64,000 nt of DNA, taken from assembly GCA_022979955.1 (NCBI GenBank), contig GCA_022979955.1_3642.1; one strand, 5' to 3'. The position numbers and the translations under genes are program-made. The DNA comes from a phage. Positions 1 to 64,000 of this stretch are shown here, piece by piece (positions within the stretch are counted from its first letter, which is position 1; the number at the start of each line of letters is the position of its first letter). The notes beneath the pieces were generated by a model. It saw only the letters and a list, made by a program, of their open reading frames with translations, ran no database searches and was not told the origin of the DNA.

Positions 1-27
1 GGGGCCGTTTGGCCCCTTTCTTTTTAT
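1..27 (+). terminator. rho-independent terminator at window edge
   Basis: GGGGCC-GTTT-GGCCCC hairpin followed by TTTCTTTTT; shares the GGCCCCTTTCTTTTT core with the terminator at 45066. Confidence 0.5.
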
Positions 28-29
28 AG

Positions 30-230
30 TTAGTAATACTCCCAACATGCCCCATCTTCAGACGGCTTGACGCGCTTACCTTTATGGTCAACATAGGTAT
101 AGCCACAACCTTCACAAATAACAGGTGCTGCATAGCCTTCCTTCCACTGATCCTCAGTGATCAGACCTTCCAAATCTTTGCAGTCAAAGCCAAACAACTC
201 TTCAGAGCAATCTTTACAAAAATCAGCCAT
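30..230 (-). CDS. small Cys-rich protein (zinc-ribbon-like)
   Basis: 66-aa ORF with two CxxC pairs (CKDC, CEGC); co-directional with neighbouring minus-strand genes. Confidence 0.45.
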   Translation of the reverse strand: MADFCKDCSEELFGFDCKDLEGLITEDQWKEGYAAPVICEGCGYTYVDHKGKRVKPSEDGACWEYY

Positions 231-233
231 TTA

Positions 234-680
234 TCAGTCCTCGCATTTAACAAATTTTTCTACAGATCCACCAAGCACAGCTTGTTGTTTGATGGCACTT
301 TCTTCATCATAGTGGATAGACTTATGTTCCGTACCTCCAAACTTACCTGTGTGGAAGGTGTGCACCCAAATCTCTTTAGGAAGGGATTTATTCTCTTCTT
401 CCACCAACTCCCACATTCCCCATAAGTGATCTGTGATATCTCTGATGAAATATCCCTCGCCGAGGTTTGTATTCACACTATAAGCTGATTCGTGATCTCC
501 ACAAATATAACGGAAGGCGGTGTACTCTTTCCCTGGCGTGAAGTGGGTATCCATTAGTATAGCTGTTAAAGAATTAGGGTCTCGAAATCCCAAAAACTTT
601 AGTTTAACAATTTCGACGTTCACATTTGCAAGATTATCCATGACGATCTCCCCTGTTTGGTTGGTGAGATAATCATACAT
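234..680 (-). CDS. hypothetical protein (weak 2H-phosphoesterase-like HxT motifs)
   Basis: 148-aa ORF packed 3 nt from upstream gene; two H-x-T motifs (THFT, HTFHTG); functional call is inference only. Confidence 0.45.
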   Translation of the reverse strand: MYDYLTNQTGEIVMDNLANVNVEIVKLKFLGFRDPNSLTAILMDTHFTPGKEYTAFRYICGDHESAYSVNTNLGEGYFIRDITDHLWGMWELVEEENKSLPKEIWVHTFHTGKFGGTEHKSIHYDEESAIKQQAVLGGSVEKFVKCED

Positions 681-805
681 AGATCTGATGTTGGGGTCAA
701 GCTTAATTTTAAACGATTTTGGGGAGGTATTTTGTTCAGGAGGGTAATCACATAAGGTAGGGCAATTTAGGAAGGCACAGGCCTCGTTTGAGGCCTTAAA
801 ACAGA

Positions 806-1186
806 TTATGACGCTTTGACGTAGCGCTCTGACAAAGCTGGGAAGCCAAAAGCAGCACCTACACTACCGTACGCTATCCACCATTGAAGTTCATCGTGAC
901 ACCATTTTCCGATCAGAAAGGTGCTTGGGTAGCGGGTCAGTATTTTGGCATAAGCTTTAGGGTCTGCATCTTCTGGGATAATGATGCTTGGAACATCTTT
1001 GTTGTGACCACAGCAGCAGTTTAGAGTTTTCAATCCTGCTGCCCATAGACTCATAATAGGCTTAACCATGCACTTATCAAGGCACACACGTTTTTTGCCG
1101 TCACGGAGCTTTTTAGGCACATCAACGATAACATTTGGATGCTTGGCACCTTTCACTTTCCAATTATAGGATTTACACTTGCACAT
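806..1186 (-). CDS. hypothetical Cys-rich protein
   Basis: 126-aa ORF in minus-strand block; several Cys clusters (CKCK, NCCCGH). Confidence 0.4.
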   Translation of the reverse strand: MCKCKSYNWKVKGAKHPNVIVDVPKKLRDGKKRVCLDKCMVKPIMSLWAAGLKTLNCCCGHNKDVPSIIIPEDADPKAYAKILTRYPSTFLIGKWCHDELQWWIAYGSVGAAFGFPALSERYVKAS

Positions 1187-1489
1187 TTAATCAGTCTCCG
1201 TCTAGAAAGCTATGTAACTAAAAATGACGCACAAAACTACCTAGCAATGCAATCTTATACCTGCGGTGAGTTAAGTGCGCTGCAGGGGCTCCTGTTGCGT
1301 TTTAAGTCATATCTTACTTAAAGTCTTTATCACCTGCCACGATTGCATGAATCCACTCATTGTGATGCTCAATAGCGGTGAGATGTAGCATGATGTAGTG
1401 ATCGTCATTGCCAAACATGGTATGATAGGCTTTGGCAGCATTTTGATATAACTTCCACATCAGGTAATGATATCTTCGCCTCATGGCTC

Positions 1490-1960
1490 TTACTCCGGTT
1501 CAGGATCTGGGTAATCTTCAATAATAAAGGGCCATCCGTTCCGCTTAGCCTCAGACTTATACTCGATCTCCTTCATTGCAAACTCTAACTGATTCTTAGC
1601 CGGAATACATGCCGGAGAATCATCAATCCAGATATCTGGGTAGATATCAAACTGCGCCAGATAGGCTGCCTTCTGAACACCACCAGTATAAAACACACCA
1701 ACATTGAGCTCCTTGCGCCAATACTCGATGTCTACATTGTCTTGAGTAATGAATCGGAAAGTCACAAGGTAGACTGTCCACCCCTCTTTCTTCAGATCCC
1801 TGATCAGGCGGGAGAAGATGAAAGGGCTCGCATTAAACGTTCCATCAAAGTCAATGGCGATGATGTGCGTGCCGTGGCGAGTCTCATATGGATTGCTCGT
1901 GGTAAGATTGCTGTAGTTAAAAGGAACTTCTTCCCCGCAGTAGCTGTAGTCCATATTCAC
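1490..1960 (-). CDS. HAD-superfamily phosphatase-like protein
   Basis: HAD motif I DxDGT (IAIDFDGT) near N-terminus and acidic WIDD motif near C-terminus. Confidence 0.6.
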   Translation of the reverse strand: MNMDYSYCGEEVPFNYSNLTTSNPYETRHGTHIIAIDFDGTFNASPFIFSRLIRDLKKEGWTVYLVTFRFITQDNVDIEYWRKELNVGVFYTGGVQKAAYLAQFDIYPDIWIDDSPACIPAKNQLEFAMKEIEYKSEAKRNGWPFIIEDYPDPEPE

Positions 1961-2232
1961 ACCTTCTCGTTGATAAATTTACGGGCGGTTTGGTGAGTTG
2001 TTTCTGCTGTCTTCAGAATGATATTAATTTTATTGTCAAGATCATTCATCTCTGCAGTTAATTCAGGAATCTCTCCGGCATGCATGGTAAAATCATACAT
2101 AGACATGCCCAGAATCTCATTGATTCGGCGGTTGCATTCTGCAGCACGCTGGTTCATTTTCCAAGCTAACACCAGAGCCTCTTGCGTAGCCTCCAGTGCA
2201 AAGTCTAATACGTCAGCTTCTTCTTTCGTCAT
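1957..2232 (-). CDS. hypothetical protein
   Basis: 91-aa ORF; stop overlaps start of downstream gene (coupling). Confidence 0.4.
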   Translation of the reverse strand: MTKEEADVLDFALEATQEALVLAWKMNQRAAECNRRINEILGMSMYDFTMHAGEIPELTAEMNDLDNKINIILKTAETTHQTARKFINEKV

Positions 2233-2287
2233 CTCAGTCTCTCTTGTTGTATTGTTGGTAGGTGCATGAACACCTTATATCTCACTT

Positions 2288-2854
2288 TTATTCAAACTGC
2301 AATAGCAAGTCCACCACCGCACTAGGCCTGTCAACAAATTCCCCAGGTCCACATGCCCATAGAGGGTATCCATCAACATACCGCCATATCCAACCTGCAG
2401 TGTGAAGCTCAAGCAGGGCAGTGCCGTCCTTACTGTCAACCACCCTTTCCCACAGTGTTGGGCAGCGAAGCTTGAGAATCGGGTCCCCGCCCTTATACCC
2501 GTCCATGTAGATACCCATTGCAAAGTTCAGCATCATCTTTTTGTGCACTGATCTCTTACTGAGGGTGCTCATCACTTCCTCTTTGTGAATGTTTGTAAGC
2601 TTCTCTTTGGCTACCCGCAGATCATTGCAACCATTGTTCAGCAGATCTTCCAGACACTTGATCCGAAGGTCGTGAATGTCTTTGTCGTGTACAGTTGGCA
2701 CGGGGTCGTAGCGGTATAGCACCGTTGATACAAGGTTGCTCGGGTGTGGGTCTGACAGCAACCCATAACCCCAATACTCTTCTGTATCTGAAAGGACAAG
2801 ACACCCAATGTCTCTGTCAAGCTTTCCTGTGTTGTAAGCCACATTGACCGCCAT
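2288..2854 (-). CDS. hypothetical protein
   Basis: 188-aa ORF in co-directional block. Confidence 0.45.
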   Translation of the reverse strand: MAVNVAYNTGKLDRDIGCLVLSDTEEYWGYGLLSDPHPSNLVSTVLYRYDPVPTVHDKDIHDLRIKCLEDLLNNGCNDLRVAKEKLTNIHKEEVMSTLSKRSVHKKMMLNFAMGIYMDGYKGGDPILKLRCPTLWERVVDSKDGTALLELHTAGWIWRYVDGYPLWACGPGEFVDRPSAVVDLLLQFE

Positions 2855-2856
2855 GA

Positions 2857-3102
2857 CTATAGCTCCACTAGCAAAGTGCTTTCAAAGTGCCGTTCATGCA
2901 AACCGTTGTAAGGGACCACTTCTACAACGCCATCACGGACATATGGGGCCATCATGGTGGTATAATCTCCAAACGGGTTGGTATTGTCACTAACCACAAC
3001 CACCTTCTGCCCTTCCTTGGCAGAGTGCCAAATAGATCTGCACTTCATCAGGTGTTCGAGAGCTCCAGGTAAAATTTTGTTACGTTCTTTACGGGTCTTC
3101 AT
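2857..3102 (-). CDS. hypothetical protein
   Basis: 81-aa ORF, 2-nt gap to downstream gene. Confidence 0.4.
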   Translation of the reverse strand: MKTRKERNKILPGALEHLMKCRSIWHSAKEGQKVVVVSDNTNPFGDYTTMMAPYVRDGVVEVVPYNGLHERHFESTLLVEL

Positions 3103-3548
3103 AACAGATATAGCTCCTTATGAAAGTGGTCTTTTAATTTCTCACTGAGAAACTTCTTGATACCTTCCTCTAAAGTGTTTTCGATGTAGTCCAGCTTAAC
3201 TGCTTCGATGGACATATCATAGATTGCCAGCTCTAAGCTGTCAAGTCCCATCATAGCATGAACCATAAGATTTTCATCTTCAGATACATTCAGGGGACTT
3301 CCTATAACATCTGTAGGTAGGATAGTTTCCCAATTATTCTGGGGGGCAGTTCTCCCACCATCCACTTTACGGCGCAGTTCGAAGGTGTTCTTAGTGTAGA
3401 ACACTTCATAAGAAACGATACGACTATCACTCTCATAATAAACGAAGTTCAGGTAGGAGCCTAGCCGCAGTCGGCAAACTTCTACCCCAAACCATTGTTT
3501 CTTATAAGAATTCAGGCTAATGCTGTCGCATTCACGCTTGCTCAACAC
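3099..3548 (-). CDS. hypothetical protein
   Basis: 149-aa ORF, 4-nt overlap with downstream gene. Confidence 0.45.
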   Translation of the reverse strand: MLSKRECDSISLNSYKKQWFGVEVCRLRLGSYLNFVYYESDSRIVSYEVFYTKNTFELRRKVDGGRTAPQNNWETILPTDVIGSPLNVSEDENLMVHAMMGLDSLELAIYDMSIEAVKLDYIENTLEEGIKKFLSEKLKDHFHKELYLL

Positions 3549-3564
3549 GGCTATCTCCTTTTTG

Positions 3565-3798
3565 TTAATCTTCGTAAATCAGGATTTCTGCTTTAGGTTT
3601 TCGTGCTTTCAAGTCCAGCTCTATCCAGTGCACCATAGCTGTTTCAAGAAAAACAGCTTGGATGCATCCGTCCTCAGCGTGCCCCACCAACATAACAAGA
3701 TCTTCACCTTCGTCATCTGCATCACGAACATACAGAATCTCTCCAGATTCAAAGTCTTTCACAACCTGATTGCTGGATAATTTACGAATTTTTGCCAT
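3565..3798 (-). CDS. hypothetical protein
   Basis: 77-aa ORF in operon-like packing. Confidence 0.4.
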   Translation of the reverse strand: MAKIRKLSSNQVVKDFESGEILYVRDADDEGEDLVMLVGHAEDGCIQAVFLETAMVHWIELDLKARKPKAEILIYED

Positions 3799-3799
3799 A

Positions 3800-4063
3800 T
3801 CAGAAACCCTCTAAAAAGCTCTTGTAGAAAATAATTTCAGTATCAACACCAGTCACGATCTTGTCGTTCCTGATTTCATCGGTAAGATAGGTGTCAAAAC
3901 GCAGAACCTGTGTGGTATTGTCGCACATCCACTCAGCTGTGACCATGGCGAAAATCTTAGCATCTTCATTATCTGGTGTAAATGTTACCACCTCACCACA
4001 TTTAAATTTTTCGATAGGTTGCGTGTTAGCTTTCGGTTCTGCAATAGTGATTTTCGTGGTCAT
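3800..4063 (-). CDS. hypothetical protein
   Basis: 87-aa ORF, 1-nt gap to next gene. Confidence 0.4.
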   Translation of the reverse strand: MTTKITIAEPKANTQPIEKFKCGEVVTFTPDNEDAKIFAMVTAEWMCDNTTQVLRFDTYLTDEIRNDKIVTGVDTEIIFYKSFLEGF

Positions 4064-4326
4064 TACTCTTCCTCCATAGTTTCACCAAATACTTCGATAC
4101 GAGCATCGAGCTCGGTTGCTTTCAGCTCCCCAACAAAATATTTTAGTTCTTTCTTGTCCAGATCGTAAGCCCACACACAAGAAGAACATGCAGTCACAAT
4201 CAGCAGCGTAGATACACGACCTGACTCTGTGATCATGCTCACAATGGTTCCCACAGGGAACGTGTTGATAGCTTTTTTAACTGGGCGTTCAGCTTTAATT
4301 ACTACCTCTGTTGCCATAAATAACAT
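4063..4326 (-). CDS. hypothetical protein
   Basis: 87-aa ORF, overlaps neighbour by 1 nt. Confidence 0.4.
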   Translation of the reverse strand: MLFMATEVVIKAERPVKKAINTFPVGTIVSMITESGRVSTLLIVTACSSCVWAYDLDKKELKYFVGELKATELDARIEVFGETMEEE

Positions 4327-4332
4327 CCTCTC

Positions 4333-5826
4333 TTACTTAGCGTACTCGATTAATTCCACAGTTTTCCCAAAGCTAGGGATATAATTTTTATTATACCCTT
4401 CGGTGAGAACCCATAAAGTATCGTACTTTTTCCACTTGTTGTCAACAGCCTTTTGTTCAAAGTTATGCTCAAAGTATAGGTCGGTCAGGACGATGACATC
4501 TTTTGCATTCGGTATGTTGGCATCCAGATACTCGAACACGCAAGCAGCTGTTGTGCCCCATGTTGAGTGTACCTCATAGTTGATCATCTCGTCTATGTTG
4601 CCGCGAGTGTATACTTTAACCTCTCCGACTTCAGTTGACCAACAGAACATTGTAACCTTAAACTCTTTATACAGATTGCACAATCCGGTGATTTCATTGA
4701 ACATTTTCTTTAAAGTTCTTTGAGAGATCGAGCCAGAAACGTCTAAAGCTACCACAATATCTATGGTGTTTTCCGGATTACGACCAGGAACAATAACGTG
4801 CTGGTTCTTGTTTATAGCCCCAACTTTTCGCATTGTGCTGGTCAAAGACCCAGATCGGCGACCAGGTTTTCTGTAGGTCAGTTCAGCCTTTCGTTTAGAC
4901 AACATGCGTTGCTTGATGATGTCTATATAATTAATTACAGGCTTACCTCTATTCTTGACAAACTCACGAACCGCCTCAGGGCAACGGCCTCCGGAAGCTT
5001 GCATTGCTGCCTCCAGCATGTCACCAGAGTCCTGCATGGCCTGATCTTTATCAGATTGACTGATTACAGGTTGTGGCTGATCATACCCCATAGCCTTTCC
5101 AAGATCATCACTAGTGCCACCGTTACCACTCATGTGATCGTCGGTTTGTCGTTTATCTCCTTGAGAGTTCTCGCCTTTACCGTTCTTACTTTTACCGCTA
5201 TTCTGATCTCTTTGCTTATCAAGAACCGCATAGACGTTCTCAGCAATCCATCCATGGAACCTCATGTCACAGTAGCAACTAGCTAAGAAGCCAAAAGGCT
5301 TACCTTTTACAAACGTAGTGCTTTTCCCCTTCGGGAAGAAAACACAAGGGGGCTTGCTAAAGTCAACCACAAGACCTGTGTTGATAACATGATCACAGGC
5401 AATATTGAACAGCTCCGGCTCAAAACTTTTGCCACGGACCAGATGATCACAGATAATATGCCCCACCTCATGCGATAGAAGAAATGCCACCTCTTTCACA
5501 GATTTTGGGGAATAGAAAACCTCAGCCATCTCAAACTGCTTGTCAGTCAAAGATGCTTTAAGAATGGTTTTGCGCTCATCCGCCAATCCCATAATGAACT
5601 CAGGGCTGTAATAAATGCGTTTATGGTCTGTTGCCATGGTGGAGCACCATGTGTGGTTTTCTACGAACTGCAACCCTGACAACAGTGTGCCATAAAACGG
5701 CAGTTTTTCAAGAAGATACATACGTGCTGCCTGCAGCATTCGCAAGGCGTCATCTTTTTGTGCGGCAATGATTTCTGAACTTCTGCTATCCATTAAAACT
5801 CCAGAAGGGGACTTGGCCCCTGTCAT
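4333..5826 (-). CDS. vWA-domain protein with zincin-like HExxH motif
   Basis: HEVGH (HExxH) in N-terminal half; MIDAS-like DxSGS (ALDVSGS) in C-terminal half; a MoxR-type AAA+ ATPase is encoded at 9456. Confidence 0.7.
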   Translation of the reverse strand: MTGAKSPSGVLMDSRSSEIIAAQKDDALRMLQAARMYLLEKLPFYGTLLSGLQFVENHTWCSTMATDHKRIYYSPEFIMGLADERKTILKASLTDKQFEMAEVFYSPKSVKEVAFLLSHEVGHIICDHLVRGKSFEPELFNIACDHVINTGLVVDFSKPPCVFFPKGKSTTFVKGKPFGFLASCYCDMRFHGWIAENVYAVLDKQRDQNSGKSKNGKGENSQGDKRQTDDHMSGNGGTSDDLGKAMGYDQPQPVISQSDKDQAMQDSGDMLEAAMQASGGRCPEAVREFVKNRGKPVINYIDIIKQRMLSKRKAELTYRKPGRRSGSLTSTMRKVGAINKNQHVIVPGRNPENTIDIVVALDVSGSISQRTLKKMFNEITGLCNLYKEFKVTMFCWSTEVGEVKVYTRGNIDEMINYEVHSTWGTTAACVFEYLDANIPNAKDVIVLTDLYFEHNFEQKAVDNKWKKYDTLWVLTEGYNKNYIPSFGKTVELIEYAK

Positions 5827-6815
5827 TATTTAACGTGCTTGAAAATACCAGCCAACTCGGTCATTGTCATGCGGGTGGTCTTCATAAGGTCTGTCATAGC
5901 CTTCTCCATAATTGGAGATACTACCATAAAGTTACCTTTGGTGAAACCTTTATTCCAATCAGTCACTAATAGTGGTTTAAGTCCGGTCCCGAGACGCTCA
6001 CCAGTTAAAGCACAACATTTTCGAATATACGTGCTCTTAAACTGACTGAATGACAGATCAACTTTCATACCTGCATCGTAGAACGTCTGGCAATAGAAAG
6101 TGTAAGCTTTGGCAATCTCAACATCGTCAGGCAGTGCAGGAACCTCTTCTGTAAGCTCTTCTTCGGCCTCTTGAGGCTCTTTTTCCTCTTCGTGATCCTG
6201 TTGCATCATTTCTTCAATCTCTTCTGTTACAGGCTCATTTACGATGTCAGAAATGTGCTTGTTGGCTCCACGATTAGCCATGAAGTTTTTAAAATCCTGC
6301 ATTGGTGACATATCTTCCTCCCATTCTTCGTCAAAGAGTGCTAGTTTATCCTCTTCCGTTCCATATTGCAAGATGAAATCTTCAAAAGTGTAATCACCTT
6401 TCAATTTCTCCATACGCTCTTCGCTCAGGTGGAGCATCATCTGCTGGACAATTTTTCGATCAGTTTTGTCTTTAATCAAGACTGCGGTCTTTTTATCTAC
6501 CAGACAGTCCTTTAGAGAGTTGCATCTCAATCCCACCACACAACAATTATCAACAGCATAAGGACCTTCATCATCTATCCGCTCTAGGGAGGGGTAGAAA
6601 GGATTTCCCAGTCCGTTTTCATCTGTGTGCATATCGAAAGGTATAAGGGTATAGTCGCACACCCCCTCTCCTAAAAGTTTTTTACCAAATAGGAGGTATT
6701 CTTCCCATGACAGGTTGAACTCTATATCTCGTTTCCGTGCATTATTTTGTTTGCGTCTGTATTTTTTGAGCAAGCGCTCTAACTCTTCTGGTGTATAATA
6801 TTTTTCAAGATTCAT
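5826..6815 (-). CDS. hypothetical protein
   Basis: ORF is open to 7004, but ATG at 6815 lies about 25 nt downstream of a minus-strand promoter with AAGAGA SD-like sequence; the longer start would overlap the promoter and start of the divergent plus gene. Confidence 0.45.
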   Translation of the reverse strand: MNLEKYYTPEELERLLKKYRRKQNNARKRDIEFNLSWEEYLLFGKKLLGEGVCDYTLIPFDMHTDENGLGNPFYPSLERIDDEGPYAVDNCCVVGLRCNSLKDCLVDKKTAVLIKDKTDRKIVQQMMLHLSEERMEKLKGDYTFEDFILQYGTEEDKLALFDEEWEEDMSPMQDFKNFMANRGANKHISDIVNEPVTEEIEEMMQQDHEEEKEPQEAEEELTEEVPALPDDVEIAKAYTFYCQTFYDAGMKVDLSFSQFKSTYIRKCCALTGERLGTGLKPLLVTDWNKGFTKGNFMVVSPIMEKAMTDLMKTTRMTMTELAGIFKHVK

Positions 6816-6846
6816 GAGTTGTCTCTTGTGCTCTGTAGGTGAAGAA

Positions 6847-6875
6847 ATCTTATCAAGTGCCTCAACAGATGTCAA
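6847..6875 (-). promoter_or_regulatory. sigma70-like promoter (leftward)
   Basis: TTGACA-17-TAAGAT read on minus strand. Confidence 0.5.
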
Positions 6876-6888
6876 CCTCAAAAACGTG

Positions 6889-6917
6889 TTGACTTTACCC
6901 CAAATCCACGATATAGT
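6889..6917 (+). promoter_or_regulatory. sigma70-like promoter (rightward)
   Basis: TTGACT-17-TATAGT, back to back with the leftward promoter. Confidence 0.6.
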
Positions 6918-6957
6918 GCACCCATTCGAAAGAAAACGAACACAGGAGTACTTAATC

Positions 6958-7857
6958 ATGGCAAATCTTAACAGCTTTAGCACTCGATGGAAACAAGATA
7001 TCACAACTAATCTCTCAGCAGGCGATATCCTTTCTGCAATTTACGAGGCTTTGGATGATAAAGCTACTTCAAAATCGGTTTGTACCAACCCGTTAATTCC
7101 TATGGTAATGAAGGTGATTGAGCGTAGGTTGGTATCCGGATCTGATAAGTGGACATATCTGGATAATGGAGGCCACACTTACTCCAACGGATATGTCGAT
7201 ATAAAAGTAGAATATGCGGTATCATATCGCCGGAGCGGCTCTGTAACTTTCAACTTCTCTGGTGGTTTCCGATCTCTGGCAACTTCACCTTTTGTTTCCT
7301 CAGAGGAGAGGTTTGAACTTCCGTTCCTTTGGATGATGGCTAACGCGACAGGCAAAACCCCTGTAAGCATTCGCGTAAAATACAACTACAACGGATCTAG
7401 TAAGATCTATGCCGAGAGTGTCTCAGCAAGTTTTTATTTTGTGATGGGGGATGGAATCCTCAAACATATAAAGATGTGCGATATGCATGATGTTATAAAT
7501 GAAGTGACTGATAAGAATGTTCTAGTGAAAGACCTCAACAATTTTTATACACCCGGAGACTATTACGTCAGCCGTCCACTGTGCATCTTTAATGCCGCAC
7601 ACCCTCTAGGTGAGTATTTGATCGCCAATAGCGATATTGCCAATAACCGCTTCGAGGTAGCAAGAGTTCAGAATGAGGTATTGACATCTTGCAAGAGCGG
7701 TGATAAGTTTACCGAAGAAGAGATGGGTGTTTTAGAAATGATGGGATATAAGTGTAGCCTTTGGGTAGATGAGGTGTTTAATGATTGCATCTATGGACAG
7801 GATATTTACCCATTAAAGAAGTATACTGATTCCAGTTTAATTTACGCGGAGATTTGA
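6958..7857 (+). CDS. hypothetical protein
   Basis: ATG at 6958 preceded by AGGAG (6944-6948); the longest-ORF start at 6814 would lie inside the divergent promoter region. Confidence 0.5.
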   Translation: MANLNSFSTRWKQDITTNLSAGDILSAIYEALDDKATSKSVCTNPLIPMVMKVIERRLVSGSDKWTYLDNGGHTYSNGYVDIKVEYAVSYRRSGSVTFNFSGGFRSLATSPFVSSEERFELPFLWMMANATGKTPVSIRVKYNYNGSSKIYAESVSASFYFVMGDGILKHIKMCDMHDVINEVTDKNVLVKDLNNFYTPGDYYVSRPLCIFNAAHPLGEYLIANSDIANNRFEVARVQNEVLTSCKSGDKFTEEEMGVLEMMGYKCSLWVDEVFNDCIYGQDIYPLKKYTDSSLIYAEI

Positions 7858-8132
7858 CTATGATGAAGTCATGTGGTAGTGTATATTATGTTGGTGAGAA
7901 TGTTCAGGCAGATAGTGTGTGGAAATCCATTAAGTCCACCACCGATGATGCCTTTCTGAGCGGGTTATGTTTTCCCAGCCCAGGGGACACCCTCCCTTAC
8001 CCTGGAGATTTTGTTGTCAACAAGATGGACGGTTATACCGTGTGCCTGATGGTTGAAAAAATCTTTTTAGACACTAGACACAATCACCGTCTTGTGTTAA
8101 AATTTCAAGAATGTAAAATGACAATTGCCTAA
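7854..8132 (+). CDS. hypothetical protein
   Basis: 92-aa ORF, 4-nt overlap with upstream gene. Confidence 0.4.
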   Translation: MTMMKSCGSVYYVGENVQADSVWKSIKSTTDDAFLSGLCFPSPGDTLPYPGDFVVNKMDGYTVCLMVEKIFLDTRHNHRLVLKFQECKMTIA

Positions 8133-8145
8133 GGAGACCTTGCCG

Positions 8146-8502
8146 ATGTCTAAAGTTACTTATCGTGCAGCTATTTACTGCAATGAACACCCAATCAATA
8201 GTGATGGTCACTGCCTTTTTAAAGAAAATCAATTGGGCTGTATTGTCCTCCCTGATGAAGGGGAAGGTTATCTGATTGCATTGACAGGGTTTGAACCTGA
8301 AGCTCTGGAAGCCAATCTGGACTACCTGGTAGAAGAGGGTGCTGCAGACCTGGTTGCCAATGGCTTCTCCGTAAGCCTTGACGAAGTGGAGCGCTTCATG
8401 GGTAATTACCGTGTAGTGCGTGAGTTTACTATCGAGGTGGAAACTCCAGAGTGGGGTAGCACTGAAACTAATGCCGAAGAAAAAGAAGAGGAGGTAGAAT
8501 AA
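8146..8502 (+). CDS. hypothetical protein
   Basis: ATG 8 nt after AAGGAGA; longer ORF start at 8125 lacks SD. Confidence 0.45.
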   Translation: MSKVTYRAAIYCNEHPINSDGHCLFKENQLGCIVLPDEGEGYLIALTGFEPEALEANLDYLVEEGAADLVANGFSVSLDEVERFMGNYRVVREFTIEVETPEWGSTETNAEEKEEEVE

Positions 8503-8759
8503 TGAAAGTACAGATCTTGACTAATGCCGAGAAGATGTTTATTGAAGATACACCTTTTGAAGCTGGTGAGCTACAGTTTGTTTATTTTGTTGACTTAGAT
8601 AAGGTGTTTCCTGCACTGAATCTGGGTCTGGATGAAGTTCCTCATAAGGTTTTGTGCCAAGTTGTTCGTGCCTTAGCGGCAGAGGGGGAGTTCCACACCC
8701 TTCAAGATGTCCAGACCTACGGGTATCTTGAACTACAACGAGAAGAAGAGGTGGACTGA
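8502..8759 (+). CDS. hypothetical protein
   Basis: 85-aa ORF, stop/start overlap with upstream gene. Confidence 0.4.
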   Translation: MKVQILTNAEKMFIEDTPFEAGELQFVYFVDLDKVFPALNLGLDEVPHKVLCQVVRALAAEGEFHTLQDVQTYGYLELQREEEVD

Positions 8760-8761
8760 TA

Positions 8762-9142
8762 ATGGCACGGTGGAAGACAACAGTTGACCTTCATGATCAG
8801 TGGTTAGGACGCATCACTGAAGACGGGAAACTAGTGGAGTGGGACAATAAGCATGTTAGCGAGTTGGCAAGCATTGTGGCTGGCAAGTTACGCTCCAAGT
8901 TCCCTGAACAACTGGATCCTGATAATTCAAAGTTCGATCCTGAGTTGGAGGATGTTGTATACTACTTCGATACCGTGGATGACTACGATGCGTGGTTTGC
9001 AGCACGGGAGCTTTACCCACAAGGCTCTGCTATGCGCCAGATGGAAGAAGATTATCCTCCGTGTGAGCAATTCAATAGTGCAATGACTTGCCTCTATGAT
9101 TGGGCAGATAAGAACCTTGTCTGGATTCGGACTGCATTTTAG
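8762..9142 (+). CDS. hypothetical protein
   Basis: 126-aa ORF in co-directional block. Confidence 0.45.
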   Translation: MARWKTTVDLHDQWLGRITEDGKLVEWDNKHVSELASIVAGKLRSKFPEQLDPDNSKFDPELEDVVYYFDTVDDYDAWFAARELYPQGSAMRQMEEDYPPCEQFNSAMTCLYDWADKNLVWIRTAF

Positions 9143-9186
9143 TGGGCAGGAATGGCGGCAAGGATGCTGCTTAAGGAGTAGTAGAG

Positions 9187-9456
9187 ATGTTATACCAGCA
9201 ATATGAACTTCGTGCAGAAAAAGAGTTAAATTTTGACAAAGATATTCACAGATATTATTATGGGAAAGTTAGAGGGCAAGCAAGAAAGTGTACTCCAACA
9301 CTCTTTTATGCCAGCAGACGACTAGCGCCAGAAGAGGCAACAGTAGAAAGGGTTGCGTACAACTGGAGAGTCACGTATGATATTGATAGATTCGATGTGA
9401 TATCTGTTTTGGAAAACTTTGAAAACACTTACACACAAGTAGAGGACTTTTACTAA
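9187..9456 (+). CDS. hypothetical protein
   Basis: 89-aa ORF, overlaps start of AAA+ ATPase gene. Confidence 0.4.
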   Translation: MLYQQYELRAEKELNFDKDIHRYYYGKVRGQARKCTPTLFYASRRLAPEEATVERVAYNWRVTYDIDRFDVISVLENFENTYTQVEDFY

Positions 9457-10640
9457 TGTCAAGAAACGTATTTGAAAGTGGTCAAATCACTGTCCGTGAG
9501 TTGCCAGCTATCATTCAGTTTGCCCAGCGTCATAACCGATCTGTCCTGATTTTAGGACCAATGGGTGTGGGAAAGAGTCAGGTGATGAAGCAGATCGCTG
9601 ATAATATGTTCGGTGAGCGAGATGACAACCTGGTTGACGTGCGGCTGTCAGATAAAGATCCTGCCGACTTATCTGGGCTACCTATCCCTGTAGAAGCGGA
9701 TGGGACTACACGTACAGTGTTTGCAATCCCAGAATTTTGGCCTGCGGATCCTGACTGGAGCGGAATTGTCTTTCTGGATGAGCTCACTCATGCAGATAAC
9801 TACCTGCAAAAGGTTGCAATGCAGATTATGCTCGACCACAAGTGCGGCACCTATGCATTCCCTAAGGGCTCTGTTTTTGTAGCTGCAGGTAACCGTTCTA
9901 CAGATGGTGCTGTTCTTTCGGCGCTCGAAGCCCCTCTGGCTAACCGCTTTATCATTGTAGAAGTTACAAGCAACGCAGAGGTGTTTATTGAGGACTACGC
10001 ATTCCTTAATGGGGTGCACTCCTCTGTAATTGGATATCTGAAAAGAGTTCCATCAGCTATTGATAATTATGAGGCCATGGCTGAGATTAATTGTCCATCT
10101 TTTGCCACACCGCGATCTTGGGTTGCTGCATCTGATATCTTGCACGATTTTGACAGCGGTATTATTTCTGACGCTATGGCCCGTGTTCTTCTGCAAGGTG
10201 CTATTGGTCACACTGCAGCGGTAGAGATCTGGACTTACCACACCAAGAAACGCAACTTACCGGAAATCGGTCGGATTATGGCAGGAGGTTGCAAAGAATA
10301 CGTAGGCCCTAAACAGCCAGACATCTTGTGGATTCTTGGATCTGAAGGTTGTATCGCTATTCGTAATATGATGGAAAATGCAAGTATCTCCGACGAAGAT
10401 CTTGTTAGCTGTGTGGCAAACTTCCTCGATTTCCTTTGGGAAAACTTCAAGGACGAGAACCGAGATTTTGTATTCTCAGTCTTTATGGCGATGATGAAAC
10501 CTAATGCCTTAGGAAATGCCTTGCTTATCGGTAAAGGTCGTGACAAGATTGTTGCTCAGCTGATCAAAGCATACCCAAACCTGATGAAGATTGTAAAAGA
10601 GTTTGGTGAAGAGTTTAGCGCCATTTTGGCTAAAGCTTAA
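9456..10640 (+). CDS. AAA+ ATPase, MoxR/CbbQ-like
   Basis: Walker A GPMGVGKS and Walker B IVFLDELTHAD; size and motif spacing fit MoxR-type ATPases that partner with vWA proteins. Confidence 0.75.
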   Translation: MSRNVFESGQITVRELPAIIQFAQRHNRSVLILGPMGVGKSQVMKQIADNMFGERDDNLVDVRLSDKDPADLSGLPIPVEADGTTRTVFAIPEFWPADPDWSGIVFLDELTHADNYLQKVAMQIMLDHKCGTYAFPKGSVFVAAGNRSTDGAVLSALEAPLANRFIIVEVTSNAEVFIEDYAFLNGVHSSVIGYLKRVPSAIDNYEAMAEINCPSFATPRSWVAASDILHDFDSGIISDAMARVLLQGAIGHTAAVEIWTYHTKKRNLPEIGRIMAGGCKEYVGPKQPDILWILGSEGCIAIRNMMENASISDEDLVSCVANFLDFLWENFKDENRDFVFSVFMAMMKPNALGNALLIGKGRDKIVAQLIKAYPNLMKIVKEFGEEFSAILAKA

Positions 10641-10649
10641 GGAGGTTGT

Positions 10650-11030
10650 ATGGCTAAAGTAGGTAAGCGGGGAAACTACCTGGTGGTATTGACCGAGGAG
10701 CCGGAGAAGGAGTACGAATGCAGCTCCACTTGCGTGATCGATATCCGAGAAAAAGATGTAGATGAAATCTGGTTTAAAATATTGGACGCTTGCGATAGCA
10801 GTGATTATTTCTTCATCTATGTCAACGATAAGGCTGGGTTCTTCCATGACGACGGAGAGTTGCCGTATGAAATCTATGAACTTGTAGAGGCTTGCCATCG
10901 TGGAGATGCGGAGTTGTTTGGCTTACGGCTGAAAAGCGGTAAATTCTTCTATCAAGATGAGTGCATGAATCTTCATAACTTTGTAGAGGGAACTTGCAAC
11001 GATGGAGAGATTTTGGCACACTACGATTAA
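10650..11030 (+). CDS. hypothetical protein
   Basis: 126-aa ORF with GGAGG SD. Confidence 0.45.
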   Translation: MAKVGKRGNYLVVLTEEPEKEYECSSTCVIDIREKDVDEIWFKILDACDSSDYFFIYVNDKAGFFHDDGELPYEIYELVEACHRGDAELFGLRLKSGKFFYQDECMNLHNFVEGTCNDGEILAHYD

Positions 11031-11043
11031 TTTCTAAGACCTC

Positions 11044-11070
11044 CCCCGCTTCGGCGGGGATTTTCTATTT
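11044..11070 (+). terminator. rho-independent terminator
   Basis: CCCCGC-UUCG-GCGGGG hairpin (UUCG tetraloop) followed by ATTTTCTATTT. Confidence 0.6.
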
Positions 11071-11079
11071 GGAGTTATT

Positions 11080-11580
11080 GTGAAAATTAAGATCTTTGCT
11101 ATTATTTTGAGCGCATTTTTATCGCTGCCTGTTGTTGCAGCACCAAAACAAAAAGTATACCATACTTGCAAGCCATCAGATACTAAGGAAAACATTTTGG
11201 CATGTAATATCTACAGGGAAGCTAGAGGGGATGGCACGATGGGTATGCTGGCATCTGGGTTTGCCACATTAAACAGGAAATCTCACCCTAAATACCCAGA
11301 CACTATAAGAAAGATTGTCTACCAACCTAACCAGTTTTCGTGGACAAACCACGGCAAAACTTTTAAGGTGACAGAAAAAGATTCATGGGATCACGCTAAA
11401 AGTCTTGCAAAGATGCTTCTAAAGGTCTATAATAACAACCATGTTGCATACATGGCTATGGACATAACAGGTGGAGCAACACACTACCATACAACCAAAG
11501 TACGACCGAAATGGGCAAAAAAGATGCAGAGGACAGCTCAATTCGGGAGCCATATCTACTACAAGGAGCGCAATAAATGA
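11080..11580 (+). CDS. secreted cell-wall hydrolase, SleB/CwlJ-like
   Basis: GTG start after GGAG; N-terminal signal peptide; NIYREARGD, QPNQFSW and THYH motifs typical of SleB-type hydrolase domain. Confidence 0.7.
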   Translation: MKIKIFAIILSAFLSLPVVAAPKQKVYHTCKPSDTKENILACNIYREARGDGTMGMLASGFATLNRKSHPKYPDTIRKIVYQPNQFSWTNHGKTFKVTEKDSWDHAKSLAKMLLKVYNNNHVAYMAMDITGGATHYHTTKVRPKWAKKMQRTAQFGSHIYYKERNK

Positions 11581-13559
11581 TTGTAAACAGTAATGAAACT
11601 AAAGCAGTGCTAACCGGAAATATGGAGGTCACCAGGGGCTCAATTTCTCTTAACAAAGAGACTTTTGGGCTAATCATTAAAGGGATTTACGAAGATAAGG
11701 TGCTGGCAAGCTGCCGTGAACCAATCTTCAATGCTGTGGACTCTCATGTTGAGTCTGGACGGGGTGATGTGCCGATCATTATTCACTCTCCTACAGACCT
11801 TGAACCATACTTCTTTGTGCAGGACGTTGGATTGGGCATGTCAGAAGAGATGGTCCGCAACACTTTCATGAACCTCGGTGAGTCAACCAAGCGCAACAGC
11901 AACGCTCTGGTTGGCAATAAAGGTGTTGGTTCAAAGGCTCCGTTCAGCATGGTGGACACTTTCGATGTTATCAGTGTGCACAATGGTATTGAAAGCACAT
12001 ATCTATTGTTCTTGGATCAGGGTATCCCAAACGTTACCAAGATCCGCGAGCGGAAGACTGAAGAGCACAACGGGGTAAAAGTTCAGTTCCATGTTAAGAA
12101 AGAGCATGTTCTGAAATATCGCACTGCTATTGCGTCATGCCTACGCTATGCAAAGTTTCCGTTTACCGTTACCGACCCTATGACCAGTAAGATGCTGGAA
12201 GGTGACAAGGTTGAGGCGCAGTATCGCTACGAGAAAGATGGTTGGAAAATGACTATCCTGAAAGGTTATACCAGCTCTGATGAGAGCCGTGTGGTGATGG
12301 GACACCAACCTTACCGCTCTAAGTTTCTGGAAACATTGACAGACTACCCTGCAATCTGTGTAGAGATCCCTATCGGGGATTGCAATATTAACCCTGGGCG
12401 CGAATGGACCATAGAGGGGCACGACGATGGTGGATTCCAGGATCGCCTGGAGGCCTTTGTCAAAGAAGGTATACGTCTTCGTGGGGCAGAAGTTGTTGCA
12501 GAACTGGAGACGGCAAAAACCTCCGCAGAAGCACGTGAAATGATGAAGAATAGTGGGGTGTTCGGACACATCTTCGGCAAAAACTTTATGTGGAACCGTT
12601 GGGAAGAAACAGGACTTGGAGACTTAGGCGATTGTGAAATTTTCGCTGGCGGCTTAAATAAAGGCCGCATAGGCTATGCTCGTTATGGAAAGTCAGAGTT
12701 CTTACGGGGAGTCTATTTAGTATTTAACGACGGAGACGGCAAATATAACCGAAATAAGTGTAACTACTTAAGCGAGATCACCGGACGCAACGTTTTCTAT
12801 TGCCGTAACACGGATCTGGTGGAAGAGTTTAAAGAAGCGGCACACCACCCGTTCTTTGCAGATACAGTCAAATTGTTATCAGAGCTCCCTCGCCGACCTG
12901 TCAAGAAAGGTGAAACAAAAACTCGTTATGAGCCAGGCTATTGGGTTAAAAAACTTGAGAAGGATGGTTACTTCCGCCGTGAGCGTATTACTAAGGCAGA
13001 GTTCCGGAAGATTAAACACTGCATCCCTTATGAGGGTGATATCCAACGTGGAAGTTGTTGGCTGGGGCAGATGAGTAACATCTACCAGCAAGATTATGAC
13101 CGTGTACGTGCGGCACTTCAGATTCCTGAAGGTGAAGATCTGTATCTGGTATCTGAATCTCGTCTGCTTTGGACTGATCCTGATTGCCAGTATGTTACAG
13201 AGAAGAATGTGGAGCACCTGTTGAAAGAGGATGCTTGGAAATTCTTACTGACCCGTGCAGCAAATGAGACTTCTTATGACAGCCTGTATAGACAATTAGG
13301 GAAAATTATTCCCATGCAAGATTTTGGAAATTATCGGCCACATTTCCACAAGTGGGAAGGTAACACCACGTGGAAGCACAGTGAGCTAAATCATCGTGCC
13401 AAAATCTTAATCGCCAACCGAGTTAAATGCGGGAAGGCCTATATTGCAAGATTGGAAAAGAAATACCCACTTTTGAAGCATGTAGGCTTGAAATATTGGG
13501 ACACTCCTGCTATGATTGAATACCGTGAACTGATCGATACAAAGAATAACATCAAATAA
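11577..13559 (+). CDS. rIIA: rIIA-like protein with GHKL-type ATPase domain
   Basis: Bergerat-fold motifs: N-box REPIFNAVDS, G1 VQDVGLGMS, G2 GNKGVGSKAPFS, resembling the T4 rIIA N-terminal domain as recalled; followed by rIIB-like gene. Confidence 0.65.
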   Translation: MIVNSNETKAVLTGNMEVTRGSISLNKETFGLIIKGIYEDKVLASCREPIFNAVDSHVESGRGDVPIIIHSPTDLEPYFFVQDVGLGMSEEMVRNTFMNLGESTKRNSNALVGNKGVGSKAPFSMVDTFDVISVHNGIESTYLLFLDQGIPNVTKIRERKTEEHNGVKVQFHVKKEHVLKYRTAIASCLRYAKFPFTVTDPMTSKMLEGDKVEAQYRYEKDGWKMTILKGYTSSDESRVVMGHQPYRSKFLETLTDYPAICVEIPIGDCNINPGREWTIEGHDDGGFQDRLEAFVKEGIRLRGAEVVAELETAKTSAEAREMMKNSGVFGHIFGKNFMWNRWEETGLGDLGDCEIFAGGLNKGRIGYARYGKSEFLRGVYLVFNDGDGKYNRNKCNYLSEITGRNVFYCRNTDLVEEFKEAAHHPFFADTVKLLSELPRRPVKKGETKTRYEPGYWVKKLEKDGYFRRERITKAEFRKIKHCIPYEGDIQRGSCWLGQMSNIYQQDYDRVRAALQIPEGEDLYLVSESRLLWTDPDCQYVTEKNVEHLLKEDAWKFLLTRAANETSYDSLYRQLGKIIPMQDFGNYRPHFHKWEGNTTWKHSELNHRAKILIANRVKCGKAYIARLEKKYPLLKHVGLKYWDTPAMIEYRELIDTKNNIK

Positions 13560-13569
13560 GGAGACCAAG

Positions 13570-14775
13570 ATGATTTTCATCTACGAACATTTCAAAACTC
13601 GTAAAGAAGCACGCGACCGCCGTGCAGAACTTGAGAAGAAAGGTTTCACATGTGCCATTGAGAAAGGTGACACAACCTGGACACTGGCAGTGGGTGCCCC
13701 AGAATTGTTCGATCCTGACCGTGACAGCGTCTGCTACACCCGTGAGGATTTTGAAACCCGTGAAGAGGCCCGTCTATTTCGATATGGGCTGGAAGATAAC
13801 GGTAAGTACGCCATGATCTTAGACTTAGGCGAAGGTTCCGTTAAACGTTGGGGCGTGATATACCCACTGTGTGTTGTTCACGGTGTGGGGTTTACTGGGG
13901 TAGCAATCAAGTCAGAAGAACCTTTAGTAGAAGTCAAAGATCCGGTGCTGGAAGTGGTGAGCAGTGTGTCTCAGCAACAGACTCGAAGCATCGAGCCTTT
14001 GGTAGTTATTTGCGGGGAACTCCTCCAGATCACCTGCAACGAAGGAATTTTTGAAATTCGCCGCAGCGAAAGTGAGGAAGTTTACCAGAAAGTCTTCGAC
14101 CATATCTCTGTTCAGGAATATGATGAGGCAATTGGTGAAATCCTTGTCTGGCTGGAACGCAAGAATGAGTTCACCACACTTGCAGACAACCTGATCATGA
14201 AAGATGGTAAGCTCTACTACTACGGTGTAGAGATGCGATCCACCATTGCAAAGAAAATTGAGAAAGATTATGCAGACGGAACGCTGGATGACCGCTATGT
14301 GAAATTCCTCGTTCGCCTGCTACGCAATCCTTCTGCAAAATCTGTAAACATGCTCTACGATTTTATGCAGGCCAATGATATTCAGATTGCAGAAGATGGT
14401 CGAATCATTTGCTACAAAGGGGTTCAGTTTAACGGCAGCAAGTGGGTGGATTGGCACAGTGGTAAAGTTCCACAATACCAGGGTGCTTTTGTATCCATGC
14501 CTCGTAACTTTGTAGAGGATGATCCGGAAGCTGCGTGCTCCTATGGCTTACACTGCGCCAGCAAAGAGTATGCAAAGAGCTACGGCACTGTAATGACTGT
14601 TATGGTTGATCCTGCAGATGTGGTTAGTGTGCCATACCAACACAATAGCGCTAAGTGCCGTGCATGCCGCTATGAGATTGTGGTAGCTCCGGAAGCACGC
14701 AAGGACGGAGACCCGATTGAATACGTGGTTGACCGAGACGGTAACACTATCGACATTCTTTACGAGGAGGCGTAA
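13570..14775 (+). CDS. rIIB: rIIB-like protein
   Basis: C-terminal region (GLHCASK, DVVSVP, AKCRACRYEIV) resembles T4 rIIB as recalled; adjacent to rIIA-like gene. Confidence 0.55.
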   Translation: MIFIYEHFKTRKEARDRRAELEKKGFTCAIEKGDTTWTLAVGAPELFDPDRDSVCYTREDFETREEARLFRYGLEDNGKYAMILDLGEGSVKRWGVIYPLCVVHGVGFTGVAIKSEEPLVEVKDPVLEVVSSVSQQQTRSIEPLVVICGELLQITCNEGIFEIRRSESEEVYQKVFDHISVQEYDEAIGEILVWLERKNEFTTLADNLIMKDGKLYYYGVEMRSTIAKKIEKDYADGTLDDRYVKFLVRLLRNPSAKSVNMLYDFMQANDIQIAEDGRIICYKGVQFNGSKWVDWHSGKVPQYQGAFVSMPRNFVEDDPEAACSYGLHCASKEYAKSYGTVMTVMVDPADVVSVPYQHNSAKCRACRYEIVVAPEARKDGDPIEYVVDRDGNTIDILYEEA

Positions 14776-16145
14776 TGGAAAAAGGGCAGTATGATGTAGG
14801 CACAGATGCTGCCCTTGTTGCAATCATGAGTGGGGAGAATGTCTTCGTTTCAGGACCCGCAGGTTGTGGGAAGACGTACCTCATCAACATGATCCAGTCA
14901 ATGTATGGAGACTCTTGCATAACGGTTGCCCCGACAGGGGTAGCCGCTTTAAACGTTAATGGAGCAACAGCACACCGAACCTTCGATCTTGCAGCAGGTG
15001 TGAGCATGGAGTCTGACTGGACTGCAATAAGGGCAAAAACAGCAAAGCCTTTGAAAAGCAAGGCATTTACCATCCTAATTATCGATGAAATCTCTATGAT
15101 CCGTGCTGATAAGTTTATAGAGATGGATAGGAAACTCCGCTTCCTTCGAAAAAATGACAAACCTTTCGGAGGCATACAGGTCATATTGTTTGGCGATTTT
15201 TACCAGGCACCTCCTGTTGTCTCTTCTATGGAGAAGGAGGCCTACTTCAACTTCTACCACACAGACCTGTGTTGCTATACCGAATCTTGGAAAGAGCTGG
15301 ACCTTCACAACATAGCCCTAATAGACCAGTTCCGACAGGAGTCTATTCGATTTGCCACAATGCTCAACTGTGTTCGTGAGGGTCGTCGCATAAAAGAGGT
15401 TGTAGCAGAACTTAATGCTCGCTGTTACAAAGGCGGTGTACCAACAGACGCTCTCACAATTTGCGCCACCAACAAACAAGCAGAGGAAGTGAACAGAAGG
15501 TTCTATGATGCCATCAACGCCCCAGAGAAGGTATACACTGGTGAAATGAAGGGTAAGTTTCCCTCCACCCTGCCAGTTGAGCAGGAGATGAAGTTGAAAA
15601 TTGGCATGAAAGTTATGATAACCGCCAACGATGTTGACCCGACGCACAAAGTACCTTATTATGTTAACGGAACACGTGCCACAATTGTTAAATTTAAGAA
15701 CAAGGCGGTGGTGGTAGAGCTTGAAGATGGAACACAGGTTGACATAGAGCAGAGGTTGTGGGAAAATAACGAGTATAAGCCATCTCAGAGATACAACATT
15801 GCAGAAAGGAAGATGGAGAAGTTTATAGAGAGGGTAGTGATTGGGTCATACAGGCAACTTCCTCTGAAATCTGGGTATGCCGTAACATCTCATAAAAGTC
15901 AAGGACTTACGCTAGATTGTTACAACCTGGACCTTGGAAAGAACGGAGCTTTCTCTCCTGGGATGACGTATGTTGCTTTGAGTCGGGTTAAGACAATACA
16001 AGGAATAAACTTGTTGCGTCCACTAAGAGAAGTTGACATTATTGTTGACCCGCGAGTCGTAGAGTTTTACAATACAACATTCCCTGACTTAGACAAAATT
16101 GTCAGGAAAGATTTTGAAACCAGAGCCGAAGAGGGGGACGTATGA
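14775..16145 (+). CDS. dda: Dda/PIF1/RecD-like 5'-3' DNA helicase
   Basis: Walker A SGPAGCGKT, Walker B IIDEISM, GDFYQAPPV motif, TSHKSQGLT motif near C-terminus. Confidence 0.8.
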   Translation: MEKGQYDVGTDAALVAIMSGENVFVSGPAGCGKTYLINMIQSMYGDSCITVAPTGVAALNVNGATAHRTFDLAAGVSMESDWTAIRAKTAKPLKSKAFTILIIDEISMIRADKFIEMDRKLRFLRKNDKPFGGIQVILFGDFYQAPPVVSSMEKEAYFNFYHTDLCCYTESWKELDLHNIALIDQFRQESIRFATMLNCVREGRRIKEVVAELNARCYKGGVPTDALTICATNKQAEEVNRRFYDAINAPEKVYTGEMKGKFPSTLPVEQEMKLKIGMKVMITANDVDPTHKVPYYVNGTRATIVKFKNKAVVVELEDGTQVDIEQRLWENNEYKPSQRYNIAERKMEKFIERVVIGSYRQLPLKSGYAVTSHKSQGLTLDCYNLDLGKNGAFSPGMTYVALSRVKTIQGINLLRPLREVDIIVDPRVVEFYNTTFPDLDKIVRKDFETRAEEGDV

Positions 16146-16483
16146 GTTTGTGGAGAAATATAGTTAACTACGTGTGTGGCAATCCAACTCCTGAAGGGAA
16201 GGATGTTGTGATTCACGATTTTACTAAAAGATCTCGTGAAAAAGATCTACTGCTAACAAAGGTGACTGATAAAGATCCTGTAGTAGGGGACTGGGCAGGT
16301 TTTGCGTTTACATCGGACAAATACACCTTTAACAAAGGTGACTACCTTGTTGTGGATTTTAACGAAGACATTGAGGGTGCTGAACCTTACTATCAAACCC
16401 TTATTGTTGCAGGGTGTGTTAATCTCTCTGCAGGCATGCACAGTTTGATTCTTTTTGAGCTTGACTCTGAAGACCTTGAGTAG
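16142..16483 (+). CDS. hypothetical protein
   Basis: 113-aa ORF overlapping helicase stop. Confidence 0.4.
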   Translation: MSLWRNIVNYVCGNPTPEGKDVVIHDFTKRSREKDLLLTKVTDKDPVVGDWAGFAFTSDKYTFNKGDYLVVDFNEDIEGAEPYYQTLIVAGCVNLSAGMHSLILFELDSEDLE

Positions 16484-16489
16484 TAAGAT
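16461..16489 (+). promoter_or_regulatory. sigma70-like promoter
   Basis: TTGACT-17-TAAGAT, followed by leader hairpin GGGGAGG-CACT-CCTCCCC and AAGGAG before the methyltransferase ATG. Confidence 0.5.
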
Positions 16490-16544
16490 GTGAGTATAAA
16501 GGGGAGGCACTCCTCCCCACAAAAACTAAGGAGAGCACCAAACG

Positions 16545-17870
16545 ATGAGTAAAACCAAATTAGAACTTACCTGGATAGGTAAAAACGAGCGCAAAAAGTT
16601 AGAGCCGCACATTTTGTTAGAAGATTCTAGCAAATCTTACCACAGCCAGAAAGTGACCGAAAACGATATTTTTGATAATAAACTGATTTTTGGAGATAAC
16701 TTATTAGCATTGAAGGCGCTAGAGCAAGAGTATGCAGGCAAAGTGAAGTGTGTTTACATAGACCCACCATTCAATACTGGAAGGGCTTTTGAGCACTACG
16801 ATGATAGCCTGGAGCATTCCATTTGGCTGGGCTTAATGAGGGATAGGTTAGAAATAATTCGTAATCTTCTAAGTGATGATGGGGTAATATTCGTTCACTT
16901 AGATGATTGCGAAATGGCGTATTTAAAAGTTTTGATGGACGAGATTTTTGGTCGTGCAAATCAGTTAAATACCATATCGATGACCACAAATTCCCCTTCG
17001 GGATTTAAGGCAACAGGAGCCACAGTTTTCTCCACAGCAAACTTTTTGCTTGTATATGCAAAAGATCGCACCCAGAAGCCGCTTAACAAAATCTATATAC
17101 CTAAAGGGTATGATACAGGATATAACAAATACCTATTAAACCCGGATGACCATTATAAAAATTGGACGTGGTGCGGTATTGCCGATGCGTTTGCAAAGGC
17201 CAATGGCTATAAAGATGCAAAAGAAGCCAAGAAAAAACTGCCTGATACATTCGATGATGAATTAGCACAATTCGCAATTGATAATGCAGAACGTGTATTT
17301 CAATCTGTTGCAATTGGCGGTGGTGCTAAAATAAAGAGAAAAGAAACTATCGAGAAGTCAAAGAAAGATAGGGATAGGGTTTATGTACATCCAAATGAAG
17401 ATGTTGAAGGATTTTATATCGCAAATGGTAGGCAGATGGTCTTTTACTCCAACAGGCTTTTGGAAATTGACGGTGAGATGCAACCTGCGGAACTAATAAC
17501 TGATGTTTGGACAGACATTAGTTGGAATGGAATAGCAAATGAAGGCGGCGTTAGTTTCAAAAATGGGAAAAAACCAGAAGCGCTTTTGAAGCGGATTTTC
17601 GAAATGTGTACGCGAGAAGGCGATTTGGTATTGGATTCATTCGGTGGTTCGGGAACTACTGCTGCTGTAGCTCACAAGATGAAAAGACGTTGGATCTCAA
17701 TCGAGCTAGGTGATCATTGTCATACTCATATTATTCCGCGCTTGGAAAAAGTGATCGATGGTGAAGATCAAGGTGGTATTTCTAAGTATGTAAACTGGCA
17801 AGGTGGTGGTGGCTTCCGTTATTACAAACTTACTCCGACCTTAATTACGAAAGATAAGTCTGATCAATAA
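16545..17870 (+). CDS. DNA methyltransferase, beta-class (Type III Mod-like; N6-adenine or N4-cytosine)
   Basis: Motif IV DPPF (YIDPPFN) precedes SAM motif I FxGxG (DSFGGSGTT); N-terminal LTWIGK as in Mod subunits; no adjacent Res-like gene. Confidence 0.75.
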   Translation: MSKTKLELTWIGKNERKKLEPHILLEDSSKSYHSQKVTENDIFDNKLIFGDNLLALKALEQEYAGKVKCVYIDPPFNTGRAFEHYDDSLEHSIWLGLMRDRLEIIRNLLSDDGVIFVHLDDCEMAYLKVLMDEIFGRANQLNTISMTTNSPSGFKATGATVFSTANFLLVYAKDRTQKPLNKIYIPKGYDTGYNKYLLNPDDHYKNWTWCGIADAFAKANGYKDAKEAKKKLPDTFDDELAQFAIDNAERVFQSVAIGGGAKIKRKETIEKSKKDRDRVYVHPNEDVEGFYIANGRQMVFYSNRLLEIDGEMQPAELITDVWTDISWNGIANEGGVSFKNGKKPEALLKRIFEMCTREGDLVLDSFGGSGTTAAVAHKMKRRWISIELGDHCHTHIIPRLEKVIDGEDQGGISKYVNWQGGGGFRYYKLTPTLITKDKSDQ

Positions 17871-17883
17871 AGAGTACAATCAA

Positions 17884-18189
17884 ATGATGAAATGTTATAA
17901 ACCATACACTTTTGAAATCGATTTCGAACTTGACGATATGTTCACTGTGGAAGCTCAGGCAGTTGTCCAGTTGCCAGACCCAGAGTGCCGTGATTCTGAT
18001 GTTGACTATTACGGATTTAGACAAATTACCGATGTGCATGTTTACCACAACGGTGAAGAGGTGGACTTCCACAAACTGCCAAACGATATGCGCCACTCAA
18101 TTTACAAACGTGCAGCCCGTGAACTAGAGTCATATCTGGATGCAGCGACGACAGCAGCTGCATTTGCTGAAGAAGTGGGAGGTTTCTGA
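17884..18189 (+). CDS. hypothetical protein
   Basis: 101-aa acidic ORF. Confidence 0.4.
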   Translation: MMKCYKPYTFEIDFELDDMFTVEAQAVVQLPDPECRDSDVDYYGFRQITDVHVYHNGEEVDFHKLPNDMRHSIYKRAARELESYLDAATTAAAFAEEVGGF

Positions 18190-18587
18190 TGATTACAGGT
18201 GTGAAGGTTATCCAATACCACTTAACCAAATTGGAAGATGCTGAAAAAGAGCTTGCAGAAGTTCTGAATAGTGGATATACTTTGCTATCATGCGCCTGCT
18301 CAGACACCTACGTTGTGTGGACACTTATCCGGAAGGAAGAGCCTGCAGGGATCTTGGTGCCAAACCCTAAGATTATTAGTGAGGTGGATGACTATCCCCA
18401 GGACGGCCTGCCAGAAGGCTGGGAAGTATGGGAAGGTGGTGAAAACCCTGCACCAGGTAAGTGGGTAAAATATAAACTACGTAGTGGTGCACAGTACGCT
18501 GACTACTCTGATGACCTAGACTGGAGTCATTCTTCACCAGGATCGTCTGCAAGTTCATATGATATCGTTGCTTTTCAGGAAGAATAA
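18189..18587 (+). CDS. hypothetical protein
   Basis: 132-aa ORF, ATGA-type overlap with upstream gene. Confidence 0.45.
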   Translation: MITGVKVIQYHLTKLEDAEKELAEVLNSGYTLLSCACSDTYVVWTLIRKEEPAGILVPNPKIISEVDDYPQDGLPEGWEVWEGGENPAPGKWVKYKLRSGAQYADYSDDLDWSHSSPGSSASSYDIVAFQEE

Positions 18588-18599
18588 GGAGATAGTGTT

Positions 18600-19082
18600 A
18601 TGTCAGATTTTATGTGGAAAGTAGGTTACGCAGCTCCTGAAATGTGTGAGGCTTGCTTTGTGAAAATAGGTCGCGAGGATATCGACAAAGTGATCCTTAA
18701 GTTTCGTGATGTGGCTGTGATCGGCAACCGAGTGCTTAAGCACTTAAAGAATCTGAAGCTCACCAAAAAGAAATTCTTCGGGCTTTTCGAAGAGAAAGTT
18801 GATGCTTGGACCCATTGCATTCAGGAAGCTAAATCTCACTACAGTGCTATCGTTACCCCAGAACGGGTAGCCAAGATGGAAGGACTCATCAACAGCACAG
18901 AGTTCGAGTGTCTGAAAGCTGCACTCGATAGTTATCCGAAATGCCTCAAGCACTTGGACAAGTATGTAGAAAAGGATGGGGAAATGTATCTCACCCTGGA
19001 CGCATATTATGAGATGCAAGAAATTTTAAATTTAGATTTGACATTGGTATCCACCGAGTATACAATAGGTATCCGGGTTTAA
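18600..19082 (+). CDS. hypothetical protein
   Basis: 160-aa ORF with GGAG SD. Confidence 0.45.
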   Translation: MSDFMWKVGYAAPEMCEACFVKIGREDIDKVILKFRDVAVIGNRVLKHLKNLKLTKKKFFGLFEEKVDAWTHCIQEAKSHYSAIVTPERVAKMEGLINSTEFECLKAALDSYPKCLKHLDKYVEKDGEMYLTLDAYYEMQEILNLDLTLVSTEYTIGIRV

Positions 19083-19089
19083 CACTAGG

Positions 19090-19116
19090 CCCTGCCCGAA
19101 AGGGTGGGGCTTTTTG
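19090..19116 (+). terminator. rho-independent terminator (repeated motif)
   Basis: CCCTGCCC-GAAA-GGGTGGGG hairpin (two G-U wobbles) followed by CTTTTTG; same hairpin recurs at 30172. Confidence 0.6.
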
Positions 19117-19133
19117 CATTAGGAGACAGCAAA

Positions 19134-19895
19134 TTGAAATTTATCTACAAAGAACACTACCACAAAGGTGTTGTGTGGAGCCTATTTGACGGATCTGGTG
19201 GTGCAGTCATTGACTGGGCAAAAGCTGGATATCTGTGCCTGTGCTTTAACGCAGAAGGTGCTGACCACGGCAGTTATGCAGAGGTGATCACCGATCATCC
19301 AAATATTCACTATGTAGATTATTGGATTGATCCATGGTTCCCTCAGGAAACTTTCTGCATGTACCCAGCTCCGGACTTTGTTCTTGCATTTCCTCCGTGC
19401 ACCCACTTAGCGGTGTCAGGTGCTGCACACTTTAAGAAGAAGCTGGCTAAGGACCCGTTGATCCAGATTAATGCTGTAAAGGATGCTCGGGTTGCAGAAG
19501 AGTTGGGAGAGATTTACGATTGCCCGTGGCATGTAGAGAATCCTGTGGGTGTTATGTCCACACTGTGGCGCAAACCTGATTACCGTTTTCACCCTTCTGA
19601 CTATGGCGGGTATTTACCGGAGGATGATGTAAACCCCTGGTTTCCTGAATTTATAGCTCCACGTGATGCCTATCCAAAAATAACTTGCGGCTGGATAGGT
19701 AATGGATTTATAATCCCGGCCACAAAACCTGTCCCGCAAATAGTTGACGCGGTTAGCGGGTATTCCATGCAACACGCCAAGCTGGGTGGAAAGAGTGCAA
19801 GAACGAAGATGATCCGAAGCCTCACACCACGTGGCTGGGCAAAAGCCGTATTCTTAGCAAACGAGCCTGCAGTAAGGAGAAGGGCAAATGGTTGA
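19134..19895 (+). CDS. C5-cytosine methyltransferase-like protein (short, PCT variant)
   Basis: TTG start 7 nt after AGGAGA; motif I FDGSGG, motif IV PPCT (in place of PCQ), motif VI-like HVENPVG. Confidence 0.55.
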   Translation: MKFIYKEHYHKGVVWSLFDGSGGAVIDWAKAGYLCLCFNAEGADHGSYAEVITDHPNIHYVDYWIDPWFPQETFCMYPAPDFVLAFPPCTHLAVSGAAHFKKKLAKDPLIQINAVKDARVAEELGEIYDCPWHVENPVGVMSTLWRKPDYRFHPSDYGGYLPEDDVNPWFPEFIAPRDAYPKITCGWIGNGFIIPATKPVPQIVDAVSGYSMQHAKLGGKSARTKMIRSLTPRGWAKAVFLANEPAVRRRANG

Positions 19896-20559
19896 CTGGA
19901 GCAAGTATTTCACCTATAGCGACGGCAAACTGTTCTGGGCGTATACCGCAAAAGCCGGAAGGGGTAGGATCATACATTACGCAGGTGAGGAGGCCACAGG
20001 CACAGATAAAGATGGCTATAGAGTAATAAATGTGTCAGGTGTTGGAAGTGTTCGTAGGCACAGAATAATTTGGGAGATGCATTACGGAGAGATACCTGAA
20101 GGTCTTGTTGTTCGGCACAAGAACGACATAGCAGGGGACGACAGGATAGAGAACCTAATCCTGGGGACACAAGGTGATAATGCACGAGACATGATCTACA
20201 GTGACAAGCTAAACATTAACAATACCTCAGGGTATCGTGGCGTGCGCTATCATAGAGGTATAAAAAGATGGACTGCATCTGCTGGAGACATATACTTAGG
20301 GTGTTTTAAGACAAAAGAGGATGCAATTGCATGCAGAAAGTTATGGGAGAAAGGAAAATTCGTCCCGCAAGAATTAGATGTTAGAAACACTAGCGGTGTA
20401 ACAGGGGTGTTCTATGTGCCGAGCTCTGGAAGGTGGAGAGTCCGAGTGCAAAGCGGCAAAAAGAGAAAGAGCTATGGCACTTACAACACTTTAGAAGAAG
20501 CAAAAGCTGTAAGGGATAAAGTGATGAAAGAGATTGAGGAGTTTAAAGATGGGGAATAA
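19888..20559 (+). CDS. HNH homing endonuclease with AP2 DNA-binding domains
   Basis: HNH region RRHRIIWEMHYG...VRHKNDIAGDDRIENL; two AP2-like repeats (SGYRGVRYH...GCFKTKEDA and SGVTGVFYV...YNTLEEA). Confidence 0.75.
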   Translation: MVDWSKYFTYSDGKLFWAYTAKAGRGRIIHYAGEEATGTDKDGYRVINVSGVGSVRRHRIIWEMHYGEIPEGLVVRHKNDIAGDDRIENLILGTQGDNARDMIYSDKLNINNTSGYRGVRYHRGIKRWTASAGDIYLGCFKTKEDAIACRKLWEKGKFVPQELDVRNTSGVTGVFYVPSSGRWRVRVQSGKKRKSYGTYNTLEEAKAVRDKVMKEIEEFKDGE

Positions 20560-22627
20560 GTTTATACCCTCTGCATATAGCCGCTATGGAGAACCTAACC
20601 CAGTTGCAACAAGATACAAAAGCGGAGGTAGTATGAAACGAGACTATCGCGATGAAAAAGAGGTTGAAACTGTAGAGACCGTTTTAGAAAATACTAAAAT
20701 TGTCCCTGTCCCACAACAAAATATCGGTCTGATGGCTGCACAATATTTTGGTGTGCGATCAGCATTGTCCCAAGAGGACGGTGTGACAGTAACTGCAACA
20801 TATTTCCCATATTACGACCGCTACGGAAATCTATCTGGCTTTAAAAAGCGTGATTGGTCTAAGCCAAAAGAGCAGAAAGGGCACTGGTCTGTAGTGGGCA
20901 TAGTAAAGGCTAACTCCCAGATGTTTGGTCAAAAGCTGTGTGCATCTTCCAACAACCGTAAGCAGATTAATGTTTGTGAGGGAGAAGGTGATGTTATTGC
21001 AGCATGGCAGGCTGCATATCAAATACAAGTAAAAGGGATTCTCACCAACGCTAAAGCCCCGGCAAAGGTGAAACAGTGGGCTAAAGAGGTCCAGGACGGG
21101 ATCGATGCAGTTATCAACGGGGGTGATTTGGCAGGAAAACCCTGCCTGCCTTTTGTTGGAATTAACTGTGGATGTGCAAACGCAGTAGATACTTTTGCAA
21201 ACAATGAGAAATTTATCCGTAGCTACGGAACAGTGGTCCTTGCAATGGACAACGATGCGGCTAACGAGGTAGAGAAGCAAAAACACGTTATAAAAGGTGT
21301 TGAAGCCACACATAATATTGCAGCATTTTTGATGGCTGACAACGTTTACCACGTGGAATATCCTGGCGAGGTAAACGACCCTGATGGTGTAAAAGATATC
21401 CGTGACATGCTGAAGGCTAAAAAGCTGGAAGATATTGTAAACATGTTCCGGCATCCTGTTAAGTATGTGCCTGATGCTGTGTCGGATTTAGAAGACTTCT
21501 CTATCGAATCTTTGCGGAAAAAGACTTCCAACGGGGTAGATATCAGCGCAGAGTTTCCAAAACTGCAAAAAATGCTAAAAGGCTTGCACAAAGGGACACT
21601 CGTAATGCTTACAGGTCCATCAGGAGGTGGTAAAACAACTGTAGCCAAAAAACTGGAACACTGTATTGCAAGATACCTAATGGACCCGACATGTCCAAAG
21701 GCCGATGACTACGAAGAGGATGATCGTCTATGCATGATTCATCTTGAGGAGGACCCAGAGGAAGCAATTAACTCCTTGTATGCAAACCAGTTAGGGTTTG
21801 ATGTTAAAGAGTTTGTTGAAGATCCTAGCCAGTTTTTAACTGATCAAGAACATGCAGAGATTCACCAATCATGGGCAAAAGCTGGAAAAATCAAAGTGTT
21901 CAAACATTTCGGGTCTATTCCAGTGGACGAGTTGATTACCAAGCTTAAGCAAATGGTCTGCCTGTACCATTGTCGCTATATTGTGCTGGATCACCTGTCT
22001 ATGGTAATTTCAGGGCTTAATGTTAAAGATGAGCGAAAAGAACTGGACATGGCTATGACTCAGCTGGCTGCGTTTTGTAAGCAGTTTAACGTGTTTATCT
22101 TGGTGATCGCTCACCTCAAACGTACAGAGATTGTGCCTCCTAAGGACAAGGATGGTAACCCATTACCTTTCTGGTATCCTGTGCGAAAAGAGAATTTGCG
22201 AGGATCGGCTGGGCTTGAACAGTTGAGTTGGGTAGTCATAGGTGTCGAGGCCGAAGAAATGGTGGATCGTTCTCGTGGACGTGTCCGTCTGGTAGGTCTT
22301 AAAAACCGTCCAGCAAAAACTCTAGGTATTGCTGACACTTTGGTTATGGACCCGCACACAGGTAAGTTCCATGATGCCAGTAATTGGTACTGGGACAAAG
22401 AAATGCAAATGTTTACAGACGGAGAAGGTGGGGAGGTTGTTTGGAGACCTCAGGCTATGTTTGAGGATCAGGAGCATGCAGTTGTAGAAACACCTATGGG
22501 CAAGGTTGTGGCTGATAAGGTTGTAACTCCTACTGTTAAGCCTGTTGACACGCAGGAAGACCTCCAGTACGATGATCCATCCTCTGACCCGGTCCCTGGT
22601 TTTGAGGATGATGAAACGCCTTTTTAA
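20549..22627 (+). CDS. DNA primase-helicase (TOPRIM + DnaB-like)
   Basis: ATG 7 nt after GAGGAG; TOPRIM motifs CEGEGD and MDNDAA in N-terminal half; helicase Walker A GPSGGGKT and Walker B-like VLDHLS in C-terminal half. Confidence 0.8.
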   Translation: MGNKFIPSAYSRYGEPNPVATRYKSGGSMKRDYRDEKEVETVETVLENTKIVPVPQQNIGLMAAQYFGVRSALSQEDGVTVTATYFPYYDRYGNLSGFKKRDWSKPKEQKGHWSVVGIVKANSQMFGQKLCASSNNRKQINVCEGEGDVIAAWQAAYQIQVKGILTNAKAPAKVKQWAKEVQDGIDAVINGGDLAGKPCLPFVGINCGCANAVDTFANNEKFIRSYGTVVLAMDNDAANEVEKQKHVIKGVEATHNIAAFLMADNVYHVEYPGEVNDPDGVKDIRDMLKAKKLEDIVNMFRHPVKYVPDAVSDLEDFSIESLRKKTSNGVDISAEFPKLQKMLKGLHKGTLVMLTGPSGGGKTTVAKKLEHCIARYLMDPTCPKADDYEEDDRLCMIHLEEDPEEAINSLYANQLGFDVKEFVEDPSQFLTDQEHAEIHQSWAKAGKIKVFKHFGSIPVDELITKLKQMVCLYHCRYIVLDHLSMVISGLNVKDERKELDMAMTQLAAFCKQFNVFILVIAHLKRTEIVPPKDKDGNPLPFWYPVRKENLRGSAGLEQLSWVVIGVEAEEMVDRSRGRVRLVGLKNRPAKTLGIADTLVMDPHTGKFHDASNWYWDKEMQMFTDGEGGEVVWRPQAMFEDQEHAVVETPMGKVVADKVVTPTVKPVDTQEDLQYDDPSSDPVPGFEDDETPF

Positions 22628-22685
22628 TGTTTAACAAAGAGTGGGAGGGGTAGTACAACCGCCTCCCCTTTAAGGAGAACTGTAT

Positions 22686-25049
22686 ATGAGTATGTGGTCT
22701 TTCGATTTTGAGTCATCCGGTTTGCTGGAAGACCCAGATCTTTATTATCACTGCGGTCTGTTTAAAGAGCTGAATAAGAACCGTTTTATGCTGTTCCTTC
22801 CTCTAAATGACCGCACACACTACTCCGAGGAGGATATAGAAAAGGCTAAGAACTTCATTCTGGCAAAGAAAACTCTTTATAAAGATTTTGAAGTTCGCAT
22901 AGCAGATTTTTCGGAGTTGGAAGGTTGGCTTACAGGCAATTCTGACTGGTCACCAACAGCTTTGAACTGCCATAACTGCTACAGTTATGACTTTATGCTG
23001 ATGGAAAGATTATCCGGTATTCATTTTGACATGTTCCGTGATCCTAAATGCATGGGGACTATCAACGACCACCAGGTTAACCTGTTTGATACGTTGGCGA
23101 TGAGTCGAATCTTGTGGCCTGATCGCCCTTTACCAAAAGGTTGTCCGGACTCTGTATTCAACCCGGTCACTAAGAAAATGCAGCCTGTTGGTCCTCACGG
23201 CCTTATGGCATGGGGCTATGCTCTTGGTAACCAGAAAGTTCAAATTGATGACTGGCGCGATCTTCCGTTATGGAAGTATGTGGATCGTGTATTTGAGGAC
23301 GTTATCATCCAGGAGCTGCTCTGGAAAGAACTGGTAGCGGAATCAAAAGGTGTATTCTACGGCAAGTCTGACATGCAGAACTTTATGTACGATCCTGCCA
23401 AAGAGAAGCCGAAAGGGTTCAAGAAGATCACCTGGAAGAACGCACTACGCCGAGGCATGCTGCAGCACTTCCTGATGGAGCTGCAGGCCCGTCAGGGTGT
23501 GTATTTTGACATAGATGGAGCTATTGCTTTACGTGACCGTTGTGATGCGTGGATGAAAGAAATAGCTGATCGTGTTGAACCACAACTACCTTTAAAAGAG
23601 CTGTCAATGTCTCAGCGGCCCAAGTTCCCTGAAAAGCCGTTTAACCAAGATGGGACAATCTCCAATAATGGTTGGAAATGGTTAAAAGATAAGCTTGGCT
23701 ATCCTGTAGACATGAGCGCTTTAGAGTTCAAAGCCCCGCCTAAGCGAGCATTTACCTCCACAGGAGATGTCAGTAAGATGGGGATAAAATGGTGTGAAGA
23801 GATGGGCTGCAAAGACCCTGATAAGATGGCTGATTTCTTGAGAGGCTATATTAAGGGCACTTCCACACCACAACCTTTACCTAAAGAGCTGATGGATCAG
23901 GCAATAAGTGATCTACAGCAGAAGCGAATGCCGGACTGCAAGATACCTATGAAAATCAGCAATCAGGACGACATTAAGCGATACCTGATCAGTGCTGGTT
24001 GGCTTCCGACAATGTGGAGAACTAAGGATGTAACTAAAGACAGCAAGAAGAAAGCTCTACCTGATGCAGATGTTGATGCACGAGTATATGCATATATGGA
24101 CGAGCTTTTAGAGTCAGAGTATTGTGACCTGATTATCAACTTCTGGAACAAAACTGATGCTAAGTTCCAGACAACCGTGCACAAGTTCCGAAGCTTTCCT
24201 AACTCCGAAAGGATTAAAAAGGAAGTATTCGGGAAAATACGTAGAAAAGCTAGGGCACTTATTACTTCTCCGCAACTGAAAGATACGTTTGGACACCTAT
24301 GCCCTAATCTTGAAAAATTGAACGGAGAGATGGCTAAAGATATCGTCTTGTGGTTATCATTGCGAAACCGCAGATCGGTCCTTGATCCAATCAAGGAGGA
24401 TAAGGTTGATACTGGTCTTCTTAATCACCCACGTTTGAAGATTGACCATAAGCTTCCTGCTAAAAGTTCTGGATTAACAAACACTTCCCGACAGAAACAC
24501 AGTATTTGTGCAAACATGCCTAAACCATCTCCTAAAGTGGTTATGGGTAAAGAGATGCGTAGTCTGTGGGGTGTTCCTCCAGGATACTTTGAGATCGGTA
24601 TTGACGGGTCCAACTTAGAGCAGCTTATCGGGGCTTGGGGTGCCTTTGAGTTCGACAACGGCCTGTATTACGATGTTGTAAGTAACGGAGACGCACACCA
24701 AAACAATGCTGAGGCATATACAAAAGTAGCAGGCAGAGAGGTGTCCCGTAACGACGGTAAACCTATCACGTATGGGGTTATGTACGGAGCACAAAAAGAT
24801 AAAGTTGCAGATATGCTGGACATCTCTCCAGAGTTGGGACAAAGGGTAATCGATGCGCTTTGGGATGCCAACCCTGGTCTTAAGGGCCGTAAAGAGGATC
24901 TGGAGAAATTCTGGGAAGCAACGGGTAAGAAGTTTATCTACTCTTTTGATGGTCATGCCATCTGGACCAGATCTAAACACTCTTTACTTAATGCATACCA
25001 ACAGAATGGTGGTGCATCGCTGTGTGACTTGGTTGGGATACTCATGCAC
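22686..25049 (+). CDS. DNA polymerase family A (T7/Pol I-like), exon 1
   Basis: N-terminal 3'-5' exo motif SFDFESSGL...HCG; motif A-like IDGSNLEQL; motif B RNDGKPITYGVMYGA; reading frame continues to a stop at 25115 inside the putative intron. Confidence 0.7.
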
Positions 25050-25385
25050 CACCAAATGGTGAAGCGTGGGTGGTACGATGAAGGTGTTCGCCGTATTATT
25101 TATTACCATAAATAACATTGTGGCTTCATAGAGTAATCTATGTCGAATAACCTCTTTAACTGCGGGAAGCCTAAACCTTATGGCAAGGTAATCCGCAACG
25201 AAGCGCTCAAAAGAGCGAACGCTCAGAGGCCATTCCGAAAGGAAGTAGACCAGCAAGTGCGGTCGAAATGGGAGGATTCCTGTGGTTGCTTATCATAGGA
25301 ATATGAGATGGTCCGATCCTACGTGAAAACGTATGGCTATGCACGTAATGGTGCGGGGTAGCTTAACGACCTACCTGAACTATTG
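25050..25385 (+). ncRNA. putative group I self-splicing intron, ORF-less
   Basis: 336-nt insert between in-frame polymerase segments; P-like AACUGCGGGAAG (25159-25170), Q-like AAUCCGCAAC (25190-25199), R-like GUAGACCA (25245-25252), S-like GAGAUGGUCC (25305-25314), GNRA-capped hairpin UUCC-GAAA-GGAA; ends in G at 25385; exact junctions uncertain. Confidence 0.5.
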
Positions 25386-25739
25386 GATGAGTACCAACTT
25401 CAAGTGCCTGACACGCCTAAGTATAAGACTGTGTACACCTTCGACACAATTGAAGAACTGGAAGCATTTAAGGCAGAACAGGAGGCCAAACTTCATGTGT
25501 TCGACGGTCATAAGTACAAAAAGGCACGCAAAGATGAGGACGGAAACGAAGTAGTTGACAGGGACGGAAACACGGTGTACGATCCTATCCTGAACGATGA
25601 CGGAAAGCTTGAGCTTATCTGGAGCCCTGTGGGTGAAATGGTGGTGCATTGCTTCTGGCAAGCTTCTAAAATGATGGGAGTCCCGTTCCAGATCACAGGT
25701 GAATACCTGTGTGGTCGTAATTGGGGTGATTGTCACTAA
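25386..25739 (+). CDS. DNA polymerase family A, exon 2 (C-terminal segment)
   Basis: Begins DEYQLQV, which joined to ...GILMH gives motif C LMHDEYQ; ends GRNWGDCH like the T7 DNA polymerase C-terminus as recalled; no SD upstream. Confidence 0.55.
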   Translation, partial: DEYQLQVPDTPKYKTVYTFDTIEELEAFKAEQEAKLHVFDGHKYKKARKDEDGNEVVDRDGNTVYDPILNDDGKLELIWSPVGEMVVHCFWQASKMMGVPFQITGEYLCGRNWGDCH

Positions 25740-25788
25740 TGTAAACTATCAACACATGGAAGTGTTGTTGAGCAAAGAGGAGACTTTT

Positions 25789-26073
25789 ATGGTAGTAGAA
25801 CCAACAAAAACATTTACATCCATGACTATCCCTGTTATTATGCAGGTGGAGTGTGTTCAGGTATCTCAAGTGTGGCCAGGCACTAAAATCCCAACAGGGC
25901 CTGATTTCTTTCAGGTTGGGAAAGTGTACAATGTCTGGAAGGCACCAGATTGTCACCCTTTCATTAAAGATGACCGTGGAATGCTGTGGTATCTTGGAAA
26001 TGATTTGACACTGCACCTTGGGAATGCTATTATTGCAGTATTCAGACTTAACAAGAAGGAGACTGATCAATGA
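25789..26073 (+). CDS. hypothetical protein
   Basis: ATG 7 nt after GAGGAG; longer ORF start would overlap polymerase exon 2. Confidence 0.45.
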   Translation: MVVEPTKTFTSMTIPVIMQVECVQVSQVWPGTKIPTGPDFFQVGKVYNVWKAPDCHPFIKDDRGMLWYLGNDLTLHLGNAIIAVFRLNKKETDQ

Positions 26074-26297
26074 CGACTTTGGTTAAAGCTACCTTTGTAG
26101 AAGAAAAGATGACAGACCTGTCATTCTTTAAAGAAGGAAAGACCTACGAGGTTTATTACGATAAAGCTCGTGCAAACAAGATGATTAAAGACGAGGAAGG
26201 GATTGCCTGGTTTATCTCCCATCTGGCAAACGGTGAGTATCATATCTACGGAACCACCCTGCTTGCCAAGTTTGTAGCTGTTGAAGAGGACCTATGA
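26070..26297 (+). CDS. hypothetical protein
   Basis: 75-aa ORF, ATGA overlap with upstream gene. Confidence 0.4.
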   Translation: MTTLVKATFVEEKMTDLSFFKEGKTYEVYYDKARANKMIKDEEGIAWFISHLANGEYHIYGTTLLAKFVAVEEDL

Positions 26298-26488
26298 AAG
26301 TAAAGTATCTTGCTGAAGGTATGAATAGGTATTTTACCCTTGGTGAAGAATATTGGCCCTTTACAAACAACGGCGATGTCTACGTGAAAGATAATTTCGG
26401 CACGCCGTGGTTTCTGCACTCTAATGGGCTGGGATACTCTATTTACTGCGGTGCAGTGAACAACACAACTCTTGCAGAGTTCGTTTAG
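26294..26488 (+). CDS. hypothetical protein
   Basis: 64-aa ORF, ATGA overlap with upstream gene. Confidence 0.4.
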   Translation: MKVKYLAEGMNRYFTLGEEYWPFTNNGDVYVKDNFGTPWFLHSNGLGYSIYCGAVNNTTLAEFV

Positions 26489-26498
26489 AGGAGGTAGG

Positions 26499-26870
26499 AT
26501 GCTAGTAAAAGGTACCCACACAGTCAAACAACGTATTGAAGTTGAGATTGATGATTGTGAGCTGAAGCATATTTTACGGTCATGCTCCAACGTTTTGCTC
26601 CTTAGTATTCTTCAGGAGCGAGCGGAGAACGAGTTCTTAAATGCATTGGCAGGCCGTCCAGGTGACTTTTGTGTGCGTAAGCGTGGTGACAACAAGTCAT
26701 GGTTGTGGGAAATCGATGCCGACTGGGATTACCACAAAAATGAGGGCATAGATGAGCCTATTCGTGAACTGACGGACAAAGAGATTCAGATGTACAATGA
26801 AGTTTGTCATTGGGCAACACGCCAACAAATTTACCTAGACCCTGTGTGGCTGATTGAAAATAGCCATTGA
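26499..26870 (+). CDS. hypothetical protein
   Basis: ATG after AGAGGAGG. Confidence 0.45.
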   Translation: MLVKGTHTVKQRIEVEIDDCELKHILRSCSNVLLLSILQERAENEFLNALAGRPGDFCVRKRGDNKSWLWEIDADWDYHKNEGIDEPIRELTDKEIQMYNEVCHWATRQQIYLDPVWLIENSH

Positions 26871-26895
26871 CAAGAAGTAAGATTAGATATAAGAT
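26867..26895 (+). promoter_or_regulatory. sigma70-like promoter
   Basis: TTGACA-17-TAAGAT, then AAGGAG and ATG at 26947. Confidence 0.5.
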
Positions 26896-26946
26896 GCTTC
26901 CCACAAACAAAGCGTTGATTTTTAAATAACTAAGGAGACTGCCAAG

Positions 26947-27177
26947 ATGAAAATTACTTTGAAGCCAGAATGCGTTGCAAATGACCGAGCTTTTAAAGAT
27001 TGCACAGTCGGTGCAATCTATGAAGCAGAGTTTTGTGAGAACCCTCTGGTAAAAGCCCTTCTGGAAGAAGGGGCCCTTTATCACAAGAAGAGATTGATGA
27101 GCTGGAAAACTCAGCACAGTGCCTTACCTTTAAAGATGACGAAGGAGACTCTGTCTGGTGCACTGTTAATGAAGTAG
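26947..27177 (+). CDS. hypothetical protein
   Basis: 76-aa ORF with AAGGAG SD. Confidence 0.45.
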   Translation: MKITLKPECVANDRAFKDCTVGAIYEAEFCENPLVKALLEEGALYHKKRLMSWKTQHSALPLKMTKETLSGALLMK

Positions 27178-27203
27178 TTTTTGTAAAACCTGAACATTAA
27201 TAC

Positions 27204-27241
27204 TTGACAACAGTGATAGGGCCTAATATAATGGCCCTATC
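27204..27241 (+). promoter_or_regulatory. consensus sigma70 promoter with overlapping operator-like palindrome
   Basis: TTGACA-17-TATAAT; 9-bp inverted repeat GATAGGGCC/GGCCCTATC (27215-27223, 27233-27241) brackets the -10 hexamer. Confidence 0.6.
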
Positions 27242-27263
27242 AAAACGAAAGGGGACCACAGCA

Positions 27264-27536
27264 ATGACCAAACAATATCAACGAATTAAAGCCAAGGTTA
27301 AGCCAGACTATCTGGAGAAAGACTCTGCTTTTCGGGACTGCACAGCTGACAAAGTTTACACAGGGGCCGTCCTGTTGAACGATGAACTTGAAGTAGATAT
27401 TCTGGGTAAAGAGGCCACTATTAAGGACGACCAAGGCGATTATGTTTGCTGCACCACACGTGAGCTAGAAATCTTAGAATACTTCGGTGAAATCTTCACC
27501 TCTCTTGATGATTACTTAGATGATGAGGAAGCGTGA
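27264..27536 (+). CDS. hypothetical protein
   Basis: ATG downstream of promoter with AAAGGGGA SD-like; longer ORF start at 27204 lies within the promoter. Confidence 0.45.
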   Translation: MTKQYQRIKAKVKPDYLEKDSAFRDCTADKVYTGAVLLNDELEVDILGKEATIKDDQGDYVCCTTRELEILEYFGEIFTSLDDYLDDEEA

Positions 27537-27925
27537 TGAAAAATATTTGGGATATTGATATCTTTGAAGCCTCTAAGCTTGATGGTGCTGATGGAGTGAT
27601 TATGGTATCTGATGGCAAGGCAACACTAGCTTCCGGAGATATCATCTATGCCTTGGACGAGCTGGCGCTTCTGAAATCTACCGGTAACACTCTAGAGGAG
27701 CGTCTTCAAGGCTTCGCCTTCAAAGAAGGTACAAATACAGCCATGATGTGCACCACACGGACAGTTCAGATGGGTAACGGTGTCTATATGATTATTGCTG
27801 TGTGTCCTAAATTCAGCAACGTCAACAAAGATGATGCTGACGCGGTAAACGATGTGGTTGTTCTCTTCGTGGGTGACGCTATGGCAGATCTGATGAATGC
27901 GGGAGAAGCAGCAAATGAAGACTGA
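27533..27925 (+). CDS. hypothetical protein
   Basis: 130-aa ORF, ATGA overlap with upstream gene. Confidence 0.45.
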   Translation: MMKNIWDIDIFEASKLDGADGVIMVSDGKATLASGDIIYALDELALLKSTGNTLEERLQGFAFKEGTNTAMMCTTRTVQMGNGVYMIIAVCPKFSNVNKDDADAVNDVVVLFVGDAMADLMNAGEAANED

Positions 27926-28217
27926 AAACATCACCCCAGCAGGGTTCTTAAAAGTATACCGTGAACTGCTGTATACTACAGAGGACAGTGTTCTAGAGTA
28001 TCCAGAATATCTCTTGCTGTATAAGTATCTGCAGGAGGCTGGTGAAAATCTGCCAGTTAGTGCAGAAGGCGGTCCGAACTGGGTATACAGCGCATGGAGA
28101 AAGGTTGACATTCTCCCAGACCCAGGCAAAGATATGGTAGTTTGGCAGCTTATCAACAACATCGGGATTCCAATCTTTGATGAAGCTGTTAAAATCTATT
28201 TTGAACTTGACGATTAA
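27915..28217 (+). CDS. hypothetical protein
   Basis: ATG after GGGAGAAG; overlaps upstream stop by 11 nt. Confidence 0.4.
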   Translation: MKTENITPAGFLKVYRELLYTTEDSVLEYPEYLLLYKYLQEAGENLPVSAEGGPNWVYSAWRKVDILPDPGKDMVVWQLINNIGIPIFDEAVKIYFELDD

Positions 28218-28234
28218 TATCAGGAGACCTTAAG

Positions 28235-28480
28235 ATGACTGAAGTAGTTGCTCGCGCAGGACAGAAAGTACGTTGTGTTGAAGTAGGTTTTGGTGGCAAA
28301 GGGTGTCAAAACTTGACTCAAGGTAAGGAATACGCTGTTATCTCTGGTGGTGGCGACGAAAGTATTGTGTTTGAGGGCCACATCCTGGATGCTGAAAACT
28401 TTGAAATCTTTGACGACGATGGGGATCCGATCACCTGCCTGCTGGACGGGAATTGGGGAACTTTCGAAGTGATTGGCTAA
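28235..28480 (+). CDS. hypothetical protein
   Basis: 81-aa ORF with AGGAGA SD. Confidence 0.45.
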   Translation: MTEVVARAGQKVRCVEVGFGGKGCQNLTQGKEYAVISGGGDESIVFEGHILDAENFEIFDDDGDPITCLLDGNWGTFEVIG

Positions 28481-28563
28481 CAAATATCTATTGTAATTTG
28501 CAGAAGGGGATGCTAAAATAGTGTCTCCTTCTATGTTGTTCAAATAAAATCGGAGATTCCATA

Positions 28564-28929
28564 ATGGAACAAATGAACGATCAAACGTCGGTTGCAATGA
28601 ACGAGCAAGAACAACCTCAAGAATTTTTCTTAGGGTTAAGTAAAGATCAAGTGTCTCTTTTGCTAGTGCTTTCTTCTTTCATGGGAAGACTTCAGGAGCT
28701 CACACAACAACCGGAGGCTGAACAATTATTTCAGGCTCTGCGCGAAGAAGAAAAATATCGTCGTTTGGACTATGCCTTAGGTTGGGTAGCTCAACAACGA
28801 GATATGCTGATGGCTCTCTCTGGGACCACAAGTTTTGCAATGGGCCTGTTGGCTCAAGTTCAGGACAAATTAATTCAGGCAGGGTTTGCACACACGGCAA
28901 ACACTAACGAAGAACAAGGAGACAAATAA
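28564..28929 (+). CDS. hypothetical protein
   Basis: 121-aa ORF with GGAG SD; possible promoter TTGTAA-17-TAAAAT upstream. Confidence 0.45.
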   Translation: MEQMNDQTSVAMNEQEQPQEFFLGLSKDQVSLLLVLSSFMGRLQELTQQPEAEQLFQALREEEKYRRLDYALGWVAQQRDMLMALSGTTSFAMGLLAQVQDKLIQAGFAHTANTNEEQGDK

Positions 28930-30155
28930 TGAGCGTTATTCAACAATTCGCTAACCCGATGAATCCGCGTGAAACTGTTTTACTGGCTCACGGCATGATT
29001 AAACGTGTCAGCATCAAGCCTATCAAAGGTGCTGATCCTACAACAGGTATTAAAACCACTGTGTGGCAAGGTAAGAAAATTGAATCCAGCCACACCATCT
29101 CTTTACTGATTTCTGAACTGGATTCCTCTGATAACCTGCTTCAAGGTGGTGAAGAAGTTTGGATCAGTATGGGTGATAAGCTGCTTAAACCTGGTCATCA
29201 AGACTCTGTCTCTGTTAAAATTGATGACAAGTGGGAAACCGTAACGCCGGGATGGATCGTAAATATCCCTTTGAAGGCAAACGAGCATAACGGTAAGACC
29301 TATTACAAAGGCTCACTAGCTAAGATGGTCAAGCTGGGTGCAGGAGAGGCTCCAGCAGCGACCCAGCAGCAAAAACAGCAACAAGGTGCACAATCACAAG
29401 GCCAGAAGCAGAAACCTCAGCAGAATGCCAATCAGGACGTTTTACGCATCTATGGTGATGTGACTCAGATTGTTGGCAACGTGGTTACTGTCAATGACCA
29501 CAAGATTGGCGAAGGTGCTATGGTTGTCACCGATGAGCAGCTTAAAGATCTGGTGGTAGGTGGTCGTGTTGCAGCCATTGTTGACAAAGACACCGGAAAC
29601 ATTATCAGTGGTTTCAAAGCCTATCCCCCTAAGGCAGAGAACGGCACTCAAGGCTCCGGTGGCAAGCGTAAATCCTCTTACGACCCTATCGGTGTGGAAA
29701 CGGGGCATAGCATCAATGCGTTGCAGATTATCCTGGATCGCGGGTTTAAGGTAGACGACCCCCTAGGCGTGGCTAAAACACTGCACGTAGTCACCATCGA
29801 GCTTAAGAAAGAGTATGCTCAAGCCACCAACCGAACTGAAGATGAAGTAGGTGCCAGTGTCGGTAATGCGGTGTTGAACGCTTGTCGCCGTATTGACAAG
29901 AAAACGAAAGTTGATGATTTTGCAGCGGCAATTACTGCAGAAGCAAAAGATGTCTTGACTAATCTGGCTGAGCCGTTGTACGATTGGATCAAGAACGGTG
30001 CTGGGTCAACTGACCATCAAGAACCTCAGGCTGCCAAACAGGAAGCAGCTCCACAGCAAAACACTGTAGACGCTCCTCCTGTAAATGATGGGGAAGATGA
30101 CCCAATGGATCAGAATCCAGCACAGTACTCCTTTGATGATGACATCCCTTTTTAA
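28929..30155 (+). CDS. putative ssDNA-binding protein with SSB-type C-terminal acidic tip
   Basis: C-terminus ...YSFDDDIPF matches the bacterial SSB tail DDDIPF; Gln-rich linker; sits in replication module. Confidence 0.5.
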   Translation: MSVIQQFANPMNPRETVLLAHGMIKRVSIKPIKGADPTTGIKTTVWQGKKIESSHTISLLISELDSSDNLLQGGEEVWISMGDKLLKPGHQDSVSVKIDDKWETVTPGWIVNIPLKANEHNGKTYYKGSLAKMVKLGAGEAPAATQQQKQQQGAQSQGQKQKPQQNANQDVLRIYGDVTQIVGNVVTVNDHKIGEGAMVVTDEQLKDLVVGGRVAAIVDKDTGNIISGFKAYPPKAENGTQGSGGKRKSSYDPIGVETGHSINALQIILDRGFKVDDPLGVAKTLHVVTIELKKEYAQATNRTEDEVGASVGNAVLNACRRIDKKTKVDDFAAAITAEAKDVLTNLAEPLYDWIKNGAGSTDHQEPQAAKQEAAPQQNTVDAPPVNDGEDDPMDQNPAQYSFDDDIPF

Positions 30156-30171
30156 CAATTAGTTAACATAG

Positions 30172-30199
30172 CCCTGCCCGAAAGGGTGGGGCATTTTTG
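30172..30199 (+). terminator. rho-independent terminator (repeated motif)
   Basis: CCCTGCCC-GAAA-GGGTGGGG hairpin followed by CATTTTTGT; same hairpin as at 19090. Confidence 0.6.
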
Positions 30200-30217
30200 T
30201 ATAAGGAGATCTGAAAA

Positions 30218-30634
30218 ATGACATTAGAAGATATCATTGTTAAACCTGAGAACTATGACCAATACAACCTGTCAACTCAATCTGTAGACCTTGGATGCGC
30301 CACGGTCAGTGCGTGGCTGGTTAACGGAAAAGAGCTAGATAAATGCTTAGAAGCTCACATGTCTGTTAACAAGTTTCTAGATGAAAATACTCACTGGCTT
30401 GAGGGTGCAGGAGTATATGCTTCATGGTTGGAGAGTATGGGATTCGACTACCAATCTGAAGAGGGGTGGTGGAGCTATTTAGCTATCTGCCCAGAGACGC
30501 TGCAATGCTTCATGAAATATTCTGAAGATTTGGAGTACCGGGCGGTGGTTGACAGTGCTATTGCCCGTTATAGCCGTAAACCTTTTTCCCACGACATTAA
30601 AACTGTGGAAGAATTTGTTGAAGTTTTCTGTTGA
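30218..30634 (+). CDS. hypothetical protein
   Basis: 138-aa ORF with AAGGAGA SD. Confidence 0.45.
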   Translation: MTLEDIIVKPENYDQYNLSTQSVDLGCATVSAWLVNGKELDKCLEAHMSVNKFLDENTHWLEGAGVYASWLESMGFDYQSEEGWWSYLAICPETLQCFMKYSEDLEYRAVVDSAIARYSRKPFSHDIKTVEEFVEVFC

Positions 30635-30730
30635 CACAGGTTGAAAGGTGTGCAATTATAACTTCATATAACGGGAGGACGCGATGAACGAAGAAAACTG
30701 GGATGTATAACTAACAGGAGGCCACTGCCC

Positions 30731-30928
30731 ATGATTTATCGAATCCGTGTAAGAGAAGATGCACCAGGCTGTTACTTTGACTGGCGTGGGTGGTGGTTTC
30801 TACACCCAATGGATGGACTCACAGATAGAATGCTGGATGCTGCCCTTTATACAGATACCGACATAGAATATAATCTCTATCTGAAGGACGGTATAGATAA
30901 CGGCCTGTTTGAAGCAATTCCTGTGTAA
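30731..30928 (+). CDS. hypothetical protein
   Basis: 65-aa ORF with AGGAGG SD. Confidence 0.4.
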   Translation: MIYRIRVREDAPGCYFDWRGWWFLHPMDGLTDRMLDAALYTDTDIEYNLYLKDGIDNGLFEAIPV

Positions 30929-30996
30929 GAGACTGTGATAGCTATGTTTTATGATCTTCCTGTAGCACCACCACCTGTTGAACCTGGAGAACTAAG

Positions 30997-31422
30997 ATGA
31001 TCTATGAAATGCCAAAACTGATTCGTGACGATGCCCAAAACGCCCACACCTTTATCATGGGCAAGCGCATGGATATTATTTGTCATAAAGATTTCTGGGA
31101 AGGGAGTTACTTCACGGAATATTTTGGTAAACTGGATAATGGTCTGCTGATCCAGTTCTACACCGATGCGGAAAACAATATCTGCTGGGAGTTCGAAACT
31201 GAAGATATCCATAAACTTTTCACCTTCCTAGGTATTAAGGTTGAGGCCAAGTTCGAAGAAGGTGAGTGCGACGATTGTGGATTCTACGAGGTAACAGATT
31301 TCTATCTCCCAAGTGGTGAGAACCTTTACTATGAAAGCCACTTCGGCAACTCAAATATGCCACAAGGTTGGGATGAGTTTTTTGAAATTGTGGAAGAGGA
31401 GCTGGCATACCGTGATTATTGA
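30997..31422 (+). CDS. hypothetical protein
   Basis: 141-aa acidic ORF. Confidence 0.45.
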   Translation: MIYEMPKLIRDDAQNAHTFIMGKRMDIICHKDFWEGSYFTEYFGKLDNGLLIQFYTDAENNICWEFETEDIHKLFTFLGIKVEAKFEEGECDDCGFYEVTDFYLPSGENLYYESHFGNSNMPQGWDEFFEIVEEELAYRDY

Positions 31423-31870
31423 TACTGTAGAGGGAGATTTAATCTCCCTTTTTAAGAGCGGCGCTGGTCACCTGATCCACGGTTGTAACTGCTTCCACAC
31501 AATGGGCAAGGGGATAGCAAAACAGATTGCCCGTGAGTTCCCTCAAGCATTGGCAGCTGACAAAGAGACCAGACATGGTTGCCTAAGTAAACTGGGTGCG
31601 TTCTCCCGATGGGAGCACTTATCTCCGAGAGGTATTGTCTACGGAATCAATCTGTATACTCAGTTCTACCCAGGACCTAATGCTGAATATTTCTCAATCC
31701 TGAAAGGCTTTGAGCTAGTCAATGAGGTATTCAGTGGATCGACTTTACCATTCTACATCCCTAAGATCGGGTGCGGCATAGGCGGTTTGAAGTGGGAGCA
31801 CGTAGAGGACGTTATTAACCTTGCCACTTTTGATATGGATATTATCGTGGTGGAGTACAAAAAGTGTTGA
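31412..31870 (+). CDS. macro-domain protein (ADP-ribose binding/hydrolase-like)
   Basis: HGCNCFHTMGKGIAKQI and IGCGIGGL resemble the two glycine-rich macro-domain motifs; GTG start after GAGGAG (alternative ATG at 31373). Confidence 0.5.
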   Translation: MIIDTVEGDLISLFKSGAGHLIHGCNCFHTMGKGIAKQIAREFPQALAADKETRHGCLSKLGAFSRWEHLSPRGIVYGINLYTQFYPGPNAEYFSILKGFELVNEVFSGSTLPFYIPKIGCGIGGLKWEHVEDVINLATFDMDIIVVEYKKC

Positions 31871-31895
31871 CAGCTGGTTTTTGAGACGGTATAGT
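31867..31895 (+). promoter_or_regulatory. sigma70-like promoter
   Basis: TTGACA-17-TATAGT. Confidence 0.55.
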
Positions 31896-31923
31896 CACCA
31901 CAACGATTGAGAGAGGGAGCACT

Positions 31924-32094
31924 ATGGAGACTAAAATCTTAATTCTGGCTGTGATAGATACAACCGAAGGGGCTGTGTTCGAATCTGCAGGAGGGTATTT
32001 CTACCTACCTTACGGAAAAAGAACTGCTGAACCAGGTAAAGATTCAATCATCAAAGTGTTCCCGTGTGCTTTCTGGCTGGAGATTTTGGTATAA
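31924..32094 (+). CDS. small hypothetical protein (56 aa)
   Basis: ATG after GAGGGAG, downstream of promoter; below the 60-aa ORF-track cut-off. Confidence 0.4.
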   Translation: METKILILAVIDTTEGAVFESAGGYFYLPYGKRTAEPGKDSIIKVFPCAFWLEILV

Positions 32095-32120
32095 GATTGC
32101 AGAGGATTTGGGAGAGAATT

Positions 32121-32315
32121 ATGAGAAACAAGAGAGAGCTTTACTCTGGCGAGTGGATCAACGATCAACAAGTCGGAGAGGTAACCTGCTTCCGGTGTTT
32201 TACTCGGTACAATCTTAAAACTGCACCAAAAAGTGTTCCAAAGACTGATGGTTATTACATAAAAGAACCTCATTGCCCAAAATGTAAATGCCGATTGTAC
32301 TGGAGCAATCTATAA
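32121..32315 (+). CDS. small zinc-ribbon protein
   Basis: ATG after GGGAGAG; CxxC...CxxC (CFRC, CPKCKC). Confidence 0.45.
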   Translation: MRNKRELYSGEWINDQQVGEVTCFRCFTRYNLKTAPKSVPKTDGYYIKEPHCPKCKCRLYWSNL

Positions 32316-32319
32316 GAGG

Positions 32320-32347
32320 TTGACATCTGAAAACTGCAGTGTATAGT
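32320..32347 (+). promoter_or_regulatory. sigma70-like promoter
   Basis: TTGACA-16-TATAGT with TG immediately upstream of -10. Confidence 0.5.
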
Positions 32348-32378
32348 ATACGCATAAACTAAAAGAGAGCGATGTATT

Positions 32379-32570
32379 ATGGTAATTTTTAACCGGGATG
32401 GTATCATAGTTAGACAGCACCCGTTCCTTGAATACTATCAAATTGAGCAATGGTGCTACGGAGATTGCAGTCACTCCTATGGGCAAAGTTGGGGATATCG
32501 CACAGTTTTTGAATCAACAGACCTTGACAAAGTAAGACAGAAAGTTTTAGAACTTATTAACAACAAGTGA
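32379..32570 (+). CDS. hypothetical protein
   Basis: 63-aa ORF downstream of promoter. Confidence 0.4.
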   Translation: MVIFNRDGIIVRQHPFLEYYQIEQWCYGDCSHSYGQSWGYRTVFESTDLDKVRQKVLELINNK

Positions 32571-32579
32571 GTATGATAT

Positions 32580-32912
32580 ATGGTAACATTAGAAAGACGT
32601 AAAGCTATCGCCGCCACACTGGCAGACATCTTTTGGGATTGCAACTTAAAAGATACCAGAAATTGTGGCGCATCTGTAGATGTATTATTCCCACGGCCCA
32701 CCATTGTTGCAATGGGAAACCTGTTAAACGTAGTGTACGGAGCATGGGACAAAGAAGGTGGATTCTATATCTGGCAACCTGACTACGGAGCCTGGAAAGA
32801 GGTAAGGGGTGCGGTTGACTTTGGGCCTACAAGTGCTAAGATGGATGGCTGGGAAATTTATGTTGGAAACGACATGAAGCTGAAAGGCGAGATTGTTTAC
32901 TGGTTGCCTTAA
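32580..32912 (+). CDS. hypothetical protein
   Basis: 110-aa ORF. Confidence 0.45.
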   Translation: MVTLERRKAIAATLADIFWDCNLKDTRNCGASVDVLFPRPTIVAMGNLLNVVYGAWDKEGGFYIWQPDYGAWKEVRGAVDFGPTSAKMDGWEIYVGNDMKLKGEIVYWLP

Positions 32913-32932
32913 GAACGTGCAGGAGATAAAAT

Positions 32933-33178
32933 ATGAGCAAAGGGTGGACATTTGTAGACGGCGTTAAAAACATGCCTCTTGGAAAGTATATCGTAGCCAT
33001 GGCTGATGAGGATGGCAATGTAGATTTCGGAGCTTGCGAGGTTGTTCTTGCAGGATCTGGTAACTATGTGGACAAAACCGGGATAATTAACGGTCAGTTC
33101 TACTTTGATCACAACCCTGTTGTAGCGTATATGGCTATGCCAGAGTTCAAGTTCCCAAAGGAGGGTGCAGATGTTTAA
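32933..33178 (+). CDS. hypothetical protein
   Basis: 81-aa ORF with AGGAGA SD. Confidence 0.45.
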   Translation: MSKGWTFVDGVKNMPLGKYIVAMADEDGNVDFGACEVVLAGSGNYVDKTGIINGQFYFDHNPVVAYMAMPEFKFPKEGADV

Positions 33179-33368
33179 GCTTAAATCTGCATGGAACATC
33201 GCTGTGGGGGACGAGATCCGTATCCCAGGTGGAAAGACCATTATGAAGATATCTCGTATTGAGTACGAAGGTGACCGTGTATTCCACATCTTCGCAGAAG
33301 ATGGTCGAGAAATTTATATACAGGCAGGTTCTCACATCTATATCCGTAAGAAAGGGGACGACAAATGA
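33165..33368 (+). CDS. hypothetical protein
   Basis: 67-aa ORF overlapping upstream stop. Confidence 0.4.
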   Translation: MQMFKLKSAWNIAVGDEIRIPGGKTIMKISRIEYEGDRVFHIFAEDGREIYIQAGSHIYIRKKGDDK

Positions 33369-33697
33369 CAGAGATCATCGTTTCAACTGCAGGGTATGTA
33401 TTCCTGACAATCATTGCGCTGGCTATTCTGGTGGCGGTGTATGGATTTGTTATCCTGCCTATTCTTGAGACATTTAGTTTGTGTCGGTGTTGGAGAAAAG
33501 CTTACGGACCACAACCGTGGAAAGACTGGTTCCATTTGGTGCGTATAGCGTTCTCTTATGCCTATGACCACTCTAGCAGTGCATGCGTAACCGGGTACCA
33601 TGCCTACAACTGGAACTGGGAAGGGCTGGGGAGATGGACTGTTACAAAAACTATACCCTTACGGTTGTACAAAGGAAAGAACACACTGGGAGCCTGA
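33365..33697 (+). CDS. small membrane protein
   Basis: ATGA overlap; N-terminal hydrophobic helix. Confidence 0.45.
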   Translation: MTEIIVSTAGYVFLTIIALAILVAVYGFVILPILETFSLCRCWRKAYGPQPWKDWFHLVRIAFSYAYDHSSSACVTGYHAYNWNWEGLGRWTVTKTIPLRLYKGKNTLGA

Positions 33698-33740
33698 TAT
33701 TTTAAGTTATCAGGTTGCCAGAGATCAGGAGGATTTCTAA

Positions 33741-34190
33741 AATGGATTTCCTCCTTTTGATATTTCACCGGGCCGGATATTTTAAAATTCTTAGAAAATC
33801 AGAAAATGGATCGAAAACTAAAATGGATTTTTCAGAGTAGGCGCGACAAGCTGAATAACTCATCCTATCGTTTGCACCATATTCCAGGCCACCATTATAG
33901 ATTTCCCACACATGCTAACCTCTCTCTACTAGAACTTCCTCCACTTACCCTTGACCTTCTATGGTAACAATCTAACCGCTATCTTGAAGTTGCGGTGCAG
34001 CTTTCCAGGTACTCGATCTACTTTTCATTTCAGGGCTTGGATTTTCTGAAAATTTTTCTCGATAAATTTCTCAGTACTCGATCTGTTTTTCGTTTTCTGA
34101 ATCGGATTTTCTGGAAATCGTTCCGGCTCTCAACCTGAAATTTTGGGGACGAAATCGATTTTTCGTTTTCAGAAATGGATTTTTAAAATT
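33741..34190. repeat. iteron-like short direct repeat cluster
   Basis: Recurring AAAATGGAT(T), GGATTTTCTG, GTACTCGATCT and TTTTCGTTTTC units in an ORF-free, AT-rich stretch. Confidence 0.5.
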
Positions 34191-34331
34191 TCTATATGGG
34201 AATATTTTAGTGGATACTATTTTATAGTAAATTGTTACGGAGGGTAATTAGCGTGCTAATTAAATTTATTAAATGCGAGGAGTTCTCATTTAGAATTTTG
34301 AATGATAATCATTCTCGTTTGCAGAATAATG

Positions 34332-34354
34332 GGCAGGCCCGGTGATTGTCTCCC
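34332..34354 (+). repeat. 23-nt repeat GGCAGGCCCGGTGATTGTCTCCC, copy 1
   Basis: Exact reverse-complement copy at 43757-43779; degenerate copy at 34471-34488. Confidence 0.6.
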
Positions 34355-34470
34355 GGCCCCTGCTGCCCCGGCTTGTTATTATAGTATCACACAGGACAAA
34401 GAAAGCAAGGATTTTTTGCATAAACTTTTAAATGATAATGATAACCGTTCTCATTTTATGCAGCGCCCAT

Positions 34471-34488
34471 CCCCGGTGGTTGTCTCCC
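34471..34488 (+). repeat. degenerate copy 2 of the 23-nt repeat
   Basis: CCCCGGTGGTTGTCTCCC preceded by the same AATGATAA...TTCTC context as copy 1. Confidence 0.5.
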
Positions 34489-34711
34489 CCGTCACCGGTG
34501 CCTGCCGTCCTTTCGATAGGTATATTGTGCCACCTGGCGGGGCCGCTGTCAACACTTTTCAAAAAATTTTTCTAACCTGATGCGCTAACCGCTGCAACCT
34601 GGCGGGGCCAGCCTGGCAGGACCTAACTGACCAGGTAGGAGAGAATGAAGGCTTGTAAACCTGGTGGGCCTATGCTATAGGAGAGGTAACAATTGAAGAG
34701 GAGGTACAAAA

Positions 34712-34888
34712 ATGGAAGGTAATATGATCCCCCTGGAAAATGTAGCTATTAATGACGCTGAGGCTATCGCCCTGGTTGAAAAGGCTATGGCGGGAGCGTT
34801 GGAATATAAAGAAGAGTACGAAAAAATGATGGTTAACCTGGCAGGGGCGGCGGCTGGAGAATTCCGCCCAAAAAATAATTTTAACTAA
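34712..34888 (+). CDS. small hypothetical protein (58 aa)
   Basis: ATG after GAGGAGG; first gene of the small-gene array. Confidence 0.4.
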   Translation: MEGNMIPLENVAINDAEAIALVEKAMAGALEYKEEYEKMMVNLAGAAAGEFRPKNNFN

Positions 34889-34891
34889 TGG

Positions 34892-34920
34892 TTGACAGCT
34901 CGGACAGTTCTTGTTATTCT
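34892..34920 (+). promoter_or_regulatory. sigma70-like promoter
   Basis: TTGACA-17-TATTCT. Confidence 0.5.
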
Positions 34921-34973
34921 TATCCTCACAAGGTGAACAACACCACACTAATTAACAGAGAGGATAAAAAATC

Positions 34974-35171
34974 ATGAACGCCTACGGAATCAAAGTACGT
35001 CGCAGCACTCGCCAGGTGGTCACCGATCAAATGGTTTGCCAGGTGGATGTAACCATCAACAACGGGCAAGGCCTTTATAAATTTCGTCGCGGTCATAGCT
35101 ATACCCTGCAACAGCTTAATCGTTGCGCCCTGACAAAAGGCCAGATCAACCACTGGTTTAATAAAAAATAA
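34974..35171 (+). CDS. hypothetical protein
   Basis: 65-aa basic ORF with AGAGGA SD. Confidence 0.45.
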   Translation: MNAYGIKVRRSTRQVVTDQMVCQVDVTINNGQGLYKFRRGHSYTLQQLNRCALTKGQINHWFNKK

Positions 35172-35174
35172 ATA

Positions 35175-35203
35175 TTGACATATAGTCTGACACAAAATAT
35201 ACT
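35175..35203 (+). promoter_or_regulatory. sigma70-like promoter
   Basis: TTGACA-17-TATACT. Confidence 0.55.
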
Positions 35204-35235
35204 GAAATCACAAAAGACACTAAGAGGATAAAATC

Positions 35236-35634
35236 ATGAAAACCACAACCTTTAATTTTGATAATGCCGACTTCTCTTTTTCTGATGTCAAGAACTGCCG
35301 CCGTGATCGTGGATTTTACAAGGCTTATAATCTGGTTGGCCTGGACGATGATAATAATTTGCACGAAGTAGCGGAGATCCGGTACTATGCCGCCGCCAGC
35401 GGTAACACTAACTATTGCGTTTTTTGGATACACGACAACAAGAACAATAAGTACGGTTATACTGGCGGCAAGGCGAGCGGTCACGGTTATGATAAAGCTA
35501 ACGCAGCACTTGAGAGCGCATTAAATGCTATGGGGATCACTGCCAACGGCTGGGTCTATGAAGAAGAGTTTTTGTCGGCACTTGCTGACCATCTAGGCTA
35601 TAAAAAGCACATTGTAACATGCGCCCACGAATAA
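35236..35634 (+). CDS. hypothetical protein
   Basis: 132-aa ORF with AAGAGGA SD. Confidence 0.45.
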   Translation: MKTTTFNFDNADFSFSDVKNCRRDRGFYKAYNLVGLDDDNNLHEVAEIRYYAAASGNTNYCVFWIHDNKNNKYGYTGGKASGHGYDKANAALESALNAMGITANGWVYEEEFLSALADHLGYKKHIVTCAHE

Positions 35635-35640
35635 AAATCA

Positions 35641-35668
35641 TTGACACGCTGCAAAATTTAAGTAAACT
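35641..35668 (+). promoter_or_regulatory. sigma70-like promoter
   Basis: TTGACA-16-TAAACT followed by leader hairpin GGGAA-TGT-TTCCC. Confidence 0.5.
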
Positions 35669-35716
35669 AGGCACAAAAGGTGGGAATGTTTCCCGCCAAC
35701 ACGAAGGAAAAAGATC

Positions 35717-36121
35717 ATGAATAAGAACATACGCCGCATCATGAACGAACTGGCAAACGATGAAAAAATTATTGACATGCATTTAGTCAACATTTGCCGC
35801 CGTTGTGTAACATATAACAACCGCGCCGCAAAAGCGCGTGAGATGAACGCAAAAGGCACCTTAAAGCCATTCCAGGTGGTGGTAAAGGCCATTAAAGATG
35901 TAACTAATACGGCAAACCAGGTACAGGGGAACACCAACGAGAGTACCAATATTGATCCGGCTTACATCATGAAACGGATCCGGACCTGCAAGAACAAAGA
36001 GCAAGTGTATAATGTCATAGACTGGTTGGATTCTATGGGCGATGTGGTTTACAATAGGTTTTCTGCAGCTATCGAGATCCAGCTTGACAGGTTGGACGGT
36101 AAAGTACTGAAAACTTACTAA
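35717..36121 (+). CDS. hypothetical protein
   Basis: 134-aa ORF with AAGGAAAAAG SD. Confidence 0.45.
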   Translation: MNKNIRRIMNELANDEKIIDMHLVNICRRCVTYNNRAAKAREMNAKGTLKPFQVVVKAIKDVTNTANQVQGNTNESTNIDPAYIMKRIRTCKNKEQVYNVIDWLDSMGDVVYNRFSAAIEIQLDRLDGKVLKTY

Positions 36122-36139
36122 GTTTATTTTTAGATGGCC

Positions 36140-36169
36140 TTGACTCCAGGGTCATCAATAAAGTAAACT
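36140..36169 (+). promoter_or_regulatory. promoter within repeated 50-nt cassette (copy A)
   Basis: TTGACT-18-TAAACT inside TTTATTTTTAGATGGCC-TTGACT-CCAGGGTCATC cassette. Confidence 0.5.
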
Positions 36170-36202
36170 AATCTCAACTAAGCGAAAAAGGGGGGCTTTA
36201 AG

Positions 36203-36322
36203 ATGAGCACTACACGCCAATACACAAAGGTAACTATTATCGTTTGCGTTGTCGGTTACATCCTGGCGCAAATGTTAATGAGTAGCGCTAACAGTTTTGC
36301 AAAATTTTTCTTAAATTTTTAA
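36203..36322 (+). CDS. small hydrophobic peptide (39 aa)
   Basis: ATG after AAAGGGGGG; predicted single TM helix; below ORF-track cut-off. Confidence 0.35.
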   Translation: MSTTRQYTKVTIIVCVVGYILAQMLMSSANSFAKFFLNF

Positions 36323-36350
36323 TTGACAAACTAACTTAGATCGATATACT
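36323..36350 (+). promoter_or_regulatory. sigma70-like promoter
   Basis: TTGACA-16-TATACT followed by leader hairpin GGGAAAACTTCCC. Confidence 0.55.
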
Positions 36351-36401
36351 TAAACACGTAAACGGGAAAACTTCCCAGAGCACACAAAAGGAGAAAACAC
36401 C

Positions 36402-36743
36402 ATGACTACTATGACCGCCGCAGAAAAAGCTATGCAGATCGCCGCGCTGAAAAAACAGATCGCAGACCTTGAGAATAAGATCGATAACTTTGAAATCGAC
36501 GAGGACAAGTACGACGAAAACTATGATGAATGGTTAGACGAGATCTACGGCGAAATCATGATCGGAAACATTTCTTTTCTTCCGTCGCGTATCCTCAAGG
36601 AGCTAGATCCTATCGCTTACCGCTGCGGATTTAGCGACTACATCGACAGCCTGGATATTGAGGACGATGAAGAATACCAGGAATTACAGACAGAGCTCGA
36701 AGAAGTGAAAGAAGAGCTTGCAGAACTGGAAGAAAACGAGTAA
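36402..36743 (+). CDS. highly acidic coiled-coil-like protein
   Basis: 113-aa ORF rich in D/E with AAGGAGA SD. Confidence 0.45.
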   Translation: MTTMTAAEKAMQIAALKKQIADLENKIDNFEIDEDKYDENYDEWLDEIYGEIMIGNISFLPSRILKELDPIAYRCGFSDYIDSLDIEDDEEYQELQTELEEVKEELAELEENE

Positions 36744-36761
36744 ATTTATTTTTAGATGGCC

Positions 36762-36791
36762 TTGACTTCAGGGCCATCAATAAAGTAAACT
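36762..36791 (+). promoter_or_regulatory. promoter within repeated 50-nt cassette (copy B)
   Basis: TTGACT-18-TAAACT; -35 hexamer sits between inverted repeat GATGGCC/GGCCATC. Confidence 0.5.
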
Positions 36792-36832
36792 TTAGACTGT
36801 TAACACTTAACCAATACAGAGGAGTTAAAACC

Positions 36833-37078
36833 ATGGCCGCACTAATTACCAAATATTATGCCCCTACCAACACCAAAAGCGCCCGTATCATGGTAAAAGG
36901 CTTCGGACGTAAAAAGGTTTACACCTGGGATTATGCCTTAGACACGGAAGACAACTACACCAACGCGATGACCGATTTTATTAATGATCTGAACACGCGG
37001 ATCTTAACAAATTATAAAATTACCGACATTGCTTATATAGGTGAAGGCGGGATCTGTTTTGTAGGCATTGTGAAATAG
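36833..37078 (+). CDS. hypothetical protein
   Basis: 81-aa ORF with GAGGAG SD. Confidence 0.45.
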   Translation: MAALITKYYAPTNTKSARIMVKGFGRKKVYTWDYALDTEDNYTNAMTDFINDLNTRILTNYKITDIAYIGEGGICFVGIVK

Positions 37079-37152
37079 TTATTTTTTCGGTGGTCCTGGC
37101 TGCAGGGCCATCTATAAAGATAATTTATTAACACAATGAAAGGAGAAAGTAC

Positions 37153-37506
37153 ATGATCAGCGGGGCAAGTTTTATTATTGGCGCTATTGCTACGGCTTTA
37201 ATTGTAAACAAGATCCAATCTAAAAACGAAAAAGAGAGCAACGCGCTCACAGAATACCCATTTTGGGTATTCAACGACAATGAAGACTACATTATCAAGT
37301 ACAAGAATGAGAAGGGCGACCAGGTAACACCGCGACCGATCCCAGCTTACAAGATGCAAGAAACACTATACCGCCTAAAGGCTGGAGGCGCAAAAATCGT
37401 AGACTTTTGGGGATATGATTGCAAGGATCAGGAGGTTATAAAACGGCGTATCCGGGCGATTCAGGCAAATATTGAAGTTAGCAAGGGGGGAATATATGAA
37501 GATTAA
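37153..37506 (+). CDS. hypothetical protein with N-terminal TM helix
   Basis: 117-aa ORF with AAAGGAGA SD. Confidence 0.45.
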   Translation: MISGASFIIGAIATALIVNKIQSKNEKESNALTEYPFWVFNDNEDYIIKYKNEKGDQVTPRPIPAYKMQETLYRLKAGGAKIVDFWGYDCKDQEVIKRRIRAIQANIEVSKGGIYED

Positions 37507-37693
37507 TTTTGAGAAGATTGTAAAGCGATCTCATGATTCCGAAGAGTTGCCGGAACGCCGCCAGCGCAACAATAAATTGAATAAGCCAAAAAGATTTGGG
37601 AAGATCTGGCGGAATCATTATGATCGTAAATTGCCGGGCCTACTTTTGGAACGTGAACGACAGGCGGAACGATACCGCCACAAAGGCAAATAA
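37496..37693 (+). CDS. small basic protein
   Basis: ATG after AAGGGGGG; overlaps upstream stop; Lys/Arg-rich. Confidence 0.4.
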   Translation: MKINFEKIVKRSHDSEELPERRQRNNKLNKPKRFGKIWRNHYDRKLPGLLLERERQAERYRHKGK

Positions 37694-37701
37694 CAACCAA
37701 C

Positions 37702-37730
37702 GCCCCGCCATTGTGCGGGGCTTTTTATTT
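37702..37730 (+). terminator. rho-independent terminator
   Basis: GCCCCGC-CATTGT-GCGGGGC hairpin followed by TTTTTATTT. Confidence 0.65.
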
Positions 37731-37851
37731 CTATCATACGAATAGCGCCCCTGGTTGGCCCTGTAAGCGCCAAAAAGGCCCCCACCTATGCAATCGCCCC
37801 CTTTAACCTGAAAACATCGCCCAGGGCCGTTTTATGGCGTTAAAAATATCA

Positions 37852-37879
37852 TTGACATCGTCAACAGGTTAGCTATACT
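37852..37879 (+). promoter_or_regulatory. sigma70-like promoter
   Basis: TTGACA-16-TATACT. Confidence 0.55.
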
Positions 37880-37911
37880 AACCACATCAAAGAGAGGAAG
37901 GAGTAAACGCC

Positions 37912-38172
37912 ATGCGTAAATTAAAAAATTTTGATAAAGTTGATGTTATCCTGAATAATTTTTACTACTGCAACAACAAGGCTATTTGGTGGCGTGATAG
38001 TTCCACCGATAAAGTCAAGGCGCGCTTTCTCCAAGGGCACTGGCAAGGCCGCCCAGTGATTAAAATCATGGGGCAATTGGTAGCGTTTAAAAATTGCCGC
38101 CGTGTTGATGACGTTGAGGAGATTTTAAACATTTTGCGCCACAATAATTTAAAAAATAGTGTTGACAAGTAA
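37912..38172 (+). CDS. hypothetical protein
   Basis: 86-aa ORF with GGAAGGAG SD. Confidence 0.45.
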   Translation: MRKLKNFDKVDVILNNFYYCNNKAIWWRDSSTDKVKARFLQGHWQGRPVIKIMGQLVAFKNCRRVDDVEEILNILRHNNLKNSVDK

Positions 38173-38189
38173 ATCTCAATAAGTATACT
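38162..38189 (+). promoter_or_regulatory. sigma70-like promoter
   Basis: TTGACA-16-TATACT followed by leader hairpin GGCGGGAA-AACT-TCCCGCC. Confidence 0.55.
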
Positions 38190-38246
38190 TAAACACACAG
38201 GCGGGAAAACTTCCCGCCACTAACAAAGAAAATAGGAGAAAATATC

Positions 38247-38870
38247 ATGACCACCGTTAACATTACCGCAGGTTACAATTTATCTTTCGACGTGCTGACC
38301 GACGAACAAAAAGAAAAAGCTATTGAAATGGTCCGCGAAAGAGAAGAACACAGTGGGGATAACTTTTTTGCAGAAAGTGTAATTGAATACTATAAAGAAT
38401 ATGTTTTTCCAGAGTACGGGCTTGAAGATACAAAAGTACATTGGTCAGGCTTTTGGTGCCAGGGTGACGGCGCGTCAATCAGTGCGGAAAACGTGGATTT
38501 AGAAAAATTCTTGCGTAAAGTCAAGTCTCTGACTAAATTCCGCTCAATTCGTCGCTTGTTCGGCACAATGCACGATGGCGAACTATCCGCAAGTGTTGAG
38601 CGTGATCCATATAGCCGCTATAGTCACGAAAACACTGTAAGCGGGTACATCGATACTACATGGCTAGACCTGACCGCCAAACAAGAAAATAAAGTGGAAG
38701 ATCTGGAAGAGCTGATCACCGAGACGGTACGGGAGCTATCCCGCAAGGTTTACGTAGACCTGGAGGAGGCCTATCTAGAACAGTTCACTACCGAAAACCT
38801 GATCGGCCTTATTGAGGCCAATGATTGGCGGTTTGATGTAGATGAATATGGAGAGATGAGTTTTTCATAA
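38247..38870 (+). CDS. hypothetical protein
   Basis: 207-aa acidic ORF with TAGGAGA SD. Confidence 0.5.
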   Translation: MTTVNITAGYNLSFDVLTDEQKEKAIEMVREREEHSGDNFFAESVIEYYKEYVFPEYGLEDTKVHWSGFWCQGDGASISAENVDLEKFLRKVKSLTKFRSIRRLFGTMHDGELSASVERDPYSRYSHENTVSGYIDTTWLDLTAKQENKVEDLEELITETVRELSRKVYVDLEEAYLEQFTTENLIGLIEANDWRFDVDEYGEMSFS

Positions 38871-38959
38871 ATAAAGTGTTGCAATAATCTAAAAACCTGC
38901 TATATTAAAACTCAAGGGGCAAGACGTTTGCCCCCACACAAAACAAAGAGGAAAACATC

Positions 38960-39340
38960 ATGAAAAACACTACTAAAGCTATTGACACCGTCATGTTTAA
39001 CCTAGTTACCTTTCGCGAGGATATGAAAGATCTTCCACGTGAAACAGTGTGCGATCACATTGAAAACTATCGCAAACTAATCAAAGAGTTGCCTTTAAAA
39101 CGTGATCAGTATGCGGCTAACGCCATGCTTAATGCCATGATCAAAAAGATGATCCAGTGTGATTTAACTCTGGCCTATGACTATGCGGGTGGTCGTTTTG
39201 CAGTATACAATCAGCCCGTGCCCGGTATGGGCACCACCGAAGAATTGCACGCGTTAAATCTGAAGCAAGATGTATGGGATAACATGCCCCGCGTGGTGGT
39301 GTGGGCAGAAAGCGGAAAGATTTACGGCGATAATTTTTAA
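38960..39340 (+). CDS. hypothetical protein
   Basis: 126-aa ORF with AAGAGGA SD; leader hairpin GGGGCAA-GACG-TTTGCCCC upstream. Confidence 0.45.
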   Translation: MKNTTKAIDTVMFNLVTFREDMKDLPRETVCDHIENYRKLIKELPLKRDQYAANAMLNAMIKKMIQCDLTLAYDYAGGRFAVYNQPVPGMGTTEELHALNLKQDVWDNMPRVVVWAESGKIYGDNF

Positions 39341-39350
39341 TCAGGTAACA

Positions 39351-39376
39351 GGCGGCATATTTGCCGCCTTATTGTT
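39351..39376 (+). terminator. rho-independent terminator
   Basis: GGCGGCA-TATT-TGCCGCC hairpin followed by TTATTGTT. Confidence 0.55.
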
Positions 39377-39404
39377 AAACAGAACTGCAAAAGAGGTACA
39401 TAGA

Positions 39405-39776
39405 ATGGAATTTATTATTTTGGCTGTAGTAGTTGCCTTGTTCAACGCCTGGATCGCTGGCAAGATAGGTAGATCCGCTTTTCTATGGTTTGTTATATCT
39501 ATTTTCCTGGGAGTGGTTGCAACTATTGTATTGGTTATCCTTGCAATTGTTGACAAGGGCGATAATAGAAAGGGTAAAGTGTTTTCCGACCTGTATGACG
39601 CACAAACGTTTGTCAACGCCTATTATAGTGATCTTCCAGTCTCCCTACGCTGCAGCCTGGCACAACAGGTTTTTGATGAGGCTAAAACCAGAGACCAAGC
39701 CCATGAGATATGTTTAACTGAGGCGGATCGCCTATTTGAGAGGAATAGAAAATATGTGGACCAGCCGTTTAAATAA
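39405..39776 (+). CDS. membrane protein (two predicted TM helices)
   Basis: ATG after AAAGAGG; longer ORF start at 39270 would overlap upstream gene and terminator. Confidence 0.45.
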   Translation: MEFIILAVVVALFNAWIAGKIGRSAFLWFVISIFLGVVATIVLVILAIVDKGDNRKGKVFSDLYDAQTFVNAYYSDLPVSLRCSLAQQVFDEAKTRDQAHEICLTEADRLFERNRKYVDQPFK

Positions 39777-39999
39777 CGCCACGTTAATTAATCCCTTTAG
39801 TGAAGATTTGAAGCCAGCCGCCTGGCGTGACGGATTCAATAACGAACGCTTTATTTTCAGGCCTGATCTTGAGGAATTTTATAACAATGGATCGAACAAC
39901 AGCGGAGATAATTTTTCTTGTGATGTGCGTGGTGATGGTACTCCTGGGGGCCATTGTAAACCACGTCACTACTACCAGGAGGAAAGGGGGAGACGATGA
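39754..39999 (+). CDS. hypothetical protein (uncertain frame choice)
   Basis: ATG after GAGAGGAA; an alternative overlapping frame encodes a 41-aa TM peptide. Confidence 0.3.
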   Translation: MWTSRLNNATLINPFSEDLKPAAWRDGFNNERFIFRPDLEEFYNNGSNNSGDNFSCDVRGDGTPGGHCKPRHYYQEERGRR

Positions 40000-40040
40000 C
40001 AACCAAGGATAAGCCCCGCACCGATAAGGTGCGCCAGGTT

Positions 40041-40115
40041 ATGGTATGGCTTGAGATCATCGCCCTTGAAATATTGTTAGGGGTAGGAATGTACTTTATT
40101 GCTATAAGTAACTGA
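40041..40115 (+). CDS. small hydrophobic peptide (24 aa)
   Basis: ATG 9 nt after AAGGTG; followed by terminator. Confidence 0.3.
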   Translation: MVWLEIIALEILLGVGMYFIAISN

Positions 40116-40120
40116 TAACG

Positions 40121-40148
40121 CCCCCGATCATGGGGGCTTAACTTTTTC
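40121..40148 (+). terminator. rho-independent terminator
   Basis: CCCCC-GATCAT-GGGGG hairpin followed by CTTAACTTTTTC. Confidence 0.55.
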
Positions 40149-40254
40149 AAAAAATTTTTCTTCCAGGGTGTTGCAATCTGGTCCGCAATATGGATAATAA
40201 CAATCAACGGGGAAACATCCCCACCAACACAAAAACCAGAAAGGAGAAACAAAA

Positions 40255-40455
40255 ATGAGCAACAATATCCGCGTTATTAACTTCAAAAAAGAAGAAAAAA
40301 TTGCCGTGCTGATTGACGGTCAAGAAATATTCAAGGGGTATTATGAAGATCATCAAACGGCGATTAGTATCACTCGCGTGATTGGTTACCATAATTTTTA
40401 CCCTCAAGGCGCTGAGGCAGCAGTAAAACGAATTAAAGAGATTGTAGGCCTGTAA
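40255..40455 (+). CDS. hypothetical protein
   Basis: 66-aa ORF with AAAGGAGA SD; leader hairpin GGGGAAACATCCCC; promoter-like TTGCAA-17-ATAATA upstream. Confidence 0.45.
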   Translation: MSNNIRVINFKKEEKIAVLIDGQEIFKGYYEDHQTAISITRVIGYHNFYPQGAEAAVKRIKEIVGL

Positions 40456-40474
40456 AATTTATTTTTAGATGGCC

Positions 40475-40504
40475 TTGACTCCAGGGCCATCAATAAAGTA
40501 AATT
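40475..40504 (+). promoter_or_regulatory. promoter within repeated 50-nt cassette (copy C)
   Basis: TTGACT-18-TAAATT; identical GATGGCC-TTGACT-CCAGGGCCATC core to copy B. Confidence 0.5.
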
Positions 40505-40546
40505 TAAACCCTGTTAAAATAATCAGTGCAAAAAGGAGTAATGATC

Positions 40547-40846
40547 ATGTTTATCCAGGCTAATAATCTTTATTTCTTTGATGGTCAGATCGTAGACGGC
40601 GTGGAGGTGGAAATCACCGGGTGCCCTGGCGGTCAGGTTATGACTTTTCGGAATAATGCCTTTGATGATTCTCATATCGTTATGAGAATGGAAGTTAGTA
40701 AGCTGGATGACAAGAAAACACTTATCGACTATTCCGTCAAAGATCATCCAGACTACCACATGATCTATGGTGATTTGTGCATTGTTGACCGTGACAAGGT
40801 GAACGGCATTGTTATAGCCATTGTGAACGATGTTTTCTCTGAATAA
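40547..40846 (+). CDS. hypothetical protein
   Basis: ATG 8 nt after AAGGAG. Confidence 0.45.
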   Translation: MFIQANNLYFFDGQIVDGVEVEITGCPGGQVMTFRNNAFDDSHIVMRMEVSKLDDKKTLIDYSVKDHPDYHMIYGDLCIVDRDKVNGIVIAIVNDVFSE

Positions 40847-41069
40847 TTCCGGCAAATGATGCAAAATAAGGCCCCTAGCAGGGCCTGCAGCGATATAATC
40901 ACATAAAGGCTATGCGGTTGCATGTCCTTTATTATTTTAGCGTTACAGCGGCCCCAAGGCGCTTAAAAAAATTTTTAAAGAAGTACTTGCATCAAGCCCT
41001 ACAATATGGATAATAGGACGTGTCAGGGGGAGGCCCCAATCATTAACCGGATAGATAGGAGTTAAAACC

Positions 41070-41354
41070 ATGGCTATTGTTACCGCTGGCGATGTAGTAG
41101 AAATGGAAGCAAAATACTTAAAAGCGGGTATGCATATCCTACGCAACGATCTTGAACTGGTCCTGACAATGGTTGACTATAACCCAGGGCAAGATTATCC
41201 AAGTGTTGACTACTTTTTTGAGTATGTTGATGAAGAGTTGAAAGAGGATGAGGCCTATTGCGGTGAGTTCTGCAACTTCTTTTGTCCTGATGAGGTTGTA
41301 AAGGTTATCTATCAACCTGGCGTAGCTTTCCCGCTGCACGCTATCAATAAATAA
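41070..41354 (+). CDS. hypothetical acidic protein
   Basis: 94-aa ORF with TAGGAG SD. Confidence 0.45.
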   Translation: MAIVTAGDVVEMEAKYLKAGMHILRNDLELVLTMVDYNPGQDYPSVDYFFEYVDEELKEDEAYCGEFCNFFCPDEVVKVIYQPGVAFPLHAINK

Positions 41355-41416
41355 ACCTGGCGGGGCCGAAAAGGCCCCCGCCTGAAATTATGAAAAATAA
41401 AAAGAGGCAAACTATC

Positions 41417-41650
41417 ATGATGGAACAAATTAAACGCGCTGAGGCTATTAATGGCAATGTGATCTATTTTGTCAGCAAAAACGAAAAAGGCGTACCCTAT
41501 GCGGCGGTAATAGTACAGCCTGACGGCGATTATTGGTGCACTGTGTACGGCGCTTATTCTTTTGGGCGTCCAGTGCATGATAAAATTTTGAAAGTAGCGA
41601 ACCCTACCGGGAAAAATATTACAGCAGAAAAATTTTTTGAAAATAGTTGA
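41417..41650 (+). CDS. hypothetical protein
   Basis: ATG after AAAGAGG; longer ORF start lacks SD. Confidence 0.4.
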   Translation: MMEQIKRAEAINGNVIYFVSKNEKGVPYAAVIVQPDGDYWCTVYGAYSFGRPVHDKILKVANPTGKNITAEKFFENS

Positions 41651-41674
41651 CATGACCATATAAAACTGTAGTAT
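41647..41674 (+). promoter_or_regulatory. sigma70-like promoter
   Basis: TTGACA-16-TAGTAT with TG upstream of -10; leader hairpin GGGGGC-AACAA-GCCCC follows. Confidence 0.5.
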
Positions 41675-41725
41675 ATAAATCAAAGGGGGCAACAAGCCCC
41701 ACCAACCACAAAGAGGATAAAAATC

Positions 41726-41905
41726 ATGGCTATTATTGCAAAGACTGAGATCGTAGGCTTAGATTCTATTCTCCTCGCATATGAGGAAGCTATAGAAATG
41801 TATGTAGTTTCCTATGGTGAGTATATCCGTGAATATAAATCTATTGATCTGGCTTTTGAATGTTATATTCGCCAGGTAAATAAAGCATATGATGATTATC
41901 GTTAA
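41726..41905 (+). CDS. small hypothetical protein (59 aa)
   Basis: ATG after AAGAGGA; below ORF-track cut-off. Confidence 0.4.
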   Translation: MAIIAKTEIVGLDSILLAYEEAIEMYVVSYGEYIREYKSIDLAFECYIRQVNKAYDDYR

Positions 41906-41911
41906 AATAGT

Positions 41912-41939
41912 TTGACAACAATTACAAATCGGGTAGAAT
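41912..41939 (+). promoter_or_regulatory. sigma70-like promoter
   Basis: TTGACA-16-TAGAAT. Confidence 0.5.
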
Positions 41940-41996
41940 GTATTTCGTAGGGGAGACAAGCGCCCCATTAAACGCAACAGGAAGAGGATAAACACC

Positions 41997-42242
41997 ATGA
42001 AAAGCAATAAAGGTTATAACGGTTACAAAAACAAAACTCATTGGAATGTAAGCCTTTGGATTAATAACGATGAGTCATTGTACCGGTTGGCCCAAGGCTT
42101 TATTAACGCTAATGCTAATCGTAATGATGCGGCGCGGGATATGATGCTTTTTCTGGAGCTAACCGGACAAGATAAGACCCCGGACGGCTTCAAGTACAGC
42201 ACTACGGCGATCCGTTCCGCGATGGTTGGAATGAAACACTAA
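41997..42242 (+). CDS. hypothetical protein
   Basis: 81-aa ORF with AAGAGGA SD. Confidence 0.45.
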   Translation: MKSNKGYNGYKNKTHWNVSLWINNDESLYRLAQGFINANANRNDAARDMMLFLELTGQDKTPDGFKYSTTAIRSAMVGMKH

Positions 42243-42319
42243 AAGCACATAGCCGCCTTACCCTGGGGCTGTAGTAGCGGCCCCATGAATAAGGTTACTA
42301 ACAGAAGAGAATAAACACC

Positions 42320-42424
42320 ATGAAACAGAAATTAATCGATGCAGTGATCTTGGTTATTGCCCTTGGTATTGGCCTGATTGCAACCATGTCTAATATGATC
42401 TTGTCTTCCAACGGTATCGGGTGA
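42320..42424 (+). CDS. small hydrophobic peptide (34 aa)
   Basis: ATG after AGAAGAGA; single predicted TM helix. Confidence 0.35.
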   Translation: MKQKLIDAVILVIALGIGLIATMSNMILSSNGIG

Positions 42425-42433
42425 GGTTGGCAA

Positions 42434-42649
42434 ATGATCACTAACAAAACAGGCAAAACAGAATTTTTACGCGGCTTGCAAATAGGTAAGCCTGAGATCT
42501 GGCATTGCACTAAAACACCACGCGACGAAATGAAAGACTTTACCGCCACGCTGAAGCGGGTAAAGATATCCATTACGCAGAAAAAAGCCTTGATAGTGGT
42601 GGAAGGTGAGATCCCTCAAGCCGTTGTTATAGTTGAGCGTACAGCATAG
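42434..42649 (+). CDS. hypothetical protein
   Basis: 71-aa ORF with GGTGAGG SD. Confidence 0.4.
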   Translation: MITNKTGKTEFLRGLQIGKPEIWHCTKTPRDEMKDFTATLKRVKISITQKKALIVVEGEIPQAVVIVERTA

Positions 42650-42740
42650 TTTAATTTATACCGATACCCGAAAATTAACCAACAAAGCATAAACAGGCGG
42701 TTGCCGCCGCCTTAAACGTAGCAGAAAGAGGATAGATACA

Positions 42741-43025
42741 ATGAAAAAGATGATCGCAGTGGTTGCCCTGGTTGTTGGACTTAATGCGCCTGTAATGGCC
42801 AAAGAGCTGGCAAAAGAGGTAGATCTAACTGATATCCATGCCGTCAATCAAATCGGTGTTACTTATCGCCTATGCCTTGCCGCTAAAACTTTCCAGGATG
42901 GCACGACAGAGTACTACGGATTCGAGGGCGTTCGGTGCGGTGAACTTGCTCACGACCTTAAAGAAGATCCAGACCTGGAGGATCTGCCGATAACCGTAAA
43001 CGGGAAAACTTACGTGAACCGTTAA
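42741..43025 (+). CDS. secreted small protein (signal peptide)
   Basis: N-terminal MKKMIAVVALVVGLNAPVMA signal-peptide-like sequence; AAGAGGA SD. Confidence 0.45.
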   Translation: MKKMIAVVALVVGLNAPVMAKELAKEVDLTDIHAVNQIGVTYRLCLAAKTFQDGTTEYYGFEGVRCGELAHDLKEDPDLEDLPITVNGKTYVNR

Positions 43026-43027
43026 CC

Positions 43028-43162
43028 ATGAGAAAGATAATTATTACCATTGGGATCGTGGCGGCAATGTTGGCGATCTTTCCCTTTATGGTTAGGTATG
43101 TGCTGATTAATGTTGTCCTGGTAGTCAGTGATCTGGTGTTATATATTAACTCATTGTTTTAG
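43028..43162 (+). CDS. small hydrophobic peptide (44 aa)
   Basis: ATG 2 nt after upstream stop; no clear SD; two hydrophobic segments. Confidence 0.3.
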   Translation: MRKIIITIGIVAAMLAIFPFMVRYVLINVVLVVSDLVLYINSLF

Positions 43163-43170
43163 GCGCGATA

Positions 43171-43362
43171 ATGACAGCGGAAGAAGTTAAAAAAGTACTG
43201 GCGGTACTGCGTTATCATAATCATTGCAAGGTGAAGAATGATCCTGATTATCTTGATTCATCCCTTGAAGAGGATACACTACAAGCCATAAGCAACATGC
43301 AAGAATTGCTTAAGCGTATGACAGAGAAAAACCGACCGGACTACATAGGGGGTAAAATATGA
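43171..43362 (+). CDS. hypothetical protein
   Basis: 63-aa ORF. Confidence 0.4.
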   Translation: MTAEEVKKVLAVLRYHNHCKVKNDPDYLDSSLEEDTLQAISNMQELLKRMTEKNRPDYIGGKI

Positions 43363-43670
43363 TCGCTATTACGCCAACCGTTTTAGATTGGTATCGGCAA
43401 CGCATAGCGCCTCCGCTGGCTATCTTCAAAGATGCGGAAGCAAAACAACGCCGGATCTCAATACATGAGATCATCAACCTTAACGCCGGAGGCACACCAT
43501 ACCGCCCAGGACCTGGCCGTGAGATGGACAATACGTTAGCGATCCTGAAGATACGCCGTAAACGGTCCTCCCTTACTCTGGACTCATTACACACAATGCA
43601 GCCTCCGTTCCAGGTGACCGGGAAACGGATCGCCAGGTCCTGGACAAAGGCCAATGATCGGACCGTATAA
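43359..43670 (+). CDS. hypothetical protein
   Basis: 103-aa ORF, ATGA overlap, GGGGG SD. Confidence 0.45.
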   Translation: MIAITPTVLDWYRQRIAPPLAIFKDAEAKQRRISIHEIINLNAGGTPYRPGPGREMDNTLAILKIRRKRSSLTLDSLHTMQPPFQVTGKRIARSWTKANDRTV

Positions 43671-43699
43671 ATAAAAGTGTTTTGGTACTGATTTTGGGG

Positions 43700-43728
43700 T
43701 TGACTTGTTCGGCCCCTTTTGCTATTCT
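43700..43728 (+). promoter_or_regulatory. sigma70-like promoter
   Basis: TTGACT-17-TATTCT, immediately upstream of repeat copy 3. Confidence 0.45.
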
Positions 43729-43756
43729 TATTAAACGGGCGGCACTTGGGAACAGG

Positions 43757-43779
43757 GGGAGACAATCACCGGGCCTGCC
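43757..43779 (-). repeat. 23-nt repeat, copy 3 (inverted)
   Basis: GGGAGACAATCACCGGGCCTGCC is the exact reverse complement of 34332-34354. Confidence 0.6.
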
Positions 43780-43804
43780 TGTCATATAAGAACTATAAAA
43801 ACCG

Positions 43805-43833
43805 TTGACATCTGCCATGGGGTGAGGTAACAT
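43805..43833 (+). promoter_or_regulatory. sigma70-like promoter
   Basis: TTGACA-17-TAACAT followed by leader hairpin GGGCA-AAAG-TGCCC. Confidence 0.5.
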
Positions 43834-43887
43834 TTATCTTGAAGGGGCAAAAGTGCCCACACAACAACCAGGAGAGAGGAAAACACT

Positions 43888-44160
43888 ATGTCAAGCTGGA
43901 TTAATCAAGAAGTCGAATCACGTTTTAATGCTATTTGGGATCTCATCGAAAAAGAGGACGGAACATCAAGCCCCTATCTCAACAATTTGGAATTCCATTT
44001 TGTGGAAGCGATGAACGCAGAACATGATCACGAAGGTGGCGCGGATGAGTTCGCTAAAGGTTATGGCTTTAACAATGCCAACGAAATGATCGAGGCGGTC
44101 GTACTCCAAGCTGAGGAAGATTATCAATTAAAAACGCTTGAATTCTGCCGCCATAAGTAA
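43888..44160 (+). CDS. hypothetical protein
   Basis: 90-aa acidic ORF with GGAGAGAGGA SD. Confidence 0.45.
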   Translation: MSSWINQEVESRFNAIWDLIEKEDGTSSPYLNNLEFHFVEAMNAEHDHEGGADEFAKGYGFNNANEMIEAVVLQAEEDYQLKTLEFCRHK

Positions 44161-44220
44161 TAAGATAATGACACGGGCCAAAAGGCCCACTAATCAGAAC
44201 CGCACAAAGAGGTAAACATC

Positions 44221-44484
44221 ATGAAACGTCTTGATCAGCTCAAATTAGTTCAATATATGGCTTATCGTGTTCTTGAAGTCCAGAAAGGTAGCAAAAAAGA
44301 GGTTTGCGAGAAAGCTTATAAGATCTTCACTCGCAAAAAAGATGACTGGATGCTACGCCAGACTAAAAAGGCTGACATCTTGGGGTACCTGGAAGAAGAG
44401 ATCCGCCTTGAAGAGCAAGAAGAGATCCGCCGTAGTGAGGCAGATTATCAGGCAGCTTGGGAAAACTGGATGAGCAACAAATAA
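44221..44484 (+). CDS. hypothetical protein
   Basis: 87-aa charged ORF with AAGAGG SD; leader hairpin GGGCC-AAAA-GGCCC. Confidence 0.45.
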   Translation: MKRLDQLKLVQYMAYRVLEVQKGSKKEVCEKAYKIFTRKKDDWMLRQTKKADILGYLEEEIRLEEQEEIRRSEADYQAAWENWMSNK

Positions 44485-44540
44485 TACAACAAGTTACATG
44501 GTCAGGGGCAATAAAGCCCCTTGATCACATAAAAATTATG

Positions 44541-44569
44541 CTATCCCTGGTTGACAGGGATCGGCAGTT
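44541..44569 (+). promoter_or_regulatory. sigma70-like promoter with palindrome around -35
   Basis: TTGACA-17-TATATT; TCCCTG/CAGGGA inverted repeat flanks the -35. Confidence 0.5.
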
Positions 44570-44627
44570 TTGCTATATTCTTTTTGAAGGGAAGTTGTAA
44601 GAAAATTAACTAAGAGGTAAAAACACC

Positions 44628-45047
44628 ATGAACATTAAATCTAATAATCCGGCATATAGCTTTGATAACGCTTTTTGTCACGGTCCGGCGGCGAAAGGAT
44701 TCGAAATCGATGGTAAACTAATTATTGTCAATGTTGACGGGGAAGAGGTTGCAGTATATCCGGTGGCAGACGTAAAAAGCCGTTTACAATGCCGCATGGA
44801 TGTTACCGCCTATCAGCTTGATCCGGTCCGCATAGTTGCCCTGGTCCTGGAAGAAGAAATTAAAGCCATGCACCATAGCAACAGATTTATTGGTGACGCG
44901 CAGGATAATATGAAAGTATGCCGCCATAAAGTTAATGAAGTGCTTAAAGAGTACGGCTATAGAGATCTTATGATCAAACGTGAGGAAAAATTCCGCTACC
45001 GTAACGACCTGGCAAATCGGATTTTTGAAATATACGAATCATTATAA
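44628..45047 (+). CDS. hypothetical protein
   Basis: 139-aa ORF with AAGAGG SD; last gene of plus-strand array. Confidence 0.45.
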   Translation: MNIKSNNPAYSFDNAFCHGPAAKGFEIDGKLIIVNVDGEEVAVYPVADVKSRLQCRMDVTAYQLDPVRIVALVLEEEIKAMHHSNRFIGDAQDNMKVCRHKVNEVLKEYGYRDLMIKREEKFRYRNDLANRIFEIYESL

Positions 45048-45065
45048 TTTTTTAACTGAATTATC

Positions 45066-45092
45066 AAGGGGCTTAGGCCCCTTTCTTTTTGT
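45066..45092 (+). terminator. rho-independent terminator
   Basis: AAGGGGC-TTAG-GCCCCTT hairpin followed by TCTTTTTGT. Confidence 0.65.
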
Positions 45093-45689
45093 CTGCTCTT
45101 CTCCTACCATAAACGGCCCTACCTGGCAAGTGGAATAATTGACTAGCCATCAATCCCACATACTGTACAAATATACATGGAAAATAACTATTGCATAATT
45201 TTTCATTGTGTGGTAGCAAGTCCATTTTTACCCGTTTTCTCTCCCAAAAGTGCACGTAATGCCGCTATTGCACAAATTTTAACCTGATGCACATCTCTAA
45301 TATCTTGTCAACAACTAAAAATCTTTATAAGTCATACACTTACACAGCATCGAAAGCGTGTTCTACGCGAAAAATCGAGTATAACTATAGCCGCCAGATC
45401 TCAGAATTCACGTACGCACGCCATTCTATAGCCTGCAAAGTATTTATTCCAACCACAGAATAACGGAATAGTCAATACCTGCATAAAATAATTATTCGTG
45501 TAAACTGCATAACATAAATCAGCTCAGGTGTCAACATTTTTCGTAAACAGTTCGAAATTGTCACGGTAAGTTATTATACACAGAGAAATCTTTAGTCGTC
45601 TAATGGTTACTATACATTACTAATCTGACTGGAATCATTAGATGACTAATAGAAAGATAAGAAATAATTAACAGTCTAATTATATTAAC

Positions 45690-45970
45690 GATAACAATAA
45701 CAGCGGTTAAAGTCATGGCGCGACGGAGTCGCGACATAATAACACCGAGTAACCCTCACCCCCGTGAGCGTTGCGAATGTTATTATGCCATGACTAAATC
45801 ATTTCAACACGTAACTATAGGCATAACAACATTCCCTCGGTGTTATTATGTCGCTAGTTATTATATAACTGTTAACAATAACGCCTCGGGAATAGTTCTG
45901 CCTGCACGATGTTTATAACAGCAAGTTATGATCAACATTTCACAGATTATAATAACAGCGGTTAAAGTCA
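45690..45970. repeat. direct-repeat pair flanking a 19-bp inverted repeat
   Basis: AATAACAGCGGTTAAAGTCA exact at 45696-45715 and 45951-45970; inside, GCGACATAATAACACCGAG (45731-45749) and its reverse complement (45836-45854). Confidence 0.6.
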
Positions 45971-46597
45971 GGCGTAGAAACAGTGGAAGTGTAAACAGTC
46001 AATCATGTAAATGATAAGTATGTGAACAGTTATCCATGTAAACTATTAGACATGTAAACAATCAGGTGTGCAAAAGTGTCAAGGGTGTCACCATTGTGTC
46101 TAAAGTGTCGTATGTCATCAGTATGTCAGACAAGTTTTTCTCCTCTTTGTCAAGTGCTGCATGAAAAATTTACAATCTTGTATGGTAGCATTTTTGCGGT
46201 CCTGTTTACATTCAGAGATGTATGTATAATCCTTGTTGTGTGGGCGTTTAGACGTCTAGACGGTCAGAAGTCTGCAGGTCAATATCTAATCTATTGGCTG
46301 CTAACTATATCCCACACAAATAGTAAGAAATATAATTGTTATATGCGTAAACAGTAACCCATGTTATCAATCCCTGTATGGATCGCCAGTGGTGCGCATA
46401 ATGGGTATTATGTTAAATTGCCCGTAATGATAATGGTTCTCACAATGATATGTATTCTCATTCCCCCACACAAAATAGATTGCAAATGTTGTGCCACTAT
46501 GTGAACGGCCTCACCTATTAATTTGCCTCACTGCCTCGATATTTGAGAATTATTATAAGAATGAGAAGTATTCCCATTTCGTCCGCCTGGCAGCGCT

Positions 46598-46657
46598 CCT
46601 GTAGGTCCTGCAAGGACTCTAGCTGAAAGCTAGACCCTTCGGGCCTCCCTGTAGGTC
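46598..46657. other. three consecutive tetraloop hairpins bracketed by CCTGTAGGTC direct repeats
   Basis: GTCCT-GCA-AGGAC, CTAGC-TGAAA-GCTAG, CCC-TTCG-GGG; CCTGTAGGTC at 46598 and 46648. Confidence 0.4.
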
Positions 46658-46705
46658 AGGTCAAAATCGTGGTAGAATTGGGCCTATTCAGATATTTCTG
46701 GCTGG

Positions 46706-46900
46706 CTCTTCAGGTCTGTGTGGGAAAAGCCAACCTCTCCGGCGGGGCAGGGGGAGGTAAATTAAAAAATTTACGGGGTATATGAAGCGCTCTTCAGGTA
46801 AGGCATGTACTATGGGATGAAACCCTCTTCAGGCAATGATATTTGTGGGTGTGATATTTGCTGGAAAGCCAGATATGACGGGACTCCCGGCGGGGCAGGG
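46706..46900. repeat. degenerate tandem unit CTCTTCAGG...CCGGCGGGGCAGGG
   Basis: CTCTTCAGG at 46706, 46790, 46825 (also 47238, 47886); CCGGCGGGGCAGGG at 46739 and 46887. Confidence 0.55.
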
Positions 46901-47596
46901 GTAGTACAGACAGGGAAAATATGAGAATGTAGTTGGGGAAATTGATCAGACAGGTAGAGTATGGAATATGTTACAAGTATGTTAAATATGGAGGTTGAAT
47001 ATCTGTAGGATTTGTGTGTAAAATCAAAGACTTAAGGGGTGTTGTGGTATTTTCTATAAATAATTCAAGTTTAATAGGCAATATTTGTCTCTATCCGCTT
47101 TGTGTGGTAAACAGATTCAGATTAGATTGGTTTACAAGTGTATACATAATATACAAATTAAAGATACAAGAAACCCCCCTCCCCCTTCGGCTACCATTCA
47201 CCTTTTCCTCTGACTGGTACTTAAACACTTATTCAGACTCTTCAGGTTATCACCCATATATCATATGGCAGTGACTGGTGTCCTCCGGCCCCTCTTTCGT
47301 CACCCGTCCGCTTCGCCATGCTAATGCCATAGCTAATGGTTCGGTTGTTCACCCTGTTCACTCAGGTGTATCTCTATACCCCTTCAAACCGAAGAGAACA
47401 GAAAACCCGAATTACTCGGTAAAAGAAAAGAGAAGAACTTAATTTTATCAGGATAGGCAAGAATGTCAAGGCATGACTGCTCACTAAACAAGCAAACAGT
47501 CATGTGTGGGAGGTAAGTGATTGTGGTGGTAGGAAATTTAGTTGAAAGATGTGTTATAGGTGCTTCCAGCACTTTAGCCTGGCAGCTAATTGTGTG

Positions 47597-47812
47597 TCAG
47601 TCCAGCGGTTCATCCTCTACTTCACTGAAATCAATGTTCATGGTCTCTTCCCAACCATCGATCTCAGCACAAGAGTGGAGTTCTTTAGGGTTTACTCCCA
47701 AAGCCTCAGCAACAGAGTCTATATTTAACACCTCTGGCAGGTATGTTTCATCGAATTCAAGGTAAATCAGGCCACGAGTGTTGTCAGCTCCACCAAATAT
47801 TTCTATCTTCAT
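47597..47812 (-). CDS. hypothetical acidic protein
   Basis: 71-aa ORF; last gene of minus-strand block. Confidence 0.4.
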   Translation of the reverse strand: MKIEIFGGADNTRGLIYLEFDETYLPEVLNIDSVAEALGVNPKELHSCAEIDGWEETMNIDFSEVEDEPLD

Positions 47813-47933
47813 GAAATCTCCTCTGGAAATGAGAGTGTGAACAGGGTTTTATACGTTCCAATGCACTGGAATTATACACGTTTGCCTCTTCAGGCCATGC
47901 TTTAGCATGAGGAGCCTGTGTGGGCTCGGTGCT

Positions 47934-48347
47934 TCATAGTCTACCACCTCTGAACTCTTCGTGCTCAGGCATAATAGAGAACCAGATATCTACGATGTCT
48001 TCCCACGTTAGGTCATCAGCCTCAGGATCTGTCTGGGACGAAGATGGAGAATCTTCAGAATCGAAGTTTTCCTCTTGCACTGGCTCAGTCAAGGGACATA
48101 TAGTCACTCCTTTGGATGTCTCTTCAGATGCATGTGTGTTTATCATGTTCCACCCGTGAGTATTCCGGCAACAGCCACTATGGACGTAATGATCATCAGG
48201 ATCACCACCAAAACCTCTGACAATGTTTTCATTGTGTATCCCATATTCTCCAAACGATGTGTGGATACTATCACTGGAGCGGCAATGTGTCAACAGAAAC
48301 GCCGCGAGGGTTTGGTTAAAATCCGAGCGTATGGTGATTTGGGTCAA
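47934..48347 (-). CDS. hypothetical protein
   Basis: 137-aa ORF. Confidence 0.45.
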   Translation of the reverse strand: MTQITIRSDFNQTLAAFLLTHCRSSDSIHTSFGEYGIHNENIVRGFGGDPDDHYVHSGCCRNTHGWNMINTHASEETSKGVTICPLTEPVQEENFDSEDSPSSSQTDPEADDLTWEDIVDIWFSIMPEHEEFRGGRL

Positions 48348-48506
48348 AACGGACGTGCGTTCTCGCTACGCTCGAAAGAGAGACTTGTTTGTAGAAAGCT
48401 CTTAAACGCTCTGTAACGAGATTATCTGTCCAAGGTATGCAATCGTGCACCAGATAAAGAAAAGGACGCCACAGAGCGTCCTAGGTGTCTTAAATTTGAT
48501 ATTTTG

Positions 48507-48818
48507 CTATACCCATGAGGGCTTATCAAGGTTGGAGTAGCTGAAAGGTGTCAAAAGGTGACTGTCAAAATCCCTCAAACTATCCAAATCTTTTTCCTCG
48601 TCCTGACACCATCTGTGCCTACATTTATTGTTGTAGTGCATAGAATGCATAGCGTTCTGCAACTTAACAGGTACAAGTGATTCAGGAGTAGATAGTATTG
48701 TTGGGTATGCCAGAATCACCTCAAACAGTGGAAACACATCGAAACTAAAGTCTACCTCTGCAGAGGTTGATGGCATATAGGAGTATTTAGCCGCCTTTGT
48801 AGACATAATCCACCTCAC
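48507..48818 (-). CDS. hypothetical protein
   Basis: 103-aa ORF. Confidence 0.4.
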   Translation of the reverse strand: MRWIMSTKAAKYSYMPSTSAEVDFSFDVFPLFEVILAYPTILSTPESLVPVKLQNAMHSMHYNNKCRHRWCQDEEKDLDSLRDFDSHLLTPFSYSNLDKPSWV

Positions 48819-49141
48819 ACAGGTTTGATAATACCTTTACCGAATAATTCTTCGTATCTAATCTTATCCGGATCCCACTCTTGGATAATTTCGAAGACAA
48901 TATCCAACCCAGGGATAATCACTTCTCCAGTGTCAAGTTTGGCAAGAACAAAACCAGAAGGCTGAATGGTTTCCCAGTTGCGCCGATTGGAATAGAAGAC
49001 CTCGAAAATATCGCCGACCTTTATCTGTTGATCAAGATGTTCAAGATTCTCTTTCATATAGACGCAGCGGATTTTTCGTGCAGGCCATAGACCACCTGCA
49101 TCACGTTCATTTAGCTCTTTTACAGTAATCGGTATACCCAT
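48815..49141 (-). CDS. hypothetical protein
   Basis: 108-aa ORF overlapping downstream gene start. Confidence 0.45.
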   Translation of the reverse strand: MGIPITVKELNERDAGGLWPARKIRCVYMKENLEHLDQQIKVGDIFEVFYSNRRNWETIQPSGFVLAKLDTGEVIIPGLDIVFEIIQEWDPDKIRYEELFGKGIIKPV

Positions 49142-49168
49142 CTCAAATCTCCTTCATAGATAGTAAAA

Positions 49169-49193
49169 AGAGGGGCCCAAGCCCCCCTCTTTG
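49169..49193 (-). terminator. rho-independent terminator (possibly bidirectional)
   Basis: AGAGGGG/CCCCTCT stem with 8-nt loop; U-rich run on minus strand (TTTTACTATCT). Confidence 0.5.
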
Positions 49194-49196
49194 TCA

Positions 49197-49502
49197 TTAT
49201 TCTACAGAGCGTTTGAACAGAATGTCTGCCTCAGACATGTGCTCAACCTCTTCTTCGATTTTAGCGCGACGTTTTTCAGCCTCATAGCGAATATCGAACT
49301 CGGTAGCCACCAGAGATTTGATGAATTTAGGAGAATACAGGTGATCCTGCTTCTCAACGAGAATGATATCCTTAATGGCATCTTTCAGATCTTTAATCTG
49401 AAGTTGGAGTTCTACCAGTTCTTCGATTGTTTTGCGAAGGCGATCACGCTCTGCAGTGTCAGAAGGAAGAGAGGTGAACAGTTCAACTTTAGATTTAGCC
49501 AT
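49197..49502 (-). CDS. hypothetical charged protein
   Basis: 101-aa ORF. Confidence 0.45.
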   Translation of the reverse strand: MAKSKVELFTSLPSDTAERDRLRKTIEELVELQLQIKDLKDAIKDIILVEKQDHLYSPKFIKSLVATEFDIRYEAEKRRAKIEEEVEHMSEADILFKRSVE

Positions 49503-49530
49503 AGTAAGAGTCTCCTTATGTTGTTTTAAA

Positions 49531-49782
49531 TTAACGTTCTACAAAAATACCGTTCAGTTCAATAACCAGGAATTTCTGGTCTTCACTATCGTCTCGTGCC
49601 AGCACCTCACAGACGTATCGGTCATCCCCATCATCATCGCAGTCAAATACAAGACTGAGGACTTTATCATGGTAAACCTTCGCCACTACCGCCTCGTAAG
49701 TATTGCCGATTGTGAATCCAAGATAATCTCCGATGCATTTGACAACAACATGGTCTCCAGCATTTAAGTCAATCTTCGTCAT
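49531..49782 (-). CDS. hypothetical protein
   Basis: ATG at 49782 lies 7 nt after AAGGAG; longer ORF start at 49848 lacks SD. Confidence 0.45.
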   Translation of the reverse strand: MTKIDLNAGDHVVVKCIGDYLGFTIGNTYEAVVAKVYHDKVLSLVFDCDDDGDDRYVCEVLARDDSEDQKFLVIELNGIFVER

Positions 49783-49937
49783 TACTGCGCTCCTTGGGTA
49801 ATAATACTGTATGTAAAACTTTAACCAGAGATGTGAATAACGCCCCAAAACACACCGATAGCGCTAAAACAGACAAGGCCATCATTAAAGCTTCAGTAAA
49901 ATCAGTCATTCCTCACCTCTTGTTAGTCACTATACTA

Positions 49938-50201
49938 TCATTTATCCTTGTCGTCAAGAACTTTTTTAAATCTTTCAGGGATATCTCCCGTTCTTAGATA
50001 GTTCATGACCTCGCAAGGTTCCCACTTGAATTTCTTACAGAGCAGGGCGGCTGAGATTGTTTCATTGCGAAAAGAAAGGATATTAATATCCCACTCTGAG
50101 AACCCCAACTTCCGAAGGGTAGCTACAGAAATCCTCACCGCAACCCAGCAGCAAAAACATGCAACAAACGCCACTGCTACAACCCACATCAGGATGTTCA
50201 T
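49938..50201 (-). CDS. small protein with N-terminal TM helix
   Basis: 87-aa ORF with hydrophobic N-terminus. Confidence 0.4.
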   Translation of the reverse strand: MNILMWVVAVAFVACFCCWVAVRISVATLRKLGFSEWDINILSFRNETISAALLCKKFKWEPCEVMNYLRTGDIPERFKKVLDDKDK

Positions 50202-50290
50202 ATAAGCACCTTACTGAAATACAAGACACAGTGTTAAGGTTACTGACCAGCAAATAATTAACAGTGCCGTTGCAACCTTGGCAAGATTTA

Positions 50291-50578
50291 TCATAGTGCC
50301 TCTAAGATTTCATATCCTTCGGGTCGGAATACAAGCCACTCTGTGGCTCCGTTTGGTCGATACGCTTTATACAGAACAACCTGGTCTCGGCACATGCACA
50401 TGGCTACATAGTTTTCATCCACACCTGCAGCCTGCATTGTATCTTCTTCTCCGGCAACTGCTTTGCTTACAACCTCCTTGGTAGGCAGGTGTGCGATCAG
50501 CTCGTCACCATCATTAATTCCAAAATGGCTGAGTTCTCCATTGGTATCTTTAATCTTAATCTTAACCAGATCTTTCAT
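50291..50578 (-). CDS. hypothetical protein
   Basis: 95-aa ORF. Confidence 0.4.
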   Translation of the reverse strand: MKDLVKIKIKDTNGELSHFGINDGDELIAHLPTKEVVSKAVAGEEDTMQAAGVDENYVAMCMCRDQVVLYKAYRPNGATEWLVFRPEGYEILEAL

Positions 50579-50907
50579 TAGTCTTCCTCCAGGTTCAAAG
50601 GTCCTAAGATTTCATATGCCAGATTAGAAGTTACCAGAGGGTCTTCTGCATCTTTAGTATTATACCACCCGTGAATAACCAGAGTCCCACTCTGTTTCAT
50701 ATCTAACTGGAACTGTTCTGCAGTTTCCTCATCCATCTCTAAGATCTCCATAAGGTACTTGATGTTAGGAAGGTATGCAGCTGTTACAGTTCCCTCTACC
50801 AGACCTTCGGGCCAACCTACATCCGGATGACAAGTAGGAACCAGGTTGGTCAGCTTAATGGTGTACGCTTTTTCTGCACGAGCCTTCAGTAACGGGTCAA
50901 TTTTCAT
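50578..50907 (-). CDS. hypothetical protein
   Basis: 109-aa ORF, 1-nt overlaps with both neighbours. Confidence 0.4.
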   Translation of the reverse strand: MKIDPLLKARAEKAYTIKLTNLVPTCHPDVGWPEGLVEGTVTAAYLPNIKYLMEILEMDEETAEQFQLDMKQSGTLVIHGWYNTKDAEDPLVTSNLAYEILGPLNLEED

Positions 50908-51257
50908 TATTCGTCCTCCTCTTCGGTGCCTGCTTCCAGTAATAAGTTAAGAATATCTTCTGCACAAGGCTCATAGAACTCTTGGCCTTCATTATCGATG
51001 ATTTTGTAGTCATCTCCACGAATAATCAGGGGATCACTCTCAAAATTATCGAGACCTTTAACAACGACAACACGATCGATTGCCATCATTGTAAGAACTT
51101 TATCGACATTTTCCTCTGCTACACCATACTGCAGCAGAATGTCTTTGGTAGGAGGAACAGCATCCACAACAACACCGTTACCAAAACCTTCCGGAAGTTT
51201 AACTAAAATATCTTCCGGAACAACATTCACATCAAAACCAGTAATTTCTACTTTCAT
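50907..51257 (-). CDS. hypothetical acidic protein
   Basis: 116-aa ORF starting MKVEI, acidic C-terminus. Confidence 0.4.
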   Translation of the reverse strand: MKVEITGFDVNVVPEDILVKLPEGFGNGVVVDAVPPTKDILLQYGVAEENVDKVLTMMAIDRVVVVKGLDNFESDPLIIRGDDYKIIDNEGQEFYEPCAEDILNLLLEAGTEEEDE

Positions 51258-51518
51258 TTACAGCACCTCTTCGTCAACTACTTCATAAAAATGGCTTGGG
51301 ATTGCAATAGCGTTCTCACCTTCACCCAAGAACACTGTCCCACTAACGATTAACATTAGAAGAACGTCTGCGATACCTTCCTCGGGGACGTTGCCAAAAC
51401 CTTTAATCAGCTCGTAGGTTGGAATATTTACCTCTAAGATGTCACCATCTTTAGAACGGAAATCAACACCGTCCTGAATCTCTGCCGTTTCAAGGTTTTT
51501 CAATTTAATCTTCATCAA
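51258..51518 (-). CDS. small acidic protein, paralog family A
   Basis: MMKIKL... ending ...YEVVDEEVL; shares N- and C-terminal pattern with 52685, 54211, 54455, 57972. Confidence 0.45.
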   Translation of the reverse strand: MMKIKLKNLETAEIQDGVDFRSKDGDILEVNIPTYELIKGFGNVPEEGIADVLLMLIVSGTVFLGEGENAIAIPSHFYEVVDEEVL

Positions 51519-51594
51519 TCGGTCTCCTATCTTGTTAAGATGAAGGTATTATTTCACACAGGGTTGGCGTTGTCAACACCTGTGTGCAAGAAAA

Positions 51595-51990
51595 TTACTG
51601 AAACAGTGCGGATAAATTACCTTCTGGTGGGAACTTATCTGCCAAAAACGGTGTTAGCACAGTAGCCTTCTGAAGATCTGGGGTCCACTCGTTGTTCAGA
51701 ACATCCCAGTAGTACGCAATGTTACTGTGTGGGTGCCGCATTACGAACTTTTTCCCCTCGTAGTCATCTGAAACCTCTACAGAAGAAATAACAACAGAAT
51801 CTTCAAGGGTTTCTTCATAGAAAGATCCGCCTTCAAATTTCCAACGAGATGCAAGAGCCCCTGCCTTGAACGCTGCAGATAACGGACTGTCGGCAAGAAC
51901 ATACATTTCTTGCACTCTGTCGCTGCGATCTTTGCTTCTTACGTTGTATACAGTATCTGAGCTATACTCAACACGGTATAGGCTTACCAT
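51595..51990 (-). CDS. hypothetical protein, paralog family B
   Basis: Shares KFVMRHPHS...YW...EWTP with 53800..54198. Confidence 0.45.
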   Translation of the reverse strand: MVSLYRVEYSSDTVYNVRSKDRSDRVQEMYVLADSPLSAAFKAGALASRWKFEGGSFYEETLEDSVVISSVEVSDDYEGKKFVMRHPHSNIAYYWDVLNNEWTPDLQKATVLTPFLADKFPPEGNLSALFQ

Positions 51991-52322
51991 TACCGCACCT
52001 CCTCAATAACTTCCACATCTGAACCCACCACAAATGCAAAAGGACAGGTTTCATGAAAGACATCCGGATCGCCGCCAAGCTTGCTAACAATTTCTCCACC
52101 ACTAATAAACACAAGCTCACCGATATTCATCAGATTGCTGAAATAGTATCCATAATGATTAAAGAATGCAGCAGGGTCAGGTAGACTAGTAGCCTCAAGT
52201 TCTACATCGGTTGAGATTACTTTCTTATCATAACCTCTCGCCTTCTGAGATGCAAGATCTGCAGAATCTTCAGGCGACCGGAGATGCACAGGAATTGTTT
52301 CACCAATAAATCGTACTTTCAT
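51990..52322 (-). CDS. small acidic protein, paralog family A
   Basis: ATG at 52322 (MKVRFIG...); ends ...DVEVIEEVR; the track start at 52349 is a TTG without SD. Confidence 0.4.
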   Translation of the reverse strand: MKVRFIGETIPVHLRSPEDSADLASQKARGYDKKVISTDVELEATSLPDPAAFFNHYGYYFSNLMNIGELVFISGGEIVSKLGGDPDVFHETCPFAFVVGSDVEVIEEVR

Positions 52323-52326
52323 ATTC

Positions 52327-52590
52327 TTACCCAACAACCATAGCTTCAAAAGGAGTCATGAACGAATAAACGGCATCATCATCTGCTTCAGGAAATGCTC
52401 CCAAAGACTTCATATCTGAGCCCTTGACAAATACAAGGTTTTGATCAAAAGCTTCTTGAGGGTCAATCCGATACATATCTCGTAGGATATCGCTTACCTC
52501 CTCATCAAGAGGTGAGTATGCTGTGCACGTTTTTCCGATCAAGCTTTGAGAATCAGGGTATCCACCTGAAGTTTTAAAATAAACAATCAT
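52327..52590 (-). CDS. hypothetical protein
   Basis: 87-aa ORF. Confidence 0.4.
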   Translation of the reverse strand: MIVYFKTSGGYPDSQSLIGKTCTAYSPLDEEVSDILRDMYRIDPQEAFDQNLVFVKGSDMKSLGAFPEADDDAVYSFMTPFEAMVVG

Positions 52591-52684
52591 ATAGTATCAC
52601 CTCTGGCAAGAGATGGGGATTCCTTTCCCACAAATAATTACAAACTTTTCTTTTTATTGAGGGAGTATGCTAATCAAAGCAGGA

Positions 52685-52954
52685 TTACTCTTCTACAATC
52701 TCATACACATCAGGAGTTACAATCAACTCTTCTCCGTTACCTGGTGCAACAAACACCACCAAGCCTTCAGGTGTGTGCTTTTTAGCCATCTCGATGACAT
52801 CTTCTCGCAGAGCTGGCTCCATCAGATCAAAGCCTTCACCCAGTGCATCACGAACTACCTTCATGTAGTCCACTGGTTGTGCTTCAACGATCATGCCTTC
52901 AACCAGTCCGCAGTTTTTGTCTGCCAGCTCAGTTTTGAATAATTTAATTTTCAT
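52685..52954 (-). CDS. small acidic protein, paralog family A
   Basis: MKIKLF... ending ...YEIVEE. Confidence 0.45.
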   Translation of the reverse strand: MKIKLFKTELADKNCGLVEGMIVEAQPVDYMKVVRDALGEGFDLMEPALREDVIEMAKKHTPEGLVVFVAPGNGEELIVTPDVYEIVEE

Positions 52955-52980
52955 TTAGAGGTCTCCTCGATTATTTGATA

Positions 52981-53082
52981 TTAATAGCCGTAACCTAACA
53001 CATTAACTACAACTGCGATTGCAAACATAATTTCAAAGCATGCAATCTCTACATTTGGGACTAATTTCTTAATCATACCCAT
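52981..53082 (-). CDS. small hydrophobic peptide (33 aa)
   Basis: ATG after GAGGTG on minus strand; hydrophobic core. Confidence 0.3.
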   Translation of the reverse strand: MGMIKKLVPNVEIACFEIMFAIAVVVNVLGYGY

Positions 53083-53091
53083 TGTAGCACC

Positions 53092-53409
53092 TCAATCCCA
53101 AAAGTCAATCTTTACTTTACCTTTTCCCTTACCTTTCTTTCCACCGCATTTAGCCAACTGGCGTGCTGCAACATCCACCATACGGTCAGTTGCCTCGTAA
53201 GCATCGCTACCTTTAGCTTTGGCGATAACTTCTTTCCCAGAATTGTCAAAAATAAAAGCCATAACTTCCTGGTGATCATTTTCAACTTTTACACTCACAC
53301 GTGCATAGTTGGCAGAGGGGTGCAAGCGCTCCAGCTTGGACATTTTGTGGGAAATGAAAGACACCATACCTTCAGTGATCTCTACGTTGCCAGTGATTTC
53401 AATCTGCAT
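53092..53409 (-). CDS. hpf: ribosome hibernation promoting factor (HPF/RaiA family)
   Basis: MQIEITGNVEITEGM...KLER...VKVE...AKGSDAYEATDRMVDVAARQLAK closely follows bacterial HPF/YfiA sequence pattern as recalled; Lys/Gly-rich tail. Confidence 0.8.
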   Translation of the reverse strand: MQIEITGNVEITEGMVSFISHKMSKLERLHPSANYARVSVKVENDHQEVMAFIFDNSGKEVIAKAKGSDAYEATDRMVDVAARQLAKCGGKKGKGKGKVKIDFWD

Positions 53410-53456
53410 AACGTGCTCCTTTTAAAGAAGAGGGAACCAAACCCTCTTTGAAAATA

Positions 53457-53485
53457 ATGATACTAAAGATCAAATGTTGTGTCAA
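53457..53485 (-). promoter_or_regulatory. sigma70-like promoter for hpf
   Basis: TTGACA-17-TATCAT on minus strand, then leader hairpin AAGAGGG-TTTGGTT-CCCTCTT and AAGGAG. Confidence 0.55.
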
Positions 53486-53491
53486 CAGTTT

Positions 53492-53782
53492 TTACAGCTT
53501 GTCGTCGATAGTTTTTAAAATATCTACTGCAAGATCTGCCATTTTACGAACATACTCTGCAAACTCAACAGGATCCTTGATCAATGAGTTCACAGGGTCA
53601 TACCCTAAAGCGTTTAAAATGGCTACAGCATCCACAACCTTCTCATCATTTGCGAAGATCTCACCGTCAAACTTGTAGGTCCATTTTGAGTCAATCTTGG
53701 CATGGCAGGATTGGTCCATGCTTATTACACCATCTTTTTTAAACGATTCGGTGTTATCAGTGTCCAAAACTAAATCCATCAT
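53492..53782 (-). CDS. hypothetical protein
   Basis: 96-aa ORF. Confidence 0.4.
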   Translation of the reverse strand: MMDLVLDTDNTESFKKDGVISMDQSCHAKIDSKWTYKFDGEIFANDEKVVDAVAILNALGYDPVNSLIKDPVEFAEYVRKMADLAVDILKTIDDKL

Positions 53783-53799
53783 GTAAGTACCCCACTATT

Positions 53800-54198
53800 T
53801 CAGCTTATTTTTTCTTCAACAACCCCGTAGCTCGGGGCAGAGTCAAGAGCTTTCTGGTTTAAAAGTGGTGTAGCAGAATCTGCAAACGGTGTCCAAGTTT
53901 TTGTTCTGGCATTCCAGTAATGCTTCACTCTGGAATCCGGATGCACTATAACAAAAACTTTTTCACTTGTCAACACATTAATTTCTTCTACACCCTTGCT
54001 GATAATTTCTCCGTCATAGCCCCCAGTCTGGTATCCTTCGTACCAGGTTCTTGCATAGGCATAGCCAGCCTGCCAGCATGCAGCCTCCTCCGAGGTGGAG
54101 ACTACGTAGAAGTCTTTCTCAAATTCCGGAATACGCCCTTGCTTTACGCTCCAAGCTCCGCGAATTTTCATTGTAACTTTGAACAGTTTATTTTTCAC
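53800..54198 (-). CDS. hypothetical protein, paralog family B
   Basis: Shares KVFVIVHPDS...YW...TWTP with 51595..51990. Confidence 0.45.
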   Translation of the reverse strand: MKNKLFKVTMKIRGAWSVKQGRIPEFEKDFYVVSTSEEAACWQAGYAYARTWYEGYQTGGYDGEIISKGVEEINVLTSEKVFVIVHPDSRVKHYWNARTKTWTPFADSATPLLNQKALDSAPSYGVVEEKIS

Positions 54199-54210
54199 AA
54201 CGGTTACCCA

Positions 54211-54465
54211 TCACAGCTCTACAATATCTGCATCTGACCCTGCCCCAAAGGCATAATAGGACTCTTCCCCGAAATAATATTCAGGTGCACCAGCGGTGAT
54301 CAGGTCTGCTCCTAAGATAAACACCACGTTGTGGCCTACATAACTGTGATGTTGCCGCACAGGATCATCCCACGGCAACCCTTCGAAGTATACCGCAGGA
54401 ACGACCTTTCCATTCAGGAAGGATTGTCCCAAGTAGACGTTAGAATCAAGAATTTTAACCTTCAT
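54211..54465 (-). CDS. small acidic protein, paralog family A
   Basis: MKVKILDSNVYLGQ...GADLITAGA...; tandem with 54455. Confidence 0.45.
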   Translation of the reverse strand: MKVKILDSNVYLGQSFLNGKVVPAVYFEGLPWDDPVRQHHSYVGHNVVFILGADLITAGAPEYYFGEESYYAFGAGSDADIVEL

Positions 54466-54682
54466 GATCGTCCTCCACTACCTCTACATCCTCACCTAGG
54501 GCAAAGTTGTAGGTCCACTGACTGTCAAAGCATTCCTGAGATGCACCAGCGGCAATAAGATCTGCTCCTTTTATTTTTAAAAGGTCATGGTAATCTTCGT
54601 TAGGGACAGCAGTAAACACTTTTCCTACTAAAGGATCCTGACCAATATAGAAGCTTGAATCTAAAACTTTAACTTTCATCAA
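54455..54682 (-). CDS. small acidic protein, paralog family A
   Basis: MMKVKVLDSSFYIGQ...GADLIAAGA...EVVEDD. Confidence 0.45.
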   Translation of the reverse strand: MMKVKVLDSSFYIGQDPLVGKVFTAVPNEDYHDLLKIKGADLIAAGASQECFDSQWTYNFALGEDVEVVEDDHEG

Positions 54683-54963
54683 CGGTCTCCATCAGGTGGT
54701 TGTGGGACGTAAACACTGTTACGAATATCGTCCGCAGTATAGTAATAAGTGTCTCCAACCCTATCTCTGGCTGCAATGTACTCTGCTATACCAATAAGTG
54801 CCATTGATTTGGTGGCGTATCTTCCCCATTCGTTAGCTCCCCAGCAAAATCTCTGCCAAAACGGTATGAAACCGAATAGGTACACCTTCTGTTTCACTAT
54901 CCAATAAGTTCCTTTACAGATCACTTTAAACTCTGCAGCACTGTTACTGACACCATTGTTCAT
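54679..54963 (-). CDS. hypothetical protein
   Basis: 94-aa ORF. Confidence 0.4.
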   Translation of the reverse strand: MNNGVSNSAAEFKVICKGTYWIVKQKVYLFGFIPFWQRFCWGANEWGRYATKSMALIGIAEYIAARDRVGDTYYYTADDIRNSVYVPQPPDGDR

Positions 54964-54975
54964 TATCTTCTCCTT

Positions 54976-55260
54976 TTATTTTTCTGGGTTTGGCAGATAT
55001 TGCACATTGGCAGGAGGAACACCGGATAGCTCCCAAACAACCATAGTGCTGTACCCTGGCACACTTCTAACATTTAAAAGAGTAGGAGCACCAACACATT
55101 TAAACTTCCTTTTCCCAAATCCGTTCTCCATCATAACCCAGTATCCGGTATCCTGATCACCTGGAATTTGTGTTCCATCATCGTCCACCCAGCGGACGGT
55201 CCATTTTGATACAGCAACGGCTCGGTATTTAAACTTTTTAAACCACTCAAACAGTTTCAT
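54976..55260 (-). CDS. hypothetical protein
   Basis: ATG at 55260 lies 8 nt after GAGG; longer ORF start overlaps upstream gene. Confidence 0.4.
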   Translation of the reverse strand: MKLFEWFKKFKYRAVAVSKWTVRWVDDDGTQIPGDQDTGYWVMMENGFGKRKFKCVGAPTLLNVRSVPGYSTMVVWELSGVPPANVQYLPNPEK

Positions 55261-55444
55261 CTTCAGCCTCGCTTGGCAGCTCTTCCATTTTGACATACCG
55301 GAAAGTGTTGCCGTAATAGTTGATCCATGACATCAGCTCGCTTTCTTGCTCTTCCTCTGGGATTGACTCTCGGATGCTGACAAGTTTTAAGAAAATCCAA
55401 TCACAATCTACACCCATCCTACCAGACAGGCAATAGTGCTTCAT
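55247..55444 (-). CDS. hypothetical acidic protein
   Basis: 65-aa ORF. Confidence 0.35.
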   Translation of the reverse strand: MKHYCLSGRMGVDCDWIFLKLVSIRESIPEEEQESELMSWINYYGNTFRYVKMEELPSEAEDETV

Positions 55445-55462
55445 AGAACCCTCCCGACTGGT

Positions 55463-55657
55463 TTAGAATATTGCTTCTTCCATTGCACCTGAGAGCAACA
55501 AAGAGGTAATATGGCTAACATTCATCTCAGACTCTACTTCCTCCCCTTTGAAAGGTTCGCGGCAGAATAGGACTGTTTCAGGACTTTTACTTCGAACAAT
55601 ATAATACAAATCATTCAAAGTGTTGTAGTAATAAGTGTTAAAACGTAAGTTTTTCAT
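55463..55657 (-). CDS. hypothetical protein
   Basis: 64-aa ORF. Confidence 0.4.
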   Translation of the reverse strand: MKNLRFNTYYYNTLNDLYYIVRSKSPETVLFCREPFKGEEVESEMNVSHITSLLLSGAMEEAIF

Positions 55658-55941
55658 TTTCTAGTCCCCTTCTTAGATTTTTGTGCAGAAACGCTTTCTG
55701 CAATACGAGACAGGCGTTCTTCTGAAGCTTTACCTACCCCAGGTTTCTTGAGCGGGTTATCTTTATGACCGCAATCCAATTGGATGCTAGATACCTCCCC
55801 AACCTTGTAAGTCAATTCTAACAAAAGGTTGTCGTCCTTGTCAAATGTTTTTACGATAAATTTTTTATCGTCCTCCTGAACCTCATATCGGGTACCTGCA
55901 GTATACAGCATGGTGCCATCAGTATAGGATATCCAGATCAT
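55654..55941 (-). CDS. hypothetical protein
   Basis: 95-aa ORF, overlaps neighbours by 4 nt. Confidence 0.4.
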   Translation of the reverse strand: MIWISYTDGTMLYTAGTRYEVQEDDKKFIVKTFDKDDNLLLELTYKVGEVSSIQLDCGHKDNPLKKPGVGKASEERLSRIAESVSAQKSKKGTRK

Positions 55942-56285
55942 TGAGCCTCCTTCTGCTGCAACAGCATTAACTCTTTGTTAGAGATCTTTACTGCTGTTTT
56001 TATTGTTCCATCTTCACGGAACCACGACCAGAACTCTACAGTGTCACCACTATCAAGCAAAGCATGCCCATGGTAAAAATCCTTGTCCTTAGACAGTTTC
56101 TCATCTATATCTGCATCAACACATTCGTGATCCATAGCATTTTGCCTGAATGCATCGGTTATGCCAATGCATGCCTTGCTCTCAAGACTGGTATATCCGA
56201 TATCTTTTAATTCAGTTTCCCAAGTCCAGTATCCTACAAAAGCTACAACAGCTGCCCACATTAATACCGACTTAATCTTTGGCAT
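55938..56285 (-). CDS. protein with N-terminal signal/TM segment
   Basis: N-terminus MPKIKSVLMWAAVVAFVGYWTW. Confidence 0.4.
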   Translation of the reverse strand: MPKIKSVLMWAAVVAFVGYWTWETELKDIGYTSLESKACIGITDAFRQNAMDHECVDADIDEKLSKDKDFYHGHALLDSGDTVEFWSWFREDGTIKTAVKISNKELMLLQQKEAQ

Positions 56286-56345
56286 TCTCTCTACCTCTTT
56301 CTTAGTTTATTTAATCATGGCACATCCTTTGTGCCTTGTTGCACA

Positions 56346-56807
56346 CTACTTGAACAACAGTTCAAGATAGTGCAAAATTAACAGAAGTTGAATTACGCCT
56401 AGCACAACGGCGAGTATGTTAATCTTAGAATCAAAAAACTTCTTAACTTTTACCCTAAAAGGCTCTTTAATGTCCTTTACGATCCTATTTATAGATGATT
56501 TCATATCCCTGATTACCATCCTAAACATTAGAGACGGATCCTCCTTCTCTGTAACAGAATCGAAAACATACTCTCTTCGGTCATAAGGCCCTCCAGATCT
56601 GCGTATTAACCTCTCCACAGAGACCTCGTACGACACACCTGTAACGTAATCATCTATGACAAGTAGTGACGGGTCTTTATCATCCAAGGGTATCAAAGTT
56701 ATCTTTCCAGATCTTGTTAAAATTTCTCCTTTTTCAAGCAAGGTGTACCAATGCTCTCTACCAAGGTTGTTGAGGCACGTTTTTACATATTTAACAAACA
56801 TCGTCAC
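56346..56807 (-). CDS. protein with C-terminal TM anchor
   Basis: C-terminus ...ILAVVLGVIQLLLILHYLELLFK. Confidence 0.45.
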   Translation of the reverse strand: MTMFVKYVKTCLNNLGREHWYTLLEKGEILTRSGKITLIPLDDKDPSLLVIDDYVTGVSYEVSVERLIRRSGGPYDRREYVFDSVTEKEDPSLMFRMVIRDMKSSINRIVKDIKEPFRVKVKKFFDSKINILAVVLGVIQLLLILHYLELLFK

Positions 56808-57007
56808 CCCTCATCACACGTCTGATATAACCATTCTATGAAATCTTGATACCACTCTCCCTCTGAGCGCTCCGTAGGCCAATAATCTTCCCCCTCTCTT
56901 GCATTAAAATCTGAGTATTCGACTTTCCACTCCTTTACCAGCTCGTGGAGAAGGTTTTCAGCCTGTTCTAAGGATTTATTTTTTGTCATTACTGTCCCCT
57001 TTTTCAA
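56804..57007 (-). CDS. hypothetical protein
   Basis: 67-aa ORF. Confidence 0.4.
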   Translation of the reverse strand: MKKGTVMTKNKSLEQAENLLHELVKEWKVEYSDFNAREGEDYWPTERSEGEWYQDFIEWLYQTCDEG

Positions 57008-57209
57008 GATAATTATACATTAGTGCCGCACCACCCAAAATGGCTACCAGCAGTAATACTCCGGAGAGCATTTCAATAAACATGGCTTGAAACATTAGAA
57101 GGTCCCCTCTAATTTCACGCACCATTTTAAATACACACTCTTTTCCCATGAAGATACTGAACTAAGGTCTGTATAGAATGCAATCTCCCTAAGAACAGTA
57201 TAAACAGTT

Positions 57210-57446
57210 TCAGTCACTGTTACCATTCTTATCTTCCTCCTTCATTTTTCTGACGGTTTTACAGTGATCTACCAAGCACATAACAACAATGAAGAGAACG
57301 ACAGGCCAAAAAGGTGCGGCAGTGATTATAGTTATAAAGTCGTCAAACTTAATTTTTCTACAAGATATGATGCAAAGAGTTGCTAAAACAACCATTGTCA
57401 GAAAGGTCAATGCGCAATACCAAACCAACACAGTATCTATGGCCAT
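57210..57446 (-). CDS. small membrane protein (two TM helices)
   Basis: 78-aa hydrophobic ORF. Confidence 0.4.
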   Translation of the reverse strand: MAIDTVLVWYCALTFLTMVVLATLCIISCRKIKFDDFITIITAAPFWPVVLFIVVMCLVDHCKTVRKMKEEDKNGNSD

Positions 57447-57447
57447 A

Positions 57448-57975
57448 TTACATCTCCTGGTTCAAACTGTTAAGAAAGGATACTCTGTCTTCGCTATTTT
57501 TCTCTGTGATATACCCTCCAAACATGGAAAGAATCACATGCTTCAAGTAATCTTTTTCTGGGTCGCTTAGATGATTGCGTGGCTTTATTTCCACATCATG
57601 GTAGTCATACAATCCACAATCATGATACCCCCAGTATCGACACACCTCAATACTGATCGGGAGTTTTTTGTCACACGAAACTTTCCAACGGGTTACGTTG
57701 TTACCAGGGGATAAATCCTCGCCCACCTTCACGAATGACAAATCGTAATTCATAAACTTTTCGTGCAGTTTAAGTACAAAACCCTCTACCTGTGGAGAAA
57801 CACCAGCCACTAGCTGGGCGTATCTATATTTACTTTCAATAATTTTTCGGCGCTTTGCTGTAAGGTTTATTGCAGCAATTTGACTCTCTGAGTATCTCCA
57901 AGGCTTATATATAAATGCTTTCGGGTCTTTATCGCCATAAAAATCTTTCCAATCAACCAGTAGCATACCTGTCAC
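57448..57975 (-). CDS. hypothetical protein
   Basis: 175-aa ORF. Confidence 0.45.
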   Translation of the reverse strand: MTGMLLVDWKDFYGDKDPKAFIYKPWRYSESQIAAINLTAKRRKIIESKYRYAQLVAGVSPQVEGFVLKLHEKFMNYDLSFVKVGEDLSPGNNVTRWKVSCDKKLPISIEVCRYWGYHDCGLYDYHDVEIKPRNHLSDPEKDYLKHVILSMFGGYITEKNSEDRVSFLNSLNQEM

Positions 57976-58205
57976 TCCTCCACAACTTCAAGGCCTTTGC
58001 CGCCTCGTTCTGGTAGATTACTTAAAGACAGGTAATACGTATAGTCAGGAGAGATCCTGCCAGACTCTGCACCTGCAGATAGTAAATCTTTTCCCTTAAC
58101 CATGACAACATTATCGTTTGCAGATAGTCGTTTTGCTTCCACAATTTTACCAACGCAGTCAACCAAGGAAGGGTACCCTAAATCTGTAAGAAATTTAACT
58201 TTCAT
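57972..58205 (-). CDS. small acidic protein, paralog family A
   Basis: MKVKFLTDLGY...GKDLLSAGAE...LEVVEE. Confidence 0.45.
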   Translation of the reverse strand: MKVKFLTDLGYPSLVDCVGKIVEAKRLSANDNVVMVKGKDLLSAGAESGRISPDYTYYLSLSNLPERGGKGLEVVEE

Positions 58206-58244
58206 GCTACCTCCTACTTCTACCGTCCCTGGTAAGATAAATTA

Positions 58245-58643
58245 TTACTGAACAGAGCGCGGAGCTGGGAAGGATAACTCTTCTAAAGAGAAGATTTCAT
58301 TCCCCACAATCCATGTTGCAGGATCATCTGGGTTGACTGGATAGATAATCATCACCTCGTCAGTGTTACATACCCGCTTTTTACCTGTGGAGTCATCAGC
58401 GACCAGCATGCGCGGTTCTTCAGAAATGCACAGGTAGCCTCCTCGGCCCACTGTTCCTTCCACAGGATCTTGTCCTTTGATCACGATGATTATCTTCTCT
58501 CCTGAGGTGATATTACCTTGCACACTCACCGTTTGACCAACTTTAGATGTGCCGAACTTGGTGGTTTCAAACATTAAATCTCGAATTACTGTTGCATAGT
58601 CTCCAGACACTTTCTTACCTTCTTTAGTGATCTCAATCTTCAT
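58245..58643 (-). CDS. hypothetical protein
   Basis: 132-aa ORF starting MKIEIT. Confidence 0.45.
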   Translation of the reverse strand: MKIEITKEGKKVSGDYATVIRDLMFETTKFGTSKVGQTVSVQGNITSGEKIIIVIKGQDPVEGTVGRGGYLCISEEPRMLVADDSTGKKRVCNTDEVMIIYPVNPDDPATWIVGNEIFSLEELSFPAPRSVQ

Positions 58644-58906
58644 ACACTGGGCTCCTTAAATGAATCTATGTAATCAATTAAATCCCAAGCATCCCTATGA
58701 CCTGTCAGAGGGTATACTTCTCCAAGAGGGATCATAGCAATAAGTCTATCAAAAACCCAATCTGGGCGCAACATTTTATGGTGATACTCCCACTCACCTT
58801 CTACAGATTTTTTCTGAGTAATCAGGATCTCTGTGTAGTGTTTCGCCTGTCTTGAGTAAATTGAAAATGACTTGTACATAAATGACCCCCTTGTTGAGAA
58901 CAACAA
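58640..58906 (-). CDS. hypothetical protein
   Basis: 88-aa ORF. Confidence 0.4.
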   Translation of the reverse strand: MLFSTRGSFMYKSFSIYSRQAKHYTEILITQKKSVEGEWEYHHKMLRPDWVFDRLIAMIPLGEVYPLTGHRDAWDLIDYIDSFKEPSV

Positions 58907-58913
58907 TACATAA

Positions 58914-59198
58914 CTACCAGGTTACTGTCAAGTAGGCAACCGTGTTATTTTTCTCTGGAGAGATGCCAACAACATCTACCTGCAGACCTCCTGCCCTCAA
59001 ATCCCCAACAATATGCGGGAAGTAATCTGAGAGATGTGAGGGTAGATTTATCGAAAATCCGCATCCCAGAAAGCCTGCTAACGCTTTATTTTGTATCTCC
59101 CCTACAATCGCATCATAAATGGAGTTAAGCTCGTCAGGGAGCGTTACAGGACGTTTTAGCGCTAACTGGTGCAACTTGTCCTTAGCACTCATTTTCAT
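58914..59198 (-). CDS. hypothetical protein
   Basis: ATG at 59198 forms ATGA overlap with the Dam-like gene stop; the longer ORF to 59267 would overlap that gene by 73 nt. Confidence 0.4.
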   Translation of the reverse strand: MKMSAKDKLHQLALKRPVTLPDELNSIYDAIVGEIQNKALAGFLGCGFSINLPSHLSDYFPHIVGDLRAGGLQVDVVGISPEKNNTVAYLTVTW

Positions 59199-59728
59199 TT
59201 CAAATCTGCCTCTGGTGGTGCCAACCACATAAATGGCGGCAAGTTTAGACGGTTTTTCTTGTCCCATACAAAATATGCATATGCCTGCCCATCCGTTCTA
59301 CCATTGGATTGGAATGACGGGCGCTTAGATATTGTGATCACAGTGGTAGGTGCATTATCAAGCCACCATTCAAATCTGGCCTTGCTTTCCAGAAAATTAA
59401 GACGCAAAAGCATAATAACTACGTCAGCATCTTTCAACGCCTTGTCTACAAACTCACGAGCCAGGCTGTATGGTGGGTTGGTGATAATACAGTCAACATG
59501 GTTGTATTCTGTATTCAGATAGTCAACACCTTCTTGGATTTCTCCCCATGCAGATCCTAACGGCATACGGGAGTAGAACACACCTGAGGCACTATTCCTG
59601 CAAGGCTCTAAGTAGGTCCAGTCTTCTGGGAACGGAATAAGGTCATACAGCCCTTCTGCACACCACTCCGGTGTCACATACTCATCGTAGGCGTTACGTT
59701 GTTCATCAGGTTTTCTAGCACAAGTCAT
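59195..59728 (-). CDS. phage Dam-like N6-adenine DNA methyltransferase
   Basis: Catalytic NPPY motif (DCIITNPPYS); N-terminal YVTPEW motif. Confidence 0.65.
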   Translation of the reverse strand: MTCARKPDEQRNAYDEYVTPEWCAEGLYDLIPFPEDWTYLEPCRNSASGVFYSRMPLGSAWGEIQEGVDYLNTEYNHVDCIITNPPYSLAREFVDKALKDADVVIMLLRLNFLESKARFEWWLDNAPTTVITISKRPSFQSNGRTDGQAYAYFVWDKKNRLNLPPFMWLAPPEADLK

Positions 59729-59779
59729 GCAAATCTCCAGATCATAAAAGCCCTCCGAAGAGGGCTTTAGAATTAATGT

Positions 59780-60826
59780 TTAAGCTTCTTCGACAATTCC
59801 TGCACCCAGGATTTTTTCATTGAGCTCTTTTGCTGTTTTAATAATATTGTCCACCAGACGCTTGCGAGTCTTATCTTTCACCTTAACCTCTTCACCGCCG
59901 TTCAGAGTAGTCTTCAATTGAGACAGAATATCCTGAAGTTCAACGACAGAGAATCTCTGCAGATCTTCTGAAGTAATCTCACCTAGGGCAATTCTGACGG
60001 TCTCGCCACTTTCCATCTGCAGATTCAGGAACACAGTGTGAACATCACCTTTCGAACCAACCGCTTTCGCAGATTCAACAGCATGAACTAACTCATCTAA
60101 AGAGGTGCACTGGTGAATCTCAGGAAGACCTGCTTCACCTAACACTCCTTCATCACCTTTTGCCAGAAGCTTTTTAGGTTTTTGTCCGTTCTGGATGCGT
60201 TGTATGTTACCTTCATCCAGAATAATAGCTCCAGTGCGTGCTGCCAGCTCTTCTCCGTCCAACCACACTTCGCCACCAGCTGTGATGGATGCGATCTCAT
60301 CTTCTGTCAGCACCCCACCGTAGTATTTTTCGATCAGGCGTTCGAAACGTTTTTTCCAGTAGCTGACCTGAGTATTCATGTTCACACCGTTACCATAAGT
60401 GCCGCCTTGATAGTAGTGGAACATAAACTCTGTGTCCGGAGCCACGGTGCGTTCTTTGCAACCCAGCCATAGGATTGTTCCAGCAGAGCAGCACATCCCT
60501 TCAGCATGTGCAACAACGCTTGCCTGAGATTCGCGGAATGCCTGCAGATAAGCCATTGCAATGTGCACGCAACCCCCAGGGCTATTGATGATTACCCGAA
60601 TGCTTTCTTCCGGCTGAGCCATACGGATCGTCTGCAGACGAGACATATGATCCTGCAGGTCTTCCAAATCGTCGATATAAAGAACGTGGTCAACAACAGG
60701 TGTTGGGTAGCTGTATGTTTCCATGATACCGCCCGGCATACCAAACATTTTATTACTCATAGGTTCGAAACCGTTCTGTTTTTCTTTCATGCCGTGTACC
60801 ATGGTGCTGCGAGGTGTTAAATTCAT
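59780..60826 (-). CDS. ClpP-like serine protease (S14 family) with C-terminal extension
   Basis: INSPGG, catalytic Ser context GMCCSAGT and His context FMFHYY in N-terminal ~180 aa; ~170-aa charged extension; ATG 7 nt after AAGGA. Confidence 0.65.
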   Translation of the reverse strand: MNLTPRSTMVHGMKEKQNGFEPMSNKMFGMPGGIMETYSYPTPVVDHVLYIDDLEDLQDHMSRLQTIRMAQPEESIRVIINSPGGCVHIAMAYLQAFRESQASVVAHAEGMCCSAGTILWLGCKERTVAPDTEFMFHYYQGGTYGNGVNMNTQVSYWKKRFERLIEKYYGGVLTEDEIASITAGGEVWLDGEELAARTGAIILDEGNIQRIQNGQKPKKLLAKGDEGVLGEAGLPEIHQCTSLDELVHAVESAKAVGSKGDVHTVFLNLQMESGETVRIALGEITSEDLQRFSVVELQDILSQLKTTLNGGEEVKVKDKTRKRLVDNIIKTAKELNEKILGAGIVEEA

Positions 60827-60886
60827 GAGAAATCCTTAATATTGGAAGTTGAAAGCTATTTATTTAAACCTGATTCACATTTACCT

Positions 60887-61198
60887 TTATTTAGCAATCA
60901 CTATGGAATACTTACGATTGTCAGAAGCATCACAACTCAATGATTGCCAGTCTACCACATACCACGTATCATTGTCAACAATTACTTTATCGCCTGTTCT
61001 GTAGCAGGTGCTGCTTTCAATAATCCGAGACTCGATAAAGAATCTGTGTCGGCGCTCACGTAGCAACGCTAAGTTGATTATATTACCACCACTGTCCTTG
61101 ATCCACACATTCTTGGATCCTTTATTTGCCAAAATTGTCTCGCCGTTATAGACAAACAGGCAGTATATTTTATTCAGTTTCTCTTGTATTGTAGCCAT
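60887..61198 (-). CDS. hypothetical protein
   Basis: ATG at 61198 after GGAGGAGG; longer ORF start at 61321 overlaps phoH and lacks SD. Confidence 0.4.
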   Translation of the reverse strand: MATIQEKLNKIYCLFVYNGETILANKGSKNVWIKDSGGNIINLALLRERRHRFFIESRIIESSTCYRTGDKVIVDNDTWYVVDWQSLSCDASDNRKYSIVIAK

Positions 61199-61299
61199 AC
61201 TGTCCTCCTCCTTGTTTTGTCCGATAATAATATCTAAAGCTTGCCTATTTGTCAACAACTGTTTTAGATATTTAAGGGTGGAATAACCACCCTTCTGTA

Positions 61300-62088
61300 T
61301 TACTCGGAAACAGGGGTCCAAATATGATTTGCACGATCCTCAATAAGATTGAGTGCAATCTGACGACCCAACCCGGAACGAACGACATCATCTGGACTAT
61401 CAAAGCTGATCATTCCAACCTCAGGATCTGGATGACGAGTAAAGAAATCCGTCACCCATGCAAGGCCAGATTTACCAGGGATGTCACGTTGGCTATTATC
61501 GCCCATAATTACAAGGGTTGCCTGATCAGAGATCCTTGTGATAATTGACAACATTTCTTCAGGGTTAGTTTGCTGTGCCTCGTCAATCAGGACAAAGCAT
61601 CGCTCATCGAAACTACGACCACGAATGCTTTCAACTTCACAAATCTCGATACGGCTGTTCTGACCGTCTCCCAGCATTGCGGCAAAAGCACCTTTACCAA
61701 CACGACGACAAATCGTGTCCATCATGCTTCGAAGATAGGGCCACAGTTTCTGCATTGCATTTCCGGGTTTAAATCCTGAAGTCTTTCCTGTCTGGACGTA
61801 AGGACGTGCAACAATGATCTTATCAATCTCGTTCTTACGCAGAAGATCACCTGCATATGCAGATGCCATGAATGTCTTACCGGATCCAAACACACCGTTT
61901 ACAATAATAATCTTACGTGACCCTAGATAATCAAGATACTTTTGCTGCTTCTTATTCATTGGTCGGAGAGCTGGAGCGGTGTGCTCTCGTTCGTCAGCAA
62001 ATTTCTCAGCAGCCTTACGCAGGCGATCAGATTTGCGAGCCTCTCTAGCTTCATCACGCATGCGTTTTGTTTCTTTAGCTCGACCCAT
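61300..62088 (-). CDS. phoH: PhoH-like ATPase
   Basis: Walker A GVFGSGKT, Walker B FVLIDEAQ, GDNSQRD motif, matching PhoH family pattern. Confidence 0.85.
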   Translation of the reverse strand: MGRAKETKRMRDEAREARKSDRLRKAAEKFADEREHTAPALRPMNKKQQKYLDYLGSRKIIIVNGVFGSGKTFMASAYAGDLLRKNEIDKIIVARPYVQTGKTSGFKPGNAMQKLWPYLRSMMDTICRRVGKGAFAAMLGDGQNSRIEICEVESIRGRSFDERCFVLIDEAQQTNPEEMLSIITRISDQATLVIMGDNSQRDIPGKSGLAWVTDFFTRHPDPEVGMISFDSPDDVVRSGLGRQIALNLIEDRANHIWTPVSE

Positions 62089-62126
62089 GTTGGGACTCCT
62101 TTCAGATTGAGATGTGCCAAGTACTT

Positions 62127-62477
62127 TTACTGCAACAGTTTTTCAATAGCCGCTTCCATGCTGCTTGCAACAGCCTGAACTCGGATATTCATCTCTTCTT
62201 GGTGGATCAGCTCCTTAAGCTCTTTAATGGTAAATTCTTTAGAGAAACCTTCCACCATAATCTTGTGTAAGGCTTCTTGCGTATCTACTTGCAAGAACTT
62301 TTCCAGTTTGTTGGCAGAGGCTTCTAAATCAGCCCGAATACGAGGGTCATCTGTGCGATTCAGCATTAGGCGTAAGCCATCAAGATTAGTAGAAATAGCA
62401 TCTGCATGTTGAGTAACTAACCGTGGCAAAATGAGATCTACAAACTTATTAGCCAAATCGATACGTTCTTGTGTCAC
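62127..62477 (-). CDS. hypothetical protein
   Basis: GTG start after GAGGGGGTG. Confidence 0.45.
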   Translation of the reverse strand: MTQERIDLANKFVDLILPRLVTQHADAISTNLDGLRLMLNRTDDPRIRADLEASANKLEKFLQVDTQEALHKIMVEGFSKEFTIKELKELIHQEEMNIRVQAVASSMEAAIEKLLQ

Positions 62478-62587
62478 TGTTGCACCCCCTCTTCATCTTC
62501 ATGATGTTTCTTTTCACGCTTGTGTTTTTTCTTAAGCTCAAGCGCAATCTCTTTCTTGTACGCCTTCTTCAAGGCTTTTTTAGCCAT
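62474..62587 (-). CDS. small basic peptide (37 aa)
   Basis: ATG after GAGGAGGTG; Lys-rich; stop overlaps downstream GTG start. Confidence 0.35.
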   Translation of the reverse strand: MAKKALKKAYKKEIALELKKKHKREKKHHEDEEGVQQ

Positions 62588-62649
62588 TTGGCACCTCCTC
62601 TGCTTTCATTACGGCAATTATAACCAACTCAACAAAGCTTTGTCAACAA

Positions 62650-63123
62650 CTAGTCCACCTGAACCCAACCGCCTGATACTTTTTTAAACATTCTTTGGTT
62701 ATCACTGCCTCGGAACGGTTTCTTGGTTGGTAAATCTTTTACATACTTACCGTCAATGATGATATCAGCCAGTTTAAGAACATCACTAGAGATATGGTCA
62801 AATGTGAACCCAGTATATACAAGAATAGTTTTCTTGTCACCAAATTTTTCCTTAATTTTCTCCATCAGGCTAATAATATCTGGCTCATTATAGTATGCTA
62901 AGGGTTCTCCACCCAGTAGAGAGATACCGCACACAGACGGGTTATCTAAATCTGACAAGATTTTTTGCAAATCTTCTTCAGTGAACTCTCTCCCCTTATC
63001 CTTTGACCAAAATGCCTGATTAAAGCAACCAGGGCAAGCGTGTGGGCACCCAGATACCCACAAGGCAGTTCTAATACCTGGCCCTTCGATGTAAGATATT
63101 TCTGTATATCCGGCAATGTTCAT
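62650..63123 (-). CDS. nrdG: anaerobic ribonucleotide reductase activating protein (radical SAM)
   Basis: VSGCPHACPGCFN cysteine motif and overall similarity to NrdG pattern; adjacent to nrdD. Confidence 0.85.
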   Translation of the reverse strand: MNIAGYTEISYIEGPGIRTALWVSGCPHACPGCFNQAFWSKDKGREFTEEDLQKILSDLDNPSVCGISLLGGEPLAYYNEPDIISLMEKIKEKFGDKKTILVYTGFTFDHISSDVLKLADIIIDGKYVKDLPTKKPFRGSDNQRMFKKVSGGWVQVD

Positions 63124-63236
63124 AGATACTCCGCATCACATTTGGGGCAATGCCAAATAAAATCGTCCAGTGCCTTGCACCAACGAAGATTGCAATGACA
63201 ACCACACTTGCAAATTTTATAAATACCTGATGACAT
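63120..63236 (-). CDS. small Cys-rich zinc-ribbon-like peptide (38 aa)
   Basis: ATG after AGGAGGTG; seven Cys (CKCGCHC...CPKC); TGA stop overlaps nrdG ATG. Confidence 0.5.
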   Translation of the reverse strand: MSSGIYKICKCGCHCNLRWCKALDDFIWHCPKCDAEYL

Positions 63237-63299
63237 ACTGCACCTCCTAGCTCGCTGTGTGTCAATAATATGCCACATCCTTGTGGCTTTTGTCAAGAA

Positions 63300-64000
63300 T
63301 CAGCAACCACAACTTCCGTAGTGCTTAACTCGCTCGATAACTTCCGCTTGCTTACCTTTATTGTAAGGACGGGAGTTAGGACTGGAAAGATATCCAGACA
63401 CTCTTCGGATCACTGAGATATATTGTTCATCGTGGCATCCACACGCAGGGCAGCAGAACCCTTTAGCTGTTGCACTGAACTCACCAGAGAAACCGCACTT
63501 AAGACATTTATCCACAGGCTGGTTAATACCAAAATACATAATGTGTTTATATCCGAAATCAACAAGAGCTTCCAAAGCATCTAAGTTGTTTTTCAGATTT
63601 GGTGTCTCTATGTACCCAATGTTGCCACCAGAGGAGATCATAGCAAAACCTTCCTCATACTTCCACTTATCAAAAGGCGAGCTATTTATCCATACTGGCT
63701 GATGGAAACTGTTGGTGAGATATTCATGCTCATGCTTCAACACTTCAGGATATTCACGATCCAGACAGGTTGCAGCTTTATAGCATAGACTCTCAGAAGG
63801 GGTGCCGTACAAGCTAAACGCTAGTCTACTTTCCTTCTTGTATCGCTCACAAGCATCTCTCATGTGCTGAAGGATTCCAAGAGCTAAAGCCTTGTCACCC
63901 TCTCTGCCCAAAATCTGACAGGTTTCATACACACCAATATACCCAATACTGATGGAAGCGTACCCGTCATAGAAGAGTTTATCAATACTCTCTTCAGGAT
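63300..64000 (-). CDS. nrdD: anaerobic ribonucleoside-triphosphate reductase, C-terminal part (5' end beyond window)
   Basis: Zinc-ribbon CLKCG...CPACG and glycyl-radical-type motif RRVSGYL near C-terminus; reading frame open to the window edge. Confidence 0.8.
   Translation of the reverse strand, partial: PEESIDKLFYDGYASISIGYIGVYETCQILGREGDKALALGILQHMRDACERYKKESRLAFSLYGTPSESLCYKAATCLDREYPEVLKHEHEYLTNSFHQPVWINSSPFDKWKYEEGFAMISSGGNIGYIETPNLKNNLDALEALVDFGYKHIMYFGINQPVDKCLKCGFSGEFSATAKGFCCPACGCHDEQYISVIRRVSGYLSSPNSRPYNKGKQAEVIERVKHYGSCGC

Follow-up and report, generated by a model that had tools for sequence, protein, structure and literature searches.

The vWA-metallopeptidase and the MoxR-class AAA+ ATPase encoded on opposite strands of the window (the whole 64,000-nucleotide stretch of phage DNA analyzed here) are best explained as Vequintavirus representatives of a module conserved among phages, and as partners that still cooperate, forming a counter-defense device of the remodeling or protease type that is dispensable on K-12; we give this reading a probability of about 0.55. 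The DNA belongs to a Vequintavirus, a phage of E. coli of the rV5-like type, and shares about 96% identity with phage BP9. Both proteins and their pairing are already known objects, and both genes are annotated in the records of relatives. Preprint results for the 99%-identical phage Bas54 indicate the counter-defense role, and existing transposon-sequencing (Tn-seq) data partly answer the question raised by a sequence-only reading of this DNA, namely whether the two proteins continue to act together.

Analysis of ORFs, strands, and coordinates (Table 1) confirmed the earlier observation that the two genes are divergent, with starts 3.6 kb apart. Counting from the junction at which the two arms meet, the vWA gene comes second on one arm and the ATPase gene seventh on the other. 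The sequence-only reading placed the pair across a divergent promoter, which fits the divergent arms but is overstated, since several genes separate each of the two from the junction and a separate promoter may serve the ATPase. The best σ70-like candidate of the region lies inside the 89-aa ORF that precedes the ATPase gene, and the ECML-10 record annotates a σ70-type promoter at the corresponding place, in the small ORF upstream of its ATPase. Because the whole promoter scan found 14 sites versus 13.0 expected from shuffles and thus no enrichment, these σ70-like sites are predictions only. The Srd-like gene, the first on the minus-strand arm and directly upstream of the vWA gene, is context outside the ATPase/vWA module; besides phrog_3118, its product had weaker matches to Srd and σ70-decoy PHROGs. 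No Pfam or NCBIfam match was found for those intervening genes that were searched, and the 89-aa ORF belongs to phrog_13164, which is labeled "ATPase" without domain support. As separate transcription units, the two genes may differ in stoichiometry and timing, which would speak against joint action.

Table 1. Genes, motifs, and candidate promoters of the window discussed in the text
Feature	Position	Strand	Description
vWA-metallopeptidase gene (N4 gp25 type)	4333..5793	-	486 aa from the likelier start; DUF2201_N + DUF2201
MIDAS D438	4480-4482	-	completes MIDAS motif with T414
MIDAS T414	4552-4554	-	completes MIDAS motif with D438
MIDAS DVSGS	4729-4743	-	
H117	5443-5445	-	
HEVGH	5458-5472	-	residues 108-112
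Srd-like gene	5826..6815	-	329 aa; phrog_3118; "anti-sigma factor" in relatives
Divergent intergenic region	6816..6957	.	142 bp; back-to-back σ70-like promoter candidates
Candidate promoter TTGACA-17-TAAGAT	6875-6847	-	TG extension; consensus match
Candidate promoter TTGACT-17-TATAGT	6889-6917	+	consensus match; in intergenic region 6816-6957
Five genes between junction and 89-aa ORF	6958..9142	+	function unassigned
Gene labeled "putative 1-3 fucosyltransferase"	6958-7857	+	phrog_12338
Intervening gene 2	about 7860-8132	+	ORF
Intervening gene 3	8146-8502	+	ORF
Intervening gene 4	8502-8759	+	ORF
Intervening gene 5	8762-9142	+	ORF
89-aa ORF before ATPase	9187..9456	+	stop overlaps ATPase start (TAATG)
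Candidate promoter TTGACA-17-TATTAT	9233-9261	+	inside 89-aa ORF; best σ70-like candidate of the region; 11/12 consensus matches
MoxR-class AAA+ ATPase gene (N4 gp24 type)	9456..10640	+	394 aa
Walker A GPMGVGKS	9555-9578	+	residues 34-41
Walker B IVFLDE	9765-9782	+	residues 104-109
Sensor-1 N146	9891-9893	+	
99-aa gene	48507..48806	-	function unassigned; 100% identical to bas54_0140

In the vWA protein, Pfam detected the putative metallopeptidase domain DUF2201_N (4.8e-28; 99 bits against a gathering cutoff of 23.2) followed toward the C terminus by the VWA-like domain DUF2201 (3.7e-11; 43.7 bits against a cutoff of 26.4). These findings bear out the zincin-like and vWA motifs of the sequence-only reading. 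The ATG at 5793, giving 486 aa rather than the 497 aa of that reading, is the likelier start, as it has a GGAG Shine-Dalgarno sequence 5 nt upstream and is annotated in BP9, navn, Bas49, Bas53, and Bas54, whereas the ATG at 5826 lacks a Shine-Dalgarno sequence and overlaps the stop of the upstream gene. In an alignment of 26 sequences with identity down to 24%, H108, H112, D351, S353, S355, T414, and D438 were invariant and E109 and H117 were at least 90% conserved, with HAVCH replacing HExxH in one homologue. A disordered linker rich in Gly, Asp, and Lys occupies residues 200 to 229. Structure searches identified the C-terminal domain as a vWA fold with a complete DxSxS...T...D MIDAS and returned vWA-domain matches only, with no zincin. 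Peptidase_M48 gave a weak secondary match over the HEVGH motif, and we found no publication in which a DUF2201_N domain was demonstrated to be an active peptidase.

The designation of the second protein as a MoxR-like AAA+ ATPase was upheld by its motifs, its homologues, and its nearest structures. Along with the Walker A, Walker B, and sensor-1 motifs, we found N146 and the conserved arginines R147, R164, and R220 (finger and sensor 2) to be invariant across 39 homologues. The window ATPase itself scored below the Pfam cutoffs for AAA_5 (16.4 bits versus 22) and bpMoxR (15.8 versus 27); homologues at E values of about 1e-44 and at 35% identity carry AAA_3 and AAA_5, and the L025 homologue scores AAA_3 at 38 bits. 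An AF2 model (pLDDT of 86) places hairpins at residues 75 to 90 and about 129 to 134, which we interpret as the helix-2 insert and the pre-sensor-1 hairpin, and predicts an extra C-terminal helical domain at about residues 288 to 393. Foldseek with this model ranked NorQ and CbbQ at the top (E value of about 5e-8; TM-score on target of 0.64 to 0.67), with the NorQ-NorD(VWA) complex also among the structures nearest to the model. When solved structures were searched by profile, midasin came out closest. The profile check for CobS/CobT-like families suggested earlier found no such family listed in Pfam and no NCBIfam family for the vWA protein; for the ATPase, NCBIfam gave only sub-threshold ClpB-type matches. 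A CobS/CobT aerobic cobaltochelatase identity is therefore not supported by these searches.

Similar to the window pair, the MoxR CGN-type systems NorQ/NorD and CbbQ/CbbO include a partner with a C-terminal vWA domain and a DxSxS-T-D MIDAS. Sequence identity is only 16 to 22%, however, and the phage ATPase has an extra C-terminal helical domain of about 100 residues, its partner contains an HExxH zincin domain, and NorQ/NorD and CbbQ/CbbO are known to act on metabolic enzymes. As a mechanistic template, these systems offer a hexamer to which one vWA protein docks, inserting a finger into the pore and making a second contact through the C terminus (PMC13036017); we identified no equivalent of this finger in the phage pair. 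E. coli RavA/ViaA and the system of Acidianus two-tailed virus follow the same logic of a MoxR ATPase with a vWA cofactor, but they belong to other MoxR subfamilies, lack a peptidase domain, and have respiratory complexes and virion tails, respectively, as clients.

Closer relatives are found in other phages. By tblastn and profile HMM, the ATPase gp24 and the vWFA-domain protein gp25 of N4 and their Schitoviridae orthologues belong to the same two families as the window proteins, although identity is only about 21 to 27%. N4-like phages have 14 core genes, two of which are N4 gp24 and gp25, both middle transcripts (PMC4193335). We detected the N4-type families in LIT1, in Vibrio PhiImVa-1, and in numerous further N4-like phages, and the RaK2 record ties its ATPase to N4 Gp24 by name. 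A MoxR and peptidase-vWA pair was also described in 2021 in group 2.2 jumbo phages (Iyer et al., PMC7824862); the pair in RaK2, GAP32, and PA5oct shares the architecture of the window pair, with an N-terminal metallopeptidase and a vWA domain, and has detectable homology to it.

The claim that such partners are usually encoded side by side was supported. In 68 of 70 informative IMG/VR viral loci, the ATPase gene is followed on its own strand by the DUF2201 gene (immediately in 66 and after a gap of about 0.5 kb in 2), and the pair is adjacent in 39 of 46 genome loci holding both genes, with one further locus containing a fused ORF. Colinear or adjacent pairs occur in S-TIM5, PBS1, RaK2, PA5oct, LIT1, Vibrio PhiImVa-1, and phiTE, and in N4-like phages the colinear genes are adjacent or one small gene apart within the replication module, in contrast to the opposite strands in the window. 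Furthermore, the tblastn records for the two genes (813 and 671) cover matching host genera. The split arrangement is limited to the Vequintavirus/Seunavirus/KpS8-like clade and is common to GAP31 and L093. In phiTE and L094, the pair is colinear and a hydrolase/helicase block occupies the opposite arm, and relative to the phiTE gene order a single inversion would explain the split. Gene-order comparison suggests that this inversion took place in an ancestor shared by Vequintavirus, Seunavirus, and KpS8-like phages, that it spanned the divergent early-promoter junction with a breakpoint between the two genes, and that it would have shifted the ATPase onto the other arm. Both genes are still under strong purifying selection, with dN/dS of 0.017 to 0.044 for the vWA gene and 0 to 0.04 for the ATPase gene.

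Functional data exist for Escherichia phage MaxBurger (Bas54), in the form of a 2025 preprint. The window ATPase is identical to bas54_0063 (MoxR ATPase) at 392 of 394 residues and the vWA protein to bas54_0055 (putative metallopeptidase) at 479 of 486. With orthologues about 99% identical in the same gene order, we see no meaningful difference from the Bas54 pair, and the Bas54 results should transfer directly. On K-12, Tn-seq classed both genes as nonessential, with insertions tolerated at 94% of TA sites in both (10.1101/2025.11.20.689424). On the clinical isolate CFE311, a natural DS-28-bearing host, bas54_0063 had a log2 fold change of −7.23 (adjusted P of 0) and bas54_0055 one of −2.20 (adjusted P of 0.009), corresponding to complete loss versus about 4.6-fold depletion (10.1101/2025.11.20.689424 supplementary table); the sheet used is titled K-12_vs_CFE303, but its command line and input files say 311. 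The neighbors bas54_0056 to 0062 and 0064 to 0067 were unaffected on CFE311, which argues against polar effects; these include the Srd-like orthologue (log2 fold change of −0.08), the orthologues of the five intervening genes (bas54_0057 to 0061), and that of the 89-aa ORF (bas54_0062) (10.1101/2025.11.20.689424). A 0063 knockout was specifically sensitive to the cloned two-gene defense system DS-28, and the anti-DS-28 genes named in the preprint are 0063 and 0140 and do not include 0055 (10.1101/2025.11.20.689424). Thus, the cloned-DS-28 result concerns 0063, and the evidence for 0055 is Tn-seq depletion on CFE311. Since about 27 of 227 Bas54 genes were significant on this isolate (10.1101/2025.11.20.689424), chance codepletion of 0055 is not negligible.

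These same data raise the possibility that the pair was uncoupled after the inversion, with the ATPase acting against DS-28 alone or with another adaptor (for example, of the bas54_0140 type) and the vWA-peptidase acting independently elsewhere. We consider this possible though unlikely. The far weaker phenotype of the vWA-peptidase on CFE311 counts against joint action, as does the naming of 0140 rather than 0055; the genes are on separate transcription arms, the ATPase with its own candidate promoter; and no DUF2201 gene was detected in 21 Campylobacterota ATPase loci with at least 1.3 kb of downstream sequence each, implying that some members of the ATPase family may do without this partner. 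However, all of the Vequintavirus, Seunavirus, and KpS8-like genomes examined keep both genes intact, and none of the phage genomes examined with sequence available has one gene without the other. The invariant catalytic and MIDAS residues, dN/dS values of at most 0.044, and depletion of both genes on CFE311 while all neighbors were neutral likewise argue against uncoupling.

A role of the pair in virion assembly, as a chaperone with a processing protease, appears quite improbable. Such a role was proposed for the homologous, colinear jumbo-phage pair (PMC7824862), whereas the Vequintavirus Tn-seq data point to dispensable counter-defense. The proposal is consistent with the MoxR-vWA system reported as required for Acidianus two-tailed virus tail assembly, with genes annotated as virion structural, Hsp70, or Hsp20 adjoining the RaK2 and S-TIM5 pairs, and with an "ESI-MS/MS" note on the PA5oct ATPase. 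Nonetheless, the Bas54 pair tolerates insertions, unlike the prohead protease, scaffold, capsid, and tail genes, which had essentially none (10.1101/2025.11.20.689424). In the window, in N4-like phages, and in metagenomic phages, the module that carries the pair is an early, middle, or replication one, with rIIA/rIIB and helicase, DNA polymerase, or exonuclease and thymidylate synthase genes as neighbors, and the N4 transcripts are middle rather than late (PMC4193335). Finally, an auxiliary metabolic chelatase-like or metal-cofactor-insertion system of the CobS/CobT, BchI/BchD, or NorQ/NorD type is highly improbable: NorQ/NorD, nearest among the solved structures, do serve in metal insertion (PMC13036017), but Pfam and NCBIfam gave no CobS/CobT, NorD, or chelatase family match, an HExxH zincin domain replaces the N-terminal region of NorD/CbbO, no candidate metalloenzyme client lies nearby, and the observed phenotype is tied to a defense system.

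We therefore return to the preferred reading, in which the two proteins most likely still act together despite the split. On the model of NorQ/NorD and CbbQ/CbbO, the ATPase would form a hexameric ring with a single vWA partner bound to it, and this partner would use its MIDAS site to take hold of a target protein at an acidic residue. Energy from ATP hydrolysis would then serve to remodel this target, which would be cut by the attached HExxH domain. In such a complex, the ATPase would overcome DS-28 and the vWA-peptidase would add fitness on a DS-28-bearing isolate.

A more specific version, which we regard as unlikely, is that the split pair, possibly with the 99-aa protein, forms a trans-assembled ATP-dependent protease that recognizes and destroys a DS-28 component or a DS-28-triggering phage protein and that this is the ancestral job of gp24/gp25. 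If true, the gp24/gp25 module, present in more than 650 sequenced phages, would be among the most widespread phage anti-defense machines, and the pair would be the first demonstrated case of a MoxR-vWA protease. The 99-aa gene itself may supply a third component or act in parallel against DS-28. Its product is unrelated to the vWA-peptidase and could instead be the real partner of the ATPase against DS-28.

By several independent lines of genomic context, the MoxR-class ATPase and the vWA-peptidase form a module. An IMG/VR scan with the ATPase profile gave 80 loci, whose flanks we searched with HMMs. The vWA gene lay immediately downstream on the same strand in 66 loci and about 0.5 kb downstream in 2 more, and the remainder ended at a contig edge (10 loci) or carried the vWA gene on the opposite strand (2 loci); these counts are not phylogenetically independent because one clade (~33% identity) dominates. 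The two opposite-strand loci were one Vequintavirus (98% identity) and one relative at 53% identity. Scanning of bacterial genome and MAG contigs with the ATPase alignment gave an adjacent pair in 39 of 80 loci and a fused ORF in one. These frequencies bear out the sequence-only reading, which held that the two partners are usually encoded side by side.

The same linkage was observed beyond these scans. The nearest ATPase homologues outside Vequintavirus, from large metagenomic phages, have a DUF2201_N/DUF2201 gene directly next to them, downstream, and colinearity also occurs in the unrelated isolates cyanophage S-TIM5, Bacillus phage PBS1, RaK2, PA5oct (where a homing endonuclease separates the two genes), Vibrio PhiImVa-1, LIT1, and phiTE. 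By tblastn, the two genes (813 and 671 records) had matching distributions across phage genera. The 14 core genes of N4-like phages include gp24 and gp25 of N4, the latter with a vWFA domain; both belong to the middle transcripts (PMC4193335), and the ATPase of RaK2 is annotated as equivalent to N4 Gp24. In jumbo phages, a MoxR and peptidase-vWA pair was described by Iyer et al. (PMC7824862). Our literature search found nothing joining either rV5/Vequintavirus or N4-like phages with MoxR.

We rejected Rosetta-stone fusions as proof of partnership. The two long matches in the top 150 vWA-peptidase homologues, P0168 and P0221, are not ATPase fusions, and the sole fused ATPase/vWA ORF (L067, from a single MAG) is possibly a frameshift error and is weak evidence of partnership. 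P0168 (794 aa) contains an intein (Hint plus LAGLIDADG) within DUF2201_N, estimated to lie shortly after the HExxH region, and P0221 (733 aa) has a large internal insertion at a similar place; inteins usually occupy functionally critical sites.

In the window, the two genes are divergently transcribed, as had been read from the sequence, and their arms meet at a junction with back-to-back sigma70-like hexamer pairs, which are candidates only because the promoter scan was not enriched over shuffles. GAP31 (Seunavirus) and the viral locus L093 are split in the same divergent way, with the two genes 4.4 and 3.8 kb apart. In phiTE (Certrevirus, same subfamily) and the viral locus L094, the ATPase gene is followed by the vWA gene on one strand, and the hydrolase/helicase block occupies the opposite arm; in the window, the hydrolase lies two genes from the ATPase in the same direction. 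The window order can be derived from that of phiTE by one inversion that spans the divergent junction and has a breakpoint between the ATPase and vWA genes. From these gene orders we infer that the split originated by inversion, and what we add here is that it is probably an inversion specific to this lineage, in a module that is tightly linked elsewhere. Comparisons with four relatives gave dN/dS values of 0.017-0.044 for the vWA-peptidase gene and 0-0.04 for the ATPase gene; by this measure, both genes have remained intact and under selection since the split.

Features of the window discussed in the text
Feature	Position	Strand	Remark
vWA-peptidase ORF	4333-5826	-	Pfam DUF2201_N (4.8e-28) and DUF2201 (3.7e-11)
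DVSGS of MIDAS	4729-4743	-	
HEVGH	5458-5472	-	
Srd-like "anti-sigma" gene	5826-6815	-	directly upstream of vWA-peptidase gene
Junction of divergent arms	6816-6957		
Terminator-like hairpin	9119-9132		upstream of ATPase gene
89-aa ORF	9187-9456	+	stop overlaps ATPase start (TAATG)
Best promoter-like site of region	9233-9261		upstream of ATPase gene
ATPase ORF	9456-10640	+	
CwlJ/SleB-type hydrolase, rIIA, rIIB, Dda-like helicase			downstream of ATPase gene
Group I intron RF00028 (Rfam)	25100-25335	+	64.7 bits, E 4e-14, full model covered
ORF-poor stretch	~45050-47590		
Perfect 19-nt inverted repeat	45731-45749 / 45836-45854		within ORF-poor stretch
99-aa protein (phrog_12072)	48507-48806	-	100% identical to bas54_0140; 38 kb from ATPase

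The decisive information on the function of the pair came from a phage transposon sequencing preprint (10.1101/2025.11.20.689424) that included Bas54 (Escherichia phage MaxBurger), to which the window ATPase (392/394 identical to bas54_0063) and vWA-peptidase (479/486 identical to bas54_0055) are closely related. On K-12, bas54_0055 and bas54_0063 carried insertions at 94% of TA sites and were classed as non-essential. On CFE311, a clinical isolate bearing the two-gene defence system DS-28, bas54_0063 was completely depleted (log2FC -7.23) and bas54_0055 was significantly depleted (log2FC -2.20, adjusted p 0.009), with genes 0056-0062 and 0064-0067 neutral (10.1101/2025.11.20.689424). A polar transposon effect is unlikely to explain the bas54_0055 phenotype because insertions in the directly upstream 0056 were without effect. 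This co-depletion of the vWA partner is in the published supplementary data but was previously unremarked. Knockouts of 0063 and of the unrelated 99-aa gene 0140 were specifically sensitive to cloned DS-28 (10.1101/2025.11.20.689424). In the same preprint, the Extended Data Table 8 sheet "resampling_K-12_vs_CFE303" has the command line and data files for CFE311, and a later sheet gives values for genes 0060-0079 identical to the 311 run; the stored file thus seems to lack the CFE303 comparison and, with it, an independent second condition.

These data bear on whether the two proteins still belong together. The very different strengths of the 0063 and 0055 phenotypes and the existence of bas54_0140 would fit an uncoupling of the pair after the split, an explanation that we consider unlikely but serious; the depletion of both genes on CFE311 speaks against it. 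An assembly chaperone or protease role is improbable; the dispensability of both genes on K-12 argues against an indispensable morphogenetic function.

The ATPase ORF contains Walker A, Walker B, sensor 1, and the invariant arginines. The Pfam AAA scores of the window protein itself were below threshold; it retrieved hundreds of AAA_3/AAA_5-bearing homologues at E ~1e-44. Its AF2 model (pLDDT 86) was closest to NorQ, the NorQ-NorD(VWA) complex, and CbbQ, and the family profile best matched midasin among solved structures. These results uphold the assignment as a MoxR-like AAA+ protein. The CobS/CobT-like families suggested earlier as candidates gave no signal in Pfam or NCBIfam, and we rejected a CobS/CobT or chelatase identity; a chelatase-like function is very improbable.

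For the vWA-peptidase, the sequence-only reading had described a 497-aa protein combining HEVGH with a vWA MIDAS motif. The motifs stand: HEVGH and the full MIDAS (DVSGS, T414, D438) were invariant in a 26-sequence alignment reaching down to 24% identity. The length does not, as the most plausible start is ATG 5793, which is preceded by a GGAG Shine-Dalgarno sequence, is annotated in relatives, and yields 486 aa. An exhaustive profile search placed 25,552 cluster representatives in this family. PADLOC gave no meaningful match for the vWA-peptidase or the ATPase.

NorQ/NorD may serve as a template for the mechanism of the phage pair. In that system, one vWA protein docks on the hexamer via a pore finger and its C-terminus, and client binding has been suggested for the NorD MIDAS motif (PMC13036017). 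In an analogous phage complex, the partner would be held by the ATPase ring through its C-terminal vWA domain and would engage an acidic residue of the target through its MIDAS site, and remodelling driven by ATP would bring the target to the HExxH domain. Residues 305-343 of the vWA-peptidase, just before the vWA core, are conserved and basic, with R312 nearly invariant and P336 invariant; we speculate that they are a candidate pore-inserted element.

MoxR-vWA systems are abundant and poorly understood, and we know of almost none with a defined client. The phage pair is tractable for asking what such a machine binds and does because it is dispensable on laboratory E. coli, shows a clean conditional phenotype (sensitivity to DS-28 on loss of the ATPase in Bas54, which is 99% identical to the window phage), and includes a partner with a putative protease domain. 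The natural separation of the genes also allows each to be manipulated easily without polar effects, and substrate and mechanism are directly testable in this pair.

The sequence-only reading of the pair was correct and well read, and the existence and identity of the genes were already known, with one of them functionally characterised. Over 7 kb, the window region shares ~96% identity with Escherichia phage BP9 and with >100 further Vequintavirus (rV5-like) genomes, whose records call the vWA gene product a "metal-dependent peptidase" or "metallopeptidase" and its partner a "MoxR-like ATPase." Elsewhere, DUF2201_N/DUF2201 proteins are widely labelled "HNH endonuclease" (GAP31, phiTE, LIT1, RaK2, PA5oct, and many others), as is PHROG 1314; this looks like a propagated annotation error because Pfam gives only DUF2201_N and DUF2201 for the window protein, and phage records of the DUF2201 partner should be read accordingly. 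Sixteen to 18 MG0656xx records ("Campylobacter phage," host Campylobacter jejuni) share 95-100% identity with Vequintavirus genomes of E. coli in the regions compared, which suggests mislabelled hosts or coliphage contamination of the data set.

The ATPase is the seventh gene of its arm, and its neighbourhood belongs to the early, accessory part of the genome. In the ECML-10 record, a sigma70-type promoter is marked at the place corresponding to the best promoter-like site, within the small ORF that precedes the ATPase. The 89-aa ORF carries the label "ATPase" or "MoxR ATPase" in PHROG 13164 and phage navn; it had no domain match in Pfam or NCBIfam, and its Bas54 orthologue had no phenotype on CFE311.

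No tRNAs were found anywhere in the window. The ORF-poor stretch (~2.5 kb without ORFs >93 aa) separates a plus-strand from a minus-strand ORF block and holds short repeats with a ATAATAACA core. By coordinate offset it corresponds to the bas54_0134/0135 intergenic region, where the HIDEN-SEQ study saw no transposon insertions; it may contain a replication origin or some other essential cis element.

Among Campylobacterota, L010, L013, L025, and 18 other ATPase loci, mostly from Sulfurovum, form a subgroup in which no DUF2201 gene was detected in the locus. On the complete chromosome of Sulfurovum sp. CS9, the one such case that we examined, an overlapping 462-aa ORF with no Pfam match precedes the ATPase, which is flanked by M14 carboxypeptidase and ArsB genes; this may be a different partner.

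Follow-up and report, generated by a model that had tools for sequence, protein, structure and literature searches.

The DNA analyzed here (the window, 64,000 nucleotides) derives from an rV5-like Escherichia phage of the genus Vequintavirus, and its nucleotide sequence is 96 to 99% identical to many GenBank records, among them rV5, JES2013, FFH2, and the BASEL Vequintavirus phages. An earlier note on this sequence had placed three orphan methyltransferases of different classes at positions 16545, 19134, and 59195. All three genes are found there; they encode a beta-class Mod-like enzyme, a C5-cytosine enzyme, and a gamma-class enzyme, and the window contains no restriction partner for them. 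The features are as follows.

16545..17870, plus strand: ORF A, orphan type III Mod-like beta-class amino-methyltransferase, 441 aa (PF01555, PADLOC MTase_III, and Mod relatives in the PDB)
19038..19126, plus strand: leader of ORF B (consensus matches only)
19134..19895, plus strand: ORF B, compact C5-cytosine DNA methyltransferase of the "PCT" family, 253 aa, TTG start (predicted model and fold, homology to Bas06 Dcm)
19888..20559, plus strand: homing endonuclease with HNH_3 (Pfam, E value of 2e-17) and AP2 (E value of 2e-10) domains
59195..59728, minus strand: ORF C, minimal gamma-class N6-adenine DNA methyltransferase, 177 aa, predicted to be GATC specific (motif order, fold, Bas51 ortholog)

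The three orphan methyltransferases are present but ordinary, in that GenBank records of relatives already annotate the genes, and for two of the families there is direct experimental backing in relatives.

ORF C had been described as a Dam-like NPPY enzyme. The motif is present (IITNPPYS, with NPPY encoded at 59468-59479) and GATC is the target of its ortholog, but the architecture is not that of Dam. The conserved order Y-TP, EPCxGxG, D-IITNPPY is that of a gamma-class enzyme, and M.TaqI is the top match both by profile and by fold. ORF C had no significant Pfam match; of the Dam family models, PF05869 (phage Dam) scored 19.3 bits against a cutoff of 28.1, and TIGR01712 scored 16 bits against 97. 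Escherichia coli Dam, an alpha-class enzyme of approximately 278 aa, has the same N6-adenine target in GATC as the ORF C ortholog, while in ORF C the motifs follow the gamma-class order, a separate target recognition domain is missing, and the length is only 177 aa. With M.TaqI and type I HsdM it shares the catalytic core, in which motif X is followed by motif I and then NPPY; these enzymes carry a large C-terminal recognition domain or work with a separate S subunit, whereas ORF C is the core alone.

The ortholog of ORF C in phage Bas51 (WalterGehring), bas51_0176, is 98.3% identical at the nucleotide level, is also 177 aa long, and occupies the same genomic place, adjoining a gene for a ClpP-like protease. 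No notable difference separates the two, which come from different isolates of the same genus. Nanopore sequencing of Bas51 detected 1405 methylated adenines in GATC and 509 in GTAC, and a T83P substitution in bas51_0176 lowered the GATC count to 35 with GTAC at 511. The genome modification proposed in the earlier note is therefore real in this phage group. The substitutions D69G, D79G, and T83P all cause loss of function in Bas51 and abolish the triggering of retrons, of which bas51_0176 triggers Asa1 and Squ1. ORF C retains Asp69 (59522-59524), Asp79 (59492-59494), and Thr83 (59480-59482), and only ORF C has this combination. There are 326 GATC sites in the 64-kb window, which scales to approximately 1,420 adenines in a 140-kb genome and indicates that GATC methylation in Bas51 is essentially complete. 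By analogy with the Bas51 ortholog, ORF C would methylate both strands of essentially all GATC sites of the phage genome.

ORF A matches PF01555 (N6_N4_Mtase; E value of 5e-42) and, over residues 1 to 439, the PADLOC MTase_III model (E value of 4e-204). Its DPPF motif (residues 73 to 76, 16761-16772) lies N-terminal of FGGSGTT, which is near the C terminus; this is the beta-class order and bears out the class that had been assigned to it. The closest solved structures are the type III Mod subunits 6k0w, from Helicobacter pylori, and 4zcf, EcoP15I Mod (E values of 1e-28 and 1e-23), with which ORF A has in common the beta-class core, the DPP(Y/F) motif, and a central variable region. It differs from these in its length of 441 aa versus 618 to 644 aa, with the C-terminal part of the Mod profile and approximately 50 N-terminal residues missing, and in having no Res partner. 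A scan of the window found no Res-like ORF near ORF A, and none is annotated in relatives; it is flanked by a helicase gene of the Dda/PIF1 type and by small ORFs that match no defense model.

Partial coverage of the PADLOC Mod profile (positions 2 to 444 of 575) and the missing Res gene are features that would also be expected if ORF A were a nonfunctional remnant of a decaying type III restriction-modification system. ORF A is found at ≥80% identity in ∼88 of ∼119 rV5-like records and is thus absent from about a quarter of them, the copy in Bas49 is frameshifted, and a relative of the gene is listed as a pseudogene in Campylobacter phage CPt10. We nevertheless consider decay unlikely. The reading frame is intact in the window, is preceded by the ribosome-binding site AAGGAG, and retains both DPPF and FGGSGTT. 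Across ∼87 phages the protein is 94 to 99% conserved, and in each of them except Bas49 it was recovered by tblastn as a single unbroken piece. Furthermore, Bas51 carries both an intact ORF A ortholog and a phage-encoded adenine mark at GTAC. As a functional enzyme, ORF A would be a Mod-like adenine methyltransferase that acts without a Res subunit on a further site, possibly GTAC or possibly an asymmetric site. ORF A could be the GTAC adenine methyltransferase of the Bas51 type; if this is true, a palindromic GTAC specificity acting on both strands would be unusual for a type III Mod-like enzyme. By analogy with the gamma-class enzyme M.HpyAXII, a fourth methyltransferase of 272 aa, encoded outside the window, might be slightly favored as a possible source of this mark.

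Upstream of ORF B, consensus matches predict a sigma-70-like promoter (19038-19066, TTGACA-17-TACAAT) and a terminator-like hairpin (19087-19112), followed by a putative ribosome-binding site, AGGAGA (19121-19126). The start called by the gene-finding program, GTG at 19104, lies inside the hairpin. In relatives the annotated start is the TTG at 19134, and AGGAGA lies ahead of this codon, so the ORF B protein is 253 aa long, in agreement with the earlier note, which gave this start and a length of about 254 aa. The predicted model of ORF B is confident and has the fold of a C5-methyltransferase catalytic domain. The catalytic Pro-Cys is indeed followed by Thr (FPPCTHLAVSG; PCT codons at 19395-19403, Cys89 at 19398-19400), and an ENP motif occupies residues 135 to 137. 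The alignment to known methyltransferases that had been suggested as a check was made with hhalign, and it placed Cys89 and Glu135 on the catalytic residues C81 and E119 of HhaI.

ORF B has the fold and the C-terminal helix of the canonical C5-methyltransferases (M.HhaI, M.HaeIII, DNMT3A/B; PF00145), along with the Phe of motif I, the Pro-Cys of motif IV, and the Glu of motif VI. Among these enzymes DNMT3, whose recognition domain is the smallest, is the best match. ORF B departs from them in having PCT rather than PCQ, ENP rather than ENV, and only ∼60 residues at the usual place of the recognition domain. The motif VIII QxRxR is missing as well; the stretch that follows the conserved Tyr157-Gly158 in the family, GYLPEDD, lacks an Arg. 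At the motif X position, where the alignment is of low confidence, the family has Arg228-Ser229 instead of Gly-Asn. The details of the ORF B mechanism are thus not canonical. ORF B falls below the Pfam threshold and had no match in Pfam, NCBIfam, or PADLOC; the family profile reaches DNMT2 and HaeIII only at E values of 0.2 to 0.5, and a few family members do carry a precomputed PF00145 match. Loss of AdoMet binding was considered on the basis of an Asn in motif II, where 104 of 117 members of the wider family have Asp, and of a nonconserved first Gly in motif I. It was rejected because the active K42/Bas06 enzyme has the same Asn.

The earlier note had read the Thr after Pro-Cys and the short length of ORF B as hints of altered specificity or chemistry. 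Both are traits of a large family of compact phage proteins for which PCT is a hallmark; grouping at 50% identity gives ∼2,000 clusters, and 1,502 of 50,697 phage records contain a member. Among 117 diverse members, 101 have Thr after Pro-Cys, 109 have the equivalent of Cys89, and 114 have that of Glu135. One member, the Dcm of phages K42 and Bas06, falls in the subgroup of ORF B and is 53% identical to ORF B over 235 aa (E value of 3e-86). It is the trigger of retron Ec86/Eco1, and the K42 enzyme raises the level of 5-methylcytosine in msDNA as measured by LC-MS, which a C82A/E128A/K175A/K176A mutant does not do. The Bas06 protein has these four residues; the two lysines, K182 and K183 in ORF B numbering, are proposed to bind substrate in the K42 enzyme. 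It also resembles ORF B in FPPCT, ENP, the CFN motif II, YxKKT, and IRSLTPRG, in its compact size (236 aa versus 253 aa), and in being the product of an orphan phage gene near replication genes. Since PCT is the family consensus and a 53%-identical member makes 5-methylcytosine, altered chemistry is unsupported for ORF B. By analogy with the K42 enzyme and its shared motifs, ORF B would make 5-methylcytosine from AdoMet, with Cys89 of PCT as the nucleophile and Glu135 of ENP activating the flipped cytosine.

Transfer of another group was weighed as well, for instance by a carboxy-SAM-dependent C5-carboxymethyltransferase like phage CmoX (8YF3), which acts on DNA cytosine with a cofactor that could be made by the host CmoA. 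CmoX has SPPC in motif IV, an Arg in place of the motif X Asn, a canonical motif VIII, and a colocated CmoA, none of which ORF B has. The motif IV of ORF B is FPPC. By hhalign and ungapped comparison, its Arg228 falls on Gly303 of HhaI and Ser229 on Asn304, the position of Arg350 in CmoX, so the Arg lies beside the critical position and not at it. Most CmoX contigs carry CmoA, whereas searches of the window and of 909 kb surrounding 80 members of the PCT family turned up no homolog of CmoA or CmoY. Given also that LC-MS shows 5-methylcytosine as the product of the 53%-identical K42 enzyme, which shares the PCT and IRS motifs, carboxymethylation by ORF B is highly improbable, and methylation is the reading that we carry forward.

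Different sequence specificity, the other part of the suggestion, is possible for ORF B. K42/Bas06 (KarlJaspers) is a T1-like siphovirus, unlike the rV5-type source of ORF B, and the site of K42 Dcm is assumed to be CCWGG rather than mapped. The loop that precedes KxGGKS is of the NPGW type in Bas06 Dcm and of the GYSMQH type in ORF B. This difference, in ORF B residues 196 to 216, suggests that the target site may differ, and the site methylated by the rV5-type members of the family could be different from CCWGG. The family may read DNA through the ∼60-residue insert, in which D178, Y180, K182, T184, W187, and P195 are invariant. Our literature search returned HHpred-based annotations only and found no methylome or digestion study of rV5 and no 5-methylcytosine mapping for the PCT family. 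We put forward as a tentative proposal that the PCT family is a structurally distinct minimal C5 lineage without motif VIII arginines or a canonical recognition domain, that the rV5-type site is perhaps not CCWGG, and that ORF A is perhaps the GTAC enzyme.

The absence of adjacent restriction partners claimed previously also held for ORF B. The gene that overlaps its end and separates it from the primase/helicase gene encodes an HNH_3 and AP2 mobile homing endonuclease. It was rejected as a restriction partner. It is missing from most relatives, whose alignments span no more than 87% of the region used as query; in Bas51 the primase/helicase gene directly follows the ORF B ortholog. The neighboring small ORFs had no restriction or defense match in a Pfam and PADLOC scan.

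Together, we consider it very probable that three stand-alone methyltransferases modify the replicating DNA of the phage, in the roles proposed above for ORFs A, B, and C; host DNA would be modified incidentally. Self-protection by methylation against restriction enzymes of matching specificity is plausible and would be the likely benefit. At most, the marks could shield the phage from enzymes whose cleavage site is GATC, GTAC, or the site of ORF B. In the BASEL work, the Vequintavirinae were "exceptionally susceptible" to all restriction systems tested. A different account is that ORF C, perhaps together with ORF B, has RNA as its main substrate or fills a role unrelated to antirestriction, such as control of phage replication, packaging, or gene expression, or countering host systems that sense methylation. 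Judging by their recognition sites, we know of no BASEL-tested restriction system that would be expected to be blocked by methylation of GATC, GTAC, or CCWGG. DNA is, moreover, the demonstrated substrate of both the ORF C ortholog (phage GATC) and the ORF B homolog (msDNA), and these points make such a role improbable. Modification of phage DNA, the favored role, has a documented cost: these enzymes are toxic when overexpressed, and by acting on retron msDNA they set off abortive-infection defenses. The ORF C ortholog and the ORF B homolog are documented liabilities because both trigger retron defenses.

The PCT family is found in ∼3% of sequenced phages and yet has neither a curated Pfam or NCBIfam model nor a solved structure. 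The methyltransferases described here are the determinants sensed by retron defenses. In rV5-type phages used for therapy and typing, GATC and GTAC sites would be fully methylated, and 5-methylcytosine is probably present. Such methylation would affect restriction mapping and nanopore basecalling of rV5-type DNA, and it would bear on host range where strains carry restriction systems that match it or depend on methylation.

All three methyltransferase genes described in the earlier note were found in the window, and that observation was confirmed with small corrections. The features concerned are as follows.

16545-17870, plus strand: ORF A, a type III Mod-like beta-class methyltransferase gene, 441 aa, matching PF01555 (E = 5e-42)
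within 19038-19136, plus strand: promoter-like site upstream of ORF B, near-consensus sigma-70 (TTGACA-17-TACAAT, 11/12)
19087-19112, plus strand: strong terminator-like hairpin, within about 20 nt after the promoter-like site and before the ribosome-binding site and TTG of ORF B
19134-19895, plus strand: ORF B, a compact C5-cytosine methyltransferase-like gene, TTG start at 19134, 253 aa, reading FPPCTHLAVSG
19888-20559, plus strand: HNH_3 + AP2 homing endonuclease gene, overlapping the ORF B stop by 8 nt
59195-59728, minus strand: ORF C, a small NPPY adenine methyltransferase gene, 177 aa, carrying IITNPPYS

Around ORFs A, B, and C, the window shares 96 to 99% nucleotide identity with about 120 GenBank entries for rV5-like Escherichia phages (genus Vequintavirus), among them rV5, JES2013, FFH2, PDX, EmilHeitz (Bas49), WalterGehring (Bas51), and MaxBurger (Bas54). 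The labels used there for the genes are "putative N6 adenine methyltransferase," [quoted passage not shown] "Dcm-like C5 cytosine methyltransferase," or simply "DNA methyltransferase." More than 12 unannotated MG0656xx records entered as "Campylobacter phage" (host C. jejuni) are likewise 96 to 99% identical to the present E. coli rV5-type phage and are probably mislabeled or contaminant assemblies. No tRNA genes were found across the whole window.

Scans with Pfam and PADLOC found no restriction endonuclease near the three genes and no matches for the small neighboring ORFs; the other neighbors encode a Dda-type helicase, a primase/helicase, a ClpP-like protease, and a PhoH-like ATPase. Few relatives carry the homing endonuclease gene (Phage 203/206, EmilHeitz, and HeinrichReichert). 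It is missing in most others and in Bas51, where the primase/helicase gene directly follows the ORF B orthologue, which marks it as a mobile gene that was inserted recently between the methyltransferase gene and that for the primase/helicase.

ORF B matched PHROG 757 only, with no match in Pfam, NCBIfam, or PADLOC. Its family has 3,522 matches in a 90%-clustered protein database and 2,033 representatives at 50% clustering, mostly of 210 to 260 aa. Of 50,697 sequenced phage records, 1,502 contain homologues; these are mainly phages of Escherichia, Klebsiella, and Salmonella, with many T1-like Drexlerviridae among them. Conservation, computed over 117 diverse members, covered F86, P87, P88, C89, T90 (T in 101 of 117), G96, and K103 in the N-terminal half; E135-N136-P137, W145-R146-K147-P148, and Y157-G158-G159-Y160 in the middle; D178, Y180, K182, T184, W187, and P195 further on; and R228-S229-x-T231-P232-x-G234 near the C terminus. 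PCT and small size are therefore family traits rather than phage-specific oddities. Relative to canonical C5-methyltransferases, the family has ENP for ENV, lacks the QxRxR motif, carries R-S in place of G-N in motif X, and has only about 60 residues at the usual position of the target recognition domain. Some phages have the two kinds as neighbors: immediately downstream of a PCT-family gene, two viral contigs from metagenomes encode a canonical enzyme (GFPCQ, ENV, RQR, GN; 4216-5259 in one, 4803-5384 in the other).

The enterobacterial-phage subgroup has Asn in motif II (residue 39, window ~19248-19250), whereas the wider family has Asp (104/117), and W-I-D rather than D-L in motif III (residues 64-66, ~19323-19331). 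The loop before KLGGKS (residues 196-216, ~19719-19781) occurs in two subgroup variants, GYSxQH and NPGW, which may correspond to different target specificities. AGGAGA lies upstream of the ORF B TTG, and an alternative GTG start sits inside the hairpin. With its promoter-like site and terminator-like hairpin, the leader looks as if it could keep the level of a toxic methyltransferase low.

The earlier note took PCT and the small size as a possible sign of altered specificity or chemistry. One such chemistry would be that of CmoX, the phage DNA cytosine C5-carboxymethyltransferase whose cofactor is made by CmoA. The evidence is against altered chemistry. Arg228 aligned with the Gly, and Ser229 with the Asn/Arg position, in both modes of hhalign and also when compared without gaps; motif IV reads FPPC rather than SPPC; and no CmoA/CmoY homologues turned up in the window, nor in the 909 kb of sequence around 80 members of the family. 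The decisive evidence is the literature on phage K42, which is 95% identical to KarlJaspers (Bas06). Its 711-bp dcm gene triggers retron Ec86/Eco1, and dcm expression raised 5mC in msDNA (LC-MS against a 5mC standard), while a C82A/E128A/K175A/K176A mutant gave no rise. The Bas06 gene bas06_0055 (236 aa) has C82, E128, K175, and K176 and the motifs FPPCT, IENP, CFN, and IRSLTPRG, and ORF B is 53% identical to it over 235 residues (E = 3e-86). Thus, a PCT enzyme of ORF B's family makes ordinary 5mC. The CCWGG specificity of K42 Dcm was carried over from E. coli Dcm, a mutated msDNA site being its sole support, and ORF B differs from Bas06 Dcm in the 196-216 loop, so ORF B may act on another target site.

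The function of ORF C is known by way of a close relative, bas51_0176 of Bas51, which is 98.3% identical and, like ORF C, adjoins a ClpP-like gene. In a 2025 study, a Bas51 "N6 adenine methyltransferase," toxic on expression alone, triggered retrons Asa1 and Squ1, and engineered D69G, D79G, and T83P changes abolished triggering. Of the Vequintavirus methyltransferases, ORF C alone carries Asp69, Asp79, and Thr83; these positions are C, G, and E in ORF A, F, A, and V in ORF B, and Q, A, and I in a fourth enzyme. Nanopore sequencing counted methylated adenines at 1405 GATC, 509 GTAC, and 576 other sites in wild-type Bas51, versus 35, 511, and 349 in the T83P mutant. The window holds 326 GATC and 113 GTAC sites in 64 kb; when these are scaled to a 140-kb genome, the Bas51 counts amount to methylation of essentially every GATC and GTAC site, on both strands.

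GTAC methylation is not known from the E. coli K-12 host, and the Bas51 mark is independent of ORF C, so it must come from another phage enzyme. The two candidates are ORF A and the fourth methyltransferase, whose gene lies about 15 kb past the window end in relatives.

35274-36092 of the MaxBurger sequence, minus strand: bas54_0191, the fourth methyltransferase, gamma-like, 272 aa, with EPSAGRGSF and GNPPF

M.HpyAXII, a characterized GTAC adenine methyltransferase, is also gamma-class, a parallel by analogy only. GTAC is rarer than expected in the window (113 versus 182 sites, ratio 0.62), as is CTAG (0.54); GATC (0.97) and CCWGG (~0.85) are not under-represented. ORF A has DPPF toward the N terminus and FGGSGTT toward the C terminus, the beta-class order. 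The PADLOC type III methyltransferase model matched it nearly full length (E = 4e-204), and type III Mod subunits are its closest solved relatives. ORF A is an accessory gene, matched at 80% identity or more by about 88 records out of the approximately 119 for rV5-like phages. The Bas51 copy is intact. In Bas49, an extra T (T6 at ~16670-16676, versus T5 at 16669-16673 in the window) shifts the frame, so that the annotated coding sequence begins downstream of DPPF; this could be genuine inactivation or a sequencing error.

The reading of these genes as orphans that modify their own genome for protection held in part: they lack a restriction partner, and modification has been shown in a Vequintavirus (Bas51), while a protective effect is only plausible. 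The BASEL phage study found Vequintavirinae "exceptionally susceptible" to the restriction systems tested; its conclusion was that, in the laboratory at least, these phages seem to have no effective protection. None of those systems is known to target GATC, GTAC, or CCWGG, so this susceptibility does not contradict site-specific protection. What has been documented is a cost: retrons detect the relatives of both ORF B and ORF C that have been studied, and either protein is toxic by itself.

The three methyltransferases are thus already-known biology. The PCT family, whose members lack motif VIII and a normal recognition domain, occurs in about 3% of sequenced phages and has no curated model or solved structure.

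Follow-up and report, generated by a model that had tools for sequence, protein, structure and literature searches.

The DNA polymerase gene of an rV5-like coliphage almost certainly carries a group I intron with an IA2-like architecture. The insert occupies positions 25110-25385 (+ strand, 276 nt) of the window, the 64,000-nt stretch of phage DNA that we analysed. It lies inside a family A polymerase gene, between the His and the Asp-Glu of catalytic motif C, and would be removed from the RNA by splicing. The phage is a Vequintavirus with 97-98% identity to rV5 and MaxTheCat. An earlier note on this DNA had proposed that an ORF-less group I intron splits the polymerase at motif C (HDE). That proposal is borne out by an Rfam match, intron-less alleles, covariation and the alignment of the spliced product with T7 polymerase. 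The Rfam model RF00028 matched 25100-25335 (+) with 64.7 bits (E 4e-14) over model positions 1-253 of 253; the gathering score of this family is 50 bits. Searching the 64-kb window with Rfam at E ≤ 1 returned no other RNA family and no further intron.

We examined the coding sequence on both sides of the insert. As the earlier note had described, the polymerase reading frame that opens at 22686 stops at 25115 (TAA 25113-25115), the C-terminal end (...GRNWGDCH) is encoded in the same frame from 25386, and the 25 nt 5' of exon 2 contain no Shine-Dalgarno sequence. The Pfam DNA_pol_A match to exon 1 is weak and falls under the curated cut-off; exon 1 aligns with T7 polymerase through to VHDE. Ligating the exons gives a 925-codon polymerase ORF, and the spliced CDS of 2778 nt has the length of the intron-less JeffSchatz CDS. 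The spliced protein, ...RRIIYYH/DEYQLQV (slashes mark the exon junction), matches AWVHDEIQV of T7 polymerase (yyHDEyql against wvHDEiqv). The predicted spliced RNA or cDNA reads ...UAUUACCAU/GAUGAGUAC... at the junction and the predicted protein reads IIYYH-DEYQLQVPDTPK, with ...IIYYHDEYQLQVPDTPK as the junction-spanning peptide.

The boundaries of the insert were set by comparison with intron-less relatives. In sister phages such as JeffSchatz and Murica, ...TATTACCAT/GATGAGTACC... runs on with no break. The DNA of intron-less Vequintavirus relatives is contiguous as ...TATTACCAT/GATGAGTACCA..., a junction equally given as ...TTATTACCAT/GATGAGTACCA..., and the spliced junction region of the window is one uninterrupted piece in these genomes (up to 100% identity over 179 aa). 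Because the intron-less alleles are contiguous at the junction, the insert is exactly 25110-25385, and neither end shows sliding ambiguity against these relatives. The 5' exon ends in U25109. G25385 is the final intron nucleotide, and the length of the intron is divisible by three, both of which the earlier note had recognised; excision restores the reading frame. The stop at intron nt 4-6 is kept in 12 of 13 homologous introns. An intein was ruled out by this in-frame UAA, by the lack of coding potential and by the conservation of RNA structure instead. Table 1 gives the coordinates of the exons and of the ribozyme elements.

Table 1. Exons, splice-site features and ribozyme elements of the split polymerase gene, with positions in the window.
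Feature	Position	Strand	Description
DNA polymerase exon 1	22686-25109	+	808 codons, C-terminal end ...RRIIYYH; from the ORF list; runs straight into exon 2 in intron-less JeffSchatz and Murica
Final codon of exon 1	25107-25109	+	CAU, His of motif C
P1	25106-25123	+	exon CCAU and intron AA (25106-25111) with UUGUGG (25118-25123)
In-frame UAA	25113-25115	+	intron nt 4-6, P1 loop; would halt translation of unspliced RNA
Internal guide sequence	25116-25123	+	CAUUGUGG; Rfam alignment, MFE fold
P2	25127-25142	+	hairpin CAUAGA-GUAA-UCUAUG; 6/6 pairs compensatory, 100% paired
P3, 5' strand	25151-25156	+	CCUCUU, partner GGGAGG 25270-25275; 3/6 pairs compensatory, 100% paired
P4	25161-25197	+	UGCGGG 25161-25166 with UCCGCA 25192-25197; MFE fold
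J4/5 and P5	25169-25172, 25186-25189	+	inside P4; J4/5 AA; P5 GCCU with AGGU
P6 and P6a	25199-25221	+	P6 CG with CG; P6a hairpin CGCUC-AAAA-GAGCG; alignment of homologues
P7, 5' strand	25228-25232	+	GGCCA, partner UGGUC 25309-25313; pseudoknot with P3
P7.1	25233-25244	+	UUCC-GAAA-GGAA
GUA linker	25245-25247	+	GUAG invariant among homologues
P7.2	25248-25264	+	GACC...GGUC; 3 compensatory pairs
P8	25276-25302	+	hairpin AUUCCUG...UAGGAAU; 6/7 pairs compensatory
P7, 3' strand	25309-25313	+	UGGUC; J8/7 AUGAGA directly 5'
P9	25318-25336	+	GAAA loop; 5/7 pairs compensatory
P9.1	25340-25355	+	2/5 pairs compensatory
P9.2	25357-25375	+	4/5 pairs compensatory
Terminal guanosine (omega-G)	25385	+	G in 13/13 homologues; junction set by intron-less alleles
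DNA polymerase exon 2	25386-25739	+	DEYQLQV...GRNWGDCH, 117 codons and stop
Asp-Glu codons of motif C	25386-25391	+	GAU GAG, start of exon 2

The insert has the fold of a group I ribozyme. The MFE fold alone yields P1, P2, P3, P4, P5, P6a, P7.1, P7.2, P8, P9, P9.1 and P9.2 (z = -2.59). The splice-site wobble pair of P1 is U25109·G25120, which supplies the U·G expected at the end of the 5' exon. GNRA-capped hairpins, one of which the earlier note had reported, are present as P2 (GUAA), P7.1 and P9 (both GAAA). The first four nucleotides of exon 2, GAUG, could form P10 with CAUU at 25116-25119, a helix of just 4 bp that some homologues form less strongly. The element P7.1-GUA-P7.2 between P7 and the 3' strand of P3 is a hallmark of subgroup IA2 (PMC3428280). 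All of its parts are present in the window intron, and the architecture appears IA2-like on this basis. The P7 helix itself differs from that in the earlier note, which had paired an R element GACCA (25248-25252) with UGGUC. GACC is instead the 5' strand of P7.2, where it pairs with GGUC at 25261-25264 with compensatory changes, and the true P7 is formed by GGCCA, with C25230-G25311 among its pairs. This P7 is 100% paired in 13 sequences and includes one compensatory pair (U-A to C-G).

We tested the fold against 13 homologous introns, all of which sit at the identical ...YH/DE... site of the polymerase. Their hosts belong to Vequintavirus, Certrevirus, Seunavirus and Avunavirus, and include three unclassified Vibrio phages and one Pseudomonas Pakpunavirus. 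Among 49 proposed pairs in nine helices (P2, P3, P6, P7, P7.2, P8, P9, P9.1 and P9.2), 98.7% of cells pair, compared with 34-42% in slid-alignment controls. Compensatory changes on both sides occur in 32 of the 49 pairs, a number reached by none of 500 shuffles. Compensatory change has kept the core from P3 to P9, including the P3/P7 pseudoknot. P5, distal P6 and P7.1 were omitted from the test; the MAFFT alignment is unreliable there, and P5 and P7.1 are too variable. KP12 is misaligned in the omitted regions and is the source of the sole unpaired P6 cell. P4, scored apart by pattern extraction, covaries at its fourth pair (G-C to U-A), and the CG/CG of P6 becomes GA/UC in CB7 and CC/GG in SPA01. 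At the 5' splice site, the exon sequence ACCAU and the guide sequence GUGGC are unchanged in 13/13 homologues, and the intron-proximal part of the guide is variable.

We compared the intron to those of other phages. Self-splicing group IA2 introns of phages reside in DNA-metabolism genes; a peripheral loop often houses an HNH or GIY-YIG gene, and related phages differ in whether they have the intron (PMC3428280, PMC11878797). For the polymerase intron of Pectobacterium phage CB7, RT-PCR combined with Sanger sequencing demonstrated splicing in infected cells (Buttimer et al. 2020, PMC7344957). This intron surrounds the HNH gene CB7_50, between CB7_51 and CB7_49, and shares with the window the site (IIYYH/DEYQLEV), the guide sequence, P3, P4, P7, P7.2 and P9. 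The CB7 intron measures 687 nt with its HNH ORF, whereas the window intron is ORF-less at 276 nt. CB7, a Certrevirus, also has a second polymerase intron further upstream, unlike the window. The T7-like phages ΦI and W31 (AY769989, AY769990) contain IA2 polymerase introns at site 881 in E. coli Pol I numbering (PMC3428280). Likened by site and description, they have a family A (T7-type) polymerase and the IA2 architecture in common with the window. We take residue 881 of Pol I to be the HDE-motif His; the site would then coincide with that of the window intron. The ΦI and W31 introns hold an HNH ORF in P6a, as FV3-type relatives do, whereas the window copy is ORF-less, and their hosts are podoviruses whereas the window phage is a myovirus. 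The introns of SPO1, SP82 and Bastille, phages unrelated to the window phage, occupy a different position (Pol I site 674; PMC3428280), and blastn found no similarity between introns of this type and the window intron past short core matches.

The fold and the exon sequences suggest how the polymerase would be assembled. The whole gene would be transcribed as one pre-mRNA. The guide sequence would pair with the CCAU at the end of exon 1, creating the U·G wobble of P1, and an exogenous guanosine bound in P7 would attack after U25109. The guide would next position the GAUG of exon 2 through P10, and the free 3'-OH of exon 1 would attack after G25385, ligating the exons into the full-length ORF. 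On unspliced RNA, ribosomes would halt at the UAA and release an 809-aa protein without the two metal-binding carboxylates of motif C. Since that product would lack both carboxylates, splicing is probably required for polymerase activity. For the window phage, we infer this chemistry and its necessity from what is known of group I introns, from the RT-PCR results in CB7 and from the presence of the identical intron in an essential gene of isolated phages.

The Aeh1 NrdA, split by mobE, is reportedly made as two polypeptides that assemble after translation. We considered a similar fate for the window polymerase, in which the insert stays in the RNA and fragments of 809 aa and ~117 aa assemble post-translationally. 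A TTG at 25383 opens an ORF over exon 2, RefSeq annotates two 'DNA polymerase' CDSs, and one HNH-associated insert in CB7, in the NAMPT gene, did stay in the RNA (PMC7344957). However, no Shine-Dalgarno sequence was found upstream of 25383, and the break would sever His from Asp-Glu within a single catalytic motif. The insert also retains an intact ribozyme, with all tested pairs formed and compensatory changes extending across genera, a structure that would be pointless if it never folded and spliced, and the homologous CB7 intron splices. We therefore consider a two-polypeptide polymerase very unlikely and favor a spliced group I intron.

Homing endonuclease genes are found in several homologues of the window intron. 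FV3, CR9, SSE121, A73, CB7 and SPA01 each have an ORF within the intron, annotated as an HNH endonuclease in four of them. The ORF sits in P6a in FV3, CR9, SSE121, A73 and SPA01, and in CB7 it starts further upstream, before the 3' strand of P4. The window intron does not encode a homing endonuclease. In agreement with the earlier note, we found no conserved ORF in the insert; its only ORF encodes 52 aa (25140-25298) and has no Pfam match. This ORF (rV5 gp222) was rejected as a gene, as its start codon is part of the 3' strand of P2, where other variants read ACG instead of ATG. The earlier note had also pointed to a free-standing HNH-AP2 endonuclease gene upstream. An HNH_3 and AP2 gene is indeed present at 19888-20559, but it shows no association with the 276-nt intron. 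We found the gene in 5 phage records only, none of which contains a full-length match to the 276-nt intron, and at least 4 of the 5 (HeinrichReichert, Phage 203, Phage 206 and EmilHeitz) have the HNH-containing intron. AlexBoehm is a further phage with an HNH intron. Collaborative homing between the upstream gene and the window intron was rejected because the two do not co-occur in these records.

Close relatives of the window phage are polymorphic for the intron at this one site. Three states of the polymerase gene occur: intron-less, interrupted by the ORF-less 276-nt form, and interrupted by an 842-nt form whose P6a houses an HNH gene. In a sample of 60 evenly spaced records out of 132 that matched, 25 are intron-less, 11 have the 276-nt form, ~15 have the 842-nt HNH form and 2 have a 328-nt form. 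The 276-nt intron is found in at least 24 phage records at ≥95% identity, 23 of these at ≥99%. It matches the FV3/JEP1-type intron at 100% identity over the 17 nt at its 5' end and the 48 nt at its 3' end. The central part, from P2 to P8, is merely 20-78% identical to the co-circulating HNH intron. P9 is of the Seunavirus/Certrevirus type, and P2 is nearest to the Vibrio-phage type.

The absence of the HNH ORF that relatives hold in P6a could mean that the window intron is a decaying, splicing-impaired relic of an HNH-containing intron, tolerated at a cost after loss of the endonuclease gene. KP12 has a 95-nt ORF-less extension of P6 that resembles a deletion remnant. The window P6a, by contrast, is a tight 5-bp hairpin with an AAAA loop and no ORF remnant, all core helices of the intron are perfectly paired, and an identical sequence recurs in at least 23 phage records. 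The low identity of the central part to the HNH intron indicates a separate lineage rather than a recent deletion derivative. The chance that the intron is an impaired relic is accordingly slim. The window intron is an endonuclease-less member of a mobile family. It presumably arrived by vertical descent, or else through recombination or co-conversion, and since it splits the target site it would in addition shield the polymerase gene against the larger intron's HNH enzyme.

These patterns suggest a broader model that we offer tentatively and consider possible but unlikely. In this model, the 276-nt ORF-less form would represent a ribozyme lineage of its own, recombinant in origin and not a decayed copy of the HNH intron, in one family located at Pol I 881/882 across Vequintavirinae, Vibrio phages, Pakpunavirus and possibly ΦI/W31. 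The ORF-less form would persist because, in mixed infections, it immunises the polymerase gene to the HNH endonuclease that the larger intron encodes. If true, this would be a system of intron-versus-intron competition, testable in the BASEL phages.

The earlier note had placed the 5' junction at 25049/25050, joining GILMH to DEYQLQV in a 336-nt intron (25050-25385) whose 5' exon would end in a non-canonical C. That version likewise produces an H-D-E tripeptide and keeps the frame, but it is refuted by the intron-less alleles, in which the 60 nt at 25050-25109 stay coding, and by the T7 polymerase alignment, which includes the 20 genuine residues (HQMVKRGWYDEGVRRIIYYH) it would remove; there is practically no chance that it is correct. 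The Rfam model and the MFE fold also put P1 and its U·G pair at the downstream site, and ...CAUGCAC at 25043-25049 has no guide sequence to pair with. Comparison with intron-less relatives thus confirms the insert and shifts its left edge 60 nt downstream, to 25109/25110; the unusual C was an artefact of the wrong junction. A junction guessed from a recreated motif may lie tens of bases from the true site; sister genomes that lack the intron resolve the question.

The same intron had already been annotated in a related phage. MaxTheCat (MZ501094), a Vequintavirus of the BASEL collection, has a 276-nt insert that is 100% identical and at the same position. The identical intron is also present in rV5. 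The MaxTheCat annotation joins the polymerase CDS from two pieces, and the span of 3054 nt minus 276 nt leaves 2778 nt, the intron-less CDS length. The BASEL authors set intron boundaries via comparative genomics (Maffei et al. 2021, PMC8594841); their record is an annotation alone, without ribozyme structure, subgroup or splicing experiment. The rV5 RefSeq record and the rV5 genome paper list separate ORFs with a polymerase of 775 aa, which reflects annotation practice rather than contrary data. We regard the window intron as real, probably functional and of an ordinary phage kind; it fits the textbook homing-intron pattern and introduces no new principle. Our analysis supplies a well-supported secondary structure and a wide host range, with phages of E. 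coli, Salmonella, Klebsiella, Pectobacterium, Cronobacter, Vibrio and Pseudomonas, for an intron family that is always at the His/Asp-Glu boundary of motif C. Its main use is in annotation. Two polymerase genes and spurious intron proteins (rV5 gp222 and gp221) still appear in the older records of rV5 and FV3, as in many further Vequintavirus entries, where the gene should read as a single enzyme of 925 aa whose motif C is intact.

The window is 97-98% identical to rV5-like coliphages of the genus Vequintavirus (MaxTheCat, RudolfGeigy, navn and rV5) over 2.5 kb around the polymerase insert. In this locus a cytosine-methyltransferase-like ORF is followed by an HNH-AP2 endonuclease gene, a primase/helicase gene and the family A DNA polymerase gene. 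The polymerase frame starts at 22686; as the earlier note had described, it is broken by a stop (TAA, 25113-25115), and the C-terminal end (DEYQLQV...GRNWGDCH, 117 codons) resumes in the same frame at 25386.

We located the insert by comparison with intron-less alleles. A conceptual junction protein in which 25109 is joined to 25386 served as tblastn query and is encoded without a break in many Vequintavirus genomes, including JeffSchatz and pangalan (100% identity over 179 aa) and Murica and CarlMeissner (99.4%, likewise over 179 aa). In DNA alignments, ...TATTTATTACCAT|GATGAGTACCAACTTCAAG... is contiguous in JeffSchatz and Murica, and the window carries 276 additional bases between CAT and GAT. 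The boundaries cannot slide because the bases at each end are different (left, T/G; right, A/G). By these alignments, the intron is placed at 25110-25385 (276 nt). A 336-nt insert at 25050-25385 had been proposed; its 3' junction stands, but the intron-less alleles show that its 5' junction lies 60 nt too far upstream. The corresponding GILMH|DE join would remove 20 residues (HQMVKRGWYDEGVRRIIYYH) that are present in intron-less relatives and can be aligned to T7 DNA polymerase (spliced query ...wydegvrriiyyHDEyql, T7 ...w-dgdfaymawvHDEiqv), and we consider a 336-nt intron very improbable. At the correct junction the 5' exon ends in U25109, and the apparent oddity of an exon ending in C vanishes. 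The spliced CDS of 2778 nt (925 codons plus stop) has the length of the intron-less JeffSchatz gene.

An Rfam scan matched the group I model RF00028 to 25100-25335 (+) over the full model length (64.7 bits; gathering score 50; E = 4e-14), and no other RNA family matched anywhere in the 64-kb window, even at E <= 1. The group I feature is therefore real and far above chance, and its kind, a group I intron in the polymerase gene at motif C (His-Asp-Glu, HDE), had been correctly named. The minimum free energy (MFE) fold (z = -2.59) independently gives P1, P2, P3, P4, P5, P6a, P7.1, P7.2, P8, P9, P9.1 and P9.2; the P3/P7 pseudoknot is beyond the reach of plain MFE folding. The helix pair P7.1 and P7.2, linked by G-U-A, is described as the hallmark of subgroup IA2 (PMC3428280). 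The S element and GNRA hairpin recognized earlier fit the structure, but the R element (GACCA, 25248-25252), assigned to P7, is really the 5' strand of P7.2.

Features of the polymerase intron and its surroundings. Positions are those of the window unless an extracted piece (L number) is named; all anatomy coordinates were checked against the window sequence.
Feature	Position	Detail
Dcm-like methyltransferase ORF	19104-19895	
HNH-AP2 endonuclease gene	19888-20559 (+)	Pfam HNH_3 2e-17, AP2 2e-10
Primase/helicase gene	20534-22627	
P1	25106-25111 with 25118-25123	exon CCAU + intron AA with UUGUGG; splice-site pair U25109·G25120
Guide sequence	25116-25123	CAUUGUGG
P10 (possible)		CAUU, 5' half of guide, can pair with GAUG at exon 2 start
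In-frame stop UAA	intron nt 4-6	P1 loop; same position in 12/13 homologues
P2	25127-25142	GUAA loop
P3	25151-25156 with 25270-25275	
P4	25161-25166 with 25192-25197	
P5	25169-25172 with 25186-25189	
P6 + P6a	25199-25221	
P7	25228-25232 with 25309-25313	GGCCA with UGGUC
P7.1	25233-25244	UUCC-GAAA-GGAA
GUA linker	25245-25247	
P7.2	25248-25264	
P8	25276-25302	
P9	25318-25336	
P9.1	25340-25355	
P9.2	25357-25375	
Terminal G of intron	25385	
rV5 gp222 / gp221 / gp220 entry	L001 3101-3259, 3294-3554, 3365-3700	window 25140-25298, 25333-25554
Second upstream insert, CB7	L007 1458-2170	
Second upstream insert, SSE121	L010 about 1-540	
Second upstream insert, KP12	L013 343-1038	
Second upstream insert, 24-2-1	L009 437-1155	

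An intron-only blastn search found relatives in 118 phage records. All 13 versions that we extracted interrupt motif C between its His codon and its Asp-Glu codons, and they share conserved exon ACCAU and guide sequences. Their lengths are 276 nt (window, rV5, MaxTheCat), 328 nt (JEP1), 842 nt (FV3), 687 nt (CB7), 772 nt (CR9 and A73), 771 nt (SSE121), 343 nt (KP12), 317 nt (E. coli phage 24-2-1, Avunavirus), 253-254 nt (Vibrio phages K412, 10AMN and 424E50-1) and 792 nt (Pseudomonas Pakpunavirus SPA01). The added length in FV3, CR9, SSE121, A73 and SPA01 is an ORF in the P6a loop, annotated as an HNH endonuclease in the first three, and different sequences flanking the ORF re-form the P6a stem in all five. 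The HNH ORF of CB7 starts further upstream, before the P4 3' strand, and extends through P6. In KP12, intron nt 96-190 (L013) form a 95-nt ORF-less P6 extension whose closing stem is CUUGUC with GACAAG; the extension may be what is left of an endonuclease gene after its deletion.

Covariation was tested on the aligned cores of the 13 versions with ORFs removed. Of 622 cells, 98.7% form standard pairs in the proposed structure, and two-sided changes are seen at 32 of the 49 pairs, a result reached by 0/500 shuffles; controls in which the partner was shifted by 1-3 columns were 34-42% paired. Every helix tested, the pseudoknot helices P3 and P7 among them, has at least one compensatory pair, and P4 switches from G-C to U-A across homologues. 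This covariation is strong evidence that the ribozyme has been under selection, and a splicing-impaired relic has very little probability.

With high confidence, the best explanation is that the polymerase pre-mRNA undergoes ordinary group I self-splicing. The boundaries, fold, covariation and restored ORF are direct results of the present analysis. By analogy with the group I family, guanosine would attack after U25109 and the exons would be ligated after G25385, restoring ...IIYYH-DEYQLQV.... Unspliced RNA would encode a protein of 809 aa that stops one codon past the His, without the catalytic Asp and Glu; therefore, splicing must be required for replication. For the CB7 homologue (around CB7_50, between CB7_51 and CB7_49), RT-PCR and Sanger sequencing showed splicing in infected cells (PMC7344957). 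We checked by sequence that the CB7 intron is homologous and occupies the same insertion site, and its splicing supports the same chemistry as likely in the window. The isolation of phages with an identical intron in an essential polymerase gene is a further argument for splicing. Synthesis of the polymerase as two polypeptides without splicing is most improbable; RefSeq rV5 (NC_011041) does list two polymerase pieces, together with two spurious ORFs.

The window intron belongs to a kind of phage group I intron that is known and has already been annotated. In MaxTheCat the identical intron is annotated with a two-piece joined polymerase CDS. The rV5 "hypothetical proteins" gp222 and gp221, which lie within or overlap the intron, and the separate "DNA polymerase" gp220, with its arbitrary internal start, are annotation artefacts of an unrecognized intron. 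Residue 881 of E. coli Pol I is the His of HDE, and on that numbering the FV3-type relatives would share both site and architecture with introns of the T7-like phages ΦI and W31. These two phages are reported to have, at Pol I site 881, self-splicing introns of subgroup IA2 whose HNH ORF lies in P6a (Bonocora & Shub 2004, as cited in PMC3428280). The only introns mentioned in the rV5 genome paper are those of the terminase, and the polymerase is given there as 775 aa (PMC3606486), which is exon 1 only, from a later start. The BASEL paper used comparative genomics to set intron boundaries (PMC8594841). Recognizing the intron corrects a widespread mis-annotation of the Vequintavirus polymerase.

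We sampled 60 evenly spaced records from the 132 that match the junction region. The 276-nt form was present in 11, the 842-nt HNH form in about 15 and the 328-nt ORF-less form in 2, and 25 were precisely intron-less. This mix is a classic presence/absence polymorphism of a mobile intron and offers a convenient system to study competition between intron variants. Compared with the FV3/JEP1 type, the window intron is 100% identical over its first 17 nt (25110-25126) and last 48 nt (25338-25385) and only 20-78% identical in P2-P8. Because of this pattern, it is a distinct, probably recombinant lineage and not the outcome of a recent loss of the HNH gene. Identical ends around a divergent centre suggest recombination or co-conversion between intron lineages at one insertion site.

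The free-standing HNH-AP2 endonuclease gene noticed upstream of the polymerase is real by Pfam and overlaps the genes on either side by a few codons. By megablast it is present in just five other phage records (92.6-97.5% identity): HeinrichReichert, EmilHeitz, Phage 203, Phage 206 and an ECO121 fragment. Of the five, at least four have an HNH-containing intron, and none is among the full-length matches to the 276-nt intron, so the suggested link between this endonuclease and the polymerase intron is unsupported. The simplest reading is a free-standing homing endonuclease with a locus of its own, flanked by the methyltransferase and primase/helicase genes. It looks like a recent acquisition unrelated to the intron.

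In several relatives the polymerase gene is interrupted a second time, roughly 350 nt upstream, by an insert with an ORF (an HNH endonuclease by annotation in CB7 and SSE121) and a group I-like GAUAUAGUC element directly before the following exon. Such an insert is absent from the equivalent position in the window, where exon 1 is a single uninterrupted ORF. About 16 unannotated GenBank records (MG065635-MG065690) named "Campylobacter phage ..." with host C. jejuni match E. coli rV5-like phages at 97-98% identity in the polymerase region, and their host label looks doubtful. The "DNA polymerase" CDS of JEP1 (MT740314, 69106-72504) is annotated as 3399 nt and begins 969 nt upstream of the equivalent of the window start codon, inside the window's primase/helicase region; either the genes are fused in JEP1 or the annotation is wrong.
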